Assembly (NCBI GenBank): GCA_000146465.1
Contig: CP001943.1
DNA length: 64,000 nt
Reading direction: 5' to 3' (one strand)
The position numbers and the translations under genes were made by a program. Under the pieces are notes generated by a model that was not told the origin of the DNA, searched no databases, and saw nothing but the letters and a program-made list of their open reading frames with translations. This document shows, piece after piece, positions 1 to 64,000 of this stretch (position 1 is the stretch's first letter; the number at the start of each line of letters is the position of its first letter).

Positions 1-1920
1 TCGAACTCCAGCGATGCATGCGACAAGCTTAAGTCGCTGTACTATGAACTGAATTCCAAGGGATGTGATCTGGACCCGGTTACATCTCTAAGTATTGAGA
101 TAATCCCGAACAAGACGAACAGAACTTTGACCATCAAGGATAATGGGATTGGGATGACGAAGCCGGACCTGATGAACTTCATCGGAACTATTGCAAGCAG
201 TGGAACCAAGAAGTTCCGAGAGGAGATGAAGGAGAAGGGGAATGCAGCAGATGCCTCCAACCTGATTGGGCAGTTTGGTCTTGGATTCTACTCGTCATAC
301 CTTGTAGCGGACAGGGTTGATGTGATAACAAAGCATCCTGAGGATGAGGCTCTTGTGTGGACATCTACTGGAAGAGATGTGTACACTATAGAAGAGTACA
401 CTGGAGATTCTTTCTCTCACGGAACATCATTGGTGCTTTATATCAAGGAGGGAGAGGAGGAATTCTTGGATCCAAAGAAGATTAGTGAGATAGTGAAGAA
501 GTACTCTCTGTTTGTGTTCTATCCAATATACACATATGTTGAGAAGGAGATTGAAGAGCCTTCTGAGGAAAAGGAAGAAGAGAAGGAAGAAAAAGCAACC
601 GAGGAAACAACTGAGCCAAAGGTTGAAGAGGCGAAGGAGAAGAGACTGAAGAAGGTTACACAGAGGGAGCAGATCAATGCGGAAAAGCCCTTGTGGAAGA
701 GAAATATAAAGGAAGTTCCCGAGGAGGAGCTGAAGAGCTTCTACAAGACGATTTCCGAGGACTGGGATGACTTCCTTGCAGTTGACTTCTGGCGTGTTGA
801 GGGGCTTCTATCGATTGATCTTCTTATGTTTATTCCGAAGAGAGCCAGGTTTGATATGTTCAACAGGAACAAGAAGAACAACAACATTAAGCTGTACTGT
901 AAGAATGTGTTTGTGACTGATGATTTCGGAGATTCTATTCCCGAGTGGATGTCGTTTGTCAGTGGTGTGATTGCTTCTGATGACATTCCTATGAACATCA
1001 GCCGAGAGATGATCCAGGGAACAAATGTAATGAAGCTTGTCAAGAAGATTCTTCCACAGAAGATTTTCGAGATGATTGGAAAGCTTGCCATGGATGCTGA
1101 GAAGTACAAGACTTTCTACAAGGAGTTTGGAAACTGCATCAAGATGGCGATTGGAGAGGCAAGCGAAGGACAGCAGGATGGCTATGCAAAATGTCTTCGA
1201 TATTTCACTACAAAGAGTGGAGAGGAGATGGTGTCTTTGGATACATATGTGGAGAGGATGGCAGCCAACCAGAAGCAGATCTATGTGATAACAGGGCTTG
1301 GAAAGGATCAGGTCAAATCAAATCCAGCTCTAGATGCATTCCAGAAGTACGAGGTAATCTACATGTACGATGTGATGGATGAGGTCATGCTCCGAGGACT
1401 CAAGAAATACAAGGGACATGCTATTCAGAGGATAACAAGTGAAGGAGTAGAGCTTCCCGAAGATGAAGAAAACAATGAGGAAATTGTCAAGTCGTTCGAG
1501 GAGTTCTGCAAGAAGGCAAAGGATCTTCTCTCAAACAAGGTGGAGAAAGTTACGGTGAATCCAAGGCTTGTGAGTGCACCGGCAGTTATCTCGACAACTA
1601 AGTACTCTCTATCTGGAACGATGGAAAACATAATGAGGTCCCAGCCTGTCACAGAGGCAAATCCGTTTGCAGCAATGACTGCAGTCAGCAAGAAGATCTT
1701 CGAGATGAATCCCCACCATAAACTTGTCAAGAATCTTAAGACACTTTTCGATAACAACGAAATTGAAAAGATGGGTAAGATGCTGGAGCTGTTCTTTGAG
1801 ACGGTTCTTATCCACAATGGATTCATGCTGTCAGATCCTAAGACATTCTGTGCCAATGTCTTTGAGTTCCTTTGCTCCTCGGAAGTAAAGAGTGAGGAGC
1901 TTGTGGAAGAGGTCCAGTGA
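1..1920 (+). CDS. HSP90: Cytosolic heat-shock protein 90, 5'-truncated by the window edge
   Basis: Frame-1 translation from nt 1 reads SDACDKLKSLYYELN...NRTLTIKDNGIGMTKPDLMNFIGTIASSGTK, the GHKL ATPase N-domain motifs. A middle domain and the charged linker EEPSEEKEEEKEEKATEE follow. The C-terminal domain ends ...EELVEEVQ*. Confidence 0.85.
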   Translation, partial: SNSSDACDKLKSLYYELNSKGCDLDPVTSLSIEIIPNKTNRTLTIKDNGIGMTKPDLMNFIGTIASSGTKKFREEMKEKGNAADASNLIGQFGLGFYSSYLVADRVDVITKHPEDEALVWTSTGRDVYTIEEYTGDSFSHGTSLVLYIKEGEEEFLDPKKISEIVKKYSLFVFYPIYTYVEKEIEEPSEEKEEEKEEKATEETTEPKVEEAKEKRLKKVTQREQINAEKPLWKRNIKEVPEEELKSFYKTISEDWDDFLAVDFWRVEGLLSIDLLMFIPKRARFDMFNRNKKNNNIKLYCKNVFVTDDFGDSIPEWMSFVSGVIASDDIPMNISREMIQGTNVMKLVKKILPQKIFEMIGKLAMDAEKYKTFYKEFGNCIKMAIGEASEGQQDGYAKCLRYFTTKSGEEMVSLDTYVERMAANQKQIYVITGLGKDQVKSNPALDAFQKYEVIYMYDVMDEVMLRGLKKYKGHAIQRITSEGVELPEDEENNEEIVKSFEEFCKKAKDLLSNKVEKVTVNPRLVSAPAVISTTKYSLSGTMENIMRSQPVTEANPFAAMTAVSKKIFEMNPHHKLVKNLKTLFDNNEIEKMGKMLELFFETVLIHNGFMLSDPKTFCANVFEFLCSSEVKSEELVEEVQ

Positions 1921-1993
1921 ATCTTATTAAATAATTCTCTCAACACTTGTAACATTTGTGTTTCTGTTAATTGGCCCAAAAAAATTGCTGGGG

Positions 1994-4504
1994 ATGGAAG
2001 TGAAATTATGCGAAGATGCTTGGAAAGTTCTAAGTGCAATAAAGCAGACAATTGTTTCGGAAAGAATGAAAGATACGCCAGAGAACGTTACGGAGGCAGC
2101 GATTGAGACGTTTCTGGAGATGAGCCGAAGAAATGATCATTCGAAAGTGGAAGAGCTTCTTCAGATAATCCTGGCACATAAGAACTACATCACCGAGAAA
2201 AGTAGCACAGAGCTTGTGAGAAGAATTCTTCTCTCCTTTAAGGAGAAGAAGGTTTATCTCCAAGGACTCCGGGTAATCAAGCATTTTGTGAAAAGCGGGA
2301 GATATCACATGTCGCACTTCAAGATTCTTGTCGAAGACTGTTTTGGCCGGAAGTCACTAAAAACAAGGTCTGTGGAACTTGCAAAGAGATATCTGGAACT
2401 TGAGGAGTTTAGAAAGGAACTTCTAGGGTATATATCGAAGCTCGAAGGAACCGACTTGATAAGACACATCAACTGTTTCTTCGACTCTATTGCAGATGGA
2501 ATTGATGTTGTAGAGAAACTTGACTCATTTGTGAATCCGGATGTTTTTGAGGGGATGGAGACCGGCGAGGCAAGGGCACTGTACTCTGAATGCTGTGATA
2601 TGCTCTACAAATATACGTTGATGGAGATGGAGGTTGGAATTCCGGATGAAAAGGTTTTTGAATACATAGTGAAGAAGCTTCAGATCCTGTTTGAAATTCC
2701 TTTTCCCAGGGGAGGAAAGCTCTTGGAAACTCTTTCATTACTTGCAGAAAAGGACTTGGTTGTTTCTTTAAGGAGCAAGCAGCATTTGATGAGATGGGAT
2801 AAGAATCTGAAGAGAGAGGTTGTGAAAGAGCTCTGTGAGTCGAATTTGAAGAATGACAAAATATACGAGTTTATAAGATCTGTAAGGCACGTCCTTGTTC
2901 CCGAGTTCATGGATCTAATAAGACACATGGCAAGGAACTTTGTGGAAGGAGATGATAAATATCGATTTGCCCTTGGGGCAGTAGCAGGAATTATAGGAAT
3001 CGAGGATCTATTTCTGGTACTAGAAGACATGGAAATAGAGATTAGGACATGGGCACCAATTATCCGATGTTCTTCAAATGGAGACATATCGTTTTTCATA
3101 AAGATTCTCCGGGATGTGGAGGAAAGAAAAGGTGTGGAATCTATCGACAGAACGATTCTCTTGAACTGTATTCCTGCATTCTGCAACTATGCAACTGATC
3201 GTACGGGTTCAATTGAAGGTCTCCTACAAATCATGAAAGCCAACCTAGGGAATTCAAACGTTTTTAATTCGATATGCACAGGACTAAGGAAGTTGATGCA
3301 TTCCCACGAGAACAACATCAAGAACAACTTGATTCTTCGAAACCCGATTCCTCCTGGGGAGTCGGAGAGAATCCTCCACTCAATCAGGAAATCCGAGATT
3401 GCTTTGGACATTCTTTCTGTAGGAATTGGGAAGTGCTCTGATGAGCTGGATCAGACATTGTTCAAGCTACTGGAAACCGATGATTTTGGACTATCGAGCA
3501 GGATATTCCAGTATATCCTACTCTACCCTCAGATTGAGTCTGTTACAGTCGGAAAGTGGAATCTATCGGGGATTTCGGATGTAATGAAGGTTGCAAGGTA
3601 CTTTGTTCCAAAGATGAACAGCGATTTCGAGATTTATAGCAAGCTCATGGAGTTCTGTCTTTCTGAGGACGGGGGAGCACAGAAAAGAGCATATCAGCTT
3701 CTGTATCACATGAAGAAGCATCAAAAGATTGATCTGTGCATCTGCGACACTTTATTTTCCCACGAAACCGATGAGAAGACAAAGGACTGCTCCCAGAAAT
3801 GGAGGATTGCTCTTATTTATTCTGTTTATACAGTCGGATGCAAATGCTTTTCCGAGCGGAAGAAAGAATATCTCAACAGGATGCTTCCAGTGCTTGTGCT
3901 AGGTCTGAAGACAGGAAATGCTAAGGCCCGAAAGGTTTGTCAGGAAAATTTGGATGAACTTGTATCTGGGTTTTCATCTTCCGAATTTGATTTCTATTGT
4001 AGGCTAATGGTTGCAGGAACAGCATCGGAAAATGTAGTTCTCAGATGCGGAATACTGGAAGCCTCTGTTGCACTAATAGAGAGCCACAGAGAAAGACTTT
4101 CCCAAGAATTCATCCAGTCGATGTACGATGGCTGCCTCTCGACAAGTAGACTAGGAAGGGAAACTGTTCCCCATGTTCTCAAATTCTTAAATATCCTTGT
4201 TAGCACCTATGCAGTGAACCCTCAGGGATGTCTGGAAGTTTTAGAGCTATATGCAGACAAATTCAAAAGAAGATATGCAGAAGACGTCAAGTCGATTGTA
4301 TCAAGACTGATTAGAAGAGATGTGGAGATCCCCAAGAGTCTCCGCCTTTTCTTGAAGGAAAGAAAAAGAAAAGGTCCTCGGGCAACCTTACAGATAACGA
4401 AGAAAAACAACGTGATGATCACACAAGGAAAACAGAAACAGGAGAGCATTCCGTTTTCGGGCCACAGAAGAACCGTCAAGCGGAACAAGAGACACAAGAA
4501 ATAA
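1994..4504 (+). CDS. Large alpha-helical (HEAT/ARM-like) protein with a lysine/arginine-rich C-terminal tail; possibly RRP12-like nucleolar pre-ribosome export factor
   Basis: 837-aa ORF. The track start is GTG at 1958, and the first ATG (MEVKLCEDAW) is at 1994, preceded by ggCCCaaaaaaattgctGGGG. Repetitive helical segments and a 'QKRAYQLL' segment recall RRP12; that resemblance is from memory, with no alignment. The basic tail is KERKRKGPRATL...KRNKRHKK. Confidence 0.3.
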   Translation: MEVKLCEDAWKVLSAIKQTIVSERMKDTPENVTEAAIETFLEMSRRNDHSKVEELLQIILAHKNYITEKSSTELVRRILLSFKEKKVYLQGLRVIKHFVKSGRYHMSHFKILVEDCFGRKSLKTRSVELAKRYLELEEFRKELLGYISKLEGTDLIRHINCFFDSIADGIDVVEKLDSFVNPDVFEGMETGEARALYSECCDMLYKYTLMEMEVGIPDEKVFEYIVKKLQILFEIPFPRGGKLLETLSLLAEKDLVVSLRSKQHLMRWDKNLKREVVKELCESNLKNDKIYEFIRSVRHVLVPEFMDLIRHMARNFVEGDDKYRFALGAVAGIIGIEDLFLVLEDMEIEIRTWAPIIRCSSNGDISFFIKILRDVEERKGVESIDRTILLNCIPAFCNYATDRTGSIEGLLQIMKANLGNSNVFNSICTGLRKLMHSHENNIKNNLILRNPIPPGESERILHSIRKSEIALDILSVGIGKCSDELDQTLFKLLETDDFGLSSRIFQYILLYPQIESVTVGKWNLSGISDVMKVARYFVPKMNSDFEIYSKLMEFCLSEDGGAQKRAYQLLYHMKKHQKIDLCICDTLFSHETDEKTKDCSQKWRIALIYSVYTVGCKCFSERKKEYLNRMLPVLVLGLKTGNAKARKVCQENLDELVSGFSSSEFDFYCRLMVAGTASENVVLRCGILEASVALIESHRERLSQEFIQSMYDGCLSTSRLGRETVPHVLKFLNILVSTYAVNPQGCLEVLELYADKFKRRYAEDVKSIVSRLIRRDVEIPKSLRLFLKERKRKGPRATLQITKKNNVMITQGKQKQESIPFSGHRRTVKRNKRHKK

Positions 4505-4576
4505 AACTTCATTTAATTTTGGTCTTCAAAATAATTCTATCTGTTTTTTTATTTATCTCTTCTGTAGCACTAGAAG

Positions 4577-6388
4577 TCATGCATAGGACCGTACAAAGTT
4601 AAGCTCCTCGTCAAAACTGTCATCGTAGTCCATTGTTGGAGCCTCCATTCCGATGCTTTCGCAGAAATTAGTAAAAAGGATCTTTAGGTCGAGAGATTCC
4701 TCCTTGTTTACGCAATCTCTGAGTACAGAGAAGTATTGTCTTTGCATGTCTATAGGCATTTTTTGGAGGAGCATCATGGCAATCTTGCATCTAAAGGATG
4801 CACCCACCTTAAGCTGAAGTGCCCTGTCAACAAGATAAGCCCAAGTATCTTTATTCTCAAGCAGCATTAGGCTTGAGTACAGCCTTGCAAGGGAAATAGA
4901 CTTGTGTTTCGAATATCCATACATAATCTCTATGCTAGGAATTATTACATTCATCACTTGCATGCTTATCTCGGCCTTGTGCACAACAGAAGCCAGAAAG
5001 TCAATATCCTCAAAAACCCATGGATGCAGAAAGATCGACATAAGTGTGGCCTTGCTCTTGATAAGACAAGACCAAAGTAAAGAGTCTCCGTCAAAGGCCT
5101 CCTTCCTGAAAAAGTATCTGAAAAATCCTGTGTAATCTGCACAGAGTATAGATTGGGAAGGGGAAAAGAGTCTTGAGAGACAGTTGTTTACATGTACAAA
5201 GTCTACCTTCGAAGCCCTGTAGTTCCTGATTCTTTCTATAAACTCGCGAATTCTATGGCTGGTTGCCTCGTTCAAGAGGAAATACCGTCCTATCCCATTG
5301 AGACACATACAGTATGCTTCAATGTTCTTGGTCTTGAAGAGATAATCCAAGAGCCCAAACATCTCATCAGAAGAAACCTCTCTGAACTTACACATCTCGG
5401 ATATAAGTAAGCAATTCGATATCACATCGTTGTGGCTTGGGTTCTTTGCCTGATATATTTCTCTGAAGAGAACTGCTACAACTTTTCTTGCAACAGCTCC
5501 CATGTTTTTAAGTATCCTGGCTATGCTTGATATGAAGTTAGGGTTGAGCTTCAACTGCATAAGCATGAAAACAACCTCCTTCTGGTTGTTTACGTTTTTT
5601 ATGGATTTCGATAATGCATCCAACTTCTCTGTATCTCCAGAATGCATAATGATGTAGTCCCTTATCTCTTTTATGTCCAGGCCCCCATCATAACATTCCA
5701 ATGAGGCAGTACGCCCGGTGTAATAGTGGAACTCCTCGTTCTCCACATCGGCCATCTTCTTAAGGTCATATCCCTCGTCACACACCTTTATCCCAAGAGA
5801 CCTTGCTACAACATCAAGCCTCCCACCCCTGTCTTCACTAGTCTGCGGATCTATCCTTTTAGCTTGGTTAGAAACCTCTGCTTGGCTTAGTTCATCCTTA
5901 TAGTTTTCCATTATGTATCCGAGAAAGAGGATTCTAGGTTTTTCACTTATCTTGTTGCATAGATCTCTGATCAGATTTTCTCTTCTCTCCTCTTTATCCA
6001 CAGTCCTTCTTGATAGAGTCTGCAAATCAAAGAAAAAGGCTGCAAGCCAGTACTTCTCCGTCTCCTCAATTCCATGATTTATGATCTTTCCTAATTCCGA
6101 CATCAACAGCCTCATGAAGTCGCTGCATGATGTAAGTGCAGACGTCACCCGGACAACACTCTTGATGTCGTCTGTAGATTGTACTTTTGATAGAAGTATC
6201 GAAGTAACTATCTCGGAGGTGAACTTGCTCATGTCTTCCTTCTCAAGATCACTTTTAATCGCTTCTACACTTTCTGAATTTATGTTTTTAAGCTTCTTTA
6301 TGATCGAAAGCTTTTTTCTAAGCGGAGAGTTTCTCTTTCTTTCTGTATAAGGAACTCCCAAAGCCATAAGCTCATCTTCCCAATTCAT
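4577..6388 (-). CDS. Hypothetical alpha-helical repeat protein, possibly MIF4G-like (candidates CWC22, Upf2 or NOM1)
   Basis: 603-aa ORF with an ATG start. CCCttctATG lies upstream on the minus strand. All-helical repeat architecture, but I recognise no signature motif. Confidence 0.2.
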   Translation of the reverse strand: MNWEDELMALGVPYTERKRNSPLRKKLSIIKKLKNINSESVEAIKSDLEKEDMSKFTSEIVTSILLSKVQSTDDIKSVVRVTSALTSCSDFMRLLMSELGKIINHGIEETEKYWLAAFFFDLQTLSRRTVDKEERRENLIRDLCNKISEKPRILFLGYIMENYKDELSQAEVSNQAKRIDPQTSEDRGGRLDVVARSLGIKVCDEGYDLKKMADVENEEFHYYTGRTASLECYDGGLDIKEIRDYIIMHSGDTEKLDALSKSIKNVNNQKEVVFMLMQLKLNPNFISSIARILKNMGAVARKVVAVLFREIYQAKNPSHNDVISNCLLISEMCKFREVSSDEMFGLLDYLFKTKNIEAYCMCLNGIGRYFLLNEATSHRIREFIERIRNYRASKVDFVHVNNCLSRLFSPSQSILCADYTGFFRYFFRKEAFDGDSLLWSCLIKSKATLMSIFLHPWVFEDIDFLASVVHKAEISMQVMNVIIPSIEIMYGYSKHKSISLARLYSSLMLLENKDTWAYLVDRALQLKVGASFRCKIAMMLLQKMPIDMQRQYFSVLRDCVNKEESLDLKILFTNFCESIGMEAPTMDYDDSFDEELNFVRSYA

Positions 6389-6447
6389 AGAAGGGACTTT
6401 CCTCCCAAAGGATTTATTACACTGGGGGCTTCTTGAAGCCCTTGGAC

Positions 6448-9400
6448 ATGAACCGGAACTATTTGAAGAACCTCTATCTCCAGCAACTCGAATCGGAACG
6501 GTATTCAGATGTATTCCGAGAAAGCCTACATAGCCTAGTGTCTGTGGAAATAATGAATACCGTTATACTCTTGGCTGTTAAGGATGATGACGAGGATGCA
6601 CTCATCGATCTTCTGGAGTTGTTTCTGCAACATCTAGAGACCAACCCTATATTTTATGAGAAACTTGGGAAATCAAACCTTCACTTACTTCTGTTGGAAC
6701 GTCCACTGAGGATGCAGAGCTACACAAAACTAAAGTTGGTTTATGATAAGGTTAGGCCCAAGAGAACTCCACTAAGCTTTGAGCATACAGAGTTTCTCGC
6801 CAAAAACTTTTACAATTACTGTCTCTACAAGTACGCATACAATGATTATCAGTTCGACCTTGAGATGTCTGTGGAAGGATTTGGGCCGGTGGAGATGAAT
6901 TTGTTCAAAGATCTCCTTAGGAAGATATGCATTGAAAATAGAGAGAACGAGCATCTTGCTAATTATGTAAGAACTCTTCCCATGGACACAAATGTCTTTC
7001 TTGCTATAGTGGAGCCGGATTTCAAGGTAGATGCATCGAAGCTTGAGCCAGAGGATTTATTTGTTGTGTACCCAGCTCAGGTCCAAAGATGTAACCTGGG
7101 CTTGTTTACAAAGCCATTTCTTTGCAGTTTGAACTCTAAGGAGGGTCTTTGCAGAGTTTGTGGGAGAAGAGTTCTAGAATACCACTTTGAGGAGATCGAC
7201 CACGAAGAATACCTGGAAAGTATAGCAGGAAATATCAAAGAGATATGTTTTGCTGTAAGTCATTGGGAAAAGGCCAGAACGCCTCGGGTGCTTATAACTG
7301 TTCTCAGGTCTCTGTTCAAAGGATGCGAAGATCTCGAATGTTACAAATCCCTAAAGTACTTTCCGGTGAAAGAGGAGAGCGATATGGAGGATATAGTTGT
7401 AAAGTTCTTAAGATATGCAGCAAGCACATTGAACATTGAGAACATCCAGGTATCCCTCAGGATGCTTCCGTTTACAAGCCACACCCCAAAAGTAATATTT
7501 TCATACTTTGTTATTTTATTTGAAAGCTTACGAAAGTATCCGGAAAATGGGTTTTTGAGAAGCATAGTAAAGAATGTGGTGATGAGGAACAAGGACAAAT
7601 TTATGAAGATAAGAGCAATGATATTTGAATACTATATGAAGGGGGACGAAGAGTCGGTGTTTGACATTCCAAATAGAGAAAAAGAGGGAAGAGGCTTGAA
7701 GGATGGAAAGGACTTTAATACAAGCATAAGCGATAGACTTGAACGTAGACTTGCACCGTTGTCTGAATTCTTCAGCGAGGAGTGCGGATCTTTCGTTAAA
7801 AACAACATGTTCTACATATATCCTATCATATACTCACTATGGCTTCCTCGTTGCACCCAGGATCTTGGATTTACTCAGGCAAATAACCACTTTCTAGTAA
7901 TATCGCTTTGCCTCCAAGGGGAAGAAAGCAGAATAGATGAAATAGGATATGAAAAAGACGAACTGTATGGAATGGGGGTTGATGTAATTGTTCCCCTTTT
8001 GTGCAACGGATACTTCAAATATGATATTCTGGAAAGGTTTTTTGGGGATACTCGGAAGTATATAAGCATCCACTTACCGAAGTTTTTATTTGCATTGAAG
8101 AAGGTGTATGTAGAAAGACCTTTTGAGTTTCGAGTATGTGTGTTTAAGGTTCTGAAGTGCATTATAGATGCAATTTCCAACAATGTGAAGATGTTGTTCA
8201 ACTATCTATTTCCGTTTGTGGAGTTCTTTATGAGAAAACATGAAGACTCGTGTGGAATGGATTGCAAGATGATTTTCATTGAGTATTATTCATCATTTTT
8301 TGAGAACGATTGTTTTATCCGAAACATGCCCAGGATATTTCCATATTTAGACGTTGAAAAGATAGTGAAGTGGAGCAATGCAAAGAATGAGGAAGACTAC
8401 CTGGATATAGTCCTTGGGCTTTTGAACACCAAAGGGCACTTTTCACAGGAAATGGCCACCTCTAAAGCGGTGGAACTTCTTACAAGGGTCTTTGGAAGTA
8501 TAGATAAAGATGGAGTGCTTGATGAAGAAAGCTTTGTGGAAAACATTCTTACCCGATTCTTTAAGAGCCCTACGTTTAGAATTAAGGTTGGGAGTATCTA
8601 CAGGCGACTTAGAGAAGTGGAAAGTGATGCAGCATTCCTGATTGGATGTATATCACAGGAGTTTCTGGAACCAGAGATCCATCCCTCTGTCTGTGACGTT
8701 CCTATTATGGGGAATACTCCGGAAGCAATTGCTAGAGTGATGATTGAAAGGTATCTACTCGAGATAGATCCTGGAAAACAAGATCTTCATTTTTTCATAA
8801 TACAGGAGACTTTAAAGTTTATTAGAGGGCCTTTAAGCGACAGTATAGAAGAAGTTGTTGATCAGTTTAGAAACACACAGTATCTCTATGAGCACGTGCC
8901 TACATATTCAACGGAGAAGTTGTATGAAAAGACACATACATTTAAGAAGTTCCTCGAAAGGCTGTATCGGCACACCCTCTCAGAAGTTGAAAGGAGGAAC
9001 AAAAAGGAATATTTTAATCTTCTTAGATATGGAGATCTGCTTGGGATTCCGTTTCTGGAGTTCCATTGCTTGTCCCTGTGCAGGCTACTTCTAGATTCGG
9101 GAGACAGCAGAGTTGCAGGGATTGCACAGAATATATCCCAGGACCTCGAGGGGGGAGTGGACAGAAAGATTGCAAGGTTTGTTCTGAAACTACACAGGTT
9201 CACAGAAGGGAAGTATGTTCCAGATCTTGTGATACTCAGGATATCTATTTTTCTCAAGGACCATTATAACGCTATCCAGGTTTTAGAGAAGATGATAAGA
9301 AAAGAAAGGAGAAGGGATCTCTTTGATCTCCTCCAATACAACTACTATTGGATCAAGGACTATGACAAAGTACTAGGAATAAACTCGGTATTTGGGAGAC

Positions 9401-11871
9401 CAACACTGATCAACCTTTTTTTTGGGTTCTGTGTTGATAAAAACTTCGCAGCAGCAAGGAGATGCTTAGAGCCAGAAGTGATTCTTGGGAATTGTACCAC
9501 GGAGTCGGATGACGAAGAAAAAGGGAAGGACTTAATAATTCAATCACTGGACATGAAAGACCGTCTATCGGAAATCATAGATGAATGCCAAGACGATGAA
9601 GTTATGAAGTTTATGAATGACTGCAAGAGAATTGAGAAGGATTTTTCCGAATGGAGAAACTTGGAGAGTAGAAATGAGGTCTTCAAGCATTTTGTAAAAG
9701 ACTGCGAGCTTGTATCTAAGAGCAAGAATCTACTCAAGACCCTTGATCTGATAGCTGGGAGAAGAGAGATGGCTGGGGACGATAGAATGCTTCTGGAATG
9801 CCATGAAAGTCTTATGGCAGGAATTAGATCCATGGTGGATGGAAGAGATGATATATCATGTGATGAAATGTTTGAGTCTCTTTTCACTTTATCAAAGGAG
9901 AATGTCGGGGAAAGCCAGGATGTAGGTCTTGAGCACAGAGAATACTTTGACGACTTTGCATCTGTGGATATGGTCCGAGCTGAAAGGCATCATGAAAGGA
10001 TAGGATACATAGATAGAAGTAGGTTCGGAAAGACAAGCGGATACAATTCTTTGGATGAATTTGAAAGAGATTTAAAGCTTGGGATGATAAGAAGCTACAT
10101 GGGAGATAATGATTTTAATAAGTGCATTCAGGAGATTGGAAGCATGCTTCTCAAGAGGGAGTGGAGCGCACTATATGAACTGGCCAAGCTAAATGTTCTG
10201 CAGGGGAAAGTAGGAGATGCAAAGACGTCCCTCAAAAAGGTTTTGGAATTGTTTCCTAGAACATCGATATTCCATAAAAGAGCTTTGGCCAGATATGCAG
10301 AGATAGTGGATACAAAGACAGGATATGACTCTGCATTGTCAGTCTTAAAGGATTCTGGAAAGCTTTTTCTTCTTGGAGCCAAGAAATTTGAAAGCACAGA
10401 GCCGGTGAAGGCAATGGAGATGTATATTAACAGTGTAGTGCATGATAGTCAATATTCAGACGAAGCAATTCCTAGAATATTTCATCTGTTTTCCGAGATG
10501 ACACCTCCAGGAGACATCAATGCGAGTAGTGCCTTGATTAAGAAGTTCTTAGAATCTTGCCTTTCTCTGCTTCCCCCATACTACAATCAAATTCTCTCCC
10601 GATTAAGTCATCCAAACCGAGATGTGGTGGATGTAGTGTCCAATATTGTGCTTGAGCTCATGGAAAATTATCCTAGCAAGACTTTTTGGAGATCTCTGAT
10701 CATGATGAACTCCCAGGTTCCAAACACTAGGAAGCGCATGGAGGGAATCATCTCCGAGCTTACATTGGATAACAAGGTGGTTCTGTCCAACATCAGGAAG
10801 ATATCAGAGGGCCTTATGGAAATATCAAAATCTAAAAAGAACGAGCTAGCCATGGAGGAAGACTTTCCGGGATTCATTAGAATGTTTCCAACTAATGTCA
10901 TGGTTCCTAATACCGGGATATTGATAAACGGAGTGAAAAATGAGATAAAGGTCTTCAATTCTTTGCAGAGGCCTAAAAGAATATGCTTTGTAGGAAATGA
11001 TGGAAAAAACTACTACTGGCTTTGCAAGAACCAGGACGATTTAAGGAAAGATAGCAGGTTTATGGACCTGAACCTCATAATTAACAGCATACTTAGGAAG
11101 CAAAGCAACAAAAAGTACATTCGAACCTATGCTGTGATACCGTTTAGCCATGAGAGCGGAATCATAGAATGGATCAAGGGGTTGAACTCCCTTAAGGTTA
11201 TATGCGATTCCTACTATTCAAAAGATGGGATATCAATCTCGGAGACTGCATGTCGGTTTGTACAAAACAAGAAGATAGGGCCTCGAGAATGGCATAAGGT
11301 TATCTCTAAGTTCGGCCCGAAGTTTCATCTTTGGTTCAGCGACAACTTTCCGCATCCATATAGTTGGCTATCAGCTAGAAACAATTACACCAGGACGTAT
11401 GCAATAATGAACATTGTGGGATGGTTTATGGGTCTGGGAGACAGGCATGCAGAGAACATTCTTTTTGATTCCAACACTGGCGACACAGTCCATGTCGATT
11501 TGAACTGTATCTTTGGAAAGGGAAGAGAGCTGCAAGTTCCAGAAAAGGTTCCATATAGACTCACTCAAAATATAGTGGATGCATTTGGAGTACTTGGGCT
11601 TGAAGGTTCATACAATGCCTCTCTTTGTTCAACGCTGGACCTATTTCTCAAGAACAAAAACATCCTTGTGTCTAACCTCCTATCTTTTGTTTATGATCCT
11701 TTATTTGAATGGAGAAGGAAATCCACCACCACTCCAAAGAGGATCATCGAAGATCTGTGCCGCAAGATGGATGATTTGGATGTCAGCAGTAAGTGTGATG
11801 TTTTGAATGAGGAGGCAACAAAAAGTGAGAACCTGTGTATGATGTACATAGGATGGCTTCCATTCATTTAG
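6448..11871 (+). CDS. ATR: ATR/Mec1-type PI3K-related protein kinase (DNA-damage checkpoint kinase), size-reduced
   Basis: Catalytic loop GLGDRHAENILFDSNTGDTVHVDLNCIFGKG and PYRLTQNIVDAFGVLGLEGSY closely follow ATR. A long helical FAT region precedes it. The FATC-like C-terminus is ...CMMYIGWLPFI*. The track start is TTG at 6433, and the first ATG at 6448 is preceded by gaagCCCttggac. Confidence 0.75.
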   Translation: MNRNYLKNLYLQQLESERYSDVFRESLHSLVSVEIMNTVILLAVKDDDEDALIDLLELFLQHLETNPIFYEKLGKSNLHLLLLERPLRMQSYTKLKLVYDKVRPKRTPLSFEHTEFLAKNFYNYCLYKYAYNDYQFDLEMSVEGFGPVEMNLFKDLLRKICIENRENEHLANYVRTLPMDTNVFLAIVEPDFKVDASKLEPEDLFVVYPAQVQRCNLGLFTKPFLCSLNSKEGLCRVCGRRVLEYHFEEIDHEEYLESIAGNIKEICFAVSHWEKARTPRVLITVLRSLFKGCEDLECYKSLKYFPVKEESDMEDIVVKFLRYAASTLNIENIQVSLRMLPFTSHTPKVIFSYFVILFESLRKYPENGFLRSIVKNVVMRNKDKFMKIRAMIFEYYMKGDEESVFDIPNREKEGRGLKDGKDFNTSISDRLERRLAPLSEFFSEECGSFVKNNMFYIYPIIYSLWLPRCTQDLGFTQANNHFLVISLCLQGEESRIDEIGYEKDELYGMGVDVIVPLLCNGYFKYDILERFFGDTRKYISIHLPKFLFALKKVYVERPFEFRVCVFKVLKCIIDAISNNVKMLFNYLFPFVEFFMRKHEDSCGMDCKMIFIEYYSSFFENDCFIRNMPRIFPYLDVEKIVKWSNAKNEEDYLDIVLGLLNTKGHFSQEMATSKAVELLTRVFGSIDKDGVLDEESFVENILTRFFKSPTFRIKVGSIYRRLREVESDAAFLIGCISQEFLEPEIHPSVCDVPIMGNTPEAIARVMIERYLLEIDPGKQDLHFFIIQETLKFIRGPLSDSIEEVVDQFRNTQYLYEHVPTYSTEKLYEKTHTFKKFLERLYRHTLSEVERRNKKEYFNLLRYGDLLGIPFLEFHCLSLCRLLLDSGDSRVAGIAQNISQDLEGGVDRKIARFVLKLHRFTEGKYVPDLVILRISIFLKDHYNAIQVLEKMIRKERRRDLFDLLQYNYYWIKDYDKVLGINSVFGRPTLINLFFGFCVDKNFAAARRCLEPEVILGNCTTESDDEEKGKDLIIQSLDMKDRLSEIIDECQDDEVMKFMNDCKRIEKDFSEWRNLESRNEVFKHFVKDCELVSKSKNLLKTLDLIAGRREMAGDDRMLLECHESLMAGIRSMVDGRDDISCDEMFESLFTLSKENVGESQDVGLEHREYFDDFASVDMVRAERHHERIGYIDRSRFGKTSGYNSLDEFERDLKLGMIRSYMGDNDFNKCIQEIGSMLLKREWSALYELAKLNVLQGKVGDAKTSLKKVLELFPRTSIFHKRALARYAEIVDTKTGYDSALSVLKDSGKLFLLGAKKFESTEPVKAMEMYINSVVHDSQYSDEAIPRIFHLFSEMTPPGDINASSALIKKFLESCLSLLPPYYNQILSRLSHPNRDVVDVVSNIVLELMENYPSKTFWRSLIMMNSQVPNTRKRMEGIISELTLDNKVVLSNIRKISEGLMEISKSKKNELAMEEDFPGFIRMFPTNVMVPNTGILINGVKNEIKVFNSLQRPKRICFVGNDGKNYYWLCKNQDDLRKDSRFMDLNLIINSILRKQSNKKYIRTYAVIPFSHESGIIEWIKGLNSLKVICDSYYSKDGISISETACRFVQNKKIGPREWHKVISKFGPKFHLWFSDNFPHPYSWLSARNNYTRTYAIMNIVGWFMGLGDRHAENILFDSNTGDTVHVDLNCIFGKGRELQVPEKVPYRLTQNIVDAFGVLGLEGSYNASLCSTLDLFLKNKNILVSNLLSFVYDPLFEWRRKSTTTPKRIIEDLCRKMDDLDVSSKCDVLNEEATKSENLCMMYIGWLPFI

Positions 11872-11955
11872 CCTCACTATAAAAGAGATTCCAATGGCAG
11901 TCCATTAGATTATCTATCCAAAATAACTTAAAATATACTTAGAATACTCTCAAGA

Positions 11956-12465
11956 CTATTTACTTTTCAAAAGACCTTGAAGATCGTCGAGAAACTCCTC
12001 ATGGATAAGCCTTCCGTTGGAATCAAAGAGGTCAAACATCGATTTGGTGTACTTACTAGGAATGAGCTTGTTTTTGTTGTAGACCATTATTACATATGTG
12101 GGATCAGGTGCACTCACACTTGTGGAAACCACCCGGTCCTTGAATACCATTGAAGAGCCTGTCCATCGAAAGTAGATTTCTCCAAGAATGTTGATTACGA
12201 AATAGATTAGAGTTAATATAGTTATGACTTGTTTGTGATACTCAAACTCCGATGTCAAGGAAAAATATGCAACTGCTGAGGCAATGACAGTCGAAATCAG
12301 CCCTATTGCTATTTTAATGTCTGTAGAGACCTTAGACTGCTTGGAATTCCCCACATTTTCCATGAAGTCTCGGATGACATCATCGAGAATAATCTTCAGC
12401 TCGCTTAGGTTGTATATGTCTCCTCTGAGCGGGTTTTTGTTGTACTTGGCTTTTAAGTTATCCAT
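11956..12465 (-). CDS. SPC2: Signal peptidase complex subunit 2 (SPC25/Spc2)-like membrane protein
   Basis: Two adjacent transmembrane helices (IAIGLISTVIASAVAYF and ITILTLIYFVINILGEIYF) are followed by a C-terminal segment, KNKLIPSKYTKSMFDLFDSNGRLIHEEF, that resembles SPCS2. The upstream ATG at 12543 would overlap the MCM4 start. The internal ATG at 12465 is preceded by CCCtct. Confidence 0.4.
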   Translation of the reverse strand: MDNLKAKYNKNPLRGDIYNLSELKIILDDVIRDFMENVGNSKQSKVSTDIKIAIGLISTVIASAVAYFSLTSEFEYHKQVITILTLIYFVINILGEIYFRWTGSSMVFKDRVVSTSVSAPDPTYVIMVYNKNKLIPSKYTKSMFDLFDSNGRLIHEEFLDDLQGLLKSK

Positions 12466-12507
12466 AGAGGGTAAATATTTTACAAAGGTGTTAACTAGGA
12501 TAGGAGA

Positions 12508-12515
12508 CACCCCAA
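12508..12515 (+). promoter_or_regulatory. Representative CCC start-site motif (cacCCCAA|ATG) immediately upstream of the MCM4 start codon
   Basis: A C-triplet 1-12 nt upstream of the ATG recurs at about 31 genes in the window; see findings. Confidence 0.4.
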
Positions 12516-14642
12516 ATGGATTCCGATCAACAGTCCTCTGCATTTTCGTTCTATGATGCTAGTCAGGAGAATCTGTTGAATTTTACGCCTTCGCAAGGAG
12601 ACCTCAGTTCTACTATCCTTCCTATAGTGGAGACAGAGAGAGTAAAGGTGATCTGGGGTACTACGATAAACATCCAAGAGACATCCGAGCGGTTCAAGGA
12701 GTTTATTAGAAAGAATAGAGACTATCATGACGTTCTTGAGCAAATGGATCTTACTCAAGAGTTTGTGTTTGATCTCAATTGTGAAGATCTTGATCCAGAT
12801 CTTCGAAGTCAGCTTGCAACATATCCTCAGGAGATGCTTCCGATTCTCCAGGGATCATTACAGGAAATATATGTGGAGAACTTTCCAAGCTTCAATGGGA
12901 CCATCAGAATCAGACCCTTTGGAATAGGAAAGGCTCTCTCAATAAGAAACATCAATCCAAATGATATCGACAGGATTGTGCAGATTACGGGAATGGTCAT
13001 CAGGTCGTCGTCTGTGATTCCCGAGATTGTAAGGGCTTTTTTCCGATGCTCAAAGTGCATGGATGAGTGTTTTGTAGAAAGCATAAGGAATGTGATTGAG
13101 GAGCCAAGCAAGTGCAAGTGTGGAGGGAAGTATTCTCAGCAGTTAGTTCACAATTCAAGTGAATTTGAAGACAAGCAGATATCCAGGATACAAGAACTCC
13201 CTGAGGGTATTCCTGATGGAACAACACCCATGGCTATGACAATAGTCTGCAGAAACGAGTTTGTTGACGGGCTTGTTCCAGGAGATAGAGTTAAGGTGAT
13301 AGGAATTTTGAAAGCAACACCGGTGAGACTCAACCCTGTGATGAAGAAAATCAAGAGTACATTCAGGACTTATCTCGATCTTCTCAGCTACGAGGTAATG
13401 AATAAGAAGGTCAAGGAACGGGATCCCATTTACAAGATTGATGAGCTTCGAAAAAACCCTAAAGTATATGAGGTGTTGGCGAATTCTATAGCACCCTCTG
13501 TGTGTGGAATGGAAGACACAAAGAAGGCGTTGCTCCTTCAACTATTTGGAGGAGTTCGAAAAGAATTGGGCAGTTCAAGGCTTAGAGGAGACATAAATAT
13601 ACTTCTTGCAGGGGATCCAGGAATATCGAAATCACAGCTACTGAGCTTTATACATAGAACGTCTGAAAGAGGGATGTACACCAGTGGAAGAGGATCAAGT
13701 GCAGTTGGACTGACGGCTAGTGTGGCTAAGGATCCAGATAGTGGGCAATTTATCCTGGAGTCTGGGGCTCTTGTCTTATCTGATAACGGAGTGTGTTGTA
13801 TCGATGAATTCGACAAGATGAGCGATAGCACAAGAAGTGTATTGCATGAGGTAATGGAGCAGCAGACGGTGTCGGTTGCAAAGGCGGGAATTATAACCAC
13901 ATTAAATGCAAGATGTTCCATTCTTGCAAGCTGCAATCCTATTGAAAGCAAGTACAATCCTCGGAAAAGCATAATTGAAAACATCAATCTTCCTCCCACC
14001 TTGCTAAGCAGATTTGATGTTGTGTGTTTGTTAATAGATAGATCTGATGAATTCCAGGACAGAACCATAGGAGACCATATTGTGTCTCTATATTCCGAGG
14101 AGAGGGGAAAAACGGAATGTGTTGATGCCGACCTTCTTAAGGCATATGTGAAGGAAGCAAGGAAGATAGTTCCACGATTGACGGCCGAAAGTATGAGGTT
14201 GCTGACGCAAGCATATGTGGATCTTAGGCAAATGGACAATGGAAAAACAATAACCGCAACAACAAGACAATTGGAAAGTTTAATCCGCCTGAGTGAGGCA
14301 CATGCAAGGATGAGGTTTTCAAGCACTGTCGAGGCAAAGGATGTTAAAGAGGCAGTGAGAATAATAAGAGAAAGCCTTCTTATGTATGCGATTGATCCAT
14401 CTACTGGAAAGGTAGATATGGATATGATAATTACAGGAAGAAGTACATTTAGAAACAAGATGCTGGAGAGCCTGAAGGATGCAATCCTTCTAATGATGCG
14501 AGACCGAATCGAGGTCTCTGAAATAGTTAGGAAGACAGGTGCAAATGAAAAGATGGTGAAAGAGGCCCTAGAGGAGCTTGCACAGGAAGATAAAATAATG
14601 ACTTCTGGACACGAGTCTTGTTACGAAAGGATAAGAGACTAG
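12516..14642 (+). CDS. MCM4: DNA replication licensing factor MCM4
   Basis: MCM box: Walker A GDPGISKSQLL, Walker B CCIDEFDKMSD, arginine finger SRFD. The N-terminal 'VIWGTTINIQE' block and OB/zinc region are typical of MCM4/Cdc21. ATG start with cacCCCCaa upstream. Confidence 0.8.
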   Translation: MDSDQQSSAFSFYDASQENLLNFTPSQGDLSSTILPIVETERVKVIWGTTINIQETSERFKEFIRKNRDYHDVLEQMDLTQEFVFDLNCEDLDPDLRSQLATYPQEMLPILQGSLQEIYVENFPSFNGTIRIRPFGIGKALSIRNINPNDIDRIVQITGMVIRSSSVIPEIVRAFFRCSKCMDECFVESIRNVIEEPSKCKCGGKYSQQLVHNSSEFEDKQISRIQELPEGIPDGTTPMAMTIVCRNEFVDGLVPGDRVKVIGILKATPVRLNPVMKKIKSTFRTYLDLLSYEVMNKKVKERDPIYKIDELRKNPKVYEVLANSIAPSVCGMEDTKKALLLQLFGGVRKELGSSRLRGDINILLAGDPGISKSQLLSFIHRTSERGMYTSGRGSSAVGLTASVAKDPDSGQFILESGALVLSDNGVCCIDEFDKMSDSTRSVLHEVMEQQTVSVAKAGIITTLNARCSILASCNPIESKYNPRKSIIENINLPPTLLSRFDVVCLLIDRSDEFQDRTIGDHIVSLYSEERGKTECVDADLLKAYVKEARKIVPRLTAESMRLLTQAYVDLRQMDNGKTITATTRQLESLIRLSEAHARMRFSSTVEAKDVKEAVRIIRESLLMYAIDPSTGKVDMDMIITGRSTFRNKMLESLKDAILLMMRDRIEVSEIVRKTGANEKMVKEALEELAQEDKIMTSGHESCYERIRD

Positions 14643-14699
14643 AATGGGTTTGCAAGGGACTAGTCTTCCTCCTAGGTTTGATTTAAATAAAATGGTGTC

Positions 14700-15311
14700 T
14701 TAATCTACTTCCTTCTGGATTTTGTTATGGAAATACCACCAGTAGTAAAACTTTTCCCAATCGGTAAGGCGTCTACCCGAATCTCCCTTACTTCCCTTCA
14801 TTGCCTGGAGCTGAGACGACTTTAGTTTGCAGCTGCCAAAGAGTATGGAGTCTTCTATTAAATTTTCGATAACGGCACTTGCATTCATTAAGTTTTCCTG
14901 TGTATCTGCACTTATATAACAATGCAAGGGTTCGGCATATTTGTCCTTGTAGGATCCTCTTATGTATATCCTGGCTTTTGTAATCCTTTCAAGCTGCCTT
15001 TGGGTGGATCCTTTTGGACCTATTATCAAGCCCACAAAATTGCTTTCGGGGAATTCCTGGACAGGAATGTAGATTTTATTTGTATACATATTTCCAGATA
15101 TCGAAACATTTCCCTGTATTTGGAGGCCTAGAATCTGTTGTTTTCTTGATTTCAGCCATTGGACCAGTTGTTGATTGTTGGATGCAACTGCATTTCTAAG
15201 GCGTCTATCTATTTCCTCAGAACGCATGGAACAGAGCAGTTTCTTCAACTCGGATTTACTTTTTACATCTTTTGGGAATGGGACCTTCTCTGGGTGTCGG
15301 AACAGCTCCAT
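14700..15311 (-). CDS. SF1: Branchpoint-binding protein SF1/BBP-like KH-domain protein
   Basis: KH-QUA2 core IYIPVQEFPESNFVGLIIGPKGSTQRQLERITKARIYIRG...EPLHCYISADTQENL matches the SF1/BBP KH domain. The track start at 15437 is TTG, and the first ATG (MELFRHPEK) is at 15311. No zinc knuckles are visible. Confidence 0.5.
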   Translation of the reverse strand: MELFRHPEKVPFPKDVKSKSELKKLLCSMRSEEIDRRLRNAVASNNQQLVQWLKSRKQQILGLQIQGNVSISGNMYTNKIYIPVQEFPESNFVGLIIGPKGSTQRQLERITKARIYIRGSYKDKYAEPLHCYISADTQENLMNASAVIENLIEDSILFGSCKLKSSQLQAMKGSKGDSGRRLTDWEKFYYWWYFHNKIQKEVD

Positions 15312-15314
15312 CAG

Positions 15315-15974
15315 ATGGTCTACCAAAAAAATGCAAATTTTTCCTCCCCGATGGCAAGTATTCCTAAGTCGAACGAAGTAATCTTTGTAAAGAATTATTA
15401 TAGCATGCTCTGCAACAGGCCATCGGTCATCCACCAATACTACATGAAGGATTCTCAGCTAACAATCTCCAAGGAGGCGAGCAAGCCCGAAATATGCACC
15501 GAGGACTTTGGGAAATACATCAAATCGAAGATATCCAGCCCAGTTTCCAAAGTATTCATATCTCACCTGTCTTTTCAAAAGATAGACAACCTGAAATCGG
15601 CTATAAGTGTCATCGGGCAATTTGTTTACAACGACTCGTCGCAAGTGAGAATATCTCATCAGTTCATTGTCTCGAGGATAGATTCTGTTCTATACATCAA
15701 GAACGAGATTCTGACGTTCCTAGACGAAGAGATTGCTTATGATCTGGACCATGATGCCAAGAAGGTTGTGGTTGTTGAATATGGAAAGAACGAAATGTTA
15801 CAGGCCATCAATGCTATTTCTGAGTTTGGAAAGATTAAATCTATGAAGTCTGAGGACGATGGCAAGGTTGTCATGACATTCGACAGTATAGAGGATGTGG
15901 AGAATATCAAGAAGAATGTTCCAAAGATAGTCTCGCAGGGATATAAGTTGGAGTTTGATGGGCTGAAAGTGTGA
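15315..15974 (+). CDS. NTF2-like domain protein with a C-terminal RRM-like segment (G3BP/NTF2-RRM type)
   Basis: NTF2-like core EASKPEICTEDFGKYIKSKI...ISHLSFQKIDNLKSAISVIGQFVYNDSSQVRISHQFIV, followed by KKVVVVEYGKNEMLQAINAISEFG. The track start at 15159 is TTG. Candidate ATGs are at 15315, 15405 and 15444, so the start is uncertain. Confidence 0.35.
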   Translation: MVYQKNANFSSPMASIPKSNEVIFVKNYYSMLCNRPSVIHQYYMKDSQLTISKEASKPEICTEDFGKYIKSKISSPVSKVFISHLSFQKIDNLKSAISVIGQFVYNDSSQVRISHQFIVSRIDSVLYIKNEILTFLDEEIAYDLDHDAKKVVVVEYGKNEMLQAINAISEFGKIKSMKSEDDGKVVMTFDSIEDVENIKKNVPKIVSQGYKLEFDGLKV

Positions 15975-16075
15975 GGAATCAAAGAACTTTTTGAAATAAA
16001 TTCTTATGGGCATTTTGTTTTGCATGGTTCTTTGCAAATGATGTTTCTTGTCTAATAAAGGCCCTACAAAGGATA

Positions 16076-16675
16076 ATGGAAGAAGAAGGAAAACTGGCAG
16101 AGAGATTTGTAAAGGCGTATAATAGACGTGTAGAGTTGTACAGACAGAGATATGCTCTGGAAGATTCTATAAATGCAAAGCTTGTCGACCAGTGTGCATT
16201 GAAAAAAGCAATAGAAATGAATAAAGAGCTAGACAAAAAGGATCAGCCAAGACCACCTGACCAGGGAACAATGTTTGGGACTGGAATGCACAGATTGTCT
16301 CTTGTTGACATAGGTAGACTTCCTACAGAGAATCTGGACATGTTCCATACCGAAACAGCAATCTACCCTGTAGGATATATGTGCAGAAAGAAGTATAAGA
16401 AGCACGACGCTTATAAAAAGAAGGCAAAAGACAGGATCCTGTATATATGTAGTGTGGATCCTCAAAAGGGTCCGATAATAACTGCCGATGACGGAAGGAA
16501 ATGGTACGGGCCAAGTATGTGGAAAGATTTTGTAGAGAGCATCGAAGGAGGGACAGAATACAAAAGTGTTGAAGAATTTTTTGGGCTAGGAAATTCTGCG
16601 CTTGCCAGAAAAATTGAATCTCTTGGAGACTTATCTGCTTTCAAAAAGTATATTCCGTTGAACAAAAGATCTTAA
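16076..16675 (+). CDS. FYRN/FYRC (FY-rich) domain protein
   Basis: 'ETAIYPVGYMCRKKYKKHDAYKK' is FYRN-like, and 'KWYGPSMWKDF...SVEEFFGLGNSALARKIESL' is FYRC-like. ATG start with ggCCCtacaaagg upstream. Confidence 0.35.
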   Translation: MEEEGKLAERFVKAYNRRVELYRQRYALEDSINAKLVDQCALKKAIEMNKELDKKDQPRPPDQGTMFGTGMHRLSLVDIGRLPTENLDMFHTETAIYPVGYMCRKKYKKHDAYKKKAKDRILYICSVDPQKGPIITADDGRKWYGPSMWKDFVESIEGGTEYKSVEEFFGLGNSALARKIESLGDLSAFKKYIPLNKRS

Positions 16676-16744
16676 ATATGGTGTTTTCTGATTTCAAATT
16701 AAAAGAATTTATTGAAGTGGTAAAAACCAGATTGCTTTTTATTT

Positions 16745-17278
16745 TTAGAAGACAATCTTAAGAAGCACGAAAACTCCAACCAGAGAGAATAAAAGTAGCA
16801 GAATCGATTGGATAATCTTGGCTTTCCAAAGCTTTCTTCTTCTAGTAATACTCAGCTGCTCGTTGACGAGCATTCCATACTGCTCACCTTCTTCAAGATG
16901 TTCCATAACATTATCAATGGGAAATCTGGCGTCGTTGATTGCATAGTTTATGTAGTTCGAGACAGCGACAACCTCTTGAACACTTCTAGTAATCTCATCT
17001 ATCGAGCTCTTCCGACTCAGTGCCTCCATATGCATTTTACATGCAGATATCTCATTATCTAGTTCTTTATAGGGACTTGAAATGCATTTGTATCTATTCT
17101 TCAGTTCGTTATAGCGTTTCACAAGCCTTGGAGGCTGCTGTCCACATTCAACAAGACGATCACAAATCTGAAACATAGCAGGCAGCTTGGACTCGTCCTC
17201 TCTGTGAGTACCTCTCTCCAATTCCTTGATGCTGTTATCCAGCATGTCTATCCTCCTGGAAAAGGTCATTTCATTCAT
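16745..17278 (-). CDS. Tail-anchored coiled-coil protein, possibly a Q-SNARE
   Basis: 177 aa with a heptad-repeat region (IDEITRSVQEVVAVSNYINYAINDA...EGEQYGMLVNEQLS) followed by the C-terminal membrane anchor ILLLLFSLVGVFVLLKIVF. Confidence 0.3.
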   Translation of the reverse strand: MNEMTFSRRIDMLDNSIKELERGTHREDESKLPAMFQICDRLVECGQQPPRLVKRYNELKNRYKCISSPYKELDNEISACKMHMEALSRKSSIDEITRSVQEVVAVSNYINYAINDARFPIDNVMEHLEEGEQYGMLVNEQLSITRRRKLWKAKIIQSILLLLFSLVGVFVLLKIVF

Positions 17279-17381
17279 CTAGAGACTTGTTTATCCTGTC
17301 TTACCTCCAGATGAGTTTGATGATCTTTGTTACAGATTGGTAGATCATAAACCTATATTCAATTTCAGTCAAGTAATTCGC

Positions 17382-17774
17382 TCACTCCAGCCCGAATCTT
17401 GACATGACACGTTTCTCCATTTCAACAATATCTGCTAGGATTGGAAGAGGTATGTCCATGGAGTTGTGCTCTTCGGGTTCCATGAGAAGGAGAATTCCTT
17501 TCATGTGTCCTTTTTTCCTTATAGCCTGTCTTGTGTTCTGAAACCATTTTTGAATGGACTTTGGATGGACATTGATAAGCAATGCCAAGTCAATAATTGT
17601 TTTTGACGAAGGAAACTTCGATATCTCGAATATTCTATTCAGAACACATGTTTGCAGTCTTGTCTTTCTCATTTGCTTTCCAGCGCAGTATCTATTCATC
17701 TGGAATCCACTCAGCTTCAGCAGCCCAAGTGCTGCTTCTAGCTCTCTTACGTTTTTGGTTTTTTCACTAGCCAT
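17382..17774 (-). CDS. Homeobox (homeodomain) transcription factor
   Basis: Homeodomain RKTRLQTCVLNRIFEISKFPSSKTIIDLALLINVHPKSIQKWFQNTRQAIRKK, with the helix-3 signature WFQNxR. ATG start. Confidence 0.55.
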   Translation of the reverse strand: MASEKTKNVRELEAALGLLKLSGFQMNRYCAGKQMRKTRLQTCVLNRIFEISKFPSSKTIIDLALLINVHPKSIQKWFQNTRQAIRKKGHMKGILLLMEPEEHNSMDIPLPILADIVEMEKRVMSRFGLE

Positions 17775-18153
17775 TTTTAGGAAGTGAGCTGAGTTTCTTT
17801 AAAACAAGTTGACGTCTGTTCACTCACTGATATATTAAATTATTCTTGAATGTCATGTATTGTAATGCATCTTAAATTGCTTGTTTTTACAAAATTTGAA
17901 CTCTAATTAATAACTCTATTGGTCTTAATTTAAAACGAACAGAAGTTAATCATCTCCAGGTCTTAAAAGGCCATATTGGCAATAGGATAGGCTCTTTAGG
18001 CCTGGCTCCCACTGAAACATTCCTCTCTAAAGACATTCTATGCCTCTGTTTTATTAAAATATCCTCTTCTATGCCCCTCAAGTCTTCCGTATTCATAAGC
18101 TGTGCAATAAATGTTGGAAGAAATCTAAAGTGTTCGAAAAACATAGAACAATT

Positions 18154-20082
18154 TTAATTGGCTGTTCTTTTTTGCTTAGTAAAGGGCAATAGATTAAATA
18201 CCAAAAATCCATCGCAGTAATAAAAACCATTTCGCTCAAATTGAATCACATCTCCTTCCTTAATGTCCACAACGGCAGATTCAGCATACCAATACTCCTT
18301 TTGGATGGAATCCGTGTTGAATCTCGCTGCCAGATCCTCGTCGTCCCCGTCAGTCATCAGACTTCCATATTCAATAAGCTCCACAACTACAGATCCCCTC
18401 TTGGAAACCCACGATATTTTGTTCTTTGTCTGCTTGAAATCACCTTCTGGATTAAGAATGATTTCCATCTTAGTCACAATTCCGTCCTGGACACTTTTAC
18501 TTCGAACAATCGCATTTCCCCAGTTCATCAATGTAAATTCTTCATTTTCTTGGAGTATTTGCCCATCTTCTTGAGAAAGAAGTATTAAACTTGAGTAGAA
18601 GACCTCCTTTGTCCCGATGTCTCCATTCTTCTTGTGCCTTGGAACACTCATCATATATTCCGATGTATTTTTAACAGACACTTCTACAACATTTCTTTGC
18701 TGAACGCAGAAATATCTTGGTGCCACAGGATCAACTCTTTTTTTGTTCATTGCCCAGACCTTGTCCCAAGATATGGTACAGGTCTTTTGAGAAACTCCCT
18801 GCATCAGTATATATTCTCTGAGAACTTCCATGTTCATCCCAAGCCTCCTTATTCCCGCAACTGTTGCTAGCCTTGGATCATCCCATCCCGACACAAATCC
18901 GTTATCGACGTAGTACTTAAGCTTTCTTTTACTAAGAACGGTATTCTCGAAGTTGAGTCTCGAGAAGTCATGAATTTTAGGCCTATTACTTAATTGAAGA
19001 TTCTCTATGAACCAGTAGTATTGAGGATTTCTATCTCTATATTCATTAGCACGAAGTGACAATGTAACCCCCTCCAGACTGTCGACAATGGGACATGAAA
19101 AGTCATAAGTGGGATAAACTTTGTACTTGTCGCCCGTTCTATGATGAGGAGATTTGTTCATTCTGAAAATAACAGGATCTCTCATGGCCTTGTTGCAGTT
19201 GGACATGTCTATCTTTGCTCTCAGACAATATCCGGAGGCTTCCCCGCTGATCATTTCCTCAAATATCCTTTTGCTTTCCTCTGTACTCATATTCCTGCAT
19301 TTGGACTCAATACCCTTTCCTCTTTCATCCCTCATTTCTTCCTGTGGCGTGTTATCTGCATATGCCTTACCCTCATCTATCAAGAAAAAGGCCAAATCTA
19401 TTATCTTTTCAAAGTAGTCACTGGTGTGGGAAAGAGTGTATTCTCTGATTCCCAGAAGATCGAGATCCTTTAGAATTCCCTTCTCAAACCTTTCTTCCTC
19501 CTTCTCGGGGTTTGTATCATCAAACCTAACCAGCAGACGTCCATTCCCTTTGCTGGAAAAATACCAATTCAAAAGTGCTGCTCTTGCATGTCCAATATGG
19601 AGGCGGCCGTTAGGCTCTGGGGGAAATCTGGTTATAACATTTTCCGACGGCCCATCTATTTCAAGGTTCCCTTGCTCTTTCTTAAAACTTGTGTTAAACT
19701 CCTTAAGCAGGTTCTTGTTAGCCTTGAATTGCTCCGAATACATCTCACAGACATTCGGAAACTTCTCCATTTCCTTCTTGTCTTTTATGAGCTTGGTAAG
19801 TGTCGAATTTATATTGATCATTCCAAAAAGAATGTCCCTCAGCTCGTCAGAGTCAATGCAGCTTATAAAGGAGTTGAGCGAAAGTAGAAAATTCACTCCT
19901 TCTTCTCGATTCGGATTTATGGTGTAGGAATCAAGAACATCCATAAGACCGGCCGGGAAAATTTCCTTAGATATTTTTCCCAGTGCATTGGAATACACTG
20001 GAGGATCCTCTGGCTTTGTGCCATATTTCTTTAGCAGGATGTAATTGATAAGCTCCTCTTTGAACTCGCCTTTTCTATTCAT
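18154..20082 (-). CDS. GluRS: Glutamyl-tRNA synthetase, cytosolic eukaryotic type (class I)
   Basis: HIGH motif RFPPEPNGRLHIGHARAALLN and KMSKS-type TVLSKRKL. Long blocks (DDTNPEKEEERFEKGILKDL, YKVYPTYDFSCPIVDSLEGVTLSLRANEYRDRNPQYYWF, GWDDPRLATVAGIRRLGM...WDKVWAMNKKRVDPVAPRY) track eukaryotic GluRS closely. ATG start. Confidence 0.75.
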   Translation of the reverse strand: MNRKGEFKEELINYILLKKYGTKPEDPPVYSNALGKISKEIFPAGLMDVLDSYTINPNREEGVNFLLSLNSFISCIDSDELRDILFGMININSTLTKLIKDKKEMEKFPNVCEMYSEQFKANKNLLKEFNTSFKKEQGNLEIDGPSENVITRFPPEPNGRLHIGHARAALLNWYFSSKGNGRLLVRFDDTNPEKEEERFEKGILKDLDLLGIREYTLSHTSDYFEKIIDLAFFLIDEGKAYADNTPQEEMRDERGKGIESKCRNMSTEESKRIFEEMISGEASGYCLRAKIDMSNCNKAMRDPVIFRMNKSPHHRTGDKYKVYPTYDFSCPIVDSLEGVTLSLRANEYRDRNPQYYWFIENLQLSNRPKIHDFSRLNFENTVLSKRKLKYYVDNGFVSGWDDPRLATVAGIRRLGMNMEVLREYILMQGVSQKTCTISWDKVWAMNKKRVDPVAPRYFCVQQRNVVEVSVKNTSEYMMSVPRHKKNGDIGTKEVFYSSLILLSQEDGQILQENEEFTLMNWGNAIVRSKSVQDGIVTKMEIILNPEGDFKQTKNKISWVSKRGSVVVELIEYGSLMTDGDDEDLAARFNTDSIQKEYWYAESAVVDIKEGDVIQFERNGFYYCDGFLVFNLLPFTKQKRTAN

Positions 20083-20177
20083 TTTGTTTAATGGGCCAAA
20101 ATATTATCTGCCTATTCGTTGAGTGGCTGGCCGCAATACTACTAGAGGTATTCCAAGTCTTATACAAAGCCCCCGGG

Positions 20178-21947
20178 ATGAGCAAAATTTTGTTTGTAGA
20201 TTTCTGTACGGTATTGGAGAGAATAAACCAGACCACTAAGCGCTTGGAGATCCAATCAATACTTACGGATTACCTGAAGGATGTGCATAAAATCGATCCT
20301 CCTTCTTTGGCTCCAGTTCTGTACCTGTTTACAGCAACAGTGTATCCAGAATACTTCAATAAGGAACTGGGAGTGGGAGAGAATACTTTAATAAATGTTG
20401 TTGCTGAGCTCACAGGAAAGTCTGCCAAAAATGTTAAAAAGGAATATTCAAAGGAAGGAGATCTGGGGACTATAGCAATGAAGTGTAGAGTATCGCAATT
20501 GTTTGTGTTGAAGACACAGCTGGAAGTAATGGATGTGTTTCTTGGAATGAGAAAGGTGGCAAACGAGGGGGGACAGAAATCCTCTGCATCCAAGAAGAGA
20601 ATCATCCTCGGAATGATGGTTAAATGCTCTCCATTAGAGTCGAAATATCTGATAAGGTTAATTGAGGGAAGACTTAAAGTAGGACTGGCACTTAAAACTG
20701 TACTGATAAGTCTTGCAAATGCTTTTTCTAGTGACAAGGCCGACGAAGTCAAGGCAGCTTTCAATAGACAACCGGACATAGGGAGATTGGCCGAATGTAT
20801 TCTTGAATACGGAGTAGAAGGGCTTCCAACCAAGTTCCAGGTTTCTCCGGGAGTTCCTCTGAAGCCCATGTTGGCAAATCCTTCAAAAGACCTGACATCA
20901 GCTTTCAAAAAGGTTGAAAACAAGAACTTTACTTGCGAGTACAAATACGATGGAGAAAGGATCCAGATCCATAAGTTCGGAAATAGGATAGAAACTTTTA
21001 GTAGAAATTCCGAGAAGACCACAGAAAAGTATCCGGATTTAATGGATCTCTACAATATATCGGATAGAGATTTCATTATTGACGGAGAGATTGTTGCATA
21101 TGATAGAAAAGAGAGAAAAATTCTTCCGTTCCAAATACTAACAACAAGAAAGAGAAAAAGGGTGGAGAGCAGTAAAATAGATGTTCAGGTGTGTGTTTTT
21201 GGATTTGATCTAATATACTTTGATGGGAAAACTTATATTGACGAGCCATTTGAAGAAAGGAGGAAGATTTTGCACAGCTCATTCAAGGAGATGGACGGGA
21301 AGTTTCAGTTTACAGAGTTTAAAGATTGCGAGACTCCAGAAGAGTCCGAGATGTTCTTTAATGAGTCTGTCGAAAAGGGCTTTGAGGGGATGATGATAAA
21401 GATATTAGGGTCGGATGCAACCTATCTTCCATCACAGAGAAGTAACAAATGGATAAAGATAAAGAAGGATTACCTTGAGGGAATGTCGGATTCGTTGGAT
21501 CTGGTTGTGATGGGAGCATATTATGGAAAGGGAAAGAGAGCTGGATTCTATGGAGGATTCCTACTTGGAGTCTACAATGACGAAGAAGAGAAGTTTGAGG
21601 CATTGTGCAAGATAGGGACGGGATTTGATGACAATATTCTATCGAGGCTTTATGAACAGCTAAGTAGTAATCTGTGCAGTGCACCAAAGAACTACTCATA
21701 CAAGGAGTCTGTTAAGCCGGATGTGTGGGTAGAAGCCAAATATGTGTGGGAGGTCAAGGCAGCCGGACTTTCTCTGTCGCCCATATACAATGCTGGGGGT
21801 AATAGAAATGAAAAGGGAATATCGCTAAGGTTCCCCAGGTTCTTAAGAGAAAGAGAGGATAAAGATGTGAAAGAAGTGACCACATCTTCCCAGATTTATC
21901 AGATGTACTTAGACTCTAAGGTTGAGAATTCCGAAGAGTTCTACTAA
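20178..21947 (+). CDS. LIG1: ATP-dependent DNA ligase I
   Basis: Adenylation motif CEYKYDGERIQIH (KxDG), DNA-binding domain start FVDFCTVLERINQTTKRLEIQ, and OB-fold C-terminus. The track ATG at 20091 lies 8 nt from the GluRS start. The in-frame ATG at 20178 is preceded by aaagCCCCCggg and is the better start. Confidence 0.8.
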   Translation: MSKILFVDFCTVLERINQTTKRLEIQSILTDYLKDVHKIDPPSLAPVLYLFTATVYPEYFNKELGVGENTLINVVAELTGKSAKNVKKEYSKEGDLGTIAMKCRVSQLFVLKTQLEVMDVFLGMRKVANEGGQKSSASKKRIILGMMVKCSPLESKYLIRLIEGRLKVGLALKTVLISLANAFSSDKADEVKAAFNRQPDIGRLAECILEYGVEGLPTKFQVSPGVPLKPMLANPSKDLTSAFKKVENKNFTCEYKYDGERIQIHKFGNRIETFSRNSEKTTEKYPDLMDLYNISDRDFIIDGEIVAYDRKERKILPFQILTTRKRKRVESSKIDVQVCVFGFDLIYFDGKTYIDEPFEERRKILHSSFKEMDGKFQFTEFKDCETPEESEMFFNESVEKGFEGMMIKILGSDATYLPSQRSNKWIKIKKDYLEGMSDSLDLVVMGAYYGKGKRAGFYGGFLLGVYNDEEEKFEALCKIGTGFDDNILSRLYEQLSSNLCSAPKNYSYKESVKPDVWVEAKYVWEVKAAGLSLSPIYNAGGNRNEKGISLRFPRFLREREDKDVKEVTTSSQIYQMYLDSKVENSEEFY

Positions 21948-22005
21948 TCAATTGGTGTAATATGTTTTCAAAAATTTTTAAGTTTGTGTTTTAGTTTTCA
22001 CCCCA

Positions 22006-24123
22006 ATGGAGCATATGAAAAGTGGCTTTGAAAGTCCTCAACCGAATGAGGAAGACCTTTCTCCAAGGTCTATTATTGATGAATGCAACTACTACAGATC
22101 GACTCTGACAGCCATTCCCGAAAAGCAGGATTTAGTAAGAACGTCTGGAATTCCTTTTGTTATTAATGTGATACTAGAAAACTATGAAGAAGAAGAGGTT
22201 CCATTGTGCTCGGACGACATAATCCGATGTGAACGCTGCAAGTCTTACCTGAATCCTTTTGTTGAGATTATACCTCCAGGTCTGAAGTGGAAGTGCAATC
22301 TCTGCCTGACAATCAACGATCTGGCAACTGCCTTTCAAGTTACCAGCAGAGGGATATCTCGGACTAGTAGTCTGTTTGACCCCAAGGTGAATGCTATGCA
22401 TAATTACAGCTACTACACCCGAGGGGAGCTGAGAAGTACTGTTTATGAGCTAGAAGCACCACCGAATTACTCGCTCAAAACACCATCCCCTCCATTAATA
22501 TGCTTTCTCATAGAAGTGACTTTTGAAAGCATGAAATATAGATCTGTTGATGCAGTTATAAGAAGTATTCTAGGAGGGCTGAACCCAAGGTTCTTTGATC
22601 CAAGGTCTCGTATGATGTTTGCATTCTTCGACTCGTGCATATACCTTCTCAGGAAAAACGGAGACTTCTCCGTAATCTCGGATGCAACACATATTCCTTT
22701 CTTCTTAGAAGAGGACTTCTTGCTACCTCTTGATCATCGCTTCGACGTTGATGGGATAGAAAGGTTCTTCATAGAAAACAAGTCTACAAGAAACAATTAC
22801 GGAGATGCACTAAGGATTGTCCAGAACATCCTCGGTACCACTGGAGGATGCATAATCTCCTTTCTGGCAACATATCCAAACGTAGGCCCAGGGTGTGTGG
22901 ACTCCAATCAACATGAGCTAAGATGCAAGTCGGTATTTTACAAAGAAATATCGGTGTATTTGTCGAAGCAAGGTATATCTGTGACACAGTTTTTGTTTCC
23001 CCGACTTGGAATAGAACTTCCTACTCTTAGTGTATTAAGTAAGTATACAGGAGGAATGGTATACTATTACCCAAACTTCGATGGAACCGATCCTACATTT
23101 GCCACAAAGTTAGCTAATGATCTTGCTTCGCATCTCGATTTGAATATAGGGTTGTATGGAATGTGCAGAGTCAGAACCAGCAAGTGTGTGTTTATAAAGG
23201 AGTACTTCGGATCTTTACACCATAGGTCTGAGGATTTAATATCGTTTTCCACCTTCTTTCCTCCTCACTCATTCAGTTTTGAAATAGACATATCCAAGGA
23301 AGAAGGGACAAGGGGCGTTTGTTTCCAAGTGGCTATTCTTAGAACACTTCGTACTGGAGAAAGAAGAATCCGAGTAGTGAACTTTTGTATTGAAAAAGTG
23401 TCTAGATCATTGTACAGTGTTGTGGATCCTTATGCAGTAGCACATGCATTTGCTTTGAAAGCCTTTTTCTTCGAGTCGAGGACAAAGGGAGGAGGTAATG
23501 AGTATCTCAATAAGTCCATGAAGGATATTGTCAGATTGTACAAGCAGCTTTCCAATACAACAACCCTTTTACCTGCAACACTCGAGGTGCTTCCGATGCT
23601 CATCCTATCTCTTTGCAAGTCTATTCCCCTCAGACCTGCATCTTATACACCAATGGACTACAAATCCTACTACATATACCTGATTAGCAATTCCTACCCA
23701 AAGCTGGTTGATACAGTGATATATCCAACTTTACTCGCTTTACATCGGCTGGACTCTATACAGCCACTTAACCTAACTCTTAACTGCCTCGAGACAAACG
23801 GATTGTATTTACTAGATACCGGTGTGACCATCTTCTTTTTTGTGGCTAGAGACTGCGATCCATCTCTCCCGAACTTACTGTTCGACTCGTCCATAGGATC
23901 GGAAAGATTTATCTTCGATCCTGAAAGGAACGAATTTAGTGATTCTGTATGTAAGATAATCAAAGAGTTGAGAAGTAATAGGCATTTAACTCCCAACTAT
24001 GTGCTGGTGAGGGACGATGGCACAAGCAGCATATATAAGGACATATTCTTCACTTACTTTGTGGAAGACGAGTCTCACGGCCTTCCATCCTATTCTAAAT
24101 ATCTTGAATTGCTGAGGGCTTAA
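22006..24123 (+). CDS. SEC24: COPII coat protein Sec24-like (Sec23/Sec24 family)
   Basis: N-terminal zinc finger RCERCKSYLNPFVEII...KWKCNLCLTIND is the Sec24 pattern, followed by trunk, beta-sandwich and helical regions. ATG with caCCCCa upstream. Confidence 0.6.
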   Translation: MEHMKSGFESPQPNEEDLSPRSIIDECNYYRSTLTAIPEKQDLVRTSGIPFVINVILENYEEEEVPLCSDDIIRCERCKSYLNPFVEIIPPGLKWKCNLCLTINDLATAFQVTSRGISRTSSLFDPKVNAMHNYSYYTRGELRSTVYELEAPPNYSLKTPSPPLICFLIEVTFESMKYRSVDAVIRSILGGLNPRFFDPRSRMMFAFFDSCIYLLRKNGDFSVISDATHIPFFLEEDFLLPLDHRFDVDGIERFFIENKSTRNNYGDALRIVQNILGTTGGCIISFLATYPNVGPGCVDSNQHELRCKSVFYKEISVYLSKQGISVTQFLFPRLGIELPTLSVLSKYTGGMVYYYPNFDGTDPTFATKLANDLASHLDLNIGLYGMCRVRTSKCVFIKEYFGSLHHRSEDLISFSTFFPPHSFSFEIDISKEEGTRGVCFQVAILRTLRTGERRIRVVNFCIEKVSRSLYSVVDPYAVAHAFALKAFFFESRTKGGGNEYLNKSMKDIVRLYKQLSNTTTLLPATLEVLPMLILSLCKSIPLRPASYTPMDYKSYYIYLISNSYPKLVDTVIYPTLLALHRLDSIQPLNLTLNCLETNGLYLLDTGVTIFFFVARDCDPSLPNLLFDSSIGSERFIFDPERNEFSDSVCKIIKELRSNRHLTPNYVLVRDDGTSSIYKDIFFTYFVEDESHGLPSYSKYLELLRA

Positions 24124-24191
24124 TAAAACTGTTTGAAATCTCTTATCATATTCCATGGACTGCTTGAAAAGCCATGCCTGGCCTCCCCCCA

Positions 24192-26960
24192 ATGCAAAGG
24201 GAATTGGAAGACCTCATAACAAAGCTCAAAACAATGGCAATAGTTGATAATCACGAGGACTACAACTATTTAGTGTCGTGTACAGACAAGTACGACAACA
24301 AAGGAAAGATATTTGAGCTTCTGAGAAATAGGAACAATGCACCTGGGGAGATGGCACCTCTACTGTTTACATTCACATCGAAGCTCGGGACGGAGTCTGA
24401 CGAAGGTCTGCTTGTTCGAATCATTGACTTCATCAGAGGATGCAGAAGAGACTCGAGAGAGACCTCAGAATGGATGGTCAAGATCCTATTTTTGATTCTG
24501 GAAAAAGTCAAAGAGAAAAGGAAGGATTCTGCGATAAGGCTAAGGCTTCTTGAATGCATTAGGATTTACAGCCAGGACATAGGATTGGTCAACCACATGA
24601 TCGATCTTATGTGTACGAAGAGTAGCTCCGAGATTATCGGGTCGATACTTGAATCCATTCCCTCAGTATCTCATGAGTTTATTGAATGTGCCATGAAGCA
24701 AGATAATCCAGCTCTGCTGAAAAACCTGTCTCTTGTTCTTCCTTCCTTATCTGAAAAGGATATAAGTCTGTTTGTAAACTACGAGTCCTTTGAAGAATTT
24801 CTTGAGTCTGAGCACTTTTTTATGAGGAACTGCTTCCTGGAAATATGTGCAAACCTTGTAGAGCACTTTAAGAAGAAAGGAATGGTTGAGAAGATGAACG
24901 ATCTTATAGGAATGGTTGTAGAGAGGTTATCTGACACATATTTCTTAACTCGGTATAAGGCTCTTCAGGTTCTAGAATGTCTCTTCCAAAGGAACTCAAT
25001 AGGCGTAGGAAGAAGACATGAAATCATTCGGGAGATTGGAGGTCGGGTTCTGGACAAAACGGTTGTCGTTCGAAAGAAGGCCATAGGGATTTGTTCTGGC
25101 TTACTTATGAGCCATCCCTTTGCATCTGAAAAAAGTCTTGAAAAGAAGAATTTCAAGCCAAGCGAGGATGAAAACAACAGTAACTATCCTGACAATAAGA
25201 AAAAAGAGGTTGAAAGAAGGTATCATGAAGACTTGAATGAGTTCCACGACATCATGAGGGAAATACAGGACAATGTCATAATTCTCCTGAATGGAGAGAC
25301 TAAAACAGAAATTGCCGAATGTGTTGAATTTGTAAAGCTTTCCTTCTACTATAAAATAGATGGGTCCAAAGAGGCATTTGAATCACTCTTTGATCTTGTA
25401 TGGACCCAAGACCAGGAACTCTTGGTTCTGTCTTTCAAAGACCTTATTATGCAGATGAAGATGAGCAAGATCAGCTTATTTGGCTTCTTCAAGGAGTTTA
25501 TAAGGAAGGAAGGAAATCATTCGTTTGAAAGAATGATTAGAGAACTCAGTACAAGGAGGTATATAGATAAGTCATTTGTGGGGGAGCTATACAATACGTT
25601 TCTTCAAGGAGCTTATCTCTTTGAAACCTCTTATCTTTTAAGGCATATAGGAAGGCCTGTTCCGGTAGATATGTTCCACTCGTTGGCCCTGTCTATCACA
25701 AATCTTTTATTCTCTATCCAGGAGGAAAAGGATTTGGTTGAGATGCTGTCCGTGTACAAAAACATAATACAGATCAAGATACGGGAGAGGGTGGAATTCG
25801 ATGGTGAGATAATAGAAATGCTCATTAAGAACCTTGTGAAGATGACTTTCTTTGAACATCAGGTAACCGAGATAACTGTTTCTGTGATATATTCAATTAG
25901 CAGATTTCCCGAGAAGAGCATTATCATGCTACTTGAAAAGCTTTGTATGATGGAAAAAAGCATGCTCAAGGTTATTTCTGCAGTAGGATATATTGGGCTG
26001 AAACACATGAAGTATCTAGAGGAGTTGGAAAGACTGGTGAAGTCCAACAGGATAAAAGTCAAGGTGGATAAAACAGTAATTACTCCTGAGATAGTGGAGA
26101 GGAGAAGAAGTATAAATGCATCTAGACAGAGTATTAGCACCATTATTGAAGAAGAAAGGGATGGGAATAGTACAATTCTAAGCGACCCTGGGTTTAGCAA
26201 TAATATTTCCTCTAGGATTGGAGACAAAAGTGAAGAGGAAATCATTGACTTTTTCTTCTACATTAAGGAGAAAGAGATGCTATATGGAAAAAGTATTCTC
26301 TCTATCTTCAAACGAATTGTTGAAGATGGATGCCACTCCAATGATGAGGAGATACAGGTTTGCTCGTATGTTTCCCTTTACAGGCTCATGTGCATTAGCT
26401 TTGAATTTTTTACCGAGCATTACGATGTCTTTGTCAGGTCTATGAATCATCCGGTCTCTAGAGTTAGAGCAAATGCTGTTGTTGCAATGGGGGATTTTCT
26501 GTTGAACTACAATACCGTTGCAGAACAACATACTTATCTTTTGCTTGAATCTCTTTCTGACGCAGATGTAGATGTTCGAAGAAATGCTCTTCTTGTAATT
26601 CACAATCTGCTTATGAAGAACATCCTTAAAATCAAGGGATATGGTTCCAAACTTGCAGTTCTTCTAATCGATGAGGAAACCGAAATTCGAGAAATGGCAG
26701 AACACCTTCTGGTGCAGATATCCAAGAAGGAGAATATGATGTCTGTCCTTCTCTACGAGACAATAACTGCAGGCAATGACCAACTATCTTCTGTTATAGG
26801 ATTTTTTAGAGATTTGGTAAGCGAAAAAGTCAAGGAGAGTTTATTCTTGAAGGCCTTGAAGTCAAAGGTTGAACCAGAAACCTTGAGGCTTCTTCACAGT
26901 GCCTTTGATTTGGATGAAAAAATGATGGAGGTGGTTAGACTCCTCGACGGATCTAAATAA
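24192..26960 (+). CDS. CND1: Condensin complex subunit 1 (Cnd1/Ycs4/NCAPD2-like HEAT protein)
   Basis: The C-terminal Cnd1 domain VRANAVVAMGDFLLNYNTVAEQHTYLLLESLSDADVDVRRNALLVIHNLLMKNILKIKGYGSKLAVLLIDEETEIREMAEHLL matches the condensin D2 C-terminus. The track ATG is at 24174. The second ATG at 24192 sits directly after CCCCCCa. Confidence 0.55.
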   Translation: MQRELEDLITKLKTMAIVDNHEDYNYLVSCTDKYDNKGKIFELLRNRNNAPGEMAPLLFTFTSKLGTESDEGLLVRIIDFIRGCRRDSRETSEWMVKILFLILEKVKEKRKDSAIRLRLLECIRIYSQDIGLVNHMIDLMCTKSSSEIIGSILESIPSVSHEFIECAMKQDNPALLKNLSLVLPSLSEKDISLFVNYESFEEFLESEHFFMRNCFLEICANLVEHFKKKGMVEKMNDLIGMVVERLSDTYFLTRYKALQVLECLFQRNSIGVGRRHEIIREIGGRVLDKTVVVRKKAIGICSGLLMSHPFASEKSLEKKNFKPSEDENNSNYPDNKKKEVERRYHEDLNEFHDIMREIQDNVIILLNGETKTEIAECVEFVKLSFYYKIDGSKEAFESLFDLVWTQDQELLVLSFKDLIMQMKMSKISLFGFFKEFIRKEGNHSFERMIRELSTRRYIDKSFVGELYNTFLQGAYLFETSYLLRHIGRPVPVDMFHSLALSITNLLFSIQEEKDLVEMLSVYKNIIQIKIRERVEFDGEIIEMLIKNLVKMTFFEHQVTEITVSVIYSISRFPEKSIIMLLEKLCMMEKSMLKVISAVGYIGLKHMKYLEELERLVKSNRIKVKVDKTVITPEIVERRRSINASRQSISTIIEEERDGNSTILSDPGFSNNISSRIGDKSEEEIIDFFFYIKEKEMLYGKSILSIFKRIVEDGCHSNDEEIQVCSYVSLYRLMCISFEFFTEHYDVFVRSMNHPVSRVRANAVVAMGDFLLNYNTVAEQHTYLLLESLSDADVDVRRNALLVIHNLLMKNILKIKGYGSKLAVLLIDEETEIREMAEHLLVQISKKENMMSVLLYETITAGNDQLSSVIGFFRDLVSEKVKESLFLKALKSKVEPETLRLLHSAFDLDEKMMEVVRLLDGSK

Positions 26961-27005
26961 ATGTTCAAAGCCTAAGTCCAGTCTATATCCAAAGAACTGA
27001 TCTAG

Positions 27006-27452
27006 CTATGTATTCCAGGGTGCCTTTTTGAACACCTTTATGTTGGGAATTTTTCTGTGAAGCCTCCTATATGCTTCATGTATGTGGGAAGGAAGAAGAG
27101 GGCCGGTCTCTTCTCTTTCTCCCTGAACAATCTTTGCCATTTCTATCATCTCCCCCACAAATACCTTTGCAAGCCCACAAACTGCGATGACGAAATTTGG
27201 ATTTACAGCCTGGCCTATTACGCTGCTTATATACTTTTTAATTGCAGCCTTTGGAAACCCGCTCCCTCGAAACTTTTCATACCTGTGCAATTCTTCCTCA
27301 GTCATTGTCCCTGTAATAGAATGTAGACGCCCAGGATCCTCTCTCTTGTATGTAGAATCGTCTGTCATGAGATTGAGGTCGTCAGATTCTGTGTCTGACT
27401 GAACGTCTTTAGTGTTTTGGTCCTTTTCTCCTTCTTCATTACTCTCGTTCAT
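27006..27452 (-). CDS. TAF11: TFIID subunit TAF11 (histone-fold)
   Basis: Histone-fold region EELHRYEKFRGSGFPKAAIKKYISSVIGQAVNPNFVIAVCGLAKVFVGEMIEMAKIV matches the TAF11 core. The track start at 27542 is TTG. The ATG at 27452 is preceded by CCCtcgaa. Confidence 0.5.
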   Translation of the reverse strand: MNESNEEGEKDQNTKDVQSDTESDDLNLMTDDSTYKREDPGRLHSITGTMTEEELHRYEKFRGSGFPKAAIKKYISSVIGQAVNPNFVIAVCGLAKVFVGEMIEMAKIVQGEREETGPLLPSHIHEAYRRLHRKIPNIKVFKKAPWNT

Positions 27453-27485
27453 TTCGAGGGTTAATTTTCGAGTAGAGATAGGCCC

Positions 27486-28442
27486 ATGATAATAAGAATC
27501 GATCGGAAGCACATAAGTAGTTCTATTGAGGAGTGGTTCCAACTCCTGAAGTCCAACAACGATTCTTTGGAGGATGGAAAGACCTCTGGATGCGATCCAT
27601 CAATGGAGTACGAAATAGAAGTAAAAGAAAGTATCGGGAAAAAAATAGCCTTGGTTACTGTAAACAGGGTTGGTATAAAGCATGAAGTGTCTTTGGATAA
27701 GATCGAAGAAACTCTTCTGGAAGTTGTTGGGACCCTTCTTGGACATGAACTGGTGGTTATTCATGGATTTACAGTTAAGGATCAAAGCGGAGAAAAGACG
27801 AAACCGATTATTCCGATCTTCTTCAGATCGACTCTCGGGATTCAAATTCCCAAGAGAATGGGGTATTTAAAGAACGATGGAGCCGGAATTCCAGAGATCG
27901 ACGAGAGTATGATGGTTCCATTTGTGCATACCAGTCCAATTTTAAAGTCATTACTAAACTCAAGACCTTTGAGGTTCTCAGGCGAGGGTGTAAAAGCTTT
28001 GTTAGTTCTCTACAACGGATCTACATTCATCATCCCAGATACAGCTAGAATTATTCCTATGATCCGTGGAATGCTTTCCAGGGAAAAAATGGGAGAGTTT
28101 CTCAAGCTTCTCAAAAAGTTCCCATTTAAGTTTGTTGAAACCTTTATAAAAGCATATATGCAACCTTCTTCACTTGAAGTTAACAAGGAGTTGAGTGGTT
28201 GCTTTTCAGAATTTCAAAACAACCTTACCAAGCTTCACATCAAATGCATACACAAGATAGTATCTAATGCTCCTGTGTTTTTGGATGCTCGGGACAAGAT
28301 TACTGAAAGAATCGAGAAGTTTTATATTTACAATGCAAAAGGATTTAAGAGAAAAAGGGGGGAATATCTTAAGTGTAGAGAGGAGCTTTACATAGACAAG
28401 AATCCCATTGGATCTTTGAAGAGGTATTTCCGAGATCTCTAA
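27486..28442 (+). CDS. Hypothetical protein (no recognisable family)
   Basis: 318-aa ORF whose ATG directly follows ggCCC. Uninterrupted and of non-repetitive composition. Confidence 0.3.
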   Translation: MIIRIDRKHISSSIEEWFQLLKSNNDSLEDGKTSGCDPSMEYEIEVKESIGKKIALVTVNRVGIKHEVSLDKIEETLLEVVGTLLGHELVVIHGFTVKDQSGEKTKPIIPIFFRSTLGIQIPKRMGYLKNDGAGIPEIDESMMVPFVHTSPILKSLLNSRPLRFSGEGVKALLVLYNGSTFIIPDTARIIPMIRGMLSREKMGEFLKLLKKFPFKFVETFIKAYMQPSSLEVNKELSGCFSEFQNNLTKLHIKCIHKIVSNAPVFLDARDKITERIEKFYIYNAKGFKRKRGEYLKCREELYIDKNPIGSLKRYFRDL

Positions 28443-28475
28443 AAAGCAGTTATAGCAAGCCTGTGTATTGTACCC

Positions 28476-28898
28476 ATGGTAAGTGTATTAACCTCAGTAG
28501 ATGATGTGAACAAAGTAGTCGGAGACACATCTTGCAGACTTGTAGTTATAAGGTTTGGAGACAAAGAAGATCCGCTGTGCACCCATACAGATGCACTTCT
28601 AGAGAAGATATGTCCTCTCCTTTCTAATTACGTTGATATATATGTTTGTGAAAGAAACTCAGTAAAGGAACTTGAAGAAGTGATGAGGTTAGACTCGCCT
28701 TTGAATATCATGTGTTTCTTTAACAGGAGACATATAAAAATAGATTGTTCAAGTGGAGACAACGACAAAATAAATTTCCTAGTGGAGAATGAAGAAATGC
28801 TTGTAGAAATATTTACACTGGCATACAAGGCAGGTGTAAGAGGAAAAGGAATTATAAAATCTCCGTTTAAGGTCCAAGAGCTGCAAGGAGAATTATAA
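28476..28898 (+). CDS. DIM1: U4/U6.U5 tri-snRNP 15-kDa thioredoxin-like protein Dim1/Dib1
   Basis: Collinear with Dim1 over the full 140 aa: LVVIRFGDKEDPLCTHTDALLEKI...IYVCERNSVKELEEVMRLDSPLNIMCFFNRRHIKIDCSSGDNDKINF...LAYKAGVRGKGIIKSP. ATG preceded by gtaCCC. Confidence 0.6.
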   Translation: MVSVLTSVDDVNKVVGDTSCRLVVIRFGDKEDPLCTHTDALLEKICPLLSNYVDIYVCERNSVKELEEVMRLDSPLNIMCFFNRRHIKIDCSSGDNDKINFLVENEEMLVEIFTLAYKAGVRGKGIIKSPFKVQELQGEL

Positions 28899-28928
28899 CA
28901 TGCTAGATATTTATCAAAGAAAATCCTC

Positions 28929-29453
28929 CTAGAGGAGCACAATCGAATAAATAAATCCCTTATCGAATTTTTTTGAAACAAGAGGAGGGTCTGCTCTGAG
29001 CATTGTGTTAAGAATGTCGACACATCTGTATCTTGAGATTCCTGTGTTTTTGATAATTTCTTCCAGCACGGCTCCTTCTCTATTATCATAAAGAAACCTT
29101 GCTATTTTTGCAGCATTGTTCCTGAATAGCTTATTACCAGTTGTGGTGGATCCCATTCTTTCTATAAACTCCTGCAAGCTTTCCTCTCCTCTTATGTTTG
29201 AGAAAGATGATGTTGTCTCTTCTTTAGTTTTTTCCTTAGGAATAACTTTCTTAGGAAAAACTATGGTTTGGGAAGTCTTGTCCAAGTCTAGATTGTGCTC
29301 AACACCACGGATTGTGTATGCGTCAAAGGCTGCCAGTAGTGCCTCCACCTTGTAGTTAAACTCTTTGATGTGGGAGCTACTTTGGATTATTACTTCGAGT
29401 TTCCTTTTGACTTCACTCACTAACCTTGAGATTTCCTTAAGCTTCTCATCCAT
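28929..29453 (-). CDS. Hypothetical protein; the C-terminus may be winged-helix-like
   Basis: 174-aa ORF. ATG preceded by CCC on the minus strand (cttatCCCATG). No confident family assignment. Confidence 0.25.
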   Translation of the reverse strand: MDEKLKEISRLVSEVKRKLEVIIQSSSHIKEFNYKVEALLAAFDAYTIRGVEHNLDLDKTSQTIVFPKKVIPKEKTKEETTSSFSNIRGEESLQEFIERMGSTTTGNKLFRNNAAKIARFLYDNREGAVLEEIIKNTGISRYRCVDILNTMLRADPPLVSKKFDKGFIYSIVLL

Positions 29454-29533
29454 GGGATAAGACCATTGATGGATAATATCTTTAAGCCCCAGATCCAGCT
29501 TCCAAAATCAAAAAACAGCTTCTTTATGCCCCC

Positions 29534-30865
29534 ATGTCTAACGATGACTTAGGAACCTGGCTAAAGGCAGCTGCTGAAAACAAAATCACAACAAAGAATA
29601 CATGGAAGTCAACCCTAATTGACCACTTTACAAATATAGATGAGTTTCGAGAAAAACAAGGGATTAACTTTCAGAAGGCCAGCTTTACGTTGGATGGGTG
29701 TGCCAAGGTTTATTCGACGCGTGTAGACGACGTTTCTGAAAATGCAATGAGACTTCTGGAAGGATTTGGGAGAGAAGAAGGGAAAAAGAGGCAAGCTAAA
29801 AAGAACAAAACAACAATAGAAAAGAACATTCTTAATCTTAATATCAAAGTAAGTGCGTCGAGAAGGCTGGTTGATCCGAAGTTTCTGTACTTGTCGTCGT
29901 TGGCTGAGAATGCTTTAATGATCGATGCATTGGGAATTTCGTCAGACGGAATGTTTAGGATGACGTCTTCTAGGGATTGGGAGACTGTAGTTGTAGACGA
30001 TCTCAAACTATCTGTAAACCTTCCTCAGGGACTGCAGATTTCTCCTAGTATAAACGAGGATAAAGAGATAAAGGATATTATTATCGACCCTATAGTAGGC
30101 AATGATGACGAGTCCTCTGGGGGATCGGGGGGTTTTGGGATTGACAATCATCCTGACTTCTCCGAGTTTCCTCCTACTGCGGATAACCAGAATCTTGCTT
30201 ACAAAGAGACTTCGTTTTCTTATTTCAAGGGATGGGCAGGGCCAAATCACTGGAAAGTACAGGCAAAAAAAGGAAAGGGAGGATCACAGAAACCCAAGGA
30301 AACTTCTTTTTTGGACTTTACAGAAATAATAGACCACGAGGGCATACTTGAGGCAGGAAACACCCTCTTTGAGCCTTCTTTGATAGTAGAGCGTAGAGAA
30401 AACCATCATGTACTACCTCAGGACTTTAGATTGGAGGTGGAAGATCTGTACAGATATCTAGTAAGAGATGGGCTTTTTCATAGGAAAGACCAAAGTCATA
30501 TGGATGAAATCTCTTTTGATTACTCTCCAGATCCGTGCATTGTGGAGGAACCTGAGGACGAGTTTATAACTGATGCTCCTTCTCAGGGAAACCAAAGAAG
30601 CACAGTCCCGCTTAGAAAGACATCCAAGAAAATCAACATCAAAAAGCTGAAGGATAATGTATTTGATTTCGTTAGAGAGGGAAGCACCAGTTTGCTTTCC
30701 ATATTTAAAAGTGTACCCAAGATATATGATAGCGAAGAGTCTAAAGATATTTCTATGCATCTTTGTTTTATTTCTCTTCTTCATCTTGCCAATGAGAAGA
30801 ATATTCAACTTAAAGACGTAGGAGATGATGTAAAGGTATGGATATCACCAGATTCAAGAACTTAG
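29534..30865 (+). CDS. BRN1: Condensin complex subunit 2 (kleisin Brn1/Barren/NCAPH-like)
   Basis: The N-terminal kleisin motif GINFQKASFTLDGCAKVYSTRVDDV is the conserved Barren N-domain, and the C-terminus has a winged-helix-like segment. ATG preceded by gCCCCC. Confidence 0.5.
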   Translation: MSNDDLGTWLKAAAENKITTKNTWKSTLIDHFTNIDEFREKQGINFQKASFTLDGCAKVYSTRVDDVSENAMRLLEGFGREEGKKRQAKKNKTTIEKNILNLNIKVSASRRLVDPKFLYLSSLAENALMIDALGISSDGMFRMTSSRDWETVVVDDLKLSVNLPQGLQISPSINEDKEIKDIIIDPIVGNDDESSGGSGGFGIDNHPDFSEFPPTADNQNLAYKETSFSYFKGWAGPNHWKVQAKKGKGGSQKPKETSFLDFTEIIDHEGILEAGNTLFEPSLIVERRENHHVLPQDFRLEVEDLYRYLVRDGLFHRKDQSHMDEISFDYSPDPCIVEEPEDEFITDAPSQGNQRSTVPLRKTSKKINIKKLKDNVFDFVREGSTSLLSIFKSVPKIYDSEESKDISMHLCFISLLHLANEKNIQLKDVGDDVKVWISPDSRT

Positions 30866-30881
30866 GGATAAATTAGCTTCT

Positions 30882-32894
30882 TCACTGTCCTTTCTCTATG
30901 AAGTCCCAAGTGGGGATTATGCTGATTCTTCTAAGGAATTCTGTCTCCTCGCCAAATCCGTAAGTTAGTCTTGAGTAGAGGAAGAAAAATACAATCACAA
31001 AAAACGTAAACACAGCAACAAATCCCAATCTGGCAAATTTCATGATATAGCATAATGAAAACAATGCAAAAAACAAGGCGGGATAATAGTGATGGAAGTA
31101 CAGCACTCTCTTAACAAAGAAAAAGGGAATGTAGTGCAGGAGCCATCCACAACAAGACAGAAAAACCATGTATCCTTCGTTCCTTAGGAATGCCAGTGGT
31201 TTCCCCTTTCGCTTTCGGCTGATTACTCTGCAAAGAAGAACAATCGGTGAAAGAATCACACAAATTCCTGAAGAGTACCATACAAGTGGATTTCCAAACA
31301 TATAGAACTTCTCGTTCTGTCCGTCCCACGCGGTCATTCTTAATCCTCTTTTGAGGATGAACCACTCATATGGCTTTGAAACAATTCTTTCCGGCTCCAG
31401 ATCTTCATCCTGAATGAAAGAAGCATTTGTAATAAACATAGCCTTATTATGCTCCACAAACTTCTTTGAAAATGGATATCTTGTGATCTCTTTATACACA
31501 GGATTTTTCTCTTCGCTCAGCTTTGCAGATGTGTTTTCCTCGACATTCCAAAGAGTTGCCTCGCCCTTCTTGGCTCCACAGATGACCTCTCCCTGCTCAA
31601 ATCCCCACGAAGGATATTTTCTTGATGAAGGCTTGAGATAGCAGTTATGTTTGGTGCTGAACAGCCTGAATTTGGTTGTAAGAGTTTTTACTCGGCCCTC
31701 CTTTTTTATGGCGTCTTCTACTATTTCTATTTTGAACAGGTTCGTATCGGAAAGGTGGCTTCCTGAGGACTCTGCTCTCAAACCACTTGACATAAGAGAA
31801 TGGTTGCCTGGAATGTCCAAATACTTCCTAGTCTCCATGTGCAGAAGAACAACTGTGTCACCTGACGAAATGAACTCTGCATCTTCTAGGTCATCAGTCA
31901 CCTTTTGAAGTACCCAGGCGTTGTTTTCGTCCTTATGATGATAGATGGTTACTTGATTATTCTCTCCGTTCGGATACTTGTGGTCGTGGGAATGGAGATA
32001 TCCTCCTCCTGTCTTGGAGGACTTAATTGTCACCTTAGTTCCAAACAATGGATATTTTCTGTTGTTACCTATGTCACTTCCCTTGAGGGTTGCTTGAAAG
32101 AGTGAGCTCATATGTCCATCGTCGCTACTACTCCTGTTTACCATCTCAAAGTGGATGTAAAACAATAGAACGTACAAAGACGCCGGAATACAAATCAGAA
32201 AAAACGCCTTCATAAGAAACAGCTTGGCAAATCCCAAAATGCTTTCTTTAGAGGTAATATTACACCATAGACAATAGATGGTAAACAATCCAACCAGGCT
32301 CATTGTCAAAAATCCAATCCACTTAATGCTCAGGACGCAGCCCAAAGTTATTCCCAGAAGAGAAATAGAGGCCAAATCTATCTTTTCCTTAGATCTAAAG
32401 TACATTCTAGTCATGAAGTATGCAACTGCAGCCGTAAATGTCAGGAGATGGGAGTCCAAAAGTATTAGTCTTCCAATGGATGTAAACCCATTCTCAAATA
32501 TAAATATTAAAGAAAGAAGAATTCTACGCTTGTATGAATACTTCATTTCTTTAAGCATTAGGTATCCAAGAACTGGCATAAAAGACGCTATGGCAGAATG
32601 AAATCTCCGCATTCCCGAATAATCAAATCCTTTAGGAAATTTCTCTCCTGATTTAAATTCGAAGTCCAGAGGTTGGTTAAAAAGATATCCTCCAAGAGAA
32701 GTTAGTATCTTACCGAGGGGAGGATGGACATCAAAGTAAAACTTTCTGGATAGATATTTCTCCGAAAACTTCCCAAAATGGGCTTCATCCCATACAACAA
32801 AGTCTCCGTTCTCTATCCGGTAGGTTTTCATAACTATACTCAATGTGAATATCAAGAGGACGGTAGATATCTCAAGGTATTTGGACTTTGCCAT
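30882..32894 (-). CDS. PMT: Dolichyl-phosphate-mannose protein O-mannosyltransferase (PMT family)
   Basis: Loop-1 DE motif (VVWDEAHFGKF), multiple transmembrane helices, central MIR-type repeats (HSHDHKYPNGENNQVTIYHH..., LHMETRKYLD...) and a C-terminal multi-pass region. ATG start. Confidence 0.7.
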   Translation of the reverse strand: MAKSKYLEISTVLLIFTLSIVMKTYRIENGDFVVWDEAHFGKFSEKYLSRKFYFDVHPPLGKILTSLGGYLFNQPLDFEFKSGEKFPKGFDYSGMRRFHSAIASFMPVLGYLMLKEMKYSYKRRILLSLIFIFENGFTSIGRLILLDSHLLTFTAAVAYFMTRMYFRSKEKIDLASISLLGITLGCVLSIKWIGFLTMSLVGLFTIYCLWCNITSKESILGFAKLFLMKAFFLICIPASLYVLLFYIHFEMVNRSSSDDGHMSSLFQATLKGSDIGNNRKYPLFGTKVTIKSSKTGGGYLHSHDHKYPNGENNQVTIYHHKDENNAWVLQKVTDDLEDAEFISSGDTVVLLHMETRKYLDIPGNHSLMSSGLRAESSGSHLSDTNLFKIEIVEDAIKKEGRVKTLTTKFRLFSTKHNCYLKPSSRKYPSWGFEQGEVICGAKKGEATLWNVEENTSAKLSEEKNPVYKEITRYPFSKKFVEHNKAMFITNASFIQDEDLEPERIVSKPYEWFILKRGLRMTAWDGQNEKFYMFGNPLVWYSSGICVILSPIVLLCRVISRKRKGKPLAFLRNEGYMVFLSCCGWLLHYIPFFFVKRVLYFHHYYPALFFALFSLCYIMKFARLGFVAVFTFFVIVFFFLYSRLTYGFGEETEFLRRISIIPTWDFIEKGQ

Positions 32895-32961
32895 TATATT
32901 TTTGCCTTTTCTCCTTTTTAAGCCACACCTGAAACATGTTTCAATTGTCGATCAAATTACT

Positions 32962-33537
32962 TTAATCACCTCGATCTTCCCTGGCTGCTGAAAGCCTTTC
33001 TACCTTTCCTCCAATGAAATCTCTTATTCCTCTTTCGTTAATCGTATGAAATACATTCTTCTTTAAAGCTTCCCTATCCAACTCTAGAACATTGTCTTTA
33101 CACTTTACAAATAAATTGAATAGGGCCACCTCGTTATAGAACGGATGGTCTATATTACACAGATCCATTTCTTCTTCAGGCCTGTCATAAAGAATAAAGT
33201 TAAGCATCTTCCCATATTCCCTATCCAGACTACTCAATGAGGAGGTTGTCTTATTTCTGGTGCAGAAGTCATAATGAACTCGGAGAGCAAAAGAAATGTC
33301 TCCTGTGATTCCCTTTTCGCTTTTAAGAATTCCATTGATGATTCTTCTTTCGTCTGATGTATTTTCCCGATTGGCAGATGATTTGAGCATACCCATTATT
33401 TTTCTCTTTAGAGATATCTCCGGACCAAAATCCATACCGGGATCAAGAATACTTACCAGCTTATCGTATCCGTAAATATCTCTTTTCGCCAGATTCTTCC
33501 ATGCTGTCTTCTTTCTCTCGATGGCTTCCTTAATCAT
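32962..33537 (-). CDS. Hypothetical protein
   Basis: The track start at 33591 is TTG, and the first ATG (MIKEAIERKK) is at 33537. 191 aa. No family recognised. Confidence 0.25.
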   Translation of the reverse strand: MIKEAIERKKTAWKNLAKRDIYGYDKLVSILDPGMDFGPEISLKRKIMGMLKSSANRENTSDERRIINGILKSEKGITGDISFALRVHYDFCTRNKTTSSLSSLDREYGKMLNFILYDRPEEEMDLCNIDHPFYNEVALFNLFVKCKDNVLELDREALKKNVFHTINERGIRDFIGGKVERLSAAREDRGD

Positions 33538-33875
33538 TTGCTGTCTCCTATTTCCACAAATGACGGGGTTGTATTTCCCCCGAGTAACCAAGGATACATA
33601 CAGCTTCAGGTTCTCTGATCTCCTCTGGCCCTTAAAATTACTCGAGGATCGGAGGCAACCCTTTCCACATATGATCTTTTTCTCTTGGCATTCGGATGCA
33701 GATATAGATGTGATTTATCTGAGATTCTTATTCTTACAGCTGTAAACTTCGTTCTGTTTCCTACTAGCATGTATCCCTCACACAAACAGATAGAAACCTT
33801 TCTTGAAAAGAAGATCCCATAATCCAAAATCATTCGCTAGGGTTGGTTGAAAAATTAAAAACACCACATCCAGAG

Positions 33876-35537
33876 TCATCGAAACAAGTGTGAAAATATA
33901 TAATCCGTGCTGTACTTCTTTTCGGCAGACACTTCTCCCTTATAGTTCTTAGATACAAAGCAGTGTGTATATTCATTCCCTTCTGTAATTGTTCCTCCTC
34001 CGTTTACGATGACTCTTGCATAGCTTTCCCTCTTCTGTTCATCACAGTACAGTCTAACAATCCATCTGTGGAATGCTGGCTTCCCTTTGGATGCCACTCT
34101 TTCTCTCCATTTTTTGATTGAGGCCACAATCTTTCTCTCCTTTTCTGGAGTATTCTCGTCTGCAGTCCATTCATACTTACCGAAATCAAAGTTTGCCGAG
34201 TTATCAAAATTATCTATGAAATCAGGCCTGAGAATCCATCCTCCATTGCACAAGCACGATAAAAACTTTTCGGACGTACATACACTACCCATGATGAGAT
34301 GGGTACATTTCTCATATCGGTCTCCATCACTATACCTTACCCTTAGTTTTTCAAATCTCTCGATTGCTTTGCTCTTCAGGATTGGAGATAACCCTGTAAA
34401 TTGGAACAGCATAAATCTAGAAGCAAAGATCCCGGTCTTTCTGGACATTTCATCTTTTTTGTTTTCTATAAACAAATTTGAAGGTTCTATTCCTATCCTA
34501 TACTTGTCTTCATTCACATATCTCATCCGATGCAGACACTGGTCAACCCATGACAGTAATACGACTTTATATGGAGTATGTCTATTTCCTGTATATTCTT
34601 TCCTGTCTCTTATTATTAGATGTGTACAGCTCGCATCAACTTCTTCTTTCACAATCGCTCCTAAAGCTCTTAGTTTATTAAACACTTCTACCTTCAGTTC
34701 CCTCAGACTCGCGTCAATGCAGCATACCGCTTCACTCAGAATAGCATTACTTCTTCCAAAATAAACTTTATAGGGCCCAGGAAGTAAAATAGAGTCTGTC
34801 TCAACGCAATCGAAAACATACTGATAGTGAAAGACCTTTCCATCATGTCTCTTAAATTCCCCATGTGATTCCGCCACTATGAAATCAACATCTCTATCAA
34901 CAACCGACACACGTGTTCCTCCGTTCGATATAATTAATCTTCTGAGACGATTGAAAAGGATCTTTGGAAGCTTCGAATCAAGGAAAAATACCTTCCCGTT
35001 AAACAAAGGTTCGCCGGCTGAGTCTATGGCTTTAAAATGAGGTTCCTTTTTGTATGCTCCATAGTCATTTCCAAACACAGAATGGGATGTGACAACCGGA
35101 ATTCCATACTTCTTACAGAACTCTGTCTTCTCATTGCATTGGGAATTAGTAATCAGAAAATCTGTCCAAGCAGTAAGATTTTCGGTGAAGGATGCGCCAA
35201 GAAGACAATGGTAATTGATAAGAGAGTCGTCGGTCACTCCGGAGATTGTAAAACTAGACCCTGAAAGTGGTGTCATCTCATACTTCTTTGTGTTTTCATC
35301 TGTATCGTACAACCATCTGACATGGAGAATCTTTATATTCCATTTCAAAGCCTGGATATACTTCTCTGTCATCATTGCCTTGTAGGAAACTAGGTAATCT
35401 GTAGTGGTGGACAGCGTATCCTCGAGAATCACATGTTTTGGGAGCTGGCTCCTTATTAAGTCCTGTTCATCTCTTGAAATTCCCGTTGTGCACACAAACA
35501 CATTTGGCTTGAACGTGCTCTGGATTTCAAAATCCAT
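33876..35537 (-). CDS. BRCT-repeat protein (Dpb11/TopBP1/Rad4-like replication and checkpoint scaffold)
   Basis: Several BRCT-like units (FKPNVFVCTTGISRDEQDLIRSQL..., GKVFFLDSKLPKILFNRLRRLIISNGGTRV..., LFQFTGLSPILKSKAIERF...). ATG preceded by GGAGGGT. Confidence 0.4.
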   Translation of the reverse strand: MDFEIQSTFKPNVFVCTTGISRDEQDLIRSQLPKHVILEDTLSTTTDYLVSYKAMMTEKYIQALKWNIKILHVRWLYDTDENTKKYEMTPLSGSSFTISGVTDDSLINYHCLLGASFTENLTAWTDFLITNSQCNEKTEFCKKYGIPVVTSHSVFGNDYGAYKKEPHFKAIDSAGEPLFNGKVFFLDSKLPKILFNRLRRLIISNGGTRVSVVDRDVDFIVAESHGEFKRHDGKVFHYQYVFDCVETDSILLPGPYKVYFGRSNAILSEAVCCIDASLRELKVEVFNKLRALGAIVKEEVDASCTHLIIRDRKEYTGNRHTPYKVVLLSWVDQCLHRMRYVNEDKYRIGIEPSNLFIENKKDEMSRKTGIFASRFMLFQFTGLSPILKSKAIERFEKLRVRYSDGDRYEKCTHLIMGSVCTSEKFLSCLCNGGWILRPDFIDNFDNSANFDFGKYEWTADENTPEKERKIVASIKKWRERVASKGKPAFHRWIVRLYCDEQKRESYARVIVNGGGTITEGNEYTHCFVSKNYKGEVSAEKKYSTDYIFSHLFR

Positions 35538-35608
35538 ACCCTCCTAGCTCTAATTCATGGCTAAATATAAAAGGTGATCACTACTCCAAAGAATACCAAA
35601 CAAAGAAT

Positions 35609-35926
35609 TTATTTTTCGCTTCCACCGGAGACATGCTCTACCAACGCAGAAACAACGTCTCCTTTGTTTCTCACATCTCTAAGCTTCTTGACCTTCATCT
35701 CAAATTCGGATTTTAGCCTTTCATCAACTACTTTTATGTATTCCTCAACTTCCTTTTCTAGAAGAAGTAACCTACTTTCGTTTTCCTTTCTAAGGTCCTC
35801 AACCATCAATCCTGCATCTCTTCTCGCTTGAGCCCTCATCTCCTCAAGCTCCCTACGTGCCATCTCTAGCTTCTCTTTGGCATCGTTCTCGCACTGGACA
35901 AGTCTTTTAATACTTTCGACAGACAT
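35609..35926 (-). CDS. Small coiled-coil protein, possibly V-type ATPase subunit G
   Basis: 105 aa with N-terminal SIKRLVQCENDAKEKLEMARRELEEMRAQAR, like the V-ATPase G N-terminal helix. ATG preceded by caGGGGt. Confidence 0.3.
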   Translation of the reverse strand: MSVESIKRLVQCENDAKEKLEMARRELEEMRAQARRDAGLMVEDLRKENESRLLLLEKEVEEYIKVVDERLKSEFEMKVKKLRDVRNKGDVVSALVEHVSGGSEK

Positions 35927-36037
35927 ACCCCTGTGTTGGGCGCGTTGCTTGTCTTTTATAAGCCCGAGTGTTCAAACCCAACATAAAGCAAATGTGTTTA
36001 TTTGTACAAAAAATAGACAGATATTTTCTTGTAATAT

Positions 36038-37315
36038 TTATTTTCGTCGTCTTCCGTATACAACTCTGTGTATTCTCCCAAAATACAATGTCTCTCCTCT
36101 CCTCAGAAAATATAAGAAGACCCTTATTTTTCTTTTTCTTCTTCCCATGCATACAACCTCTGCGATGTTGTTGTTTTCAAACTCGATGTCCTTGTCTAGG
36201 TATTCTGCCATATCCGGTGTAAAGAACAATCTTTTATCGGAATATGCAATTAGCTTCAAGTTGCGCGTCTCAAAGCATTCCATCAATCTTTTAAAAGTCA
36301 AGGTCCCATCGTAAAGAACTCCATACCAATGATAGGAGCAGGTACGACATCCCGGATTTCTTTCGCATGTCTCTAGCTTTCGGATGATATTTCCATTGTC
36401 GACACAGTAATAATTGCACTTATTCTTAACAGATAGGATCATCAGGGATGCGATTATTGAGTTTATTGTGCTCAAAGACGGAATTATATTCCCTGCTATC
36501 GTAACTGCATCGTCAAAGGATAAGGGTTTGATTCCTGCACACATTCCTCTTATGTATGCCACATTGTAAATGTATTCCAAAACATCTCTCTTGTCTTTGT
36601 CAAACGAGATGAGATCCGAACTTCCTAAAATCTCGACTATTTTCTTGGTTTTTTCTTTGTAGTCTTCACTGCTTCTGAACTTCTCTAACTCGCCTGGAGT
36701 CGACATATCTTCGCAATTTTCTATAATGTCTTTCAGATGTCTTGGATAAAAGTCTTGTTCACCGTCTACCTTCAACTTCATTTCGAGAAACACGTACTTT
36801 GCCCAGGAAATGCAATGTTCAAAACTGGTCGGCCTTGATCGGATCGTGCACACCAGATGCTCTCTTGAAATCCTCTTTGGAATGCAATCAAAACATTCCG
36901 AGTTGTAGTCGAAATAATACGCCTGGCCCTTGAACCCACCGCTTCCTCCATCAACCAAGGGTGTTTTTGAGATAAAGCATCTTTGATTCACATAACTTCG
37001 TACTTCGATACTGTCCAAACAGCTATAGACTGTCTCATACTCTGCAAAAAACCTTGCATCAAATTCTGTGATGTCTGCACATATTGGAAAGACTTTACAT
37101 TTCTTGTTCATTTTCCTAAAAACTTTGGCTGCTACAATTGCTTTACTTTTTCCAATGTCTTTTCTACCGAAGAAAAACTGCCGGTTAAGGTTTGAAAGGT
37201 CAACGTTATCGCAGTCTATCAATGTTATACTCTCTAAATTCTTTGTTGCTAGCAACTTCAGCAATTCACATCCTATTCCTCCACACCCCACTACCAAGAC
37301 TCTTCCACGGATCAT
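36038..37315 (-). CDS. UBA2: SUMO-activating enzyme subunit 2 (Uba2, ThiF/E1 family)
   Basis: RVLVVGCGGIGCELLKLLATKNLESITLIDCDNVDLSNLNRQFFF (E1 nucleotide-binding fold); catalytic-Cys region LVCTIRSRPTSFEHCISWAKYVF; zinc motif ECFDC. The track start at 37354 is TTG. The ATG (MIRGRVLVVGCGG) is at 37315. Confidence 0.6.
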   Translation of the reverse strand: MIRGRVLVVGCGGIGCELLKLLATKNLESITLIDCDNVDLSNLNRQFFFGRKDIGKSKAIVAAKVFRKMNKKCKVFPICADITEFDARFFAEYETVYSCLDSIEVRSYVNQRCFISKTPLVDGGSGGFKGQAYYFDYNSECFDCIPKRISREHLVCTIRSRPTSFEHCISWAKYVFLEMKLKVDGEQDFYPRHLKDIIENCEDMSTPGELEKFRSSEDYKEKTKKIVEILGSSDLISFDKDKRDVLEYIYNVAYIRGMCAGIKPLSFDDAVTIAGNIIPSLSTINSIIASLMILSVKNKCNYYCVDNGNIIRKLETCERNPGCRTCSYHWYGVLYDGTLTFKRLMECFETRNLKLIAYSDKRLFFTPDMAEYLDKDIEFENNNIAEVVCMGRRKRKIRVFLYFLRRGETLYFGRIHRVVYGRRRK

Positions 37316-37401
37316 GCAAGGCTTCTGGTAATGGGGCTTATATAGACTATGCAATGAACATTAAAGATAAAGCATGGAATGGAAATCCATATGAAATAGC
37401 T

Positions 37402-37992
37402 TTAATCCTTCTTTTCATCGGAAACGTAGAAGATATTTATGGTTCCTTGTTCGGAGCTCAGCTTAAGCTTATAGAAACCTTTTTCATATCGAGGATATTC
37501 CATTATGGTTTCCGAAGGTGCCTTAACTGCAAAAACGAGGTTTCCATCTAGAGAAGGAAGGTTCTGGAGGTCTGAGTATGTAACATATGCATTTGCAAGA
37601 TTCTTTTCCGACTGGGAAAGCATTGAAATCTCTTCATTGAGCCTGAAAAGGGTTTCGTCCAGATCATCGCCTTTTAGAACATTTTCTGGATTTAGATAGG
37701 AATTCTCCTGGTTTTCCTTTTCTTCATCATCAAGTAAATACCGATCTATGTTTCCGCCAATCCACTTTGCGTTGCTTACAGACCATTTACTCAAAAGTCC
37801 TAATCCTTCCAATACATTCGTTATGTCGTATATTCTTCTCTTTCCTACATTCAGCTCTATCGATGCCTGGTGAATGCTTATGTTATGGTCTGGTGCCATA
37901 CTCACAAGCTTTAGAAATCTCTTGGTAAGGTTGTAAAGCGAGTTTTCCGATCTAATAGACGACAATCTGTCCGAAGTCGATTTTCTTGCCAT
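37402..37992 (-). CDS. E2F: E2F-family transcription factor
   Basis: Winged-helix DNA-binding domain LTKRFLKLVSMAPDHNISIHQASIELNVGKRRIYDITNVLEGLGLLSK (RRIYDITNVLEG signature) followed by a coiled-coil dimerisation region. ATG preceded by aaactCCCtc. Confidence 0.6.
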   Translation of the reverse strand: MARKSTSDRLSSIRSENSLYNLTKRFLKLVSMAPDHNISIHQASIELNVGKRRIYDITNVLEGLGLLSKWSVSNAKWIGGNIDRYLLDDEEKENQENSYLNPENVLKGDDLDETLFRLNEEISMLSQSEKNLANAYVTYSDLQNLPSLDGNLVFAVKAPSETIMEYPRYEKGFYKLKLSSEQGTINIFYVSDEKKD

Positions 37993-38180
37993 GAGGGAGT
38001 TTCGGCAGAAATGGTTTTAGTCGAAATAAGGAAGCAAGTTTTTGATTTGGGGCAATTCCCACACACCCGAAAATGAAAACCTAAAGCATCAGGCAGTTGC
38101 ATACATGGCAGAGGCGAAAGCATGCCACACTTGAGAAAGACTTAAGGTTCTTATAAATGTTATTAATTTCTCCACCCTTT

Positions 38181-39683
38181 ATGACTAAACAGAAGTTTGG
38201 GCTAACAGCCAAAAAAGAAGAAGATTTTTCCGAATGGTATGTACAGGTTATAACAAAAGGAGAGATGATAGATTACTACGAGATTAAAGGATGCTATGTG
38301 ATGCGCCCCCAGGGACAGTTTGTCTGGAAGTGTATCCAGAAATGGTTTACCGAAAAGATTGAAGAACTTGGTGTCCAAGAATGCTATTTTCCCATGCTAG
38401 TTCCCAAGTCGACGCTTGAAAAAGAGAAGAACCATGTGGAAAATTTTTCCCCCGAAGTAGCATGGATTACTAAGTGTGGAAATGAGGTCTTGGGAGATCC
38501 AGTTGCCGTGCGTCCTACATCCGAAACAATAATATATCCTTCTTTTTCTAAGTGGATAAGAAGCCACAGAGATCTTCCTCTAAAAATAAACCAATGGTGT
38601 AGTGTGCTGAGATGGGAGCTACATGGGACCCTCCCTTTTATAAGAGGGAAGGAGTTTCTATGGCAGGAAGGGCACACAGCTTTTCTGACGAAAGAGGAAT
38701 CGGATGTGGAGGTTTTTGCAATTCTGGATCTTTACTCCAGAATATACTCGGAGCTCCTTGCAGTTCCCGTGATAAAAGGAAGAAAGTCAGAAAGCGAGAA
38801 GTTTGGGGGAGCAGATTACACCACGTCCATTGAAGCCTTTATCCCTGGATCAGGCCGGGGAATTCAAGCGGGAACCTCCCATTCCTTGGGACAGAACTTC
38901 TCAAAAATGTTTGATATTAAGGTCGACACAGAAGAAGGATCCGAAAATAGCAGCTTTGTCTACCAGAACTCCTGGGGGCTAACCACCCGATCCATTGGAA
39001 TTGCAATTATGATACATTCGGACAACCTTGGGTTGGTGCTTCCCCCAAGAGTAGCTATGATTCAGGTTGTTGTTATTCCCTGTGGGATAACAGCATCCTC
39101 TTCGGAAGAGGACGTTGAAAGTTTACGCACATACATAAGCAAAATACATGCCCAGCTCAAAAACTTCGTTCGTGTGCATGTGGACGATCGGAATAATGTA
39201 ACTGTTGGATTCAAATTCAATCATTGGGAAATAAGAGGGGTTCCGTTAAGGTTAGAGGTTGGGTTCAAAGATATGGCTAACTCGGAAGCTTGCTTAGTTA
39301 GAAGGGACACCCGTGCCAAAAAGCAGGTATCTGTGGAGGATATCGGGCAGACAGTAATGGAGGAAATAGATACCATGCACAACGATATGCTTAGTAGGGC
39401 TACCACAGAAAGAGATAGGAGAATTTCATATGTAAGAAGCTTCGAGGAGTTTATGTCTTCTCTTGAAAACAAAAAAATGATAATGGCACCGTGGTGTGGA
39501 GTTGATAAATGTGAAGCCAACATTAAATCTAAAACCACAAAGTTTGGGCCCAACGGAAATGTAGTTTCGACTGGGGCAAAGACCTTATGTATTCCTTATG
39601 AGGCAAAGTCCTGCAATGGAATGGAATGTATCAACTGCAACCAGAAGGCTATCCATTATGCTTTATTTGGAAGATCCTACTAA
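38181..39683 (+). CDS. ProRS: Prolyl-tRNA synthetase (class II, eukaryotic/archaeal type)
   Basis: Class II motifs, anticodon-binding domain and the C-terminal zinc-binding tail ending ...HYALFGRSY*. The track ATG is at 38157. The second ATG (MTKQKFGL) at 38181 is preceded by ccaCCCttt. Confidence 0.75.
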   Translation: MTKQKFGLTAKKEEDFSEWYVQVITKGEMIDYYEIKGCYVMRPQGQFVWKCIQKWFTEKIEELGVQECYFPMLVPKSTLEKEKNHVENFSPEVAWITKCGNEVLGDPVAVRPTSETIIYPSFSKWIRSHRDLPLKINQWCSVLRWELHGTLPFIRGKEFLWQEGHTAFLTKEESDVEVFAILDLYSRIYSELLAVPVIKGRKSESEKFGGADYTTSIEAFIPGSGRGIQAGTSHSLGQNFSKMFDIKVDTEEGSENSSFVYQNSWGLTTRSIGIAIMIHSDNLGLVLPPRVAMIQVVVIPCGITASSSEEDVESLRTYISKIHAQLKNFVRVHVDDRNNVTVGFKFNHWEIRGVPLRLEVGFKDMANSEACLVRRDTRAKKQVSVEDIGQTVMEEIDTMHNDMLSRATTERDRRISYVRSFEEFMSSLENKKMIMAPWCGVDKCEANIKSKTTKFGPNGNVVSTGAKTLCIPYEAKSCNGMECINCNQKAIHYALFGRSY

Positions 39684-39832
39684 CTTACAAGTCTCTGTCG
39701 CTACCATAATTATTAAAAAGACAAGGAAATATTAACCGATTTACATTCCATGGAATAATTCTTTATATTAAGAAAAGATATTTCTCCTCAATGGAAGAAG
39801 GGCCGTACCTGGCCCAATCGCCCCTCTGGAAG

Positions 39833-41749
39833 TCATGCTAAAACCTGAAATCTCTCTTCCAAGAGAAGACAACCTTCTGGAGTATGGTTTTTGGGCTCGG
39901 CCTTATCAAGTATCCTTTTTTCCAGCAGAGCTTTGATTTCTTTATACGACTCCTCGTGGGATTTGGGAGAAACAATTTCCGAAGAAAAGCGGTCGAGAAA
40001 ATGAATGGCAATTCCATTAGTCCATCCAAATCCGACTTGCGCCGTATATTCCCCCTTATATCCAGGTGACCCAACCATCTCACAACTATATTTTTCAAAG
40101 ATCCCCCTCTTTGTCTCGTCAACAACGGATGTAGAAACAGATATGTTTTCTAAGTAGGATCTAACCATATGTAATGCCATTTCACGCTCACCCACTCTTT
40201 CTAAGAAAAACGCCACTATATGCACAAGGGGAGGCCACATGTTGGGAAAATCCCATTGTAAGGTACTGTCCTTATTCTTAGATCCACTTGCAGGCATCCC
40301 TCCCGGATGTCCAAATATATCTTCTGCAAACATATTCAAAATGTGGTAAACGCTGACACCTTTGTCTTTTGGAGGAGGGATCCCATAGCACATCGGCATT
40401 AAGTTTGAGGCATAGAACCCAGGAGATGTATGCTCTCTTGTTTCAATATCAAAGTCATTCCATACACCTTGTTGATCGTTCCATAGCACATTATTAATGG
40501 CATCTTTTCTTTCTTCGCTCTTTTCTTTGAAGTACTTAGAGTTCTTGGAGTTTTTTCCTTCGATTATCTCATATAGCTTCGAAATGATACATTCATTGGC
40601 ATACATTACTGAATTCAGATCCGCAGGAATCCTTTTGGAGACTCTTATGGAATCAAGTTGCCCGCTTAAGCCTAGCCATCTGGATGAAAAGTCCCATCCC
40701 GATTCGGCTCCGGCTTTTAAGTCGGCATAAATGTCTTCTGCTCTTCTTCTGTACTTCTCATCTCTGCTCTTATTTTGCTCTGCAGTTTCCCTGTCTTCAC
40801 TATAAGACTCTGCTCTTGGCGTAGTATCGTTAACCTTGTAAACATTAAGTACATACGACTTTCCGTTCTTTTCAACCCTTTCAACTTTTTGGGTCATGAA
40901 GAAAGTATGCTCTGTTACTGCCGCATCCAATCCCCTCTTGATAGTGTTTTCTATCTTCTCCCATGGTAAGTGTTTATAAAGAGTGAGAAGCATCTGAGGA
41001 AAGTATGGAGGCTGAGACCTGTTTAAATAGTATGTCCTAAGTCCATTAGGAATGAATCCAAACTGCTCTATCAGACCTATAAAGTTCTCCACCATTCCCA
41101 CGGCAATTTTTTCCATACCGCTTCTGACAAGTCCTTCTAAGATCCAGCTACTATCCCAATAATAAGCCTCTTTGAATCGGTCTCCAGGAATAATAAATGG
41201 ATTCTTGACCTTTATCATCGTTGAATACTGTCCTCTCTTCAACCTATTCTGCCTTACGTAGATCTTACCCCATGCATTTTCGAGTTCTTTCCCGATTCTA
41301 ATCAAGTTTGCTATAGATTGTTTGTATTGGCTGGTCTGGAAAAGAGGATTGGAGCCATCTGAAAGCTTTTCCTCAAGCTTGATTATATAGCTCGAGGTGT
41401 TCTTGGGCATATCTGCCTGAAGCTCTTTATCATCTTTACCAAATATAAGTTCGGTCTCTGGCTCAAAACTATTTTCATCTACAAACCTCCAAAAATCCTC
41501 CTCTTTTTCAAAAGATCTATTTTCTCGAAGCATGTTTCTAAGAATCTCATCAATTTCTTCTGGAGGCTTAGTAAACACCTTATCAACCAAAATCTTGCTA
41601 TCCTTTGTAATCTTACTTACAAAAGAAACCTCGAGAAGTTCTGAACTCATTCGGGAGCCAGGATCCATAATTCCGGAAGCCCTTACGGGGATTATTGTAC
41701 AAGCGGCAAGGAAAATATAGCGCAATTTTACCCCGGAAGCCATCTCCAT
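39833..41749 (-). CDS. TREH: Trehalase (GH37) with an N-terminal signal peptide
   Basis: Trehalase signatures ...GWDFSSRW... and QWDFPNMWPP. The N-terminus MEMASGVKLRYIFLAACTIIPVRASG looks like a cleavable signal peptide. Confidence 0.7.
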   Translation of the reverse strand: MEMASGVKLRYIFLAACTIIPVRASGIMDPGSRMSSELLEVSFVSKITKDSKILVDKVFTKPPEEIDEILRNMLRENRSFEKEEDFWRFVDENSFEPETELIFGKDDKELQADMPKNTSSYIIKLEEKLSDGSNPLFQTSQYKQSIANLIRIGKELENAWGKIYVRQNRLKRGQYSTMIKVKNPFIIPGDRFKEAYYWDSSWILEGLVRSGMEKIAVGMVENFIGLIEQFGFIPNGLRTYYLNRSQPPYFPQMLLTLYKHLPWEKIENTIKRGLDAAVTEHTFFMTQKVERVEKNGKSYVLNVYKVNDTTPRAESYSEDRETAEQNKSRDEKYRRRAEDIYADLKAGAESGWDFSSRWLGLSGQLDSIRVSKRIPADLNSVMYANECIISKLYEIIEGKNSKNSKYFKEKSEERKDAINNVLWNDQQGVWNDFDIETREHTSPGFYASNLMPMCYGIPPPKDKGVSVYHILNMFAEDIFGHPGGMPASGSKNKDSTLQWDFPNMWPPLVHIVAFFLERVGEREMALHMVRSYLENISVSTSVVDETKRGIFEKYSCEMVGSPGYKGEYTAQVGFGWTNGIAIHFLDRFSSEIVSPKSHEESYKEIKALLEKRILDKAEPKNHTPEGCLLLEERFQVLA

Positions 41750-41964
41750 TTCTAACCTGTTTTTTGCTTTTAAACATTTGTAATAGTTTATTTAAGTTAA
41801 ATTGTGCAAGCTAAATTATTCTATAATCATTCCTGGTTATTGGTGAGATGTCATCTTAAGAGTCATCCCTAAAAGGAAGTTTAATATCATTATATTGAAT
41901 TTACTTAGAGGAGGTGTGCAGCTTAAGTTATTTATATGTTTATTTCAAAAAAAGCCTACCCTTA

Positions 41965-43200
41965 ATGGCAGGAAACTTTTTGCTAAGTATTTCCATAATG
42001 AACTATGTTTTTATGGTTTATTTGAAAATACGTGAGCTCAGGCAGTTGTTCAAGCCTCCATCCAAGACATACCTTAGGCTGGCTACAATGGATCAGATAA
42101 AAAAGACCAAGGAATACAATAGAGACAAGCTATTTATGTCCGTTTTCGAGCTCACAATTCTTCTTGGGAGGGATATATATCTGATCAAGAAAGGAGTGTT
42201 GGAGGAGGTGTACAGCATCAAATACTTTATGAATAGTTACTATGGGGATACATTGTTCTTGCTAGGATTCGCCCACTTCCAAAGACTCTTTGACCTTCCT
42301 TTGGATCTAATTTCCACATTTTACATTGAGGCAAAACATGGATTCAACAAAACCACATTTCCAACATTTCTATTGGACTTCGTGAAGATGACGGCTATAA
42401 TCACTGTTATATTTGCTCCTTTTTCACATATTGTAATGAGCATTATTCGGAAATACCAGAAAACATTCTTCTGCATCTATCTATGGATTTTCATAGCCAT
42501 TTTCCAGATAGTCCTTGTTATTATATATCCGATTGCCATTCAGCCTATATTTAATAAGTTTGAGGAGATGGAAGAATCGGATCTTAAGACGAAGATCCAA
42601 GAATTGGCAGAAAAGGTTGGGTTTCGTGCCAATAAGATACTGATTATGGACGCCTCGAAGAGATCTGGCCATTCGAATGCCTACTTCATAGGAATTACTA
42701 AGGAAAAAAGGATTGTTCTGTACGACACTTTGCTAAAACAGGCAAATGAAGAGGAGGTTCTTGCCATTCTGTGCCACGAATTTGGGCATTGGAAGCATAG
42801 CCATGTCATTAAGATGGCATCTATGGTTCTTTTGATTCAGCTATTTTACTTGTTCATATTGAATGTTTTGATGAACTCCCGTTCCTTTGGGAACTTCATA
42901 CTTGGGAAGGATTTGCCACTGCTTATAAGGTGTGTTTATTTCCTCATGATAATCGGAGCTCTCAGCGTTCCTATAGACATGATAAAAAACTCTGTTTCGA
43001 GATACTTTGAAAGACAAGCAGATAGGTTTTCTGTGTCCCTTGGTTATGGAAAGGAGCTTTCATCAGGGCTTATCAAGCTTTTTGAAAAGAATAGTAGTAA
43101 TATGGATCCTGATCCGCTTTATTCAGCTGTAATGCACACACATCCCACTTTGATTGAAAGAATCAACCTGATTGAAGGCGAGATGAATAAAATCAAGTAA
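41965..43200 (+). CDS. STE24: CAAX prenyl protease Ste24 (zinc metalloprotease, M48)
   Basis: Multi-transmembrane protein with the HEFGHWKHSH zinc-binding motif (HExxH) and a downstream glutamate region. The track start at 41914 is GTG. The ATG (MAGNFLL) is at 41965, preceded by ctaCCCtta. Confidence 0.65.
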   Translation: MAGNFLLSISIMNYVFMVYLKIRELRQLFKPPSKTYLRLATMDQIKKTKEYNRDKLFMSVFELTILLGRDIYLIKKGVLEEVYSIKYFMNSYYGDTLFLLGFAHFQRLFDLPLDLISTFYIEAKHGFNKTTFPTFLLDFVKMTAIITVIFAPFSHIVMSIIRKYQKTFFCIYLWIFIAIFQIVLVIIYPIAIQPIFNKFEEMEESDLKTKIQELAEKVGFRANKILIMDASKRSGHSNAYFIGITKEKRIVLYDTLLKQANEEEVLAILCHEFGHWKHSHVIKMASMVLLIQLFYLFILNVLMNSRSFGNFILGKDLPLLIRCVYFLMIIGALSVPIDMIKNSVSRYFERQADRFSVSLGYGKELSSGLIKLFEKNSSNMDPDPLYSAVMHTHPTLIERINLIEGEMNKIK

Positions 43201-43235
43201 TTTCTTAAGTATTTATTTGGTGCCCGATCCCTTGA

Positions 43236-44690
43236 ATGAAGATGGCAGAGGCTTGCATAGATTTAGCTCCACTGGTAAAATCAGCAGTGAACTTCTTGTA
43301 TCGTCTATCTTTATCCAAAAATATGAAGTCGAGGCATTGCTACAAGAAAATGGCCCAAGAGTTAGAGAAAATAGAAGGACCTCTTTATTCGCTGGACTAC
43401 CTGAAGAACATCAAGTGGGCTGGAGCTAAAACAATTGAAAAGATCCAGGAGTTGATAGACAGAAGAATTCTAGAAGACATAAAAACGGAGGAGGATTTTG
43501 AGAAGTATCTGAATGTTCTCTCACCGAGGGCATATGAAGAAAGCAAAAGAAAGTTATGGAAAGAAGGCACAGAGAAGAGCGATTCCAAGGATAAACAATA
43601 CAAGAAGGAGAAAGACAACATATCCAAGAAGAGAAAATACATTCCTGGATATAGAACAGGAAGTTATGGAATAATGAAAGCACTATGGATAAGAGAAGGG
43701 ATTGGTAGGCATGAGATAGCACGGATAGGAAGAAATTACTGTGACTCAGAGTTTGACTTTGGATCAAGACATTCTGCTTGGTCATCCATGAAAACACTAG
43801 TTAGAAAGGGATTTGTGTATAAAGAGGGAAGATCGAAATTCTACCTTACAGACGAAGGAAGGGAGCTAGCAGCAACAATGTTTGCAAATACATCTGTTGT
43901 TGAGGAGGAAGACGAGATTACACTTCTGGTAGATACTAGGGAAGTAAAGAGTAGGAGATCCAGGCTGTTTTTCCAAGAGTATTTTGAATCTCAACAAATC
44001 AGGCACGAGACAAGAGCTCTTGAGGTAGGGGATTTTCTTTGGGTCAGAGGCGAGAGGGTTTGTAGCTCGATAATCGAAAGGAAAAGAGGAAGCGACCTTG
44101 TAAGTAGCATAGTAGATGGAAGATTTAAAGAGCAAAAGAACAGGCTGAAAAACACAGGAATAAGAAAGATTTTTTATATTGTAGAAGGACTAAAGAACAG
44201 CCATATGCAAAATGTAGGTAAAGAGACTATAGTATCGTGCATGGCGGCAACTAGGCTGGAGGGATTCATTGTCATGGAGACAGAAGACATAGGCCAGACA
44301 GGCTCAGTGATCCGTATGATAGATTACGAAGTGAAAAAGGAACAAGAGAAAAAAAAGAAGACTTCGAACAAATTAGACCATTGCGAAGAATCCAGTGAAT
44401 GTCTAGAAGATCCTGACGAAGAGATGGAGATGAGCTATGAAAGCTTTATTGATAAAAGCACTAAGTCGAAAGGAAAAACTCAGACCTATCTGCTGTACAT
44501 GTCTCTTCTCTCTATTAAAGGAATAGGCCATAAAAAGGCGCTTATACTGGCCGAACGGTATAAGACAATCGGGGGACTAATAAGTAGAGTAAAAGCTGAT
44601 GGAGTAAACAAGCTTTATGACTTTGAAATAAACGGAAAAAAAATATCTAGAAAGAATGGAAATGACATAATAGACTTTTTTCTGAAGTGA
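43236..44690 (+). CDS. MUS81: Crossover-junction endonuclease Mus81 (ERCC4 nuclease)
   Basis: ERCC4 catalytic block VGDFLWVRGERVCSSIIERKRGSDLVSSIVDGRFKEQKNRLKNTGIRKIFYIVEG (ERKRxxDLxxSIxDGRFxEQK signature). Helix-hairpin-helix elements are near both termini. ATG preceded by gatCCCttga. Confidence 0.6.
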   Translation: MKMAEACIDLAPLVKSAVNFLYRLSLSKNMKSRHCYKKMAQELEKIEGPLYSLDYLKNIKWAGAKTIEKIQELIDRRILEDIKTEEDFEKYLNVLSPRAYEESKRKLWKEGTEKSDSKDKQYKKEKDNISKKRKYIPGYRTGSYGIMKALWIREGIGRHEIARIGRNYCDSEFDFGSRHSAWSSMKTLVRKGFVYKEGRSKFYLTDEGRELAATMFANTSVVEEEDEITLLVDTREVKSRRSRLFFQEYFESQQIRHETRALEVGDFLWVRGERVCSSIIERKRGSDLVSSIVDGRFKEQKNRLKNTGIRKIFYIVEGLKNSHMQNVGKETIVSCMAATRLEGFIVMETEDIGQTGSVIRMIDYEVKKEQEKKKKTSNKLDHCEESSECLEDPDEEMEMSYESFIDKSTKSKGKTQTYLLYMSLLSIKGIGHKKALILAERYKTIGGLISRVKADGVNKLYDFEINGKKISRKNGNDIIDFFLK

Positions 44691-44725
44691 CACGGATTGA
44701 TAAGTGGAAATATTTTGCTCCCAGG

Positions 44726-44908
44726 ATGGGAGGGATCAGCGAGAAGTTGAAAGGACTAAAGTTTATGCAAAGAGCGGAGAGAAAAAACAATGGGGATGGA
44801 GAGGTGTCGTTTTCGACGTACTTTTGCAAGAAAGGAATTTTCAGTTACTGCAGCAAGCAAAAGATCCACGATAAGGAAGACGAAGCTCAAAAAAAGGCCA
44901 GGAACTAG
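44726..44908 (+). CDS. Candidate small basic protein (60 aa), unannotated and of uncertain identity
   Basis: ATG (MGGISEKLKGLKFMQRAERKN...) preceded by the same start-site motif, gctCCCagg. It lies in a 296-bp gap that is otherwise unusually long for this window. Confidence 0.3.
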   Translation: MGGISEKLKGLKFMQRAERKNNGDGEVSFSTYFCKKGIFSYCSKQKIHDKEDEAQKKARN

Positions 44909-44986
44909 AGCATTCCCATATCTCTTATTAAATATATGTATCCTATACGTAGGCTTTCTTTCTGGACCCTTTTGTGTTAGTATTAG

Positions 44987-46213
44987 ATGAATGAAGATGG
45001 AGTGAACATAAAAGAACTGATAAACGCCAGATTTCAGAATCCAAAGTTTGTCTACGATGGAAAGAGGATGAGAGTCCTACAGGAAAGGAAGGTAGTTGAC
45101 TATACATCGGGTATTTGTGTTCAAAGAGTGAAAAGGAGAATTGATCCACTACAAGTCAACACGAGCTTTGAACTTTCCTCACAGATTCTTAACCTAAAAT
45201 CCCCAGAGCTATGCTACAATGATTTATCCAGCCTATTTACGACAAAGATCGAGCATGTCAGTGTCAACAAAGTCAAGTGCCCTGTTAACATTGTCAGATG
45301 GACTCCTGATGGAAGAAGACTAATGAGCGGAACAGCTACAGGGGAATTCACATTGTGGAATGGCTATGGATGCAACTTTGAAACTATCCTTCAGGCACAT
45401 GAATCACCTGTTAGAGGGATGGCTTGGTCTCCTTCGGGCTCGTTTTTGATATCCTCGGACAACTTTGGGATAATTAAGTACTGGCATCCATCGATGAACA
45501 ATATACAAATAATACAAGGACATGCAGAGGCAGTAAGAGATCTTTCATTTTCTCACAACGATAGTAAGTTTTGCTCGGCTTCGGACGATTCAACAATAAA
45601 GATTTGGGACTCGATTGAAGCAAAAGAGGAATCAGTCCTTAGAGGTCATAACTGGGATGTAAGAGCAGCACAATGGCACAGATATAAATCGTTGATAGCA
45701 AGTGCAGGGAAGGATAATTTGGTTAAGATGTGGGATCCACGTACTGCAGAGGAGCTATGCACTCTACATCATCATAAGAATACAATACTAGCCTTGAAGT
45801 GGATGGGCGATGAAAACTATCTCCTTACAGGAGGAAAGGACCAGGTGATAAAAATGGTGGACATTAGAACAATGGCTGATGTGTTTACCTACAAGAATCA
45901 CAAAAAGGAAGTTACATCAATAGGAATACATCCTTGTATTCCAGATATGTTTGTAAGCGGAGGTACGGAAGGAGGGATCTACTTTTGGCAAGCATATACT
46001 CAGGTGCCTTTGGAGGTTATCGAAGAGGGCCATGAGGGTACTGTGTGGTCACTAGATTACCATCCTGTGGGACACATCCTAGCATCTGGATCTGTAGATC
46101 AAAGCGTAAGATTTTGGGTTAGACCAAGGCCAGACGAGAATGCTGAATCTACTGTTGGAGGATTTGTTGATGAAGAAAACAATTCTGATGGAGGAGCCAT
46201 TCCAGGACTGTAG
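44987..46213 (+). CDS. PFS2: WD40-repeat polyadenylation factor Pfs2/WDR33-like
   Basis: Seven WD repeats with long collinear identity to Pfs2/WDR33 (VNIVRWTPDGRRLMSGTATGEFTLWNG..FETILQAHESPVRGMAWS...SDDSTIKIWD...LRGHNWDVRAAQWH..SLIASAGKDNLVKMWDPRT). Confidence 0.55.
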   Translation: MNEDGVNIKELINARFQNPKFVYDGKRMRVLQERKVVDYTSGICVQRVKRRIDPLQVNTSFELSSQILNLKSPELCYNDLSSLFTTKIEHVSVNKVKCPVNIVRWTPDGRRLMSGTATGEFTLWNGYGCNFETILQAHESPVRGMAWSPSGSFLISSDNFGIIKYWHPSMNNIQIIQGHAEAVRDLSFSHNDSKFCSASDDSTIKIWDSIEAKEESVLRGHNWDVRAAQWHRYKSLIASAGKDNLVKMWDPRTAEELCTLHHHKNTILALKWMGDENYLLTGGKDQVIKMVDIRTMADVFTYKNHKKEVTSIGIHPCIPDMFVSGGTEGGIYFWQAYTQVPLEVIEEGHEGTVWSLDYHPVGHILASGSVDQSVRFWVRPRPDENAESTVGGFVDEENNSDGGAIPGL

Positions 46214-46346
46214 TGTGGGTCTCCCTCCATGAAATATATATTTAAATGTTTGTGTGCTTCTATTATTAAATATGTTGTTGGGCTTTTTCTGTTTATCCTA
46301 GAAAGTTGGATAACTACAATTGAGAAAAAATAAAAACAAATCCTGG

Positions 46347-47633
46347 ATGATTACCGAGTACGAATACGATTTTGTTATTCTTGGAACGGGGCTAGTAGAG
46401 TGTGCGGTTGGATGTATCTTGGCTGGAAAGAATAAAAAAGTTATTCTAATAGATAGGAATCCGATGTACGGATCGGATTTTGCAACGCTGAGATACACAG
46501 AATTAGAGACGTACTTTCGGAGCTCAAACATGGTCCCCGAACTGAAAACCTATGATTCCGAATTTTCGGTTGATCTTACTCCGAAGCTGTTCCTTGCGGA
46601 TAGTAAGATGCTGAAGATGCTAGTCAGGTATGGGATTGATGAATATTTAGAGTTCTGTAGAATTCCCGGATCTTTTCTATGGAAAAGAAAGCTATATTCT
46701 GTCCCGACGAACGAGGCTCAGTCCATGACCACTGGGCTTATAGGAATATGGCAAAAGCCAAAAGTCATGAGGTTTTTTTGGAATGTCCGGGACTATGCAA
46801 GAGCCGCAATGAAGGGCAAGTCTTATCAATTCAAGAGTACTATGAGAGAAGAATTCAAGGAGTATGGACTTACGGAAGAATCGATGGAACTTATAGGGCA
46901 TGGAATAGCCTTGAATCTTGACGATTCCTATCTGGACAGACATCCCAAAGAGACGTTTGATAAGATCTTAACGTACGTAAGGTCTATTATATGCTATGAA
47001 AACTCGATGGAGTCACCTTATTTATATCCAAGATATGGGCTTTCTGAAATTGCTCAGGGATTTGCGCGAAGTTGCTGTACAAAGGGAGGGGAGATAATGA
47101 TAAATGCGGAGATGCTGGAAATCGATGAAGCAAAGATGGAGTTGTTAGTTCGAGAACCTGTCAACAAAGAAATCTTGAAAATAAAGGCAGGAAAGATAAT
47201 TTCAGATCAGTCCTATTTCCAGAAAAGTGTTGTTTTATATGAAGTTATAAGAGGAATATGTATAGTACGAGGGGATTCGGTTGATATAACAAAGGGAGCT
47301 TCTTCAGCCCAGGTGATCTTCCTAAAAGGAGAGCTTGGAAGGAAGAATGACATCTTTGTTGTTGTATTGGGATCTGAGGAGAAGTCTACGCCTGAAGGCT
47401 ATAAGGCGGTTATTATAAGTACTGTGAGAGAAACAGATAATCCTGAGAAAGAGATAGAGGTTGTTTTGGAGAGGTTGGGGGATGTTGTAAGGTACTTCAT
47501 TGATGTAAAGCCGGTATACGAAGCGGAAGACATGGAGAATATAGTTTTTACAAAGGGTGTGGACGAATCCCCCCACTTTGAGGACATTTATGAAGAGATA
47601 GAAAGGATTTGCAAAAAGCTAGACGTTTGTTGA
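46347..47633 (+). CDS. GDI1: Rab GDP-dissociation inhibitor (GDI)
   Basis: N-terminus MITEYEYDFVILGTGLVECAVGCILAGKNKKVILIDRNPMYG (FAD/GDI fold and GDI signature). The track start at 46320 is TTG. Confidence 0.65.
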   Translation: MITEYEYDFVILGTGLVECAVGCILAGKNKKVILIDRNPMYGSDFATLRYTELETYFRSSNMVPELKTYDSEFSVDLTPKLFLADSKMLKMLVRYGIDEYLEFCRIPGSFLWKRKLYSVPTNEAQSMTTGLIGIWQKPKVMRFFWNVRDYARAAMKGKSYQFKSTMREEFKEYGLTEESMELIGHGIALNLDDSYLDRHPKETFDKILTYVRSIICYENSMESPYLYPRYGLSEIAQGFARSCCTKGGEIMINAEMLEIDEAKMELLVREPVNKEILKIKAGKIISDQSYFQKSVVLYEVIRGICIVRGDSVDITKGASSAQVIFLKGELGRKNDIFVVVLGSEEKSTPEGYKAVIISTVRETDNPEKEIEVVLERLGDVVRYFIDVKPVYEAEDMENIVFTKGVDESPHFEDIYEEIERICKKLDVC

Positions 47634-47721
47634 CTAGCCAATCACCTCTGAATTTCCGGTGATAAGAGGCTTGTTAATCTTTAGAAGCGAGGTTACAACT
47701 ATTGGATTTCATAAAGCCCTT

Positions 47722-48282
47722 ATGGAAATAAAGACAGGGATGATAAGTGGGGCTCTTTCGTCTTGCTATTTGAAGACTAATAAAACATCAGTTATATGCT
47801 GCATCTATCTAGAGCAAAAAGGAGAGACGGAGCCACAAACCGAGGTACATTTCTCCGAGGGACTACCTCTGCAGATTCGTTCAGGAGTTAGCTCAATCGT
47901 AAAGTCGTTATTTTCAACAAAAACTAGATCTACAAGGATCAAAGTGACATTCCATGCTGTGAGATGTGGAGAGGACTTGTTTTCTTGTCTTGTAAACTCT
48001 TTTTCCGTATGTGCCATACTATCTGGGATTGGGATCATAGATACCATTTGTTCTAGTACTGTATATGCTGACAAGAATAACATTTCGCTTACAAGTCAGT
48101 TGAATTCTTTCCCTCTACACATGGTGTATATGATTCACAAGAAAAGAATCATGCAGGTGCATTTTGATGGGTGCCTTGACTCTTCTCTTTTTGTTAAAGC
48201 CACTGAGAGGCTTGTCCAGACATGTGTTGAGCAGGCCGACATGTTGAGATTAACAATAGAGGAAATTACAAGAACAGGATGA
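47722..48282 (+). CDS. RNase PH-like protein, possibly a non-catalytic exosome subunit (Rrp46/Mtr3-like)
   Basis: About 186 aa with an RNase-PH-like arrangement (TSVICCIYLEQKGE..., SVCAILSGIGIIDTICS..., LVQTCVEQADMLRLTIEE). The track start at 47659 is GTG. The ATG at 47722 is preceded by aagCCCtt. Confidence 0.3.
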   Translation: MEIKTGMISGALSSCYLKTNKTSVICCIYLEQKGETEPQTEVHFSEGLPLQIRSGVSSIVKSLFSTKTRSTRIKVTFHAVRCGEDLFSCLVNSFSVCAILSGIGIIDTICSSTVYADKNNISLTSQLNSFPLHMVYMIHKKRIMQVHFDGCLDSSLFVKATERLVQTCVEQADMLRLTIEEITRTG

Positions 48283-48340
48283 GTAGATGGAATTCTTGGA
48301 TCTCAGCATGATGAAATGGAGAATTCCCAGGAACCCTGCT

Positions 48341-49162
48341 ATGAGCTTGATAGAATCGGAAAAGAAGGAAGAGGATGGAACAAGAAGAAAAATTTTTGTG
48401 GTGGTTGGAATGGCAGGAAGCGGAAAAACAACTTTTTGCCAAAGATTATATTCATGGATTTCTCAAGACAATTGCACGATAGATCCAGCCACAGGATTAA
48501 ATTCGCATATATACTCTATAAATACTGATCCAGCAGTGGTGAATACAAAGATGCCTTTAAACCTCGACATAAGGGACGTTGTGGATTATCACGAGACGAT
48601 GGAGAAGTACGAGTTAGGGCCAAACGGAGGAATTAATACATGTTTAAACCTATTTCTTTTGAATATAGGGGAATACATTGACAGAATAAAAGAAGAGTAC
48701 ATCATCATAGATACACCTGGGCAGATCGAGGCCTTTACATGGTCATCGCCAGGATATGTACTGATTGAGGCGTTGAAAACCGTTGGAGAAGTTATTCTTG
48801 TATATGTGGTTGACTCTGTGTCTTCGCACAAGCATGCTGTGTTCATGTCGAATATGATGTATGCAGCTTCTTTAATGTGCAGATATGAGGTTGAGACACT
48901 ATGCCTTTTCAATAAGAAGGACTTGTCAGGAAGTGAGCTTCTTGAGGAATGGATTAGCGACTATGAAAGCTTTAGGGATTCGTTGAACGATGAAGATATG
49001 TTTTCTCCTATTCTAGGATCCATGGCCCTCCATTTCGAGGAGTTTTATAACTCGATAAAGACTGTGTCTGTTTCTTCGTCTACAGGAAGTGGGAAGTCCG
49101 ACTTTTTCGATGCTGTTAACCAAATTATGAATGAGAAGTATCCAGAAAATAAATTTGAATAA
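48341..49162 (+). CDS. GPN: GPN-loop GTPase (Npa3/GPN1/XAB1 family)
   Basis: P-loop VVVGMAGSGKTTFCQRL and the GPN motif ELGPNGGINTCLN. The track ATG is at 48287. The later ATG (MSLIESEKK) at 48341 is preceded by aaCCCtgct. Confidence 0.65.
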   Translation: MSLIESEKKEEDGTRRKIFVVVGMAGSGKTTFCQRLYSWISQDNCTIDPATGLNSHIYSINTDPAVVNTKMPLNLDIRDVVDYHETMEKYELGPNGGINTCLNLFLLNIGEYIDRIKEEYIIIDTPGQIEAFTWSSPGYVLIEALKTVGEVILVYVVDSVSSHKHAVFMSNMMYAASLMCRYEVETLCLFNKKDLSGSELLEEWISDYESFRDSLNDEDMFSPILGSMALHFEEFYNSIKTVSVSSSTGSGKSDFFDAVNQIMNEKYPENKFE

Positions 49163-49236
49163 TGACAAAGTCTATGCTTGCGGAAGCAGTTCTCTTCTCG
49201 ACCAAATTTTTATGATTTGCGATCCCCTGGCGGTCT

Positions 49237-50868
49237 ATGAAAGCTAAGGATAGAAGGAATCGAACCAAGATGAAAAGCATAGATAGTATTTCCAGAATCA
49301 AGGAATCTAAGATTGCATACTCTCTACCTCATGGGCCCTACAGAGTAGTTTCAATTGTTTCTCTAGGAGGAGGCTGTGGAAACTATTTCGACAAGTACTT
49401 GCATGAGAATCGAGGGCTATTCTTCTCACCGGAGTACAAGATCAACTATCTATTCAAAGAGACTTGTGGAGTTAGTGAGTTCCATATTGGATACCTCTGC
49501 AGAGCAAGCGACATAGTGGTATTTTTTATTAACTCAGATGAGATTGATGACAGTAAGCTTAAAATAATCAAGAAGTTTGTTCCAAGCTGTCTATTCTGCA
49601 TATCCAACCAGAGATTTAAAGATGTGGCTAGAAAAGTTGTGAAGAAACACTTCCCAAAGGAGCGAATAGTTGAGATAGATGGACTTATGGGGGTATTGAG
49701 CAACGTGAGAGTTAAGAACACGTCGGTTTGCAAGAGGCCGTATATTGTTCCAAGTAATGCTTATTCTGATGGAGAATACTTCTATGTCGAGGGCTTTCTA
49801 AAGCGTGGATTCCTGAGTGACAAGGTAGTTGTTAACGGACGGTATGAAATGACTATTGAGGAGATTTTTACGGATCGGCTATATAAAGGAGAGGATTTAT
49901 GTGTAAGTGTTGACATTGAGAAGACTTCTCTAGCAGAAGGTGAAGAGTTGGAGTCTGATTGCAACTCGGAGTCCTTGGAGTCTGGCTGCGATGAATACGA
50001 AGAAAAGGAAAATGATGAAAGTGAAGAGTTTACCACTGATGAATCATCTACTGAGGATCGGCCATCTCTTATAGACAAATACTCTGAGTATAGAGGAATA
50101 AGAAATCTTTCAACATGTAGCTTCAAGTCATACAACTTCCCAAGCCATTACAAAAGTCTTGTGTTTTTTGATGACTTTAGGAGAGCTGAAAAGCTGATAA
50201 CTGAACAAGATAGCATAATTCCTAATGACCAAATGGTTAAGATAAAGCTTAGGTATGAAGGACTTATTGAAGAGCAGATATACGTGGTGTTTGGATGTTA
50301 CGAATATGAAAAAAGAAAGACCATACACAACTTCCATTTTGAAGGAATAGAACCTCTAAAGGAGGAAAGTATGGTGGTTGATCTAGGCCATAGGATTATT
50401 GACATACGTCCTATGATCACAAGAAACTTAAACCATAGAGTTTTCAAAAAGCAAGAAGAACTTGAGTCTGGGGTTGTTAGCTTTATTGGGCCAATGGCGT
50501 TTGGCCTATCCAGAGTGCTCCTATACAAGAAGTCTGCTCTGGGGGAATTATCTAAGGAAACGCTTGTTGCCGTCGGGATGAATGGATTTACAGGAGACAG
50601 GATTATTTTTGAGGAGGTAGTGCTTCAAGGAATCCCGTTCAGAAACAAGAAAAGATACAGTCTTGTCAAGCGCATGTTTAATAGCAAGGAAGAAGTCATG
50701 TACTTCCGAAACATTCAGCTGTATATGCGAAGCGGAAAGATTACTGGGTTTATAAAGAAGCCGATAGGTACAAAGGGGATGTTCAAGGGATACTTCACAC
50801 ATCCAATAAAATCCGGAGATAAGGTGATGATGTCCTTATACAAAAGAGCCTTTTTAGAAGATCAATAA
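49237..50868 (+). CDS. TSR1: Ribosome biogenesis protein Tsr1 (Bms1/Tsr1 family, no intact P-loop)
   Basis: Bms1/Tsr1-type N-domain with a degenerate GTPase region (VVSIVSLGGGCGN, so Tsr1 rather than Bms1), an acidic serine-rich insert, and a C-terminal DUF663-like region. ATG preceded by gatCCCCtgg. Confidence 0.45.
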   Translation: MKAKDRRNRTKMKSIDSISRIKESKIAYSLPHGPYRVVSIVSLGGGCGNYFDKYLHENRGLFFSPEYKINYLFKETCGVSEFHIGYLCRASDIVVFFINSDEIDDSKLKIIKKFVPSCLFCISNQRFKDVARKVVKKHFPKERIVEIDGLMGVLSNVRVKNTSVCKRPYIVPSNAYSDGEYFYVEGFLKRGFLSDKVVVNGRYEMTIEEIFTDRLYKGEDLCVSVDIEKTSLAEGEELESDCNSESLESGCDEYEEKENDESEEFTTDESSTEDRPSLIDKYSEYRGIRNLSTCSFKSYNFPSHYKSLVFFDDFRRAEKLITEQDSIIPNDQMVKIKLRYEGLIEEQIYVVFGCYEYEKRKTIHNFHFEGIEPLKEESMVVDLGHRIIDIRPMITRNLNHRVFKKQEELESGVVSFIGPMAFGLSRVLLYKKSALGELSKETLVAVGMNGFTGDRIIFEEVVLQGIPFRNKKRYSLVKRMFNSKEEVMYFRNIQLYMRSGKITGFIKKPIGTKGMFKGYFTHPIKSGDKVMMSLYKRAFLEDQ

Positions 50869-50913
50869 ATGCCATACTCCAACCGTATTTAGATTTAGTT
50901 TTTGTTTCCCTGG

Positions 50914-51840
50914 ATGAAAACGTATATCAAGGAGAAAAGACTAGGGGAGGGAACATACGCCGTGATATATCTTGGATATCGATGTCTTCCTCAGGACAAG
51001 CCCCTTGTAGACTCTGGTACAAAGATAGAGGATACGCCTGTAGCGATAAAGAAGATAAAGCTAAACAAGTACACTCAAGGACACGAGATAAGTGCCATAA
51101 GAGAAATTAAGGCTTTGAAGAGAATAAGTTGCAAGTATGTTGTCAAGCTCCTCGACACTTTTATATATGACAAGTGCATCCATATAGTTTTGGAATATGT
51201 CGAGACCAATCTTGAAAATGTAATAAGAAATCCTGATAAAATCATCATGCCGGGAGACATTAAAGCATGGATGCTAATGGTGCTGAGGGGAGTCTACGAA
51301 TGCCACAAACTATTTATAATCCATCGGGACATAAAACCGAACAATATACTTATCACAGCCGAGGGGATGGTTAAGCTTGCAGACTTTGGACTTACCCGAG
51401 GAATAGGAAACAAGATGACCCCTCAGGCAGTAACTAGATGGTATAGGGCACCCGAGCTTCTCTTAGGATCAAGGGATTATGGAAGCCCTATCGACATGTG
51501 GTCGGTGGGATGTGTGTTTGCAGAACTTTTTTTAAGAGTTCCTCTATTTGCTGGAGACACAGATATCCAGCAGCTTGACATGATCTTCAGGGCTCTTGGA
51601 ACACCTAAAGAAAAAGAATGGCCGGGGTTGTCTACTTTACCCTCGTTTCTTGAGTTTCATCAGTACGAGAAAACGTCTTTGCGTCCTTTGTTTTCGGCTG
51701 CGTCCTCAGATGCAATAGACTTACTAGAAAGACTCCTTACTCTGAATCCCGGCAATAGAATAAGCTGTGACGATGCCATAAAACATCCATACTTCAAGTC
51801 ATTTCCATCCCCAACACCCATGGGAAAGCTTCCTGTCTAA
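50914..51840 (+). CDS. KIN28: Cyclin-dependent kinase CDK7/Kin28-like (TFIIH kinase)
   Basis: Kinase subdomains GEGTYAVIY, HRDIKPNNIL, DFGLTR, T-loop TRWYRAPELL. The cyclin-binding helix 'ISAIREIKALK' resembles Kin28 'MSAIREVK'. The track start at 50902 is TTG. The ATG at 50914 is preceded by tttCCCtgg. Confidence 0.6.
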   Translation: MKTYIKEKRLGEGTYAVIYLGYRCLPQDKPLVDSGTKIEDTPVAIKKIKLNKYTQGHEISAIREIKALKRISCKYVVKLLDTFIYDKCIHIVLEYVETNLENVIRNPDKIIMPGDIKAWMLMVLRGVYECHKLFIIHRDIKPNNILITAEGMVKLADFGLTRGIGNKMTPQAVTRWYRAPELLLGSRDYGSPIDMWSVGCVFAELFLRVPLFAGDTDIQQLDMIFRALGTPKEKEWPGLSTLPSFLEFHQYEKTSLRPLFSAASSDAIDLLERLLTLNPGNRISCDDAIKHPYFKSFPSPTPMGKLPV

Positions 51841-51975
51841 GAAATACGGTCTTTCGTACAAAACTTGTTATGATGATATAGCTATACTGACTTATATAAA
51901 AGAGCTAAAAAGATGGATTCTAGGTTTATTTCCACTTAATTGCATTTGGCCGGAAAACAAAAAACCCTTCAAATA

Positions 51976-54117
51976 ATGCACTCGAGAGATTTTGCATCCC
52001 AGGCCATGCACCAAACGAGTAAACAGTTTCCAAAAGCATTTGAGGGACAGAGAAGGCCAAAGATGAAAATTCCAGACTTTCCGTCAGAACTCGAGAAGGA
52101 CCAAGCATCCTTTTTTTCCTTTGATACATCAGTCCAACCTCCACCTCTTAGCACAACAAATTGCTTTATTACCGAGACAACAAACACAGATCCTAATCTT
52201 CTGAGATCCACAATGTATACTCTTCCTACGGATACTGATACCTTTGAGTCAATGGAAATTCCCTTTGGATTAGTTCTCAATCCTTTCAATCAGAAAGCTA
52301 TGGCAACCGAGTTGGACAAAAGCATTTCTATGAAGTGCTGGCAATGCCAAAGTTACGTCAACATATTTACAAAGATCGAAGGAAACACTTTCTACTGCAA
52401 CATTTGTAACTCAAAAAACCAGGCAAAAGAGAAAATAAGTAGCGAGGTTACCAGATATTCCACAATAGAATATGTTGATAGGGTGAAAGAGGAAAGAATC
52501 ACAAGGCCAGAGGCTGGAAACATAGTTTCAGAAAGTCTTTTCAGGACTACAATGATTGATGGGCCAGCATTTATTTTTGGAATCGATACTACTGCATCTC
52601 CATTAATGGAGCATGCATTCAAAGCTATGAAGCTTTTGATTAACGATGAAAACTTTCGATTTCTGTTTAAGAAAGTTGGAGTGATCCTGTTTTCCAGCAC
52701 TGTTTCTTTGATAAAGCCATCGGGGGGGATGATTACAGAGGTTCTACTGTCGGACAGGCTTCAACTTCCGTTTATCTCTCCGGAATTCTTAATGGATTCC
52801 GAAGACGATGGGCTGATGAAATCATTAATGGAGTACGTTATGGGAAAATCCGAAGACAAAGGAAAGTTCAAAAATGGATTTGAAGATTGCTTAAGGGTTG
52901 CAATTTCTATAGCAGGGTATTGCAAGGGCTCAAAGATGGCGGTTTTTTCGAATATTCAAGACAAGGTGGAATATGAGGAAGTGGCAAAGCAACTCATCGA
53001 GGTGGGATGTTCGCTAAATGTTTTTTCAACACAAAAGACATCTGCCACCAAGCTGTGTGCTTCCACTACAGGTAAATGTTTTATATATAGCCTTGAATCC
53101 CTCAGCAAGCTGGGCCCAGACCTCCTAAACCTAGGAGTCACAAAGAGCTCATACAAAGTGCAAGTCGAGGCAAAGACTTCGGATGCCATAAGGAAATTGA
53201 GTTTTTATGGAAATACAGTCTTTGAACATCTAGGGTTTCAGGACTTTGCACATATGGATGATAAAACTGCATTTGGAATGACCTTTTCCTTGGAAGAGCC
53301 GCTCCAAAATAAGTCTAAAGTGTATGTCCAGGTGATACTAAGATTTTACTCTTTTGACGGGTCAAGTAGGGTTCTTGTGATGAATTCCAGCTTTGAAGGA
53401 TCGTCGAGAATTTCAGAGGTCTATGCAAGCCTCAGCTTTGACACTCTGGCATGTATATATGCAAAATACATAGCAATGGACGAAAGCACTGCCAAGGAAC
53501 ATTGTAAGAAGGTAGAAAACTCGATTAGCCGATCTCTTAAGTATTATAGGGATAACTGTTGCAAAGAGGCGTCTAGTTCCCAGTTTGTTCTTCCTGAATC
53601 TATCAAATTGATCCCTTTGATATACCAGGCAATGGTGAAAAATAGCTGTTTTTCCAACAACATAAGCACAGATACCATGTCTCGAGTGACTGGCTTTACT
53701 GTCGAGGAAAATCTCAGGTTTTTTTATCCGCGCCTATTTGCATTTACCGATTTCTACATAGACAAATCTCTGGAAAAGGTCAAAGCTCTCAGACTCAATG
53801 TTGAGTCGCTTAACTCTGAAGAAATATATATCTTAGACAACTCTCAGAAGATATATATCTACATTGGAAAAGACGTAGATATTTCTCTGAAGGAGGCTAT
53901 ATTCAGAGATAAAACAGAGGAAAACGAAGTTCTGGATAAGATGATTGATGAATTCTACACTTACTATGATAGTGAACTTCCAGTTATATTTGTGGAAGAA
54001 GGAAAAGGTGGGTCGGAGGTTGAATTTGTCGGATATATGGTTGAGGACAGACTCAACGACATACCCTCTTACTCTGATTATATATGTGAGCTTCATTTTA
54101 AGGTCAAAAATGCTTAG
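51976..54117 (+). CDS. Second Sec23/Sec24-family COPII coat protein
   Basis: Zinc finger KCWQCQSYVNIFTKIEGNTFYCNICNSKN, then trunk (PAFIFGIDTTAS) and downstream domains. The track start at 51940 is TTG. The ATG (MHSRDF) at 51976 is preceded by aaaCCCttcaaata. Confidence 0.5.
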   Translation: MHSRDFASQAMHQTSKQFPKAFEGQRRPKMKIPDFPSELEKDQASFFSFDTSVQPPPLSTTNCFITETTNTDPNLLRSTMYTLPTDTDTFESMEIPFGLVLNPFNQKAMATELDKSISMKCWQCQSYVNIFTKIEGNTFYCNICNSKNQAKEKISSEVTRYSTIEYVDRVKEERITRPEAGNIVSESLFRTTMIDGPAFIFGIDTTASPLMEHAFKAMKLLINDENFRFLFKKVGVILFSSTVSLIKPSGGMITEVLLSDRLQLPFISPEFLMDSEDDGLMKSLMEYVMGKSEDKGKFKNGFEDCLRVAISIAGYCKGSKMAVFSNIQDKVEYEEVAKQLIEVGCSLNVFSTQKTSATKLCASTTGKCFIYSLESLSKLGPDLLNLGVTKSSYKVQVEAKTSDAIRKLSFYGNTVFEHLGFQDFAHMDDKTAFGMTFSLEEPLQNKSKVYVQVILRFYSFDGSSRVLVMNSSFEGSSRISEVYASLSFDTLACIYAKYIAMDESTAKEHCKKVENSISRSLKYYRDNCCKEASSSQFVLPESIKLIPLIYQAMVKNSCFSNNISTDTMSRVTGFTVEENLRFFYPRLFAFTDFYIDKSLEKVKALRLNVESLNSEEIYILDNSQKIYIYIGKDVDISLKEAIFRDKTEENEVLDKMIDEFYTYYDSELPVIFVEEGKGGSEVEFVGYMVEDRLNDIPSYSDYICELHFKVKNA

Positions 54118-54195
54118 GAACAGTTTCCTTTTTACCCTCCAGGAGGGAAGGCAAACTTAAATAAAATCGTGAAATAGTTTTAATTAGTTGTCTCT

Positions 54196-54666
54196 TTACA
54201 CTTCGTCATCTCTCTGTAAGTCTTCTTCAAGCAGCATGGAATGCGCTAGGGTCATCATGCCACAAACTGCGGATATCGCAAGAAGCCCCACTATTGCTTC
54301 CCTGGAAAATATAAAGAAAATCAGTATTCCAACAGCCCCAGCTATACATACGGATCTAGGCTCGAGCTCAACATTAAAGAGAGTTGGCTTCGTCTGGTAC
54401 GCATATGCAGTGACAGCAATAATCCCAATGAGTATAACCAATTCTAGACGATAAAGAACATATATCAATGCAAATGCACTTGACATTGCAAGATAATGAA
54501 ATTTAAATCTATCAAGATTCACAAGGATTCTCCTTTTTGCAACGCTGAAATCTCGTGGGATAGAGGCCTTACGTATGCTAAAAAAGTCTCTTGCTGCATT
54601 TTTGTCCCCAAGCGCCTCCTTAATGTTTTTCTGAAAAGTCTTTTCTTCGTGCATTCCTCCTTGCAT
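54196..54666 (-). CDS. PRA1/Yip3-like small membrane protein (prenylated Rab acceptor family)
   Basis: 156 aa with a hydrophilic N-terminus and two hairpin-type hydrophobic segments. ATG preceded by agCCCCttgaaaac. Confidence 0.3.
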
Positions 54667-54802
54667 GTTTTCAAGGGGCTTCTTTGTTTAACTACTAAAG
54701 ATATTCAGCTTCATTTGTTTCAAAGGTGATTGATTTCAAGCAAACACTGTTCGTTACCAATAAGATTTCCTCCTTAAGAGACGTTTGTTACAAATTATCC
54801 AA

Positions 54803-55354
54803 TTAGATTTTTTCCCAGATGGAATTGGTTATTTCAAATAGGGAAACATCCGAACCAATATCAATAGTAAAGACATCTCCCATTTTCTTGCTCTTAATCC
54901 TGCAATACTTCCTTCCGTCACCTTCAATGAACTCGGTTCCAAAGCCCTTGACAATCTCAAGATATATTTCGTTGAAGGAAGGTCTCGAAAGTGCTCGGAG
55001 TTTCTCCTCTTTTTCTTGAATCCTTTTATCTGTTGTGATGATTCCGGCCTTTATCTTTTCGTTTTCGTCTTCGAGTTCAACTATCTTCTTAGCAAGCCTC
55101 AACTTTTCATTGTTTATCTCCACAAATGCGTCATTTTTCTTACTATGGGTATATGAATACTTTCTTACCTCTCCCTCAAGCTGCATGTTTTTCTTTTTAA
55201 AGAGCTGAACATTTTCCTGAAGAGTCCTGGTCACTGTTTCCATCTTCAGTCTTTCTTCTTTCCTTTGGCTATCCAGCGCCATGAGTATATTCTTTTCGGC
55301 CGGATTCTTGAATTTTTCGCACAGATCTTGTAGCAACGTCTTTGCCTCTTCCAT
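54803..55354 (-). CDS. Coiled-coil protein with a globular C-terminus (possibly a kinetochore Spc24/Spc25-type subunit)
   Basis: 183 aa. The N-terminal 120 aa are heptad-rich; the C-terminal 60 aa are compact. ATG preceded by ataCCCaa. Confidence 0.2.
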   Translation of the reverse strand: MEEAKTLLQDLCEKFKNPAEKNILMALDSQRKEERLKMETVTRTLQENVQLFKKKNMQLEGEVRKYSYTHSKKNDAFVEINNEKLRLAKKIVELEDENEKIKAGIITTDKRIQEKEEKLRALSRPSFNEIYLEIVKGFGTEFIEGDGRKYCRIKSKKMGDVFTIDIGSDVSLFEITNSIWEKI

Positions 55355-55437
55355 TTGGGTATGCTTTTTTTAGTTTCAGGTATTCATGGGTTTGTAGAGG
55401 TTGGGACTCTGTAAGGCCCCGTGTCTGCAAGTGCATA

Positions 55438-55519
55438 GGTTGGATGGCCGAGTGGTCCAAGGCGCTGGCTTAAGGTGCCAGTCTCTCAGGAGGCGTGGGT
55501 TCGAACCCCACTCCAGCCA
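55438..55519 (+). tRNA. tRNA-Leu(AAG): tRNA-Leu (anticodon AAG), type II with a long variable arm
   Basis: GGTTGGA acceptor stem pairs with TCCAGCC (one G-U pair). D-arm GCCGAGTGGTCCAAGGC. Anticodon stem CTGGC/GCCAG with loop TTAAGGT. The long variable arm is TCTCTCAGGAGGCGT. T-arm GGGTTCGAACCCC. Discriminator A; no encoded CCA. Confidence 0.85.
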
Positions 55520-55524
55520 TTTTT
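55520..55524 (+). terminator. Pol III T-run terminator directly after tRNA-Leu
   Basis: TTTTT immediately 3' of the discriminator base. Confidence 0.5.
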
Positions 55525-55624
55525 CTTGGTGGAATTCCGGGCTTACTTTTGAATTCTTATCAAAAATACATTAGAGATTTCTCTGCACAACAATAAATAG
55601 GTAGAAAACCGATATTTTATTTCT

Positions 55625-58219
55625 TCAACGAAGCAGACCTTTGGCATCTTCGTAATTCATTTTGGTATGAATACTTCCTTGAACAATTCCTTTACTAGCC
55701 CTTACATGGGAATTTGGATATCTTGAAGTAATCTTCTCAATTAAGCCTTTGTTGTCAGACACATTTCCAGCTAGGATAGTTTCCTCATTAACAAATACAT
55801 AAACAAGACATTGAACACTACTCTTAAGGGCTTCACCACAAAGTAAGCCTATAAATCTAACCAAATCTTTTCTAGTACAGGAGTCTGTTGGCTGATAATA
55901 ATAAACCACCGTTTTGTCATCTAAATTTGAGGTATTCTTGGCCTTTGCTATCAGTTCGAGAATTTCCTTTTTGTTTTTGGCATATTGAGCTCTGCTAAGC
56001 TCTTCTCCCTTCTTCTTATTCTTTTGGTTCAACACTTCAACTTTCTGTCTGTAGAATAATGGAATTGTCTTATCAACATTAACAACTTCCCCTATGCTAA
56101 GCTTGCTCAAGTAGATCTCTGCCTCCATATCAAGCTCCTGTGCCTTTTTCCCAGTTACTGCAACTATTCTTCGAGTGTTGGCAGATACACCTGTTTCACT
56201 AATGATCCTGAATTTTCCTATGTCGGAAACATTAGTTACATGCGTTCCCCCACACATTTCTTCAATAGTTAGTCCATTGGCCTTCATGGTTATAACCCTC
56301 ACCTTTTCTGGATACTCTTCATTTCTCATCCGAACAATATTAGGACTTTCCATTGCCTGCTCCCTGTCTAAAGTAATAGCTTCAACGTCTGTGTTGCTTT
56401 GGATAAACTCATTGACCTTTTTTTCAACCTCTTCTAATTCTTGATTTGTTAATTTTCTCCCCTCAAAATCAAATCTAAGCTTTTCTGGATCAACAAGGCT
56501 TCCCCGCTGCTCCGTTTGGATTATAGTACGTAGAAAGAAGTTTAGCAAATGTGTTCCAGTGTGGTTCTTCATTATTTTTTTTCTCAATTCTTGATCATAC
56601 ATCTGCAATGCCTGGTATGATGCACTTCCCTCCAATATTCCTTTATGCACTACAAACCCTTTGATTGCTTGTGTGTCCATAACGTTGAAAACACCTACGT
56701 CCTTCTCTCCATCATAAAATATTATTTTTCCAGTATCACCAACCTGGCCCCCACATTCTGCATAGAAACAGGTTTTGTCAAATACAAGCCCAAGTTCTCT
56801 TCCTTCAGGTATTTCATTGGGCTTAGTGATGATTTCCTTCCCTTCTATGCCAAAAAAAAACGTGGCATTAATGCTATTCTTTGTATACTTGAAGGAGTCA
56901 TCTGTACGGGGGAATTTGGACTGAAGGCCTGCATCAATGTTTAGTTTCATTCCTTTGGACATCTTACTAATTTCAACTGCTTTTTGCTTGAAGCTCTCAA
57001 AATTGGTGTAGTCGATCTTAATATTTCTTTCCTTAGCCATAATCTCCGTTAGATCAACTGGAAATCCATATGTATCATACAGCAAAAACAAATCCTCTCC
57101 ACTTATTTTCCCGTTGTTCTCTGCAAGCTTGTGGAATCTTTCAATTCCTTTCTTTAAGGTCTTCATAAACTGGAGTTCTTCCTTATTCACACAGTCCACA
57201 GACTTGAGTTCTATTCCTATTGCATGTGCAGCAATCCCAACAAGTTCTCCAAGAACCCCCTCCTTCAATCCTAGAACTTCATGAGCATATCTAACAGCCC
57301 TTCGAAGGATTCTTCTCAGCACATATCCCACTCCGTCATTACTGAAGTCAACTTTGTCGTAAGTGCAAACAGCTATGGTCCTGCAATGGTCGGCCACAAC
57401 TCTGAAGGCGACGTCAATACTCTCTTCTGTGTCGTTGTATTTGAAGTTGCATCGATCCTCTATGGCTTTGATTATCACTGCAAAACTATCTATCAGATAA
57501 TTAGATCGAACATCTATAAGTATACTCAAAAGCCTTTCAAGGCCTATCCCTGTATCTATACATTTTCTTTCAAGAGGAACAAGGCCAGAGATGGTTCGAT
57601 TGTATTCTATAAATACAATGTTCCAGATTTCAATAACATTAGGATCGTCCTTGTTCACTAGCTCAGAAGCATCTCTGTTTCCAATTCGGTCGTAATGGAT
57701 CTCCGTACAGGGTCCACAAGGCCCCGTATCCCCCATCTCCCAGAAATTGTCTTTGTAAGAAGCCGATAGAACTCTCTCTGAGGGAAGATATTTGAGCCAT
57801 ATATTTCCACTTTCTTTATCCAACTCTTCATAATACGTCACATATAGTTTGTCCTTGTTCAGTTTAAGTACATCGACCAAAAATTCCCAGGCAAATCCTA
57901 TTGCTTCTTCCTTGAAGTAATCCCCAAACGACCAATTCCCCATCATTTCAAAGTATGTGTGATGATATGTATCCTTCCCCACGTCGTCTAGATCATTATG
58001 TTTTCCTCCTGCTCTAATACATCTTTGGACGCTACAGGCTCGACGCAAGTCATCCCTTTCTCCAAGCAAGTTCTTTTTGAACTGCACCATCCCACTGTTT
58101 GTAAAAAGTAGGCTGTCATCTTCAAAAGGAATCACAGAACTCGAGCTTACAATCTTGTGCGATTTGGAGGCAAAATAGTCTAGAAAAGATCGGCGTAGCT
58201 TTTCCGTTGTCCACATCAT
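55625..58219 (-). CDS. AlaRS: Alanyl-tRNA synthetase (class II)
   Basis: Catalytic core with class II motifs and the editing-domain signatures HTGTHLLN and CGGTHV. ATG preceded by gaaCCCta. Confidence 0.8.
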   Translation of the reverse strand: MMWTTEKLRRSFLDYFASKSHKIVSSSSVIPFEDDSLLFTNSGMVQFKKNLLGERDDLRRACSVQRCIRAGGKHNDLDDVGKDTYHHTYFEMMGNWSFGDYFKEEAIGFAWEFLVDVLKLNKDKLYVTYYEELDKESGNIWLKYLPSERVLSASYKDNFWEMGDTGPCGPCTEIHYDRIGNRDASELVNKDDPNVIEIWNIVFIEYNRTISGLVPLERKCIDTGIGLERLLSILIDVRSNYLIDSFAVIIKAIEDRCNFKYNDTEESIDVAFRVVADHCRTIAVCTYDKVDFSNDGVGYVLRRILRRAVRYAHEVLGLKEGVLGELVGIAAHAIGIELKSVDCVNKEELQFMKTLKKGIERFHKLAENNGKISGEDLFLLYDTYGFPVDLTEIMAKERNIKIDYTNFESFKQKAVEISKMSKGMKLNIDAGLQSKFPRTDDSFKYTKNSINATFFFGIEGKEIITKPNEIPEGRELGLVFDKTCFYAECGGQVGDTGKIIFYDGEKDVGVFNVMDTQAIKGFVVHKGILEGSASYQALQMYDQELRKKIMKNHTGTHLLNFFLRTIIQTEQRGSLVDPEKLRFDFEGRKLTNQELEEVEKKVNEFIQSNTDVEAITLDREQAMESPNIVRMRNEEYPEKVRVITMKANGLTIEEMCGGTHVTNVSDIGKFRIISETGVSANTRRIVAVTGKKAQELDMEAEIYLSKLSIGEVVNVDKTIPLFYRQKVEVLNQKNKKKGEELSRAQYAKNKKEILELIAKAKNTSNLDDKTVVYYYQPTDSCTRKDLVRFIGLLCGEALKSSVQCLVYVFVNEETILAGNVSDNKGLIEKITSRYPNSHVRASKGIVQGSIHTKMNYEDAKGLLR

Positions 58220-58319
58220 TAGGGTTCAAAAGTTTTCACAATGAATAGATATTTATTTTGTTTTTATAATCTAGGATCCACTACAGCCTTAAATAAAATA
58301 TTCATACTTTCTAACACCA

Positions 58320-58490
58320 TTACCTAATCCTTCCAGATAATTCGTTTCTTATTTCTTTAAGAAGTTGAATGAGGTTCTTCGGGCTCATTCCAGAATCCAA
58401 AAGCTTGTACATTTGATCAATTGTATCCTCTCCAAAGTGCAGCTTTAGCTCTTTAGCAAACTCCAATATGTCCTTGTATCCATCTTCCAT
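58320..58490 (-). CDS. MZT1: MOZART1-like gamma-tubulin complex mini-protein (Mzt1)
   Basis: 56-aa product MEDGYKDILEFAKELKLHFGEDTIDQMYKLLDSGMSPKNLIQLLKEIRNE. The ...SGMSPKNLIQLLKEIR block resembles the MZT1 core ...QGINPEALSSVIKELR. The track start at 58523 is TTG. Confidence 0.4.
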   Translation of the reverse strand: MEDGYKDILEFAKELKLHFGEDTIDQMYKLLDSGMSPKNLIQLLKEIRNELSGRIR

Positions 58491-58562
58491 GCCAGACCAG
58501 AGAACAACACCAGGGGGAGACAAATTTTTTGTTCATTTTTGCCGATGGTACGGCAGAATTAC

Positions 58563-58868
58563 TTATTTATTCTGGCGACTAATCTCTGCCATCCTCTCTA
58601 GATGTTCACTAGTCGGGAGGCTTTTAGAGCCTTGAATCTCTCTTCCTCCAAAACTGTAGTCAAAGTCCTTTTCAATAATAAATCGTATATCTCCATTGTC
58701 CACAATATTCTTTCCCTTGTGCTTGCACAGAAGCGCAGATCGATGAATTATATCCGATAAAAACTTCTCTGTTAGGAGCTGAAGGTTCCTTATTACGTCC
58801 TTATCAATCTTTTTGTTACAAAGCTTCAAGAGCTTTTTTGGGCAAAGAAAGTGATGTTCGATGTTCAT
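58563..58868 (-). CDS. TAF12: TFIID subunit TAF12-like histone-fold protein
   Basis: Histone-fold segment LLKLCNKKIDKDVIRNLQLLTEKFLSDIIHRSALLCKHKGKNIVDNGDIRFIIEKDFDYSFGG parallels the TAF12 C-terminus (...VKDVQLHLERQWNMWIPGFG). The track start at 58880 is TTG. The ATG (MNIEHH) at 58868 is preceded by gatCCCCaaa. Confidence 0.45.
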   Translation of the reverse strand: MNIEHHFLCPKKLLKLCNKKIDKDVIRNLQLLTEKFLSDIIHRSALLCKHKGKNIVDNGDIRFIIEKDFDYSFGGREIQGSKSLPTSEHLERMAEISRQNK

Positions 58869-58914
58869 TTTGGGGATCAAAAACTCAACAAGACTATTTT
58901 CCCCTTTTTCTCAA

Positions 58915-60015
58915 ATGGTAGAGATAATAGATAAAATACGGGAGATAAAATATGCAGATGAAATGGATTATATTGTTGAAGGATTGGTTAACAATGAAAT
59001 AGAGGAATCCTTGAGGTTAATACTTGACTTGACAAATGATGAGAAGTTCAAAAGCTACATGAAAGAATCCAGGTATTTGGATGAAATAATCCAGGTAATA
59101 TCTGAGAAGGGGGTATTAGAAACTACATCCGGTATGGTGCTTGAGATATTATCAAGGACTTTCAATCCATATTCTCTTGTTGATTTCAAGGGTTTATTTA
59201 AGGTCCTGGCGATGGCATTTAATAGGTGTGAAGTGGAAAATATATCGGCAGAGTCTTCTATCTGTGTCCAAAGGGAGGCAAACTTCATTACAGAAATACT
59301 AGAGAAAATTCCGATTAAGTGGTATTCTAAATTTTCTAATCACACAGAGCTCAGAAAAGTGGTTTTTTCCTTACAGATGTGTACAAGCAGAAAAGTGATA
59401 GAATGGAACAAGTTTCTGATTTCTCTTCTAATGAAGCATCCTGAATTAGGAATTATCGATGATTTTGCTTCCATTCTATTGAAGAAAGGTAGAAACTACG
59501 AAGTAATAGCAAATTATACAATGTTTAGGGAAAATGCTGAAAAGTTATTTCTTAGTGAGAACTTCAGACAGTGTTTAAGAAGAGTAGTTATAAAGGAGTT
59601 CATAAAAGACAAAGATTATAAAAGGCCCAGATACATGCTGAAAGGACTTACCCCGAAGTCTCTTGTCCTGCCAGTTCCCGAAACAAAAAAAAAAGAGAGC
59701 TTGGGAGGAATAGAAAAAGACTCAAAAAGCTTGAGTAGGAAAAGATTTTTGATAATAATACTTATCAATTTGCTTTTTAGAGATTTCCATTTAGACATTC
59801 CTCTAAGCTTGATTGAAAGAGCCTATTATAGTGTGGATGAAATAACCAGATGTTACATAGCCATACTTCTTCTTTCAATTGAATATTCGGAAAAGAACAC
59901 TGTTCAAAGTATACATGTTGAAGATCTTAAGAAAGATGCGAGACATCTACTTTCCATCTCCAATACATGCTTATGCGAAGAAATCCTAAATAGATTAATC
60001 AAAATATCAAGTTAG
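58915..60015 (+). CDS. Hypothetical protein
   Basis: The track ATG at 58861 would overlap the TAF12 start. The second ATG (MVEIIDKIRE) at 58915 is preceded by tttCCCCtttttctcaa. 367 aa. No family recognised. Confidence 0.3.
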   Translation: MVEIIDKIREIKYADEMDYIVEGLVNNEIEESLRLILDLTNDEKFKSYMKESRYLDEIIQVISEKGVLETTSGMVLEILSRTFNPYSLVDFKGLFKVLAMAFNRCEVENISAESSICVQREANFITEILEKIPIKWYSKFSNHTELRKVVFSLQMCTSRKVIEWNKFLISLLMKHPELGIIDDFASILLKKGRNYEVIANYTMFRENAEKLFLSENFRQCLRRVVIKEFIKDKDYKRPRYMLKGLTPKSLVLPVPETKKKESLGGIEKDSKSLSRKRFLIIILINLLFRDFHLDIPLSLIERAYYSVDEITRCYIAILLLSIEYSEKNTVQSIHVEDLKKDARHLLSISNTCLCEEILNRLIKISS

Positions 60016-60099
60016 CCCCAAGAAAACATTGTGATTCATCTCGATTATCGATTGAGTTTCTTAGGCAGAATTTATTTTGTTGTATTTTAAACCCCAGCC

Positions 60100-61374
60100 A
60101 TGGCAGACAAATCTCTAATTCAGGATGATAAAGAAGTTGCAAGAGAGTTATTTGCAATGATTAAACAAGACACTACTGCAATAGAAACAGGCCTTGATGG
60201 AAATGTCAGCGGTGTGGTAACCGATAGAGGAAAGCTTTTGGTTGCAGAACATTTCTCCGATATGGGCTTGTCAGACGAACTTCTAAAGGCCATTTACAAC
60301 AGGGGTTTTGAAAAGCCGAGCTTAATTCAAAAGTCTGCAGTTCCCCACATCCTTAAAGGACACAACATTGTAGTCCAAAGCAAAAGTGGAACTGGGAAAA
60401 CAATAGCTTTTACCTGTGGGATCCTTGGAAATGTAAATGCTGGGGAAGGGACCCAGGCATTAGTGGTTACACCCACTAGAGAACTAAGTACTCAGGTCAC
60501 CGAGGTTATTTCAGGCTTTGCAGAATCTCTTGGAATGAAGGTTTTTTCGGCATTAAAAAATAAGACTACAGACATTGTTAGGGAGGAAGTTGTGGTCGGA
60601 AGCCCGGGAACGATTCTAAAGCTCATTGACCTTGGGAAGCTTAATCACAAGGAAATTAAGATGGTGGTTCTTGACGAGGCAGATATCCTCCTTGATAAAG
60701 ACATGATGGGAACACAGACATTTAGAATACTCAAGCTTGTTTCTGGTGCACAAATTATTTTCTTCTCTGCAACATACTCTGACCAAGTGAAACAGACAAT
60801 CGAGTTCTACACACCAGATGCCGTCAAGATGTATGAAGAGAGAAATGGAAAACCCGAAGAGATTAAGTTATTTTACATAGAGGCAGAAGGAGATAACAAA
60901 AGAAAAGCATTGAAATCACTTTATGAGTATCTTTCAATCAGCCAGATGATTATATTTGTAAGTACAAAGGCAACGGTCAATTACTTAAGAAAAAGACTGG
61001 AAGATGATTTACATTCAGTATCATGTCTTCATGGAGATCTGGAGATTGAGGAGAGAGAAAAAGCAGTGGAGGAGTTTAGAACTTCAAAAACCAAAATTCT
61101 CCTTACAACAGATGTCTTTTCAAGGGGGATGGACATTCCTCAAGTCAATCTAATTGTGAACTATGATCTTCCAATATACAAAGGTGTTGCATCTACACAA
61201 ACGTACATTCACAGGATAGGAAGATCTGGAAGATTTGGAAGGACTGGGTTTGTGGTGGATTTTGTTCGGGATGAAGAGCTGGAGGCATATCTGAAATTCC
61301 AAAAGGAATTGAAATTTGCATCAAAGAAATTTACAATCAAGGCGCTTGAGGAGGTTGCAGAAGAGATCGACTAG
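60100..61374 (+). CDS. DBP5: DEAD-box RNA helicase Dbp5/DDX19-like (mRNA export)
   Basis: Q-motif and P-loop FEKPSLIQKSAVPHIL...SKSGTGKTIAF, DEAD box VLDEADILLD, SAT motif FSATYS, and HRIGRSGRFGRTG. The short N-terminus and spacing fit Dbp5. ATG preceded by aaaCCCCagcc. Confidence 0.6.
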   Translation: MADKSLIQDDKEVARELFAMIKQDTTAIETGLDGNVSGVVTDRGKLLVAEHFSDMGLSDELLKAIYNRGFEKPSLIQKSAVPHILKGHNIVVQSKSGTGKTIAFTCGILGNVNAGEGTQALVVTPTRELSTQVTEVISGFAESLGMKVFSALKNKTTDIVREEVVVGSPGTILKLIDLGKLNHKEIKMVVLDEADILLDKDMMGTQTFRILKLVSGAQIIFFSATYSDQVKQTIEFYTPDAVKMYEERNGKPEEIKLFYIEAEGDNKRKALKSLYEYLSISQMIIFVSTKATVNYLRKRLEDDLHSVSCLHGDLEIEEREKAVEEFRTSKTKILLTTDVFSRGMDIPQVNLIVNYDLPIYKGVASTQTYIHRIGRSGRFGRTGFVVDFVRDEELEAYLKFQKELKFASKKFTIKALEEVAEEID

Positions 61375-61503
61375 TAAATAAATATCTTGAGACTTGGAAG
61401 TATGAAAGAGTCGGCTTTCTGCTTGGCACAATATATGTATTTATTTCAAATAAAACTTTTGATATGTAGGCATGTTTAAAAATTAATTTTCAAAGTCCTT
61501 AGA

Positions 61504-63621
61504 ATGGAAGGTCTAGAAGATGATTTCATACCGGATTTTACACATTTGTCTGTTGCAGGGGAAGTGGCCGATAGAAATAGCTTGGTTAGACAGGAGGGGG
61601 ATGTCGTGTACATTTCAGTGGGTAATCGACTCAACGGATGGAATTTAAGATTTTCGGAAATTGAGAAGAGTATACCCACTCTTAAGAAAAGAATAACCCA
61701 TTTCGACTTTTCCGATGGGGTATTGGTGATAGGCTATGAAAACGGAGCTATCCAAGTGCATTCAAGCGAAATAATATCGTTCCGCCCACACTCTAGAAGA
61801 GTCACAAAAGTCTCAAAGATAGGAGACTATATTTTGTCTTCTTCGGCAGACGGCAGCATCATTTTATACGACTTAATTGGAGAGGAAATTCGAATATCGT
61901 ATGAAGGAAATGACATATGTGTCGAAAAGTTTTTTTCTGATTCTTCGGTAGTTATTGGAATTTGTTCTGATAATGCATTGAGAATCTGGAATCTCGAAGA
62001 GAAGCATGTAAAAAGCGTCCACATCTTTGGAAAGGCCATAAAAGACGTGTTTGCCGTCAATGAAGAGGCCTTAATATTTTTCAAGGATGGAGAATGTATT
62101 TTCTATAATTTAGTAGAGAAGACATCTCGTCCCTTCAACAAATTTAAGAAACTAAGGAATATCAAAGTGAGAGGGAATAAGATGTTCCTTCAGAACAAAA
62201 ATAAGTTACACATATATGAAATAGATAGCAAAGATAAGATTGTACTGAGAGATCTTGAAGCTGAAAAAATAAGCGATAGATATACTGATTTTGATGTGAT
62301 GCCAGATGGAGGGCTTTTGTTTGCTACTATTGACAACAGTTGGGAGTGCTTAAAGGATGGAAAGATATACCCATTTGGATTTCACAGAAGTGAGATTCTG
62401 GGCCTTGAGACCTGCGAGGACAAGATTGTCACAATGTCGAAGGAAAGCATAATCTTCTGGGTGATAGACAAAAAAGAAATGAAAAGAGTTGGAAACATAC
62501 AGATAAAAAACGGAAAATGCATGTGCATATGGAATGGCCATGTGGTAATTGGCGGGAGTGAAGGACTTTCTTGCTACTCAGGCTTAAATTATCTCCTAGT
62601 TAAAGAAGAAAATATAGGGCCTATATCATCTGTTTTTGCCACCAGACAAGAACTACTTGTAGGGAAAGATAACAGCCTTCTGTTCTATGACAATAGATGG
62701 GTTGTTTCAAGAACATTAGAAGTAGAAGACCCCATATCGTCGATAGAAGCTTCTCAAGACGGATCTCTACTTTGCATAGGTCTCTTAAATAGCAAGGTAC
62801 ACATATATGGTATGAACGAATTGAATCTAAGAATTACCCTTTATGGACATGCTCTTCCAGTAAGGTCTATGAAGCTATCTCCCGACAATTCGGAAATCCT
62901 CACATGCGGTTCAGACAAGACCGTTAAGATGTGGGGAACACAGTTTGGAGAATGTAGGAAAAGCTTCATTGGCGATTCAAGAAGTATAGAATATTGGAAC
63001 AAAGATCTGTTTATGTTTACATCAGGTGTTATTCAGTACTTTAAGAGATATGAAAAACTTAAGGAGTTCAAGAACCGCGAATCAAACTTGGTCAAAATAA
63101 GAAAGGACATGATGATTTCCTGTGGAAAGTTTAATGTTGATCTTTATACCATGAACAAATATGAATTTCAAAAAGAAGATGAGGAGGAAAGCAATGAGGA
63201 AGAAGTTATGAGGGTAGCCAAGATAATGAATTATAAGATGTATGACCGTTTTCTAACCGAATTGGAAGAGTTATCAAAGGATTTCTCCAGTGACAACATT
63301 AAGACGTTTTTTAATGTTTTAATGGATATAGACTTTTGTGAACTGGACAAGTTTTTATGTCTAATGAACTCTTCCGACATTATCCAGGTCATGAATGTAT
63401 TGCATGAATGTTGTAATTGGAATGCGATACTGGTTGCAAGGGTATTCATTTCTTTGGTTAGACTCCACAAAGATATATGTATTTCCCATCCAAAGTTCAA
63501 GGTTTTTCTTCAGACGATTACCGATAAAACAAAAGAGGTTAGAACTCAAGTTAGCAGAAACCAGGGACTTCTTCTCACGAGGAAAAGTATAAACAAAGAA
63601 CAAAGCTTTAGCGTGGAATAA
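61504..63621 (+). CDS. UTP12: WD40-repeat nucleolar protein, Utp12/WDR3 (Dip2)-like small-subunit processome component
   Basis: Multiple WD repeats. The segment ITLYGHALPVRSMKLSPDNSEILTCGSDKTVKMWGTQFGECRKSFIGDSRSIEYWNKDLFMFTSG parallels WDR3. A C-terminal helical Utp12-like domain follows. Confidence 0.4.
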   Translation: MEGLEDDFIPDFTHLSVAGEVADRNSLVRQEGDVVYISVGNRLNGWNLRFSEIEKSIPTLKKRITHFDFSDGVLVIGYENGAIQVHSSEIISFRPHSRRVTKVSKIGDYILSSSADGSIILYDLIGEEIRISYEGNDICVEKFFSDSSVVIGICSDNALRIWNLEEKHVKSVHIFGKAIKDVFAVNEEALIFFKDGECIFYNLVEKTSRPFNKFKKLRNIKVRGNKMFLQNKNKLHIYEIDSKDKIVLRDLEAEKISDRYTDFDVMPDGGLLFATIDNSWECLKDGKIYPFGFHRSEILGLETCEDKIVTMSKESIIFWVIDKKEMKRVGNIQIKNGKCMCIWNGHVVIGGSEGLSCYSGLNYLLVKEENIGPISSVFATRQELLVGKDNSLLFYDNRWVVSRTLEVEDPISSIEASQDGSLLCIGLLNSKVHIYGMNELNLRITLYGHALPVRSMKLSPDNSEILTCGSDKTVKMWGTQFGECRKSFIGDSRSIEYWNKDLFMFTSGVIQYFKRYEKLKEFKNRESNLVKIRKDMMISCGKFNVDLYTMNKYEFQKEDEEESNEEEVMRVAKIMNYKMYDRFLTELEELSKDFSSDNIKTFFNVLMDIDFCELDKFLCLMNSSDIIQVMNVLHECCNWNAILVARVFISLVRLHKDICISHPKFKVFLQTITDKTKEVRTQVSRNQGLLLTRKSINKEQSFSVE

Positions 63622-64000
63622 ATTGCTTTCAAACCTATCTAGATACAATAACTATTCAGAAAAAAGGTCCTAACAGAAAGAATTTAGATCTGAGGGACAA
63701 GTATTTCAAAGTATCTTCATCAGGCTTGGCTCAGTTTGATAGCATCCTACGTTTTCATTAAAAGTTTTAAAAATTGGCTCCTTAAATGATTATTTGAATT
63801 CACATGATTTGTTGAACTAGTAGAAAGATAGAAGTATATCTTGAGAAGGATCGGATTTACATTATAGAAAGAAACAAACGCTCAGGAATTTCTAATAGAA
63901 ATACTGGAAGAAGTTCTGGCATAGTGGAACTTTAGATTATAAGATAGTAGAATTTGGAGAAGAGACTATAGATAATAAATAATGTATTCCAAATGTAAGT

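Follow-up and report, generated by a model that had tools for sequence, protein, structure and literature searches.

The closest described counterpart of the motif analysed here is the CCC/GGG signal of microsporidia. Cornman 2009 first reported the motif, in N. ceranae and E. cuniculi, as a triplet of cytosines on the sense strand, no more than 15 nt from the start codon and over-represented at -10..-3 (PMC2685015). Peyretaillade 2009 described a CCC-like, more rarely GGG-like, signal in E. cuniculi and four other species, with CCC at 1474 E. cuniculi genes and GGG at 117, and, for six E. cuniculi genes mapped by 5' RACE, found that transcripts begin 1-7 nt ahead of the AUG, beside the CCC (PMC2803860). 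Furthermore, the RACE-mapped starts of 18 non-coding RNAs adjoin CCC or GGG, whatever the polymerase (PMC5499648). Microsporidian annotation already relies on the signal: E. intestinalis was manually re-annotated with it, and MicroAnnot 2024 uses it as well (rule: PMC10815200).

The 64,000-nt stretch of DNA analysed here (the window) comes from Encephalitozoon intestinalis: the MCM4 encoded here shows 100% identity to the protein of strain ATCC 50506, the trehalase and AlaRS proteins of the window are likewise 100% identical to their E. intestinalis counterparts, and 22 kb of it matches the E. intestinalis assembly GCA_051312795.1 base for base. The microsporidian-like origin proposed in the initial annotation is thus borne out, and its interpretation of the C-runs was right but not new, the motif having been described in the two 2009 studies. 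The runs in the window share with the published signal the genus, a sense-strand triplet at most about 15 nt from the ATG, the -10..-3 peak and a use in start-codon correction, and may also share its purine-CCC-pyrimidine tendency and its minority GGG form. The proportion of starts with CCC is also alike, 73% here and 1474/1996 (74%) in E. cuniculi before start correction (PMC2803860), and both species favour A or G at +4 and A at +5 (published E. cuniculi values about 78% and 45%). The 10/45 starts lacking either form are a larger share than in E. cuniculi, where re-annotation left 41/1996 unexplained; that published count also accepted one-base-degenerate motifs. In the 64-kb sample the GGG form does not rise above background and draws its support from conservation; otherwise we find no substantive difference. 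An AAATTT-like/A-rich element found before highly expressed genes of microsporidia was also described by Peyretaillade 2009. In the window, five starts have AAATTT in the 60 nt before them: KH and NTF2, which share one site, Sec24, the RIBIOP/Bms1-like gene and a 56-aa gene; at RIBIOP, all four species compared also keep GCCAAATT 5' of the CCCC. That element was defined for ribosomal-protein genes, of which the window holds none, and few genes carry it here.

C-runs upstream of start codons in the window

The main set of starts comprised the 45 public gene calls in the window, leaving out HSP90, which is cut by the window edge, and a C-run was scored when at least three Cs ended 0-12 nt before the ATG. 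Such a run precedes 33 of the 45 annotated starts (73%), compared with 8.9% of all 2486 ATGs in the window (p=1.5e-24), in line with the roughly 31 of 46 genes counted in the initial annotation. CCC ranks first among the 64 trinucleotides for upstream enrichment (p=1.5e-24), followed by CCT, GCC and ACC, which together outline an R-CCC-T/A core; of the 33 runs, 18 are followed by T, 13 by A and 2 by G, a tendency rather than a rule. A naive test that dispensed with annotation and took the first ATG of 44 non-overlapping ORFs found CCC within -15..-1 in 24/44, against 7.4% at 539 internal in-frame ATGs (Fisher 4e-14), so that the comparison with internal ATGs suggested in the initial annotation comes out in favour of enrichment. 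When each gene's own 60-nt upstream sequence was shuffled in 5000 trials, the number of runs averaged 3.8 and never exceeded 12, compared with the 33 observed. The example strings quoted initially are all present at their ATGs, save that the MCM4 string has four Cs and not five (caCCCCaaATG at 12516), and the run credited to Uba2 ends 17 nt upstream of its start instead of within 1-12 nt. The coordinates of individual sites are collected in Table 1.

Table 1. Runs and related upstream elements at individual genes of the window.
Gene	Element	Position	Strand	Relation to the start
RRP12-like gene	GGGG	1990..1993	+	abuts ATG 1994
SPC25	CCC	12469..12471	-	3 nt before ATG 12465
MCM4	CCCC	12510..12513	+	2 nt before ATG 12516
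DNA ligase I	CCCCCGGG	20170..20177	+	directly before ATG 20178; first ATG of the ORF 20091
Sec24	CCCC	22001..22004	+	1 nt before ATG 22006
Cnd1	CCCCCC	24185..24190	+	1 nt before ATG 24192; first ATG 24174 not used
318-aa gene	CCC	27483..27485	+	abuts ATG 27486
Dim1	CCC	28473..28475	+	abuts ATG 28476
Cnd2/Brn1	CCCCC	29529..29533	+	abuts ATG 29534, gap 0
BRCT-protein gene	GGG	35539..35541	-	1 nt before ATG 35537; no CCC
105-aa V-ATPase-G-like gene	GGGG	35928..35931	-	1 nt before ATG 35926; CCC also present
GDI	AAATCCTGG	46336..46346	+	before ATG 46347; run-less start
GPN-loop GTPase	CCC	48334..48336	+	4 nt before ATG 48341; first ATG of the ORF 48287
Protein kinase (CDK7-like)	CCC	50908..50910	+	3 nt before ATG 50914
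Spc24	CCC	55357..55359	-	2 nt before ATG 55354
tRNA-Leu(AAG), 55438-55519	CCCC	55417..55420	+	17 nt upstream; only ncRNA gene of the window
AlaRS	CCC	58222..58224	-	2 nt before ATG 58219

The run lies 0-6 nt from the ATG in 26 of 33 cases, most commonly at 2-4 nt, and CCC counts per 10-nt bin from -60 towards the ATG are 3, 4, 4, 4, 15 and 38, confining the signal to about the last 15 nt before the ATG. When control windows were analysed for 46 starts, among them still the HSP90 ATG at 154, CCC was not enriched at -30..-16 (4/46), at -45..-31 (3/46) or in the 15 nt past stop codons (3/46), and it was absent from coding positions +4..+18 (0/46). The signal is strand-specific, with 33 CCC against 5 GGG (binomial 4e-6), and A+T content is 63-67% at -60..-21 compared with 57% at -20..-1. 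Intergenic spacers are short (median 59-78 nt), and their CCC plus GGG density is 23 per kb versus 16 in coding DNA. Starts of divergent pairs carry a run in 16/18 cases and tandem starts in 17/27. SPC25 and MCM4 diverge across a 50-nt spacer, each with a sense-strand CCC of its own, and the 318-aa gene diverges from TAFII28 (27452, minus strand) across 33 nt, with a separate CCC 5 nt before the TAFII28 ATG. Four runs abut the ATG (gap 0), an arrangement that would require initiation within the run or a truly leaderless mRNA. No purine preference was seen at -3, where 19/45 starts have a purine (C 15, T 11, G 10, A 9), while +4 is A or G in 40/45 and +5 is A in 26/45; an upstream ATG occurs in the 15 nt before only 2/45 starts, a depletion relative to 23%. 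These patterns at -3, at +4/+5 and in upstream ATGs agree with mRNAs that would be nearly leaderless.

Conservation of the run and choice of the start codon

Orthologous starts of E. hellem, E. cuniculi and Ordospora colligata were compared with those of the window. The run is kept at 78/82 orthologous starts where E. intestinalis has one and is present at 6/32 where it has none (p=5.5e-16), with identical spacing in 43 of the 78 kept cases and a shift of at most 1 nt in 21 more. Invariant columns make up 71% of the run, compared with 30% of other upstream positions and 20% of other Cs, and on this alignment evidence the C-run is probably under purifying selection. At MCM4, the CCCC and its gap are identical in all three comparison species, and the following features recur in 4/4 species: the 3-nt gap of SPC25, CACCCCA followed immediately by the ATG at Sec24, and TTCCCTG/A at the CDK7-like kinase. 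Spc24 has ATACCCAA in the three Encephalitozoon species and GTACCCAAAC in O. colligata, where the run is kept with a 4-nt gap. The C-run upstream of most starts is confirmed as real, strongly non-random and conserved between species.

Seven genes (SPC25, NTF2, Lig1, Cnd1, ProRS, GPN and a 366-aa gene) are annotated at a motif-adjacent ATG that lies 3' of the first ATG, and for each of these relocated starts at least one orthologue has no in-frame upstream ATG, so that the annotated N-terminus would be the common one. This backs the proposal in the initial annotation that the motif picks the right ATG. For Cnd1, the in-frame upstream ATG is absent from the E. hellem and E. cuniculi orthologues, and for the GPN-loop GTPase from 3/3 orthologues. 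DNA ligase I begins with MSKILF after a CCC in the three Encephalitozoon species and with MTGRVLF, likewise preceded by CCC, in O. colligata; the E. cuniculi and O. colligata genes have no in-frame ATG further upstream.

The GGG form and the run-less starts

All three GGG starts listed in the initial annotation exist (1994, 35537 and 35926), but GGG is not enriched in the window, and it is conservation that speaks for this form. GGG occurs at 4/45 starts, which does not exceed the background of 9-12%, and at 2 of the 12 starts without CCC, against a background of 10% (p=0.34). A G-run beside the ATG is kept in 3/3 orthologues of the 105-aa gene, 2/3 of the BRCT gene and 1/1 of the RRP12-like gene. 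At the 105-aa gene, GGG(G)-T-ATG is found in 4/4 species and O. colligata retains GGG without CCC; at the BRCT gene, three of the four species, all but E. cuniculi, have a G-run no more than 7 nt from the ATG; the RRP12-like orthologue of O. colligata reads CCCAGGG-ATG. The E. intestinalis 105-aa gene carries both a CCC (gap 11) and a GGGG (gap 1). Upstream of the tRNA-Leu gene, E. intestinalis has CCCC, E. hellem and E. cuniculi have G-runs, and O. colligata has no run, so that the single non-coding gene of the window lends the signal no clear support.

Neither CCC nor GGG is present at 10/45 starts, and five of these (the 177-aa gene, GDI, trehalase, PMT and WDR3) are run-less in all four species, so that a single shared initiation signal, as first put forward, overstates the case. 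GDI had been cited as bearing the motif; its start lacks both kinds of run and shows just a conserved ATCCTG, within an upstream AAACAA(A)TCCTG common to 4/4 species that could be either a one-base-degenerate 'TCC' form or another element. A similar conserved TCCTT precedes the WDR3 start at 61504. It is conceivable, though in our estimate rather unlikely, that the run-less starts (trehalase, PMT and the 177-aa gene, together with GDI and WDR3 with their TCC blocks) are not degenerate versions of the CCC signal but a separate conserved class of promoters, with, for instance, another element or longer leaders at another life-cycle stage, and that the change between C-run and G-run at tRNA-Leu reflects an element that is read in both orientations; what has been published goes no further than proposing factors common to all three polymerases (PMC5499648).

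A probable promoter signal and rival explanations

We consider it highly probable, at about 85%, that the C-runs represent the microsporidian CCC-like signal for transcription initiation, acting as a core-promoter or initiator-like element that would set the transcription start beside the ATG, where both the transcriptional role and the transcript starts are taken from the literature or by inference. Like eukaryotic Inr and TATA elements, the run is short, would lie at or next to the transcription start after A/T-rich sequence, and would fix that start. It differs from them in that its sequence is not the YYANWYY consensus of the Inr, in that, with leaders nearly absent, it sits almost atop the start codon, and in that a role with all three RNA polymerases has been proposed for it (PMC5499648). 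A translational signal, that is, a Kozak-like context or a leader element that helps the reduced ribosome of microsporidia, or their reduced initiation factors, to select the AUG, would also explain a run that stays near the ATG at conserved spacing and marks the correct ATG among alternatives, and the preference for G or A at +4 resembles that of an AUG-adjacent Kozak context. However, the distance of the run varies between 0 and 12 nt from gene to gene, unlike the fixed Kozak position, and the -3 purine preference is absent; moreover, with E. cuniculi leaders of 1-7 nt the more distant runs would fall outside the mRNA (PMC2803860), and CCC or GGG precedes mapped non-coding RNA starts too (PMC5499648). 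We regard a translational signal as quite improbable.

Annotation pipelines apply the CCC/GGG rule to starts (PMC10815200), which ties the annotated starts to the motif, and CCC plus GGG is somewhat denser between genes than within them; an artefact of circular annotation or of intergenic base composition is nevertheless barely credible, since the enrichment persists at mechanically chosen first ATGs (24/44 vs 7-9%), a strand bias of 33 to 5 arises within identical sequences, and the excess, far above shuffles of the genes' own upstream DNA, appears neither at -45..-16 nor in 3' flanks. Conservation of the run while its flanks diverge, and the support that orthologues without an alternative ATG lend to the relocated starts, argue in the same direction. 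Short spacers would force 3' and 5' signals close together and transcription overrun has been reported in E. cuniculi (PMC2803860), both of which could favour a signal that serves 3'-end processing or termination in the upstream gene and comes to lie near the next ATG. Such a signal is extremely hard to reconcile with runs that are no less common at divergent pairs, which have no upstream 3' end, that are not enriched in the 15 nt after stops, and whose spacing is conserved relative to the ATG.

We know of no protein that binds the motif. Under the promoter reading that we favour, a short sense-strand element of approximate form R-CCC-T/A, usually following A/T-rich sequence and located 0-12 nt 5' of the initiator ATG, would position RNA polymerase, a G-run would substitute for it at a minority of genes, and transcription would begin a few nucleotides downstream. 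The resulting mRNA would be nearly without a leader, so that its first AUG would be the start codon.

Cytosine runs before the start codons

A sense-strand run of at least three cytosines (C-run) ends 0-12 nt before the ATG in 33 of the 45 genes whose starts, according to public gene calls (window positions 2516-64000), lie in the window, and within 6 nt in 26 of them, matching the 'about 31 of 46' of the initial annotation. All of the strings quoted there as examples are present at the ATGs concerned, with one C too many in that for MCM4. HSP90 (1-1920, + strand) is truncated at the left edge, as judged by Pfam, and an ATG at 154 with GGG runs upstream, internal to HSP90 and not a start, was removed from the counts (controls with n=46 still include it). 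Of all 64 trinucleotides, CCC shows the strongest enrichment (p=1.5e-24), followed by the overlapping CCT, GCC and ACC, and a T or A comes directly after the C-run in 31/33 cases.

The possibility that the annotation itself selected motif-adjacent ATGs was addressed with an annotation-free test, in which the first ATG was taken as the start in each of 44 non-overlapping ORFs. Of these starts, 24/44 have CCC in -15 to -1, compared with 7.4% of 539 internal in-frame ATGs (Fisher 4e-14), the control that the initial annotation had named, and with a background of 8.9% for all 2486 ATGs on both strands. Together with the cross-species conservation and the orthologues without an upstream ATG described below, this contradicts circularity. 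An explanation by base composition is contradicted by strand specificity (33 CCC versus 5 GGG in the same upstream sequences; binomial 4e-6), by locality (3, 4, 4, 4, 15 and 38 CCC per 10-nt bin from -60 to the ATG) and by shuffles within the 60 nt before each individual gene, where 5000 trials gave a mean of 3.8 and a maximum of 12 and never reached the observed level. CCC is not enriched in the 3' flanks (3/46) and does not occur in the first 15 coding nucleotides (0/46). C-runs are present at 16/18 starts of divergent pairs and at 17/27 tandem starts; the difference is suggestive of a higher frequency at divergent starts, and the 16/18 at divergent pairs rule out that the C-run marks the 3' end of a preceding gene.

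Conservation and the choice of start codon

Syntenic regions of Encephalitozoon hellem, E. cuniculi and Ordospora colligata around MCM4, trehalase and AlaRS allowed 40 gene starts to be compared. Of 82 orthologous starts whose E. intestinalis counterpart carries a C-run within 12 nt, 78 have one too, as opposed to 6/32 whose counterpart has none (p=5.5e-16). The distance from C-run to ATG is the same in 43/78 and differs by at most 1 nt in another 21. When the upstream 40 nt were aligned with MAFFT, 71% of columns were invariant within the C-run, compared with 30% elsewhere and 20% for cytosines outside the run (p=1.4e-15). Retention of the C-run and invariance of its columns relative to the flanks show that it is under purifying selection while the spacer around it drifts. 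The element seen in the window is short and oriented, constrained in position and conserved, and it sits directly before the ATG.

Seven genes are publicly annotated as beginning not at their first ATG but at a later one that adjoins the motif (see table). All seven have at least one orthologue without an in-frame upstream ATG, and the annotated N-termini agree between species, indicating that the motif-adjacent start is the shared one. The initial annotation had chosen starts by motif for Lig1 and GPN, which this evidence supports, and for the CDK7-like kinase, whose start is likewise sound, with the CCC 3 nt from the ATG. Its N-terminus for GDI is right, but GDI had been misjudged as motif-bearing: the start carries neither a C- nor a G-run, only ATCCTG, conserved in four species. 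The Uba2 example was also wrong in detail, its C-run ending 17 nt upstream. For Sec24, the ATG at 22006 that it selected, directly after CACCCCA, is present in 4/4 species; the current E. intestinalis call, 22015, lies three codons downstream at an ATG that E. cuniculi lacks. AlaRS (58219) exists in databases in versions of both 864 aa (MMW...) and 863 aa (MW...).

Starts, upstream elements and small genes of the window
Feature	Position	Strand	Observation
SPC25	12465		motif-adjacent start
NTF2	15351		motif-adjacent start
Lig1	20178		motif-adjacent start
Cnd1	24192		motif-adjacent start
ProRS	38181		motif-adjacent start
GPN	48341		motif-adjacent start
366-aa gene	58915		motif-adjacent start
177-aa gene	17278	-	run-less in four species
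PMT	32894	-	run-less in four species
Trehalase	41749	-	run-less in four species
GDI	46347	+	run-less in four species
WDR3	61504	+	run-less in four species
AAATTT-like	15312-15350		upstream of CCC at KH/NTF2 divergent pair; one shared site, 39-nt spacer
AAATTT-like	~21960-22005		upstream of CCC at Sec24
AAATTT-like	~49200-49236		upstream of CCC at RIBIOP/Bms1-like gene; GCCAAATT conserved in four species
AAATTT-like	~58500-58520		upstream of CCC at 56-aa gene
60-aa gene	44726-44908	+	CCC 3 nt before ATG; protein start ISEKLKGLKFMQ conserved in four species
56-aa gene	58320-58490	-	C-run ends 22 nt upstream
tRNA-Leu(AAG)	55438-55519	+	between Spc24 and AlaRS, then T-run; sole ncRNA gene in window

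G-runs, run-less starts and genomic setting

The three GGG examples of the initial annotation are real, but the form is not enriched over background: G-runs precede 4/45 starts (two alongside CCC) versus 9-12% of random ATGs, and 2/12 CCC-less starts versus a 10% background (p=0.34). GGG(G)-T-ATG is found upstream of the gene for a 105-aa V-ATPase-G-like protein in 4/4 species, including Ordospora, where the nearby CCC is lost and the GGG kept. A G-run adjoins the ATG of the BRCT gene in 3/4 species and abuts that of the RRP12-like gene in both available species. It is only through such conservation that a role for GGG is suggested.

Neither CCC nor GGG is present at 10/45 starts, five of which are run-less in every species compared; for trehalase, PMT and the 177-aa gene, no C- or G-run precedes the ATG in any of the four. 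Conserved TCC blocks occur where the run is absent at GDI (AAACAAATCCTG) and WDR3 (TCCTT), and PMT has a conserved GTTTCAG(G/A)TGTG about 30 nt upstream. The run-less starts, which are few, could represent a one-base-degenerate form of the motif, such as the literature mentions, or a separate promoter class. The four AAATTT-bearing upstream regions make up about 4% of the window and hold 4 of its 25 AAATTT sites. The tRNA-Leu gene keeps its syntenic place in each of the four species. It is preceded by CCCC at 17 nt in E. intestinalis, by GGGGG and GGG in E. hellem and by GGGGGG in E. cuniculi, and Ordospora lacks a run there; this mixed pattern does not discriminate between a transcriptional and a translational role.

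The window has a G+C content of about 40%, and nearly all of its 64 kb is coding, on both strands. Its microsporidian origin was correctly deduced in the initial annotation, since its MCM4, trehalase and AlaRS match E. intestinalis proteins with 100% identity and the DNA is, over 22 kb, base for base that of JBLUPK010000003.1, a contig from an E. intestinalis assembly; the gene names proposed are likewise consistent with Pfam hits of the public gene calls. A tRNA-Val called by ARAGORN at 38652-38750 (+) is 99 nt long, lies within the ProRS coding sequence, lacks Rfam support and is probably a false positive. Four base pairs (AGAA/CAGA) at ~33616 are missing from the window and present in two other sequences of E. 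intestinalis, GCA_051312795.1 and Logan ERR13302946. Their loss shifts the frame of a 291-aa gene (32962-33833, -) conserved in E. hellem, E. cuniculi and Ordospora, and reflects an assembly error in the window's source or else a strain-specific pseudogene. A gene for asparagine synthase and genes of the DUF3654/DUF1609 families follow directly beyond the right end of the window (sequence L004, 1-2074). Such families are typical of Encephalitozoon chromosome ends, so that the window probably lies near a subtelomere.

A known signal and its putative role in transcription

The context of the starts shows no purine preference at -3 (19/45), a strong bias to A or G at +4 (40/45), A at +5 in 26/45, and depletion of upstream ATGs (2/45 in the 15 nt before the start versus 23%). 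These sequence features would fit nearly leaderless mRNAs. In E. cuniculi, the mRNA 5' ends of six genes were mapped by 5' RACE to 1-7 nt upstream of the AUG, adjoining the CCC (PMC2803860), and RACE-mapped starts of 18 non-coding RNAs transcribed by different polymerases also adjoin CCC or GGG (PMC5499648). Based on the window features and these published experiments, from which the link to transcription comes, we infer that the C-run most likely acts at this locus as a core-promoter or initiator-like signal that would fix the transcription start beside the ATG; a translational, Kozak-like signal is a minor rival to this core-promoter reading.

The motif is that of Cornman et al. 2009, who reported from N. 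ceranae and E. cuniculi a sense-strand cytosine triplet that stands at most 15 nt from the start codon, is over-represented at -10 to -3 and is bracketed by purine and pyrimidine (PMC2685015). Its recognition in the window was thus correct, but the motif was already known. In E. cuniculi, Peyretaillade et al. 2009 counted 1474 genes with CCC and 117 with GGG and used the motif to correct 364 start codons; they also reported it in four further species (PMC2803860). CCC is about as frequent in the window (73%) as it was in E. cuniculi prior to that correction (74%). Later applications of the signal are the finding of small genes in the four Encephalitozoon genomes (PMC4589312) and the MicroAnnot pipeline, benchmarked on the manually re-annotated E. 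intestinalis genome (PMC10815200). All of this has been in print since 2009 and is already applied to E. intestinalis. The window contributes no more than a confirmation that is clean, quantified and controlled for phylogeny, and a few local annotation points. The signal illustrates how an extremely compacted eukaryotic genome fits a promoter and its start codon within a few nucleotides, and it is a practical key to the correct calling of microsporidian start codons and very small genes.

Follow-up and report, generated by a model that had tools for sequence, protein, structure and literature searches.

A 60-residue microsporidian protein as a putative miniature Mpp6-like adaptor of the nuclear exosome

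The spacer that separates a Mus81 gene from a WD40 gene in a 64-kb stretch of Encephalitozoon intestinalis DNA (hereafter, the window) holds a small gene, Eint_021355, whose 60-residue product is probably—judging from sequence comparison—a radically shortened orthologue of Mpp6/MPHOSPH6, that is, a minimal Mpp6-like Mtr4 adaptor of the nuclear exosome. In the mechanism proposed here, the N-terminal motif [IL]-S-x-x-L-x-G-L-K-F-M-Q-[KR] (block 1) would dock on the RecA domains of Mtr4, as in human and yeast, and a second conserved block (block 2; SFSTYFC..G-I-F-S-Y) would attach the protein to the exosome cap, with Rrp40 as the probable contact. In this arrangement, Mtr4 would be kept above the channel of the exosome by a peptide of 45–67 residues, in the service of nuclear RNA decay and the 3′ processing of rRNA. 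We infer, in other words, the Mtr4 binding, the partner of block 2, and the nuclear exosome function.

The gene itself is not new. It was originally predicted as one of the short genes that annotation misses, but its translation is 100% identical to the annotated E. intestinalis protein Eint_021355, which GenBank already lists as hypothetical. What the analysis adds is a proposed, testable function for proteins that are called hypothetical everywhere: the database names of the family members are all "hypothetical" or "uncharacterized", and their precomputed Pfam field is empty. The literature searched yielded no functional assignment and no transcript data for ECU02_1395/Eint_021355, and no paper that connects this or any other microsporidian protein with Mpp6.

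The small gene, its neighbours and its signals

Read directly from the window, the ORF opens with the ATG at 44726 and closes with a TAG at 44906–44908 (183 nt, 60 codons), and its translation is an exact match to the peptide of the original prediction. The product has a mass of 6.9 kDa and is, as had been described, basic and rich in lysine and arginine, with 11 K and three R (14 K+R among 60 residues) and a pI of 9.55.

The flanking genes had been named Mus81 and WDR33, and both are as described. The upstream neighbour (43236–44690) carries an ERCC4 nuclease domain (3.7e-26) plus Mus81-type HhH/WH matches, and the downstream neighbour (44987–46213) encodes a WD40 protein. We take YN57_YEAST to be Pfs2/WDR33. 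The E. cuniculi orthologue of the WD40 gene, ECU02_1400, is listed as YN57_YEAST-like (supplement of PMC2803860). Under a crude gene model comprising the 42 large ATG-ORFs of the window, which also underlies the CCC statistics below, the 296-bp gap between Mus81 and the WD40 gene is the fifth largest of 41 gaps with a median of 78 nt, in agreement with its earlier description as unusually long. Placing the small gene in this gap divides it into two gaps of 35 and 78 nt, which are typical for the window. A 73-residue ORF with a GTG start (44687–44908) extends the 60-residue ORF upstream so far that its start overlaps the final codons of Mus81 (end at 44690); its 13 additional residues lie 5′ of both the conserved methionine and the CCC motif, and this candidate was rejected.

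Alignment-based and exhaustive profile searches yielded 21 relatives of Eint_021355, ranging from 45 to 67 residues in length. Closer relatives, including the named orthologues ECU02_1395 (E. cuniculi), KMI_06g11090 (E. hellem), and HK407_02g04300 (Ordospora pajunii), are 57–78% identical to it, and seven further Encephalitozoon/Ordospora-type assemblies hold orthologues of 58–67 residues in the slot between the Mus81 and WD40 genes. The order Ste24 protease, Mus81, small ORF, WD40, GDI recurs at every Encephalitozoon/Ordospora-type locus examined, such that the check proposed with the original prediction—a search for a syntenic small ORF beside MUS81 in other microsporidia—gave a positive result in E. 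cuniculi, E. hellem, Ordospora, and three further assemblies. Among the more distant relatives, of 45–64 residues, are proteins annotated as hypothetical in Vairimorpha ceranae and Hamiltosporidium magnivora. The two distant members whose loci were examined (P0014 and P0015) lie in a different neighbourhood (eIF5/eIF2B, FtsJ, ORF), and the ORF has therefore survived genome rearrangement.

Among seven orthologues, pS is saturated at 0.61–0.92, compared with a pN of 0.06–0.26. Out of 58 columns, 17/17/46 are variable at codon positions one, two, and three, and a five-species nucleotide alignment contains indels of 3 or 6 nt only; frame-disrupting differences in orthologous loci, which had been suggested as a point on which the prediction might fail, were thus looked for, and all indels proved to be multiples of three. 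On the strength of its cross-genus conservation, its synteny, a pN far below pS, and the 17/17/46 periodicity, the small ORF is almost certainly a real protein-coding gene under purifying selection, as was originally proposed. A side observation concerns the orthologue at one locus (L014, 2001–2204), for which the called product of 67 residues begins right after the Mus81 stop; since the start conserved across species corresponds to the internal Met9, the call probably begins too far upstream.

The sequence immediately 5′ of the ATG at 44726 is gctCCCaggATG, and its CCC had been singled out as a start context common to bona fide genes. The motif is indeed enriched upstream of the window genes: of the 42 large genes, 22 carry CCC in the 15 nt preceding the ATG, as against 7.8% of random 15-mers, and because of this excess over background it is regarded as a real signal. 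A CCC-like motif is the published microsporidian transcription-start signal (PMC2803860). Among the orthologues, the corresponding motif is CCC in E. cuniculi, E. hellem, and three further loci (L012, L006, and L008), TCC in Ordospora, and GGGG in one other locus (L013).

Upstream of the CCC motif, the string ATATTTT is invariant in the five-species alignment and the surrounding intergenic DNA is variable; A/T-rich signals in the same relative position have been described for E. cuniculi genes (PMC2803860). The conserved consensus 5′ of the gene reads AAATATTTTGnTCCCAGrATG, with no conservation of the neighbouring spacer. The element at 44707–44722 (AAATATTTTGnTCCCAG), directly 5′ of the ATG, is kept in four Encephalitozoon species; its persistence against a background of saturated synonymous sites suggests that a core promoter or start-site element is under constraint here. 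At the other end of the gene, an ATTAAA aligns in all four Encephalitozoon species and the rest of the 3′ sequence is variable; published tables list AATAAA/ATTAAA signals for genes in the E. cuniculi neighbourhood (supplement of PMC2803860). The features of the locus are collected in Table 1.

Table 1. Features of the small gene and its surroundings, in window coordinates
Feature	Position	Strand	Basis or remark
A/T-rich element GGAAATATTTTG, putative AAATTT-like promoter-proximal signal	44707..44718	+	Conservation; function presumed
CCC-like motif	44720..44722	+	4–6 nt 5′ of the start codon
CDS of the 60-residue protein (Eint_021355), including TAG stop	44726..44908	+	Identity, synteny, pN/pS, and codon periodicity
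Block 1, candidate Mtr4-binding motif ISEKLKGLKFMQR, codons 4–16	44735..44773	+	Match to the MPP6 N-terminal motif
Block 2 EVSFSTYFCKKGIFSY, candidate exosome-cap/Rrp40 contact, codons 26–41	44801..44848	+	Conservation; assignment conjectural
Lys-rich variable tail SKQKIHDKEDEAQKKARN, codons 43–60	44852..44905	+	Variation in length and sequence; pLDDT <50
ATTAAA polyadenylation-like signal	44927..44932	+	19 nt 3′ of the stop

In several respects, the gene resembles the small CDSs (sCDS) that CCC-like motifs and conserved gene order brought to light in Encephalitozoon (Belkorchia et al. 2015, PMC4589312; Peyretaillade et al. 2009, PMC2803860): it does not exceed 300 nt, carries CCC at −6 to −4, is conserved and syntenic, and has relatives in Nosema/Vairimorpha-type genomes. 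Some sCDS are miniature versions of universal eukaryotic proteins, examples being NOP10-like and Mozart1. Unlike the published sCDS, however, Eint_021355/ECU02_1395 is not among the 32 listed in 2015 (PMC4589312), and it is likewise absent from the 2009 E. cuniculi gene and signal tables (PMC2803860).

The N-terminal block and MPP6

In the 22-member family alignment (A3), two conserved blocks are separated by a variable basic linker and followed by a variable Lys-rich tail, which is truncated in Vairimorpha-type members. The consensus of block 1 is [ILF]-S-[EK]-[KN]-L-x-[GE]-L-K-F-M-[QK]-x, in which S5, L8, L11, K12, F13, and M14 are invariant in all 22 members and position 4 is I, L, or F. 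Block 2 (SFSTYFCKKGIFSY) has the consensus E-x-S-F-S-T-[YWF]-F-C-K-K-G-[VI]-F-S-[YF]; the 16 closer members all share S28, F29, T31, F33, and C34, with distant members keeping the hydrophobic/aromatic pattern. An AF2 monomer model, computed with the family alignment as input, has a mean pLDDT of 61 (below 50 in the tail) and contains a low-confidence helix at residues 3–19 and little else. A model of such low confidence is as would be expected of a protein that folds on its partners.

The original prediction could place the product in no family. Its N-terminal 20 residues, however, permit a tentative placement next to MPP6. The sole Pfam match of Eint_021355 is to PF10175 (M-phase phosphoprotein 6, MPP6), with E=0.0074 and 17.1 bits, the gathering cut-off of this profile being 29.4 bits. 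PF10175 is also the only Pfam match that recurs in the family, where it is found in 21 of the 22 members, with E values between 3.1e-4 and 1, the limit of the scan. Its score lies between 13.7 and 20.5 bits in nine of the ten members listed singly, with no match in the tenth (P0010), and none of the family members scored reaches the gathering cut-off. The register of the match is constant, with protein residue 3–4 falling on profile position 2–3.

Benchmarks help to put these scores into perspective. Yeast Mpp6 scores 55.1 bits against the same profile and human MPP6 141.2 bits, or 35.9 bits for human residues 1–41 alone (the human and yeast queries are identical to PDB chains 6d6q_L and 6lqs_M6). 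Human and yeast Mpp6 do not detect one another by phmmer at E≤1, and orthologues of yeast Mpp6 have been detected in only 6 of 344 species (PMC3919561). Mpp6 is known to evolve very fast, and weak scores are thus normal for the MPP6 family, given both the mutual non-detection of the human and yeast proteins and the count of six species in 344.

Compared by hhalign with vertebrate and yeast MPP6, the A3 alignment matches over 17 columns, MseiSEKLKGLKFMQka falling on KTRLSKNLLRMKFMQRG with P=6.7e-4; as an HMM with filters off, A3 places lSekLkGLKFMqk on LSKNLLRMKFMQR of human MPP6 with P of about 1e-4, the value for yeast being 0.009. The N-terminal Mtr4-binding motif of MPP6 (L-S ... M/L-K-F-M) is thus present in Eint_021355: it reads L9-S-K-N-L-L-R-M-K-F-M-Q-R21 in human MPHOSPH6, L11-S-S-R-V-M-N-M-K-F-M-K in yeast Mpp6, and I4-S-E-K-L-K-G-L-K-F-M-Q-R16 here, such that I4, S5, L8, L11, K12, F13, M14, Q15, and R16 align to human L9, S10, L13, and M16–R21. 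In human MPP6, alanine substitutions at L9/S10 or at M16/K17/F18/M19 abolish MTR4 binding—but not core binding—and the same substitutions abolish function in RNA decay (PMC9410898). Yeast Mpp6 without its conserved N-terminal 22 residues likewise loses Mtr4 recruitment (PMC5553935). The human residues L9, S10, M16, K17, F18, and M19 correspond to I4, S5, L11, K12, F13, and M14, and at the level of sequence the N-terminal motif matches MPP6 residue for residue at the experimentally critical positions. Since block 1 aligns with positions mapped by mutagenesis, it is predicted to bind the RecA domains of microsporidian Mtr4.

A further line of evidence comes from metagenome contigs, which were scanned with the pattern L[KR]GLKFMQ and gave 25 marine loci (L015–L039, GC about 0.46). 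Twelve of the 25 were translated and proved to be two sequence variants of Thr-rich proteins. Their two representatives, 168 and 169 residues long from the first methionine and of the form ...SKFSSKLKGLKFMQRAQEKK...DEHWTYENP...WVFGRRSFGGFN..., are bona fide (algal) MPP6 proteins that score 49.5–50.4 bits over the whole Pfam profile. They begin with SSKLKGLKFMQRAQEKK, which has 15 identities in 22 positions to the E. intestinalis peptide, and they carry the 13-residue string SxKLKGLKFMQRA, as does Eint_021355. Adding the marine sequences to the MPP6 alignment raises the hhalign result to 93.5% probability (P=2.3e-7), a figure that is inflated by the motif-based retrieval, because the algal sequences were retrieved through a pattern taken from the microsporidian family. 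The independent point that stands is that the exact N-terminal string occurs at the N terminus of a verified MPP6. The translated marine loci also have a long poly-threonine insert between the KFMQ and DEHW motifs, and their source is possibly a marine picoeukaryote.

Two broader searches bear on the same question. An exhaustive profile search of 1.84 billion representatives returned nine small microsporidian-type proteins only and no full-length MPP6, and the profiles A1 and A3, when run against PDB sequences, gave spurious antibody framework matches (ATYYC) or nothing, and no MPP6 chain.

The second block and the exosome cap

The core-binding part of Mpp6 spans residues 81–120 in yeast and 40–83 in human, and comprises a hydrophobic strand, an aromatic residue, and an arginine anchor (G-R-x-x-F) that sits in the Rrp40 S1/KH groove (PMC5603729, PMC5553935). 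W44, G73, R74, and F77 of the human protein are invariant across vertebrate, alga, and yeast MPP6 (alignment A6; the yeast tryptophan is W61). When the second half of the family alignment was compared by itself using hhalign, no significant match of block 2 to the MPP6 middle domain was obtained (P about 0.5). The best non-significant local alignments are collinear, falling on human EEQSF and GRMSFRG; that of the anchor region pairs GIFSYCS with GRMSFRG, again at P of about 0.5. Global hhalign, also non-significant, places S28...Y32 on S40...W44 and G37-I-F-S-Y41 on G73-R-M-S-F77.

Within these alignments, Y32 stands opposite W44 at zero confidence in the global comparison, and its column contains Y, H, L, F, I, W, V, or S, with W in 2 of the 22 members. 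The Rrp40 arginine anchor is absent from the family: across all 22 members, the anchor position is I, V, Y, N, or T, with a K or R one or two residues upstream in most and the aromatic F/Y retained. Two of the three motifs that are invariant in vertebrate, alga, and yeast MPP6—W44 and the G-R-x-x-F anchor—are thus not demonstrable in the family, and because P is about 0.5, block 2 is treated as a candidate rather than an assigned Rrp40-binding element. Judged by its sequence, block 2 could represent a cap-binding motif that has been compacted and re-invented, or could bind something else. A more tentative possibility is that Microsporidia have compressed Mpp6 to three parts: the ancestral Mtr4 motif, about 12 linker residues, and a cap motif invented anew, SFST[YW]FC..G[VI]FS[FY], which would do without the otherwise universal arginine anchor.

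Taken as a whole, the product is like Mpp6 in having the motif at the same N-terminal place, with the residues needed for MTR4 binding, and a conserved hydrophobic/aromatic block after it. It is also small, basic, and (from the AF2 model) intrinsically disordered, with a Lys-rich tail; in yeast Mpp6, the C-terminal third likewise carries positive charge and shows little conservation (PMC5603729). Unlike Mpp6, it measures 45–67 residues across the family rather than 160–186, the candidate position of the invariant tryptophan holds Y/F/W/I/V, and the anchor arginine is lacking, with G-I/V-F-S-Y/F in place of G-R-x-S/T-F. The helical region after the anchor is also missing. The linker between the motifs, with which Mtr4 and Rrp40 would have to be bridged, is about 12 residues long compared with 40–90 residues in Mpp6 (about 40 in human), which counts against the Mpp6 reading.

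Neither an Mtr4 nor an Rrp40 gene was found within the 64-kb window. Three genes downstream of the Mpp6-like ORF, the window does encode a 186-residue RNase_PH-domain protein (47722–48282, + strand; 27.9 bits) that is exosome-core-like, and at least one exosome-core-like subunit is therefore encoded in the genome. The RNase_PH gene occurs in the same order in the E. cuniculi and Ordospora loci; its nearness to the Mpp6-like ORF is probably a coincidence.

Alternative readings, significance and further small ORFs

The similarity to MPP6 spans only about 20 residues, and a short linear motif could be convergent. The family might accordingly consist of microsporidia-specific small basic proteins, for example a nucleolar or ribosome-associated peptide or the adaptor of some other complex, whose MPP6 likeness is due to chance or convergence. 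The sub-threshold level of every MPP6 match, the failure of large profile searches to reach a full-length MPP6, the strong conservation of a block 2 that lacks an MPP6 counterpart, and the missing arginine anchor are all in keeping with this explanation. We nevertheless consider it somewhat unlikely: MPP6 is the sole Pfam family matched by 21 of the 22 members, always in the N-terminal register; the matching positions are both the MTR4-binding residues identified by mutagenesis and the invariant columns of the family; a verified MPP6 has the same 13-residue string; and size, disorder, and basic tail fit Mpp6. The protein could, by analogy, also be an Mtr4-binding peptide without core binding, acting as a free regulator or competitor of Mtr4. 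A precedent of sorts is the C-terminal domain of ZCCHC8 in the NEXT complex, which contributes a short MTR4-binding segment and illustrates that short peptides can control this site, the MTR4 surfaces bound by MPP6 and ZCCHC8 being overlapping (PMC9410898, PMC9278407); the ZCCHC8 domain itself, to which no sequence similarity is expected, belongs to a scaffold protein of large size and does not bind the exosome cap. The conserved N-terminal motif, the lack of a detectable arginine anchor, and the lack of a significant match to the Rrp40-binding region would agree with such a regulator, but block 2 is conserved as strongly as block 1 and must therefore bind something, and its non-significant alignments are collinear with the human elements, in the order expected of a compressed core-binding region. 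A free regulator is thus judged improbable.

Least probable of all, to the point of being negligible, is a chance ORF in the spacer—the spacer then serving as a Mus81 3′ UTR, a WD40-gene promoter, or a noncoding RNA—or a cysteine-based metal-binding mini-protein. In favour are the shortness of the ORF, the presence of further ORFs (44–66 residues) in the antisense and +2 frames, and the two cysteines of the product. Conservation across genera and rearranged contexts, three-base substitution periodicity, and the low pN relative to pS speak against a chance ORF, however, and Rfam and tRNA scans of the spacer produced no credible match (the only one, a rimP leader at E=0.43, was dismissed); for practical purposes, the comparative data refute it. 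As for metal binding, the two cysteine pairs of the original prediction amount to two cysteines in all, C34 and C42, whereas a zinc-binding mini-protein would be expected to have three or four conserved Cys/His ligands. C34 is shared by 21 of the 22 members, among them all 16 closer ones, and gives way to Y in the remaining one; C42 is replaced by N, G, S, I, or Q in orthologues. With C42 unconserved and C34 replaced in one member, no metal site is possible, and this candidate was rejected.

Should the Mpp6 assignment be true, Eint_021355 and its relatives would fill a gap in the microsporidian inventory of nuclear exosome and ribosome-biogenesis components; of the ancestral factors for ribosome biogenesis, only about half are reported to survive in Microsporidia (PMC3919561). 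The protein would show how far a two-motif tether can shrink under extreme protein miniaturisation, and would offer a natural minimal peptide for studying the positioning of Mtr4 on the exosome. If block 2 is indeed a re-invented cap motif, no smaller exosome cofactor would be known, and the protein would be a "minimal tether" made by nature. The case would also illustrate how profiles compared at the level of motifs can help to annotate the many "orphan" small CDSs in reduced genomes.

Other parts of the window gave several minor observations. An 836-residue ORF at 1994–4504 (+ strand) has no Pfam match at E≤1e-5, and two of the longest spacers, 17775–18153 (379 nt) and 58220–58860 (641 nt), hold no ATG ORF of at least 30 residues with a CCC/GGG context. 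A 75-residue ORF with CCC upstream (33606–33833, − strand) lies inside a 338-nt gap at 33538–33875. Another small gene is likely at 35609–35926 (− strand), where a 105-residue coiled-coil ORF (MSVESIKRLVQCENDAKEKLEMARRELEEM...) with a GGG-type motif upstream occupies a 500-nt gap between larger genes.
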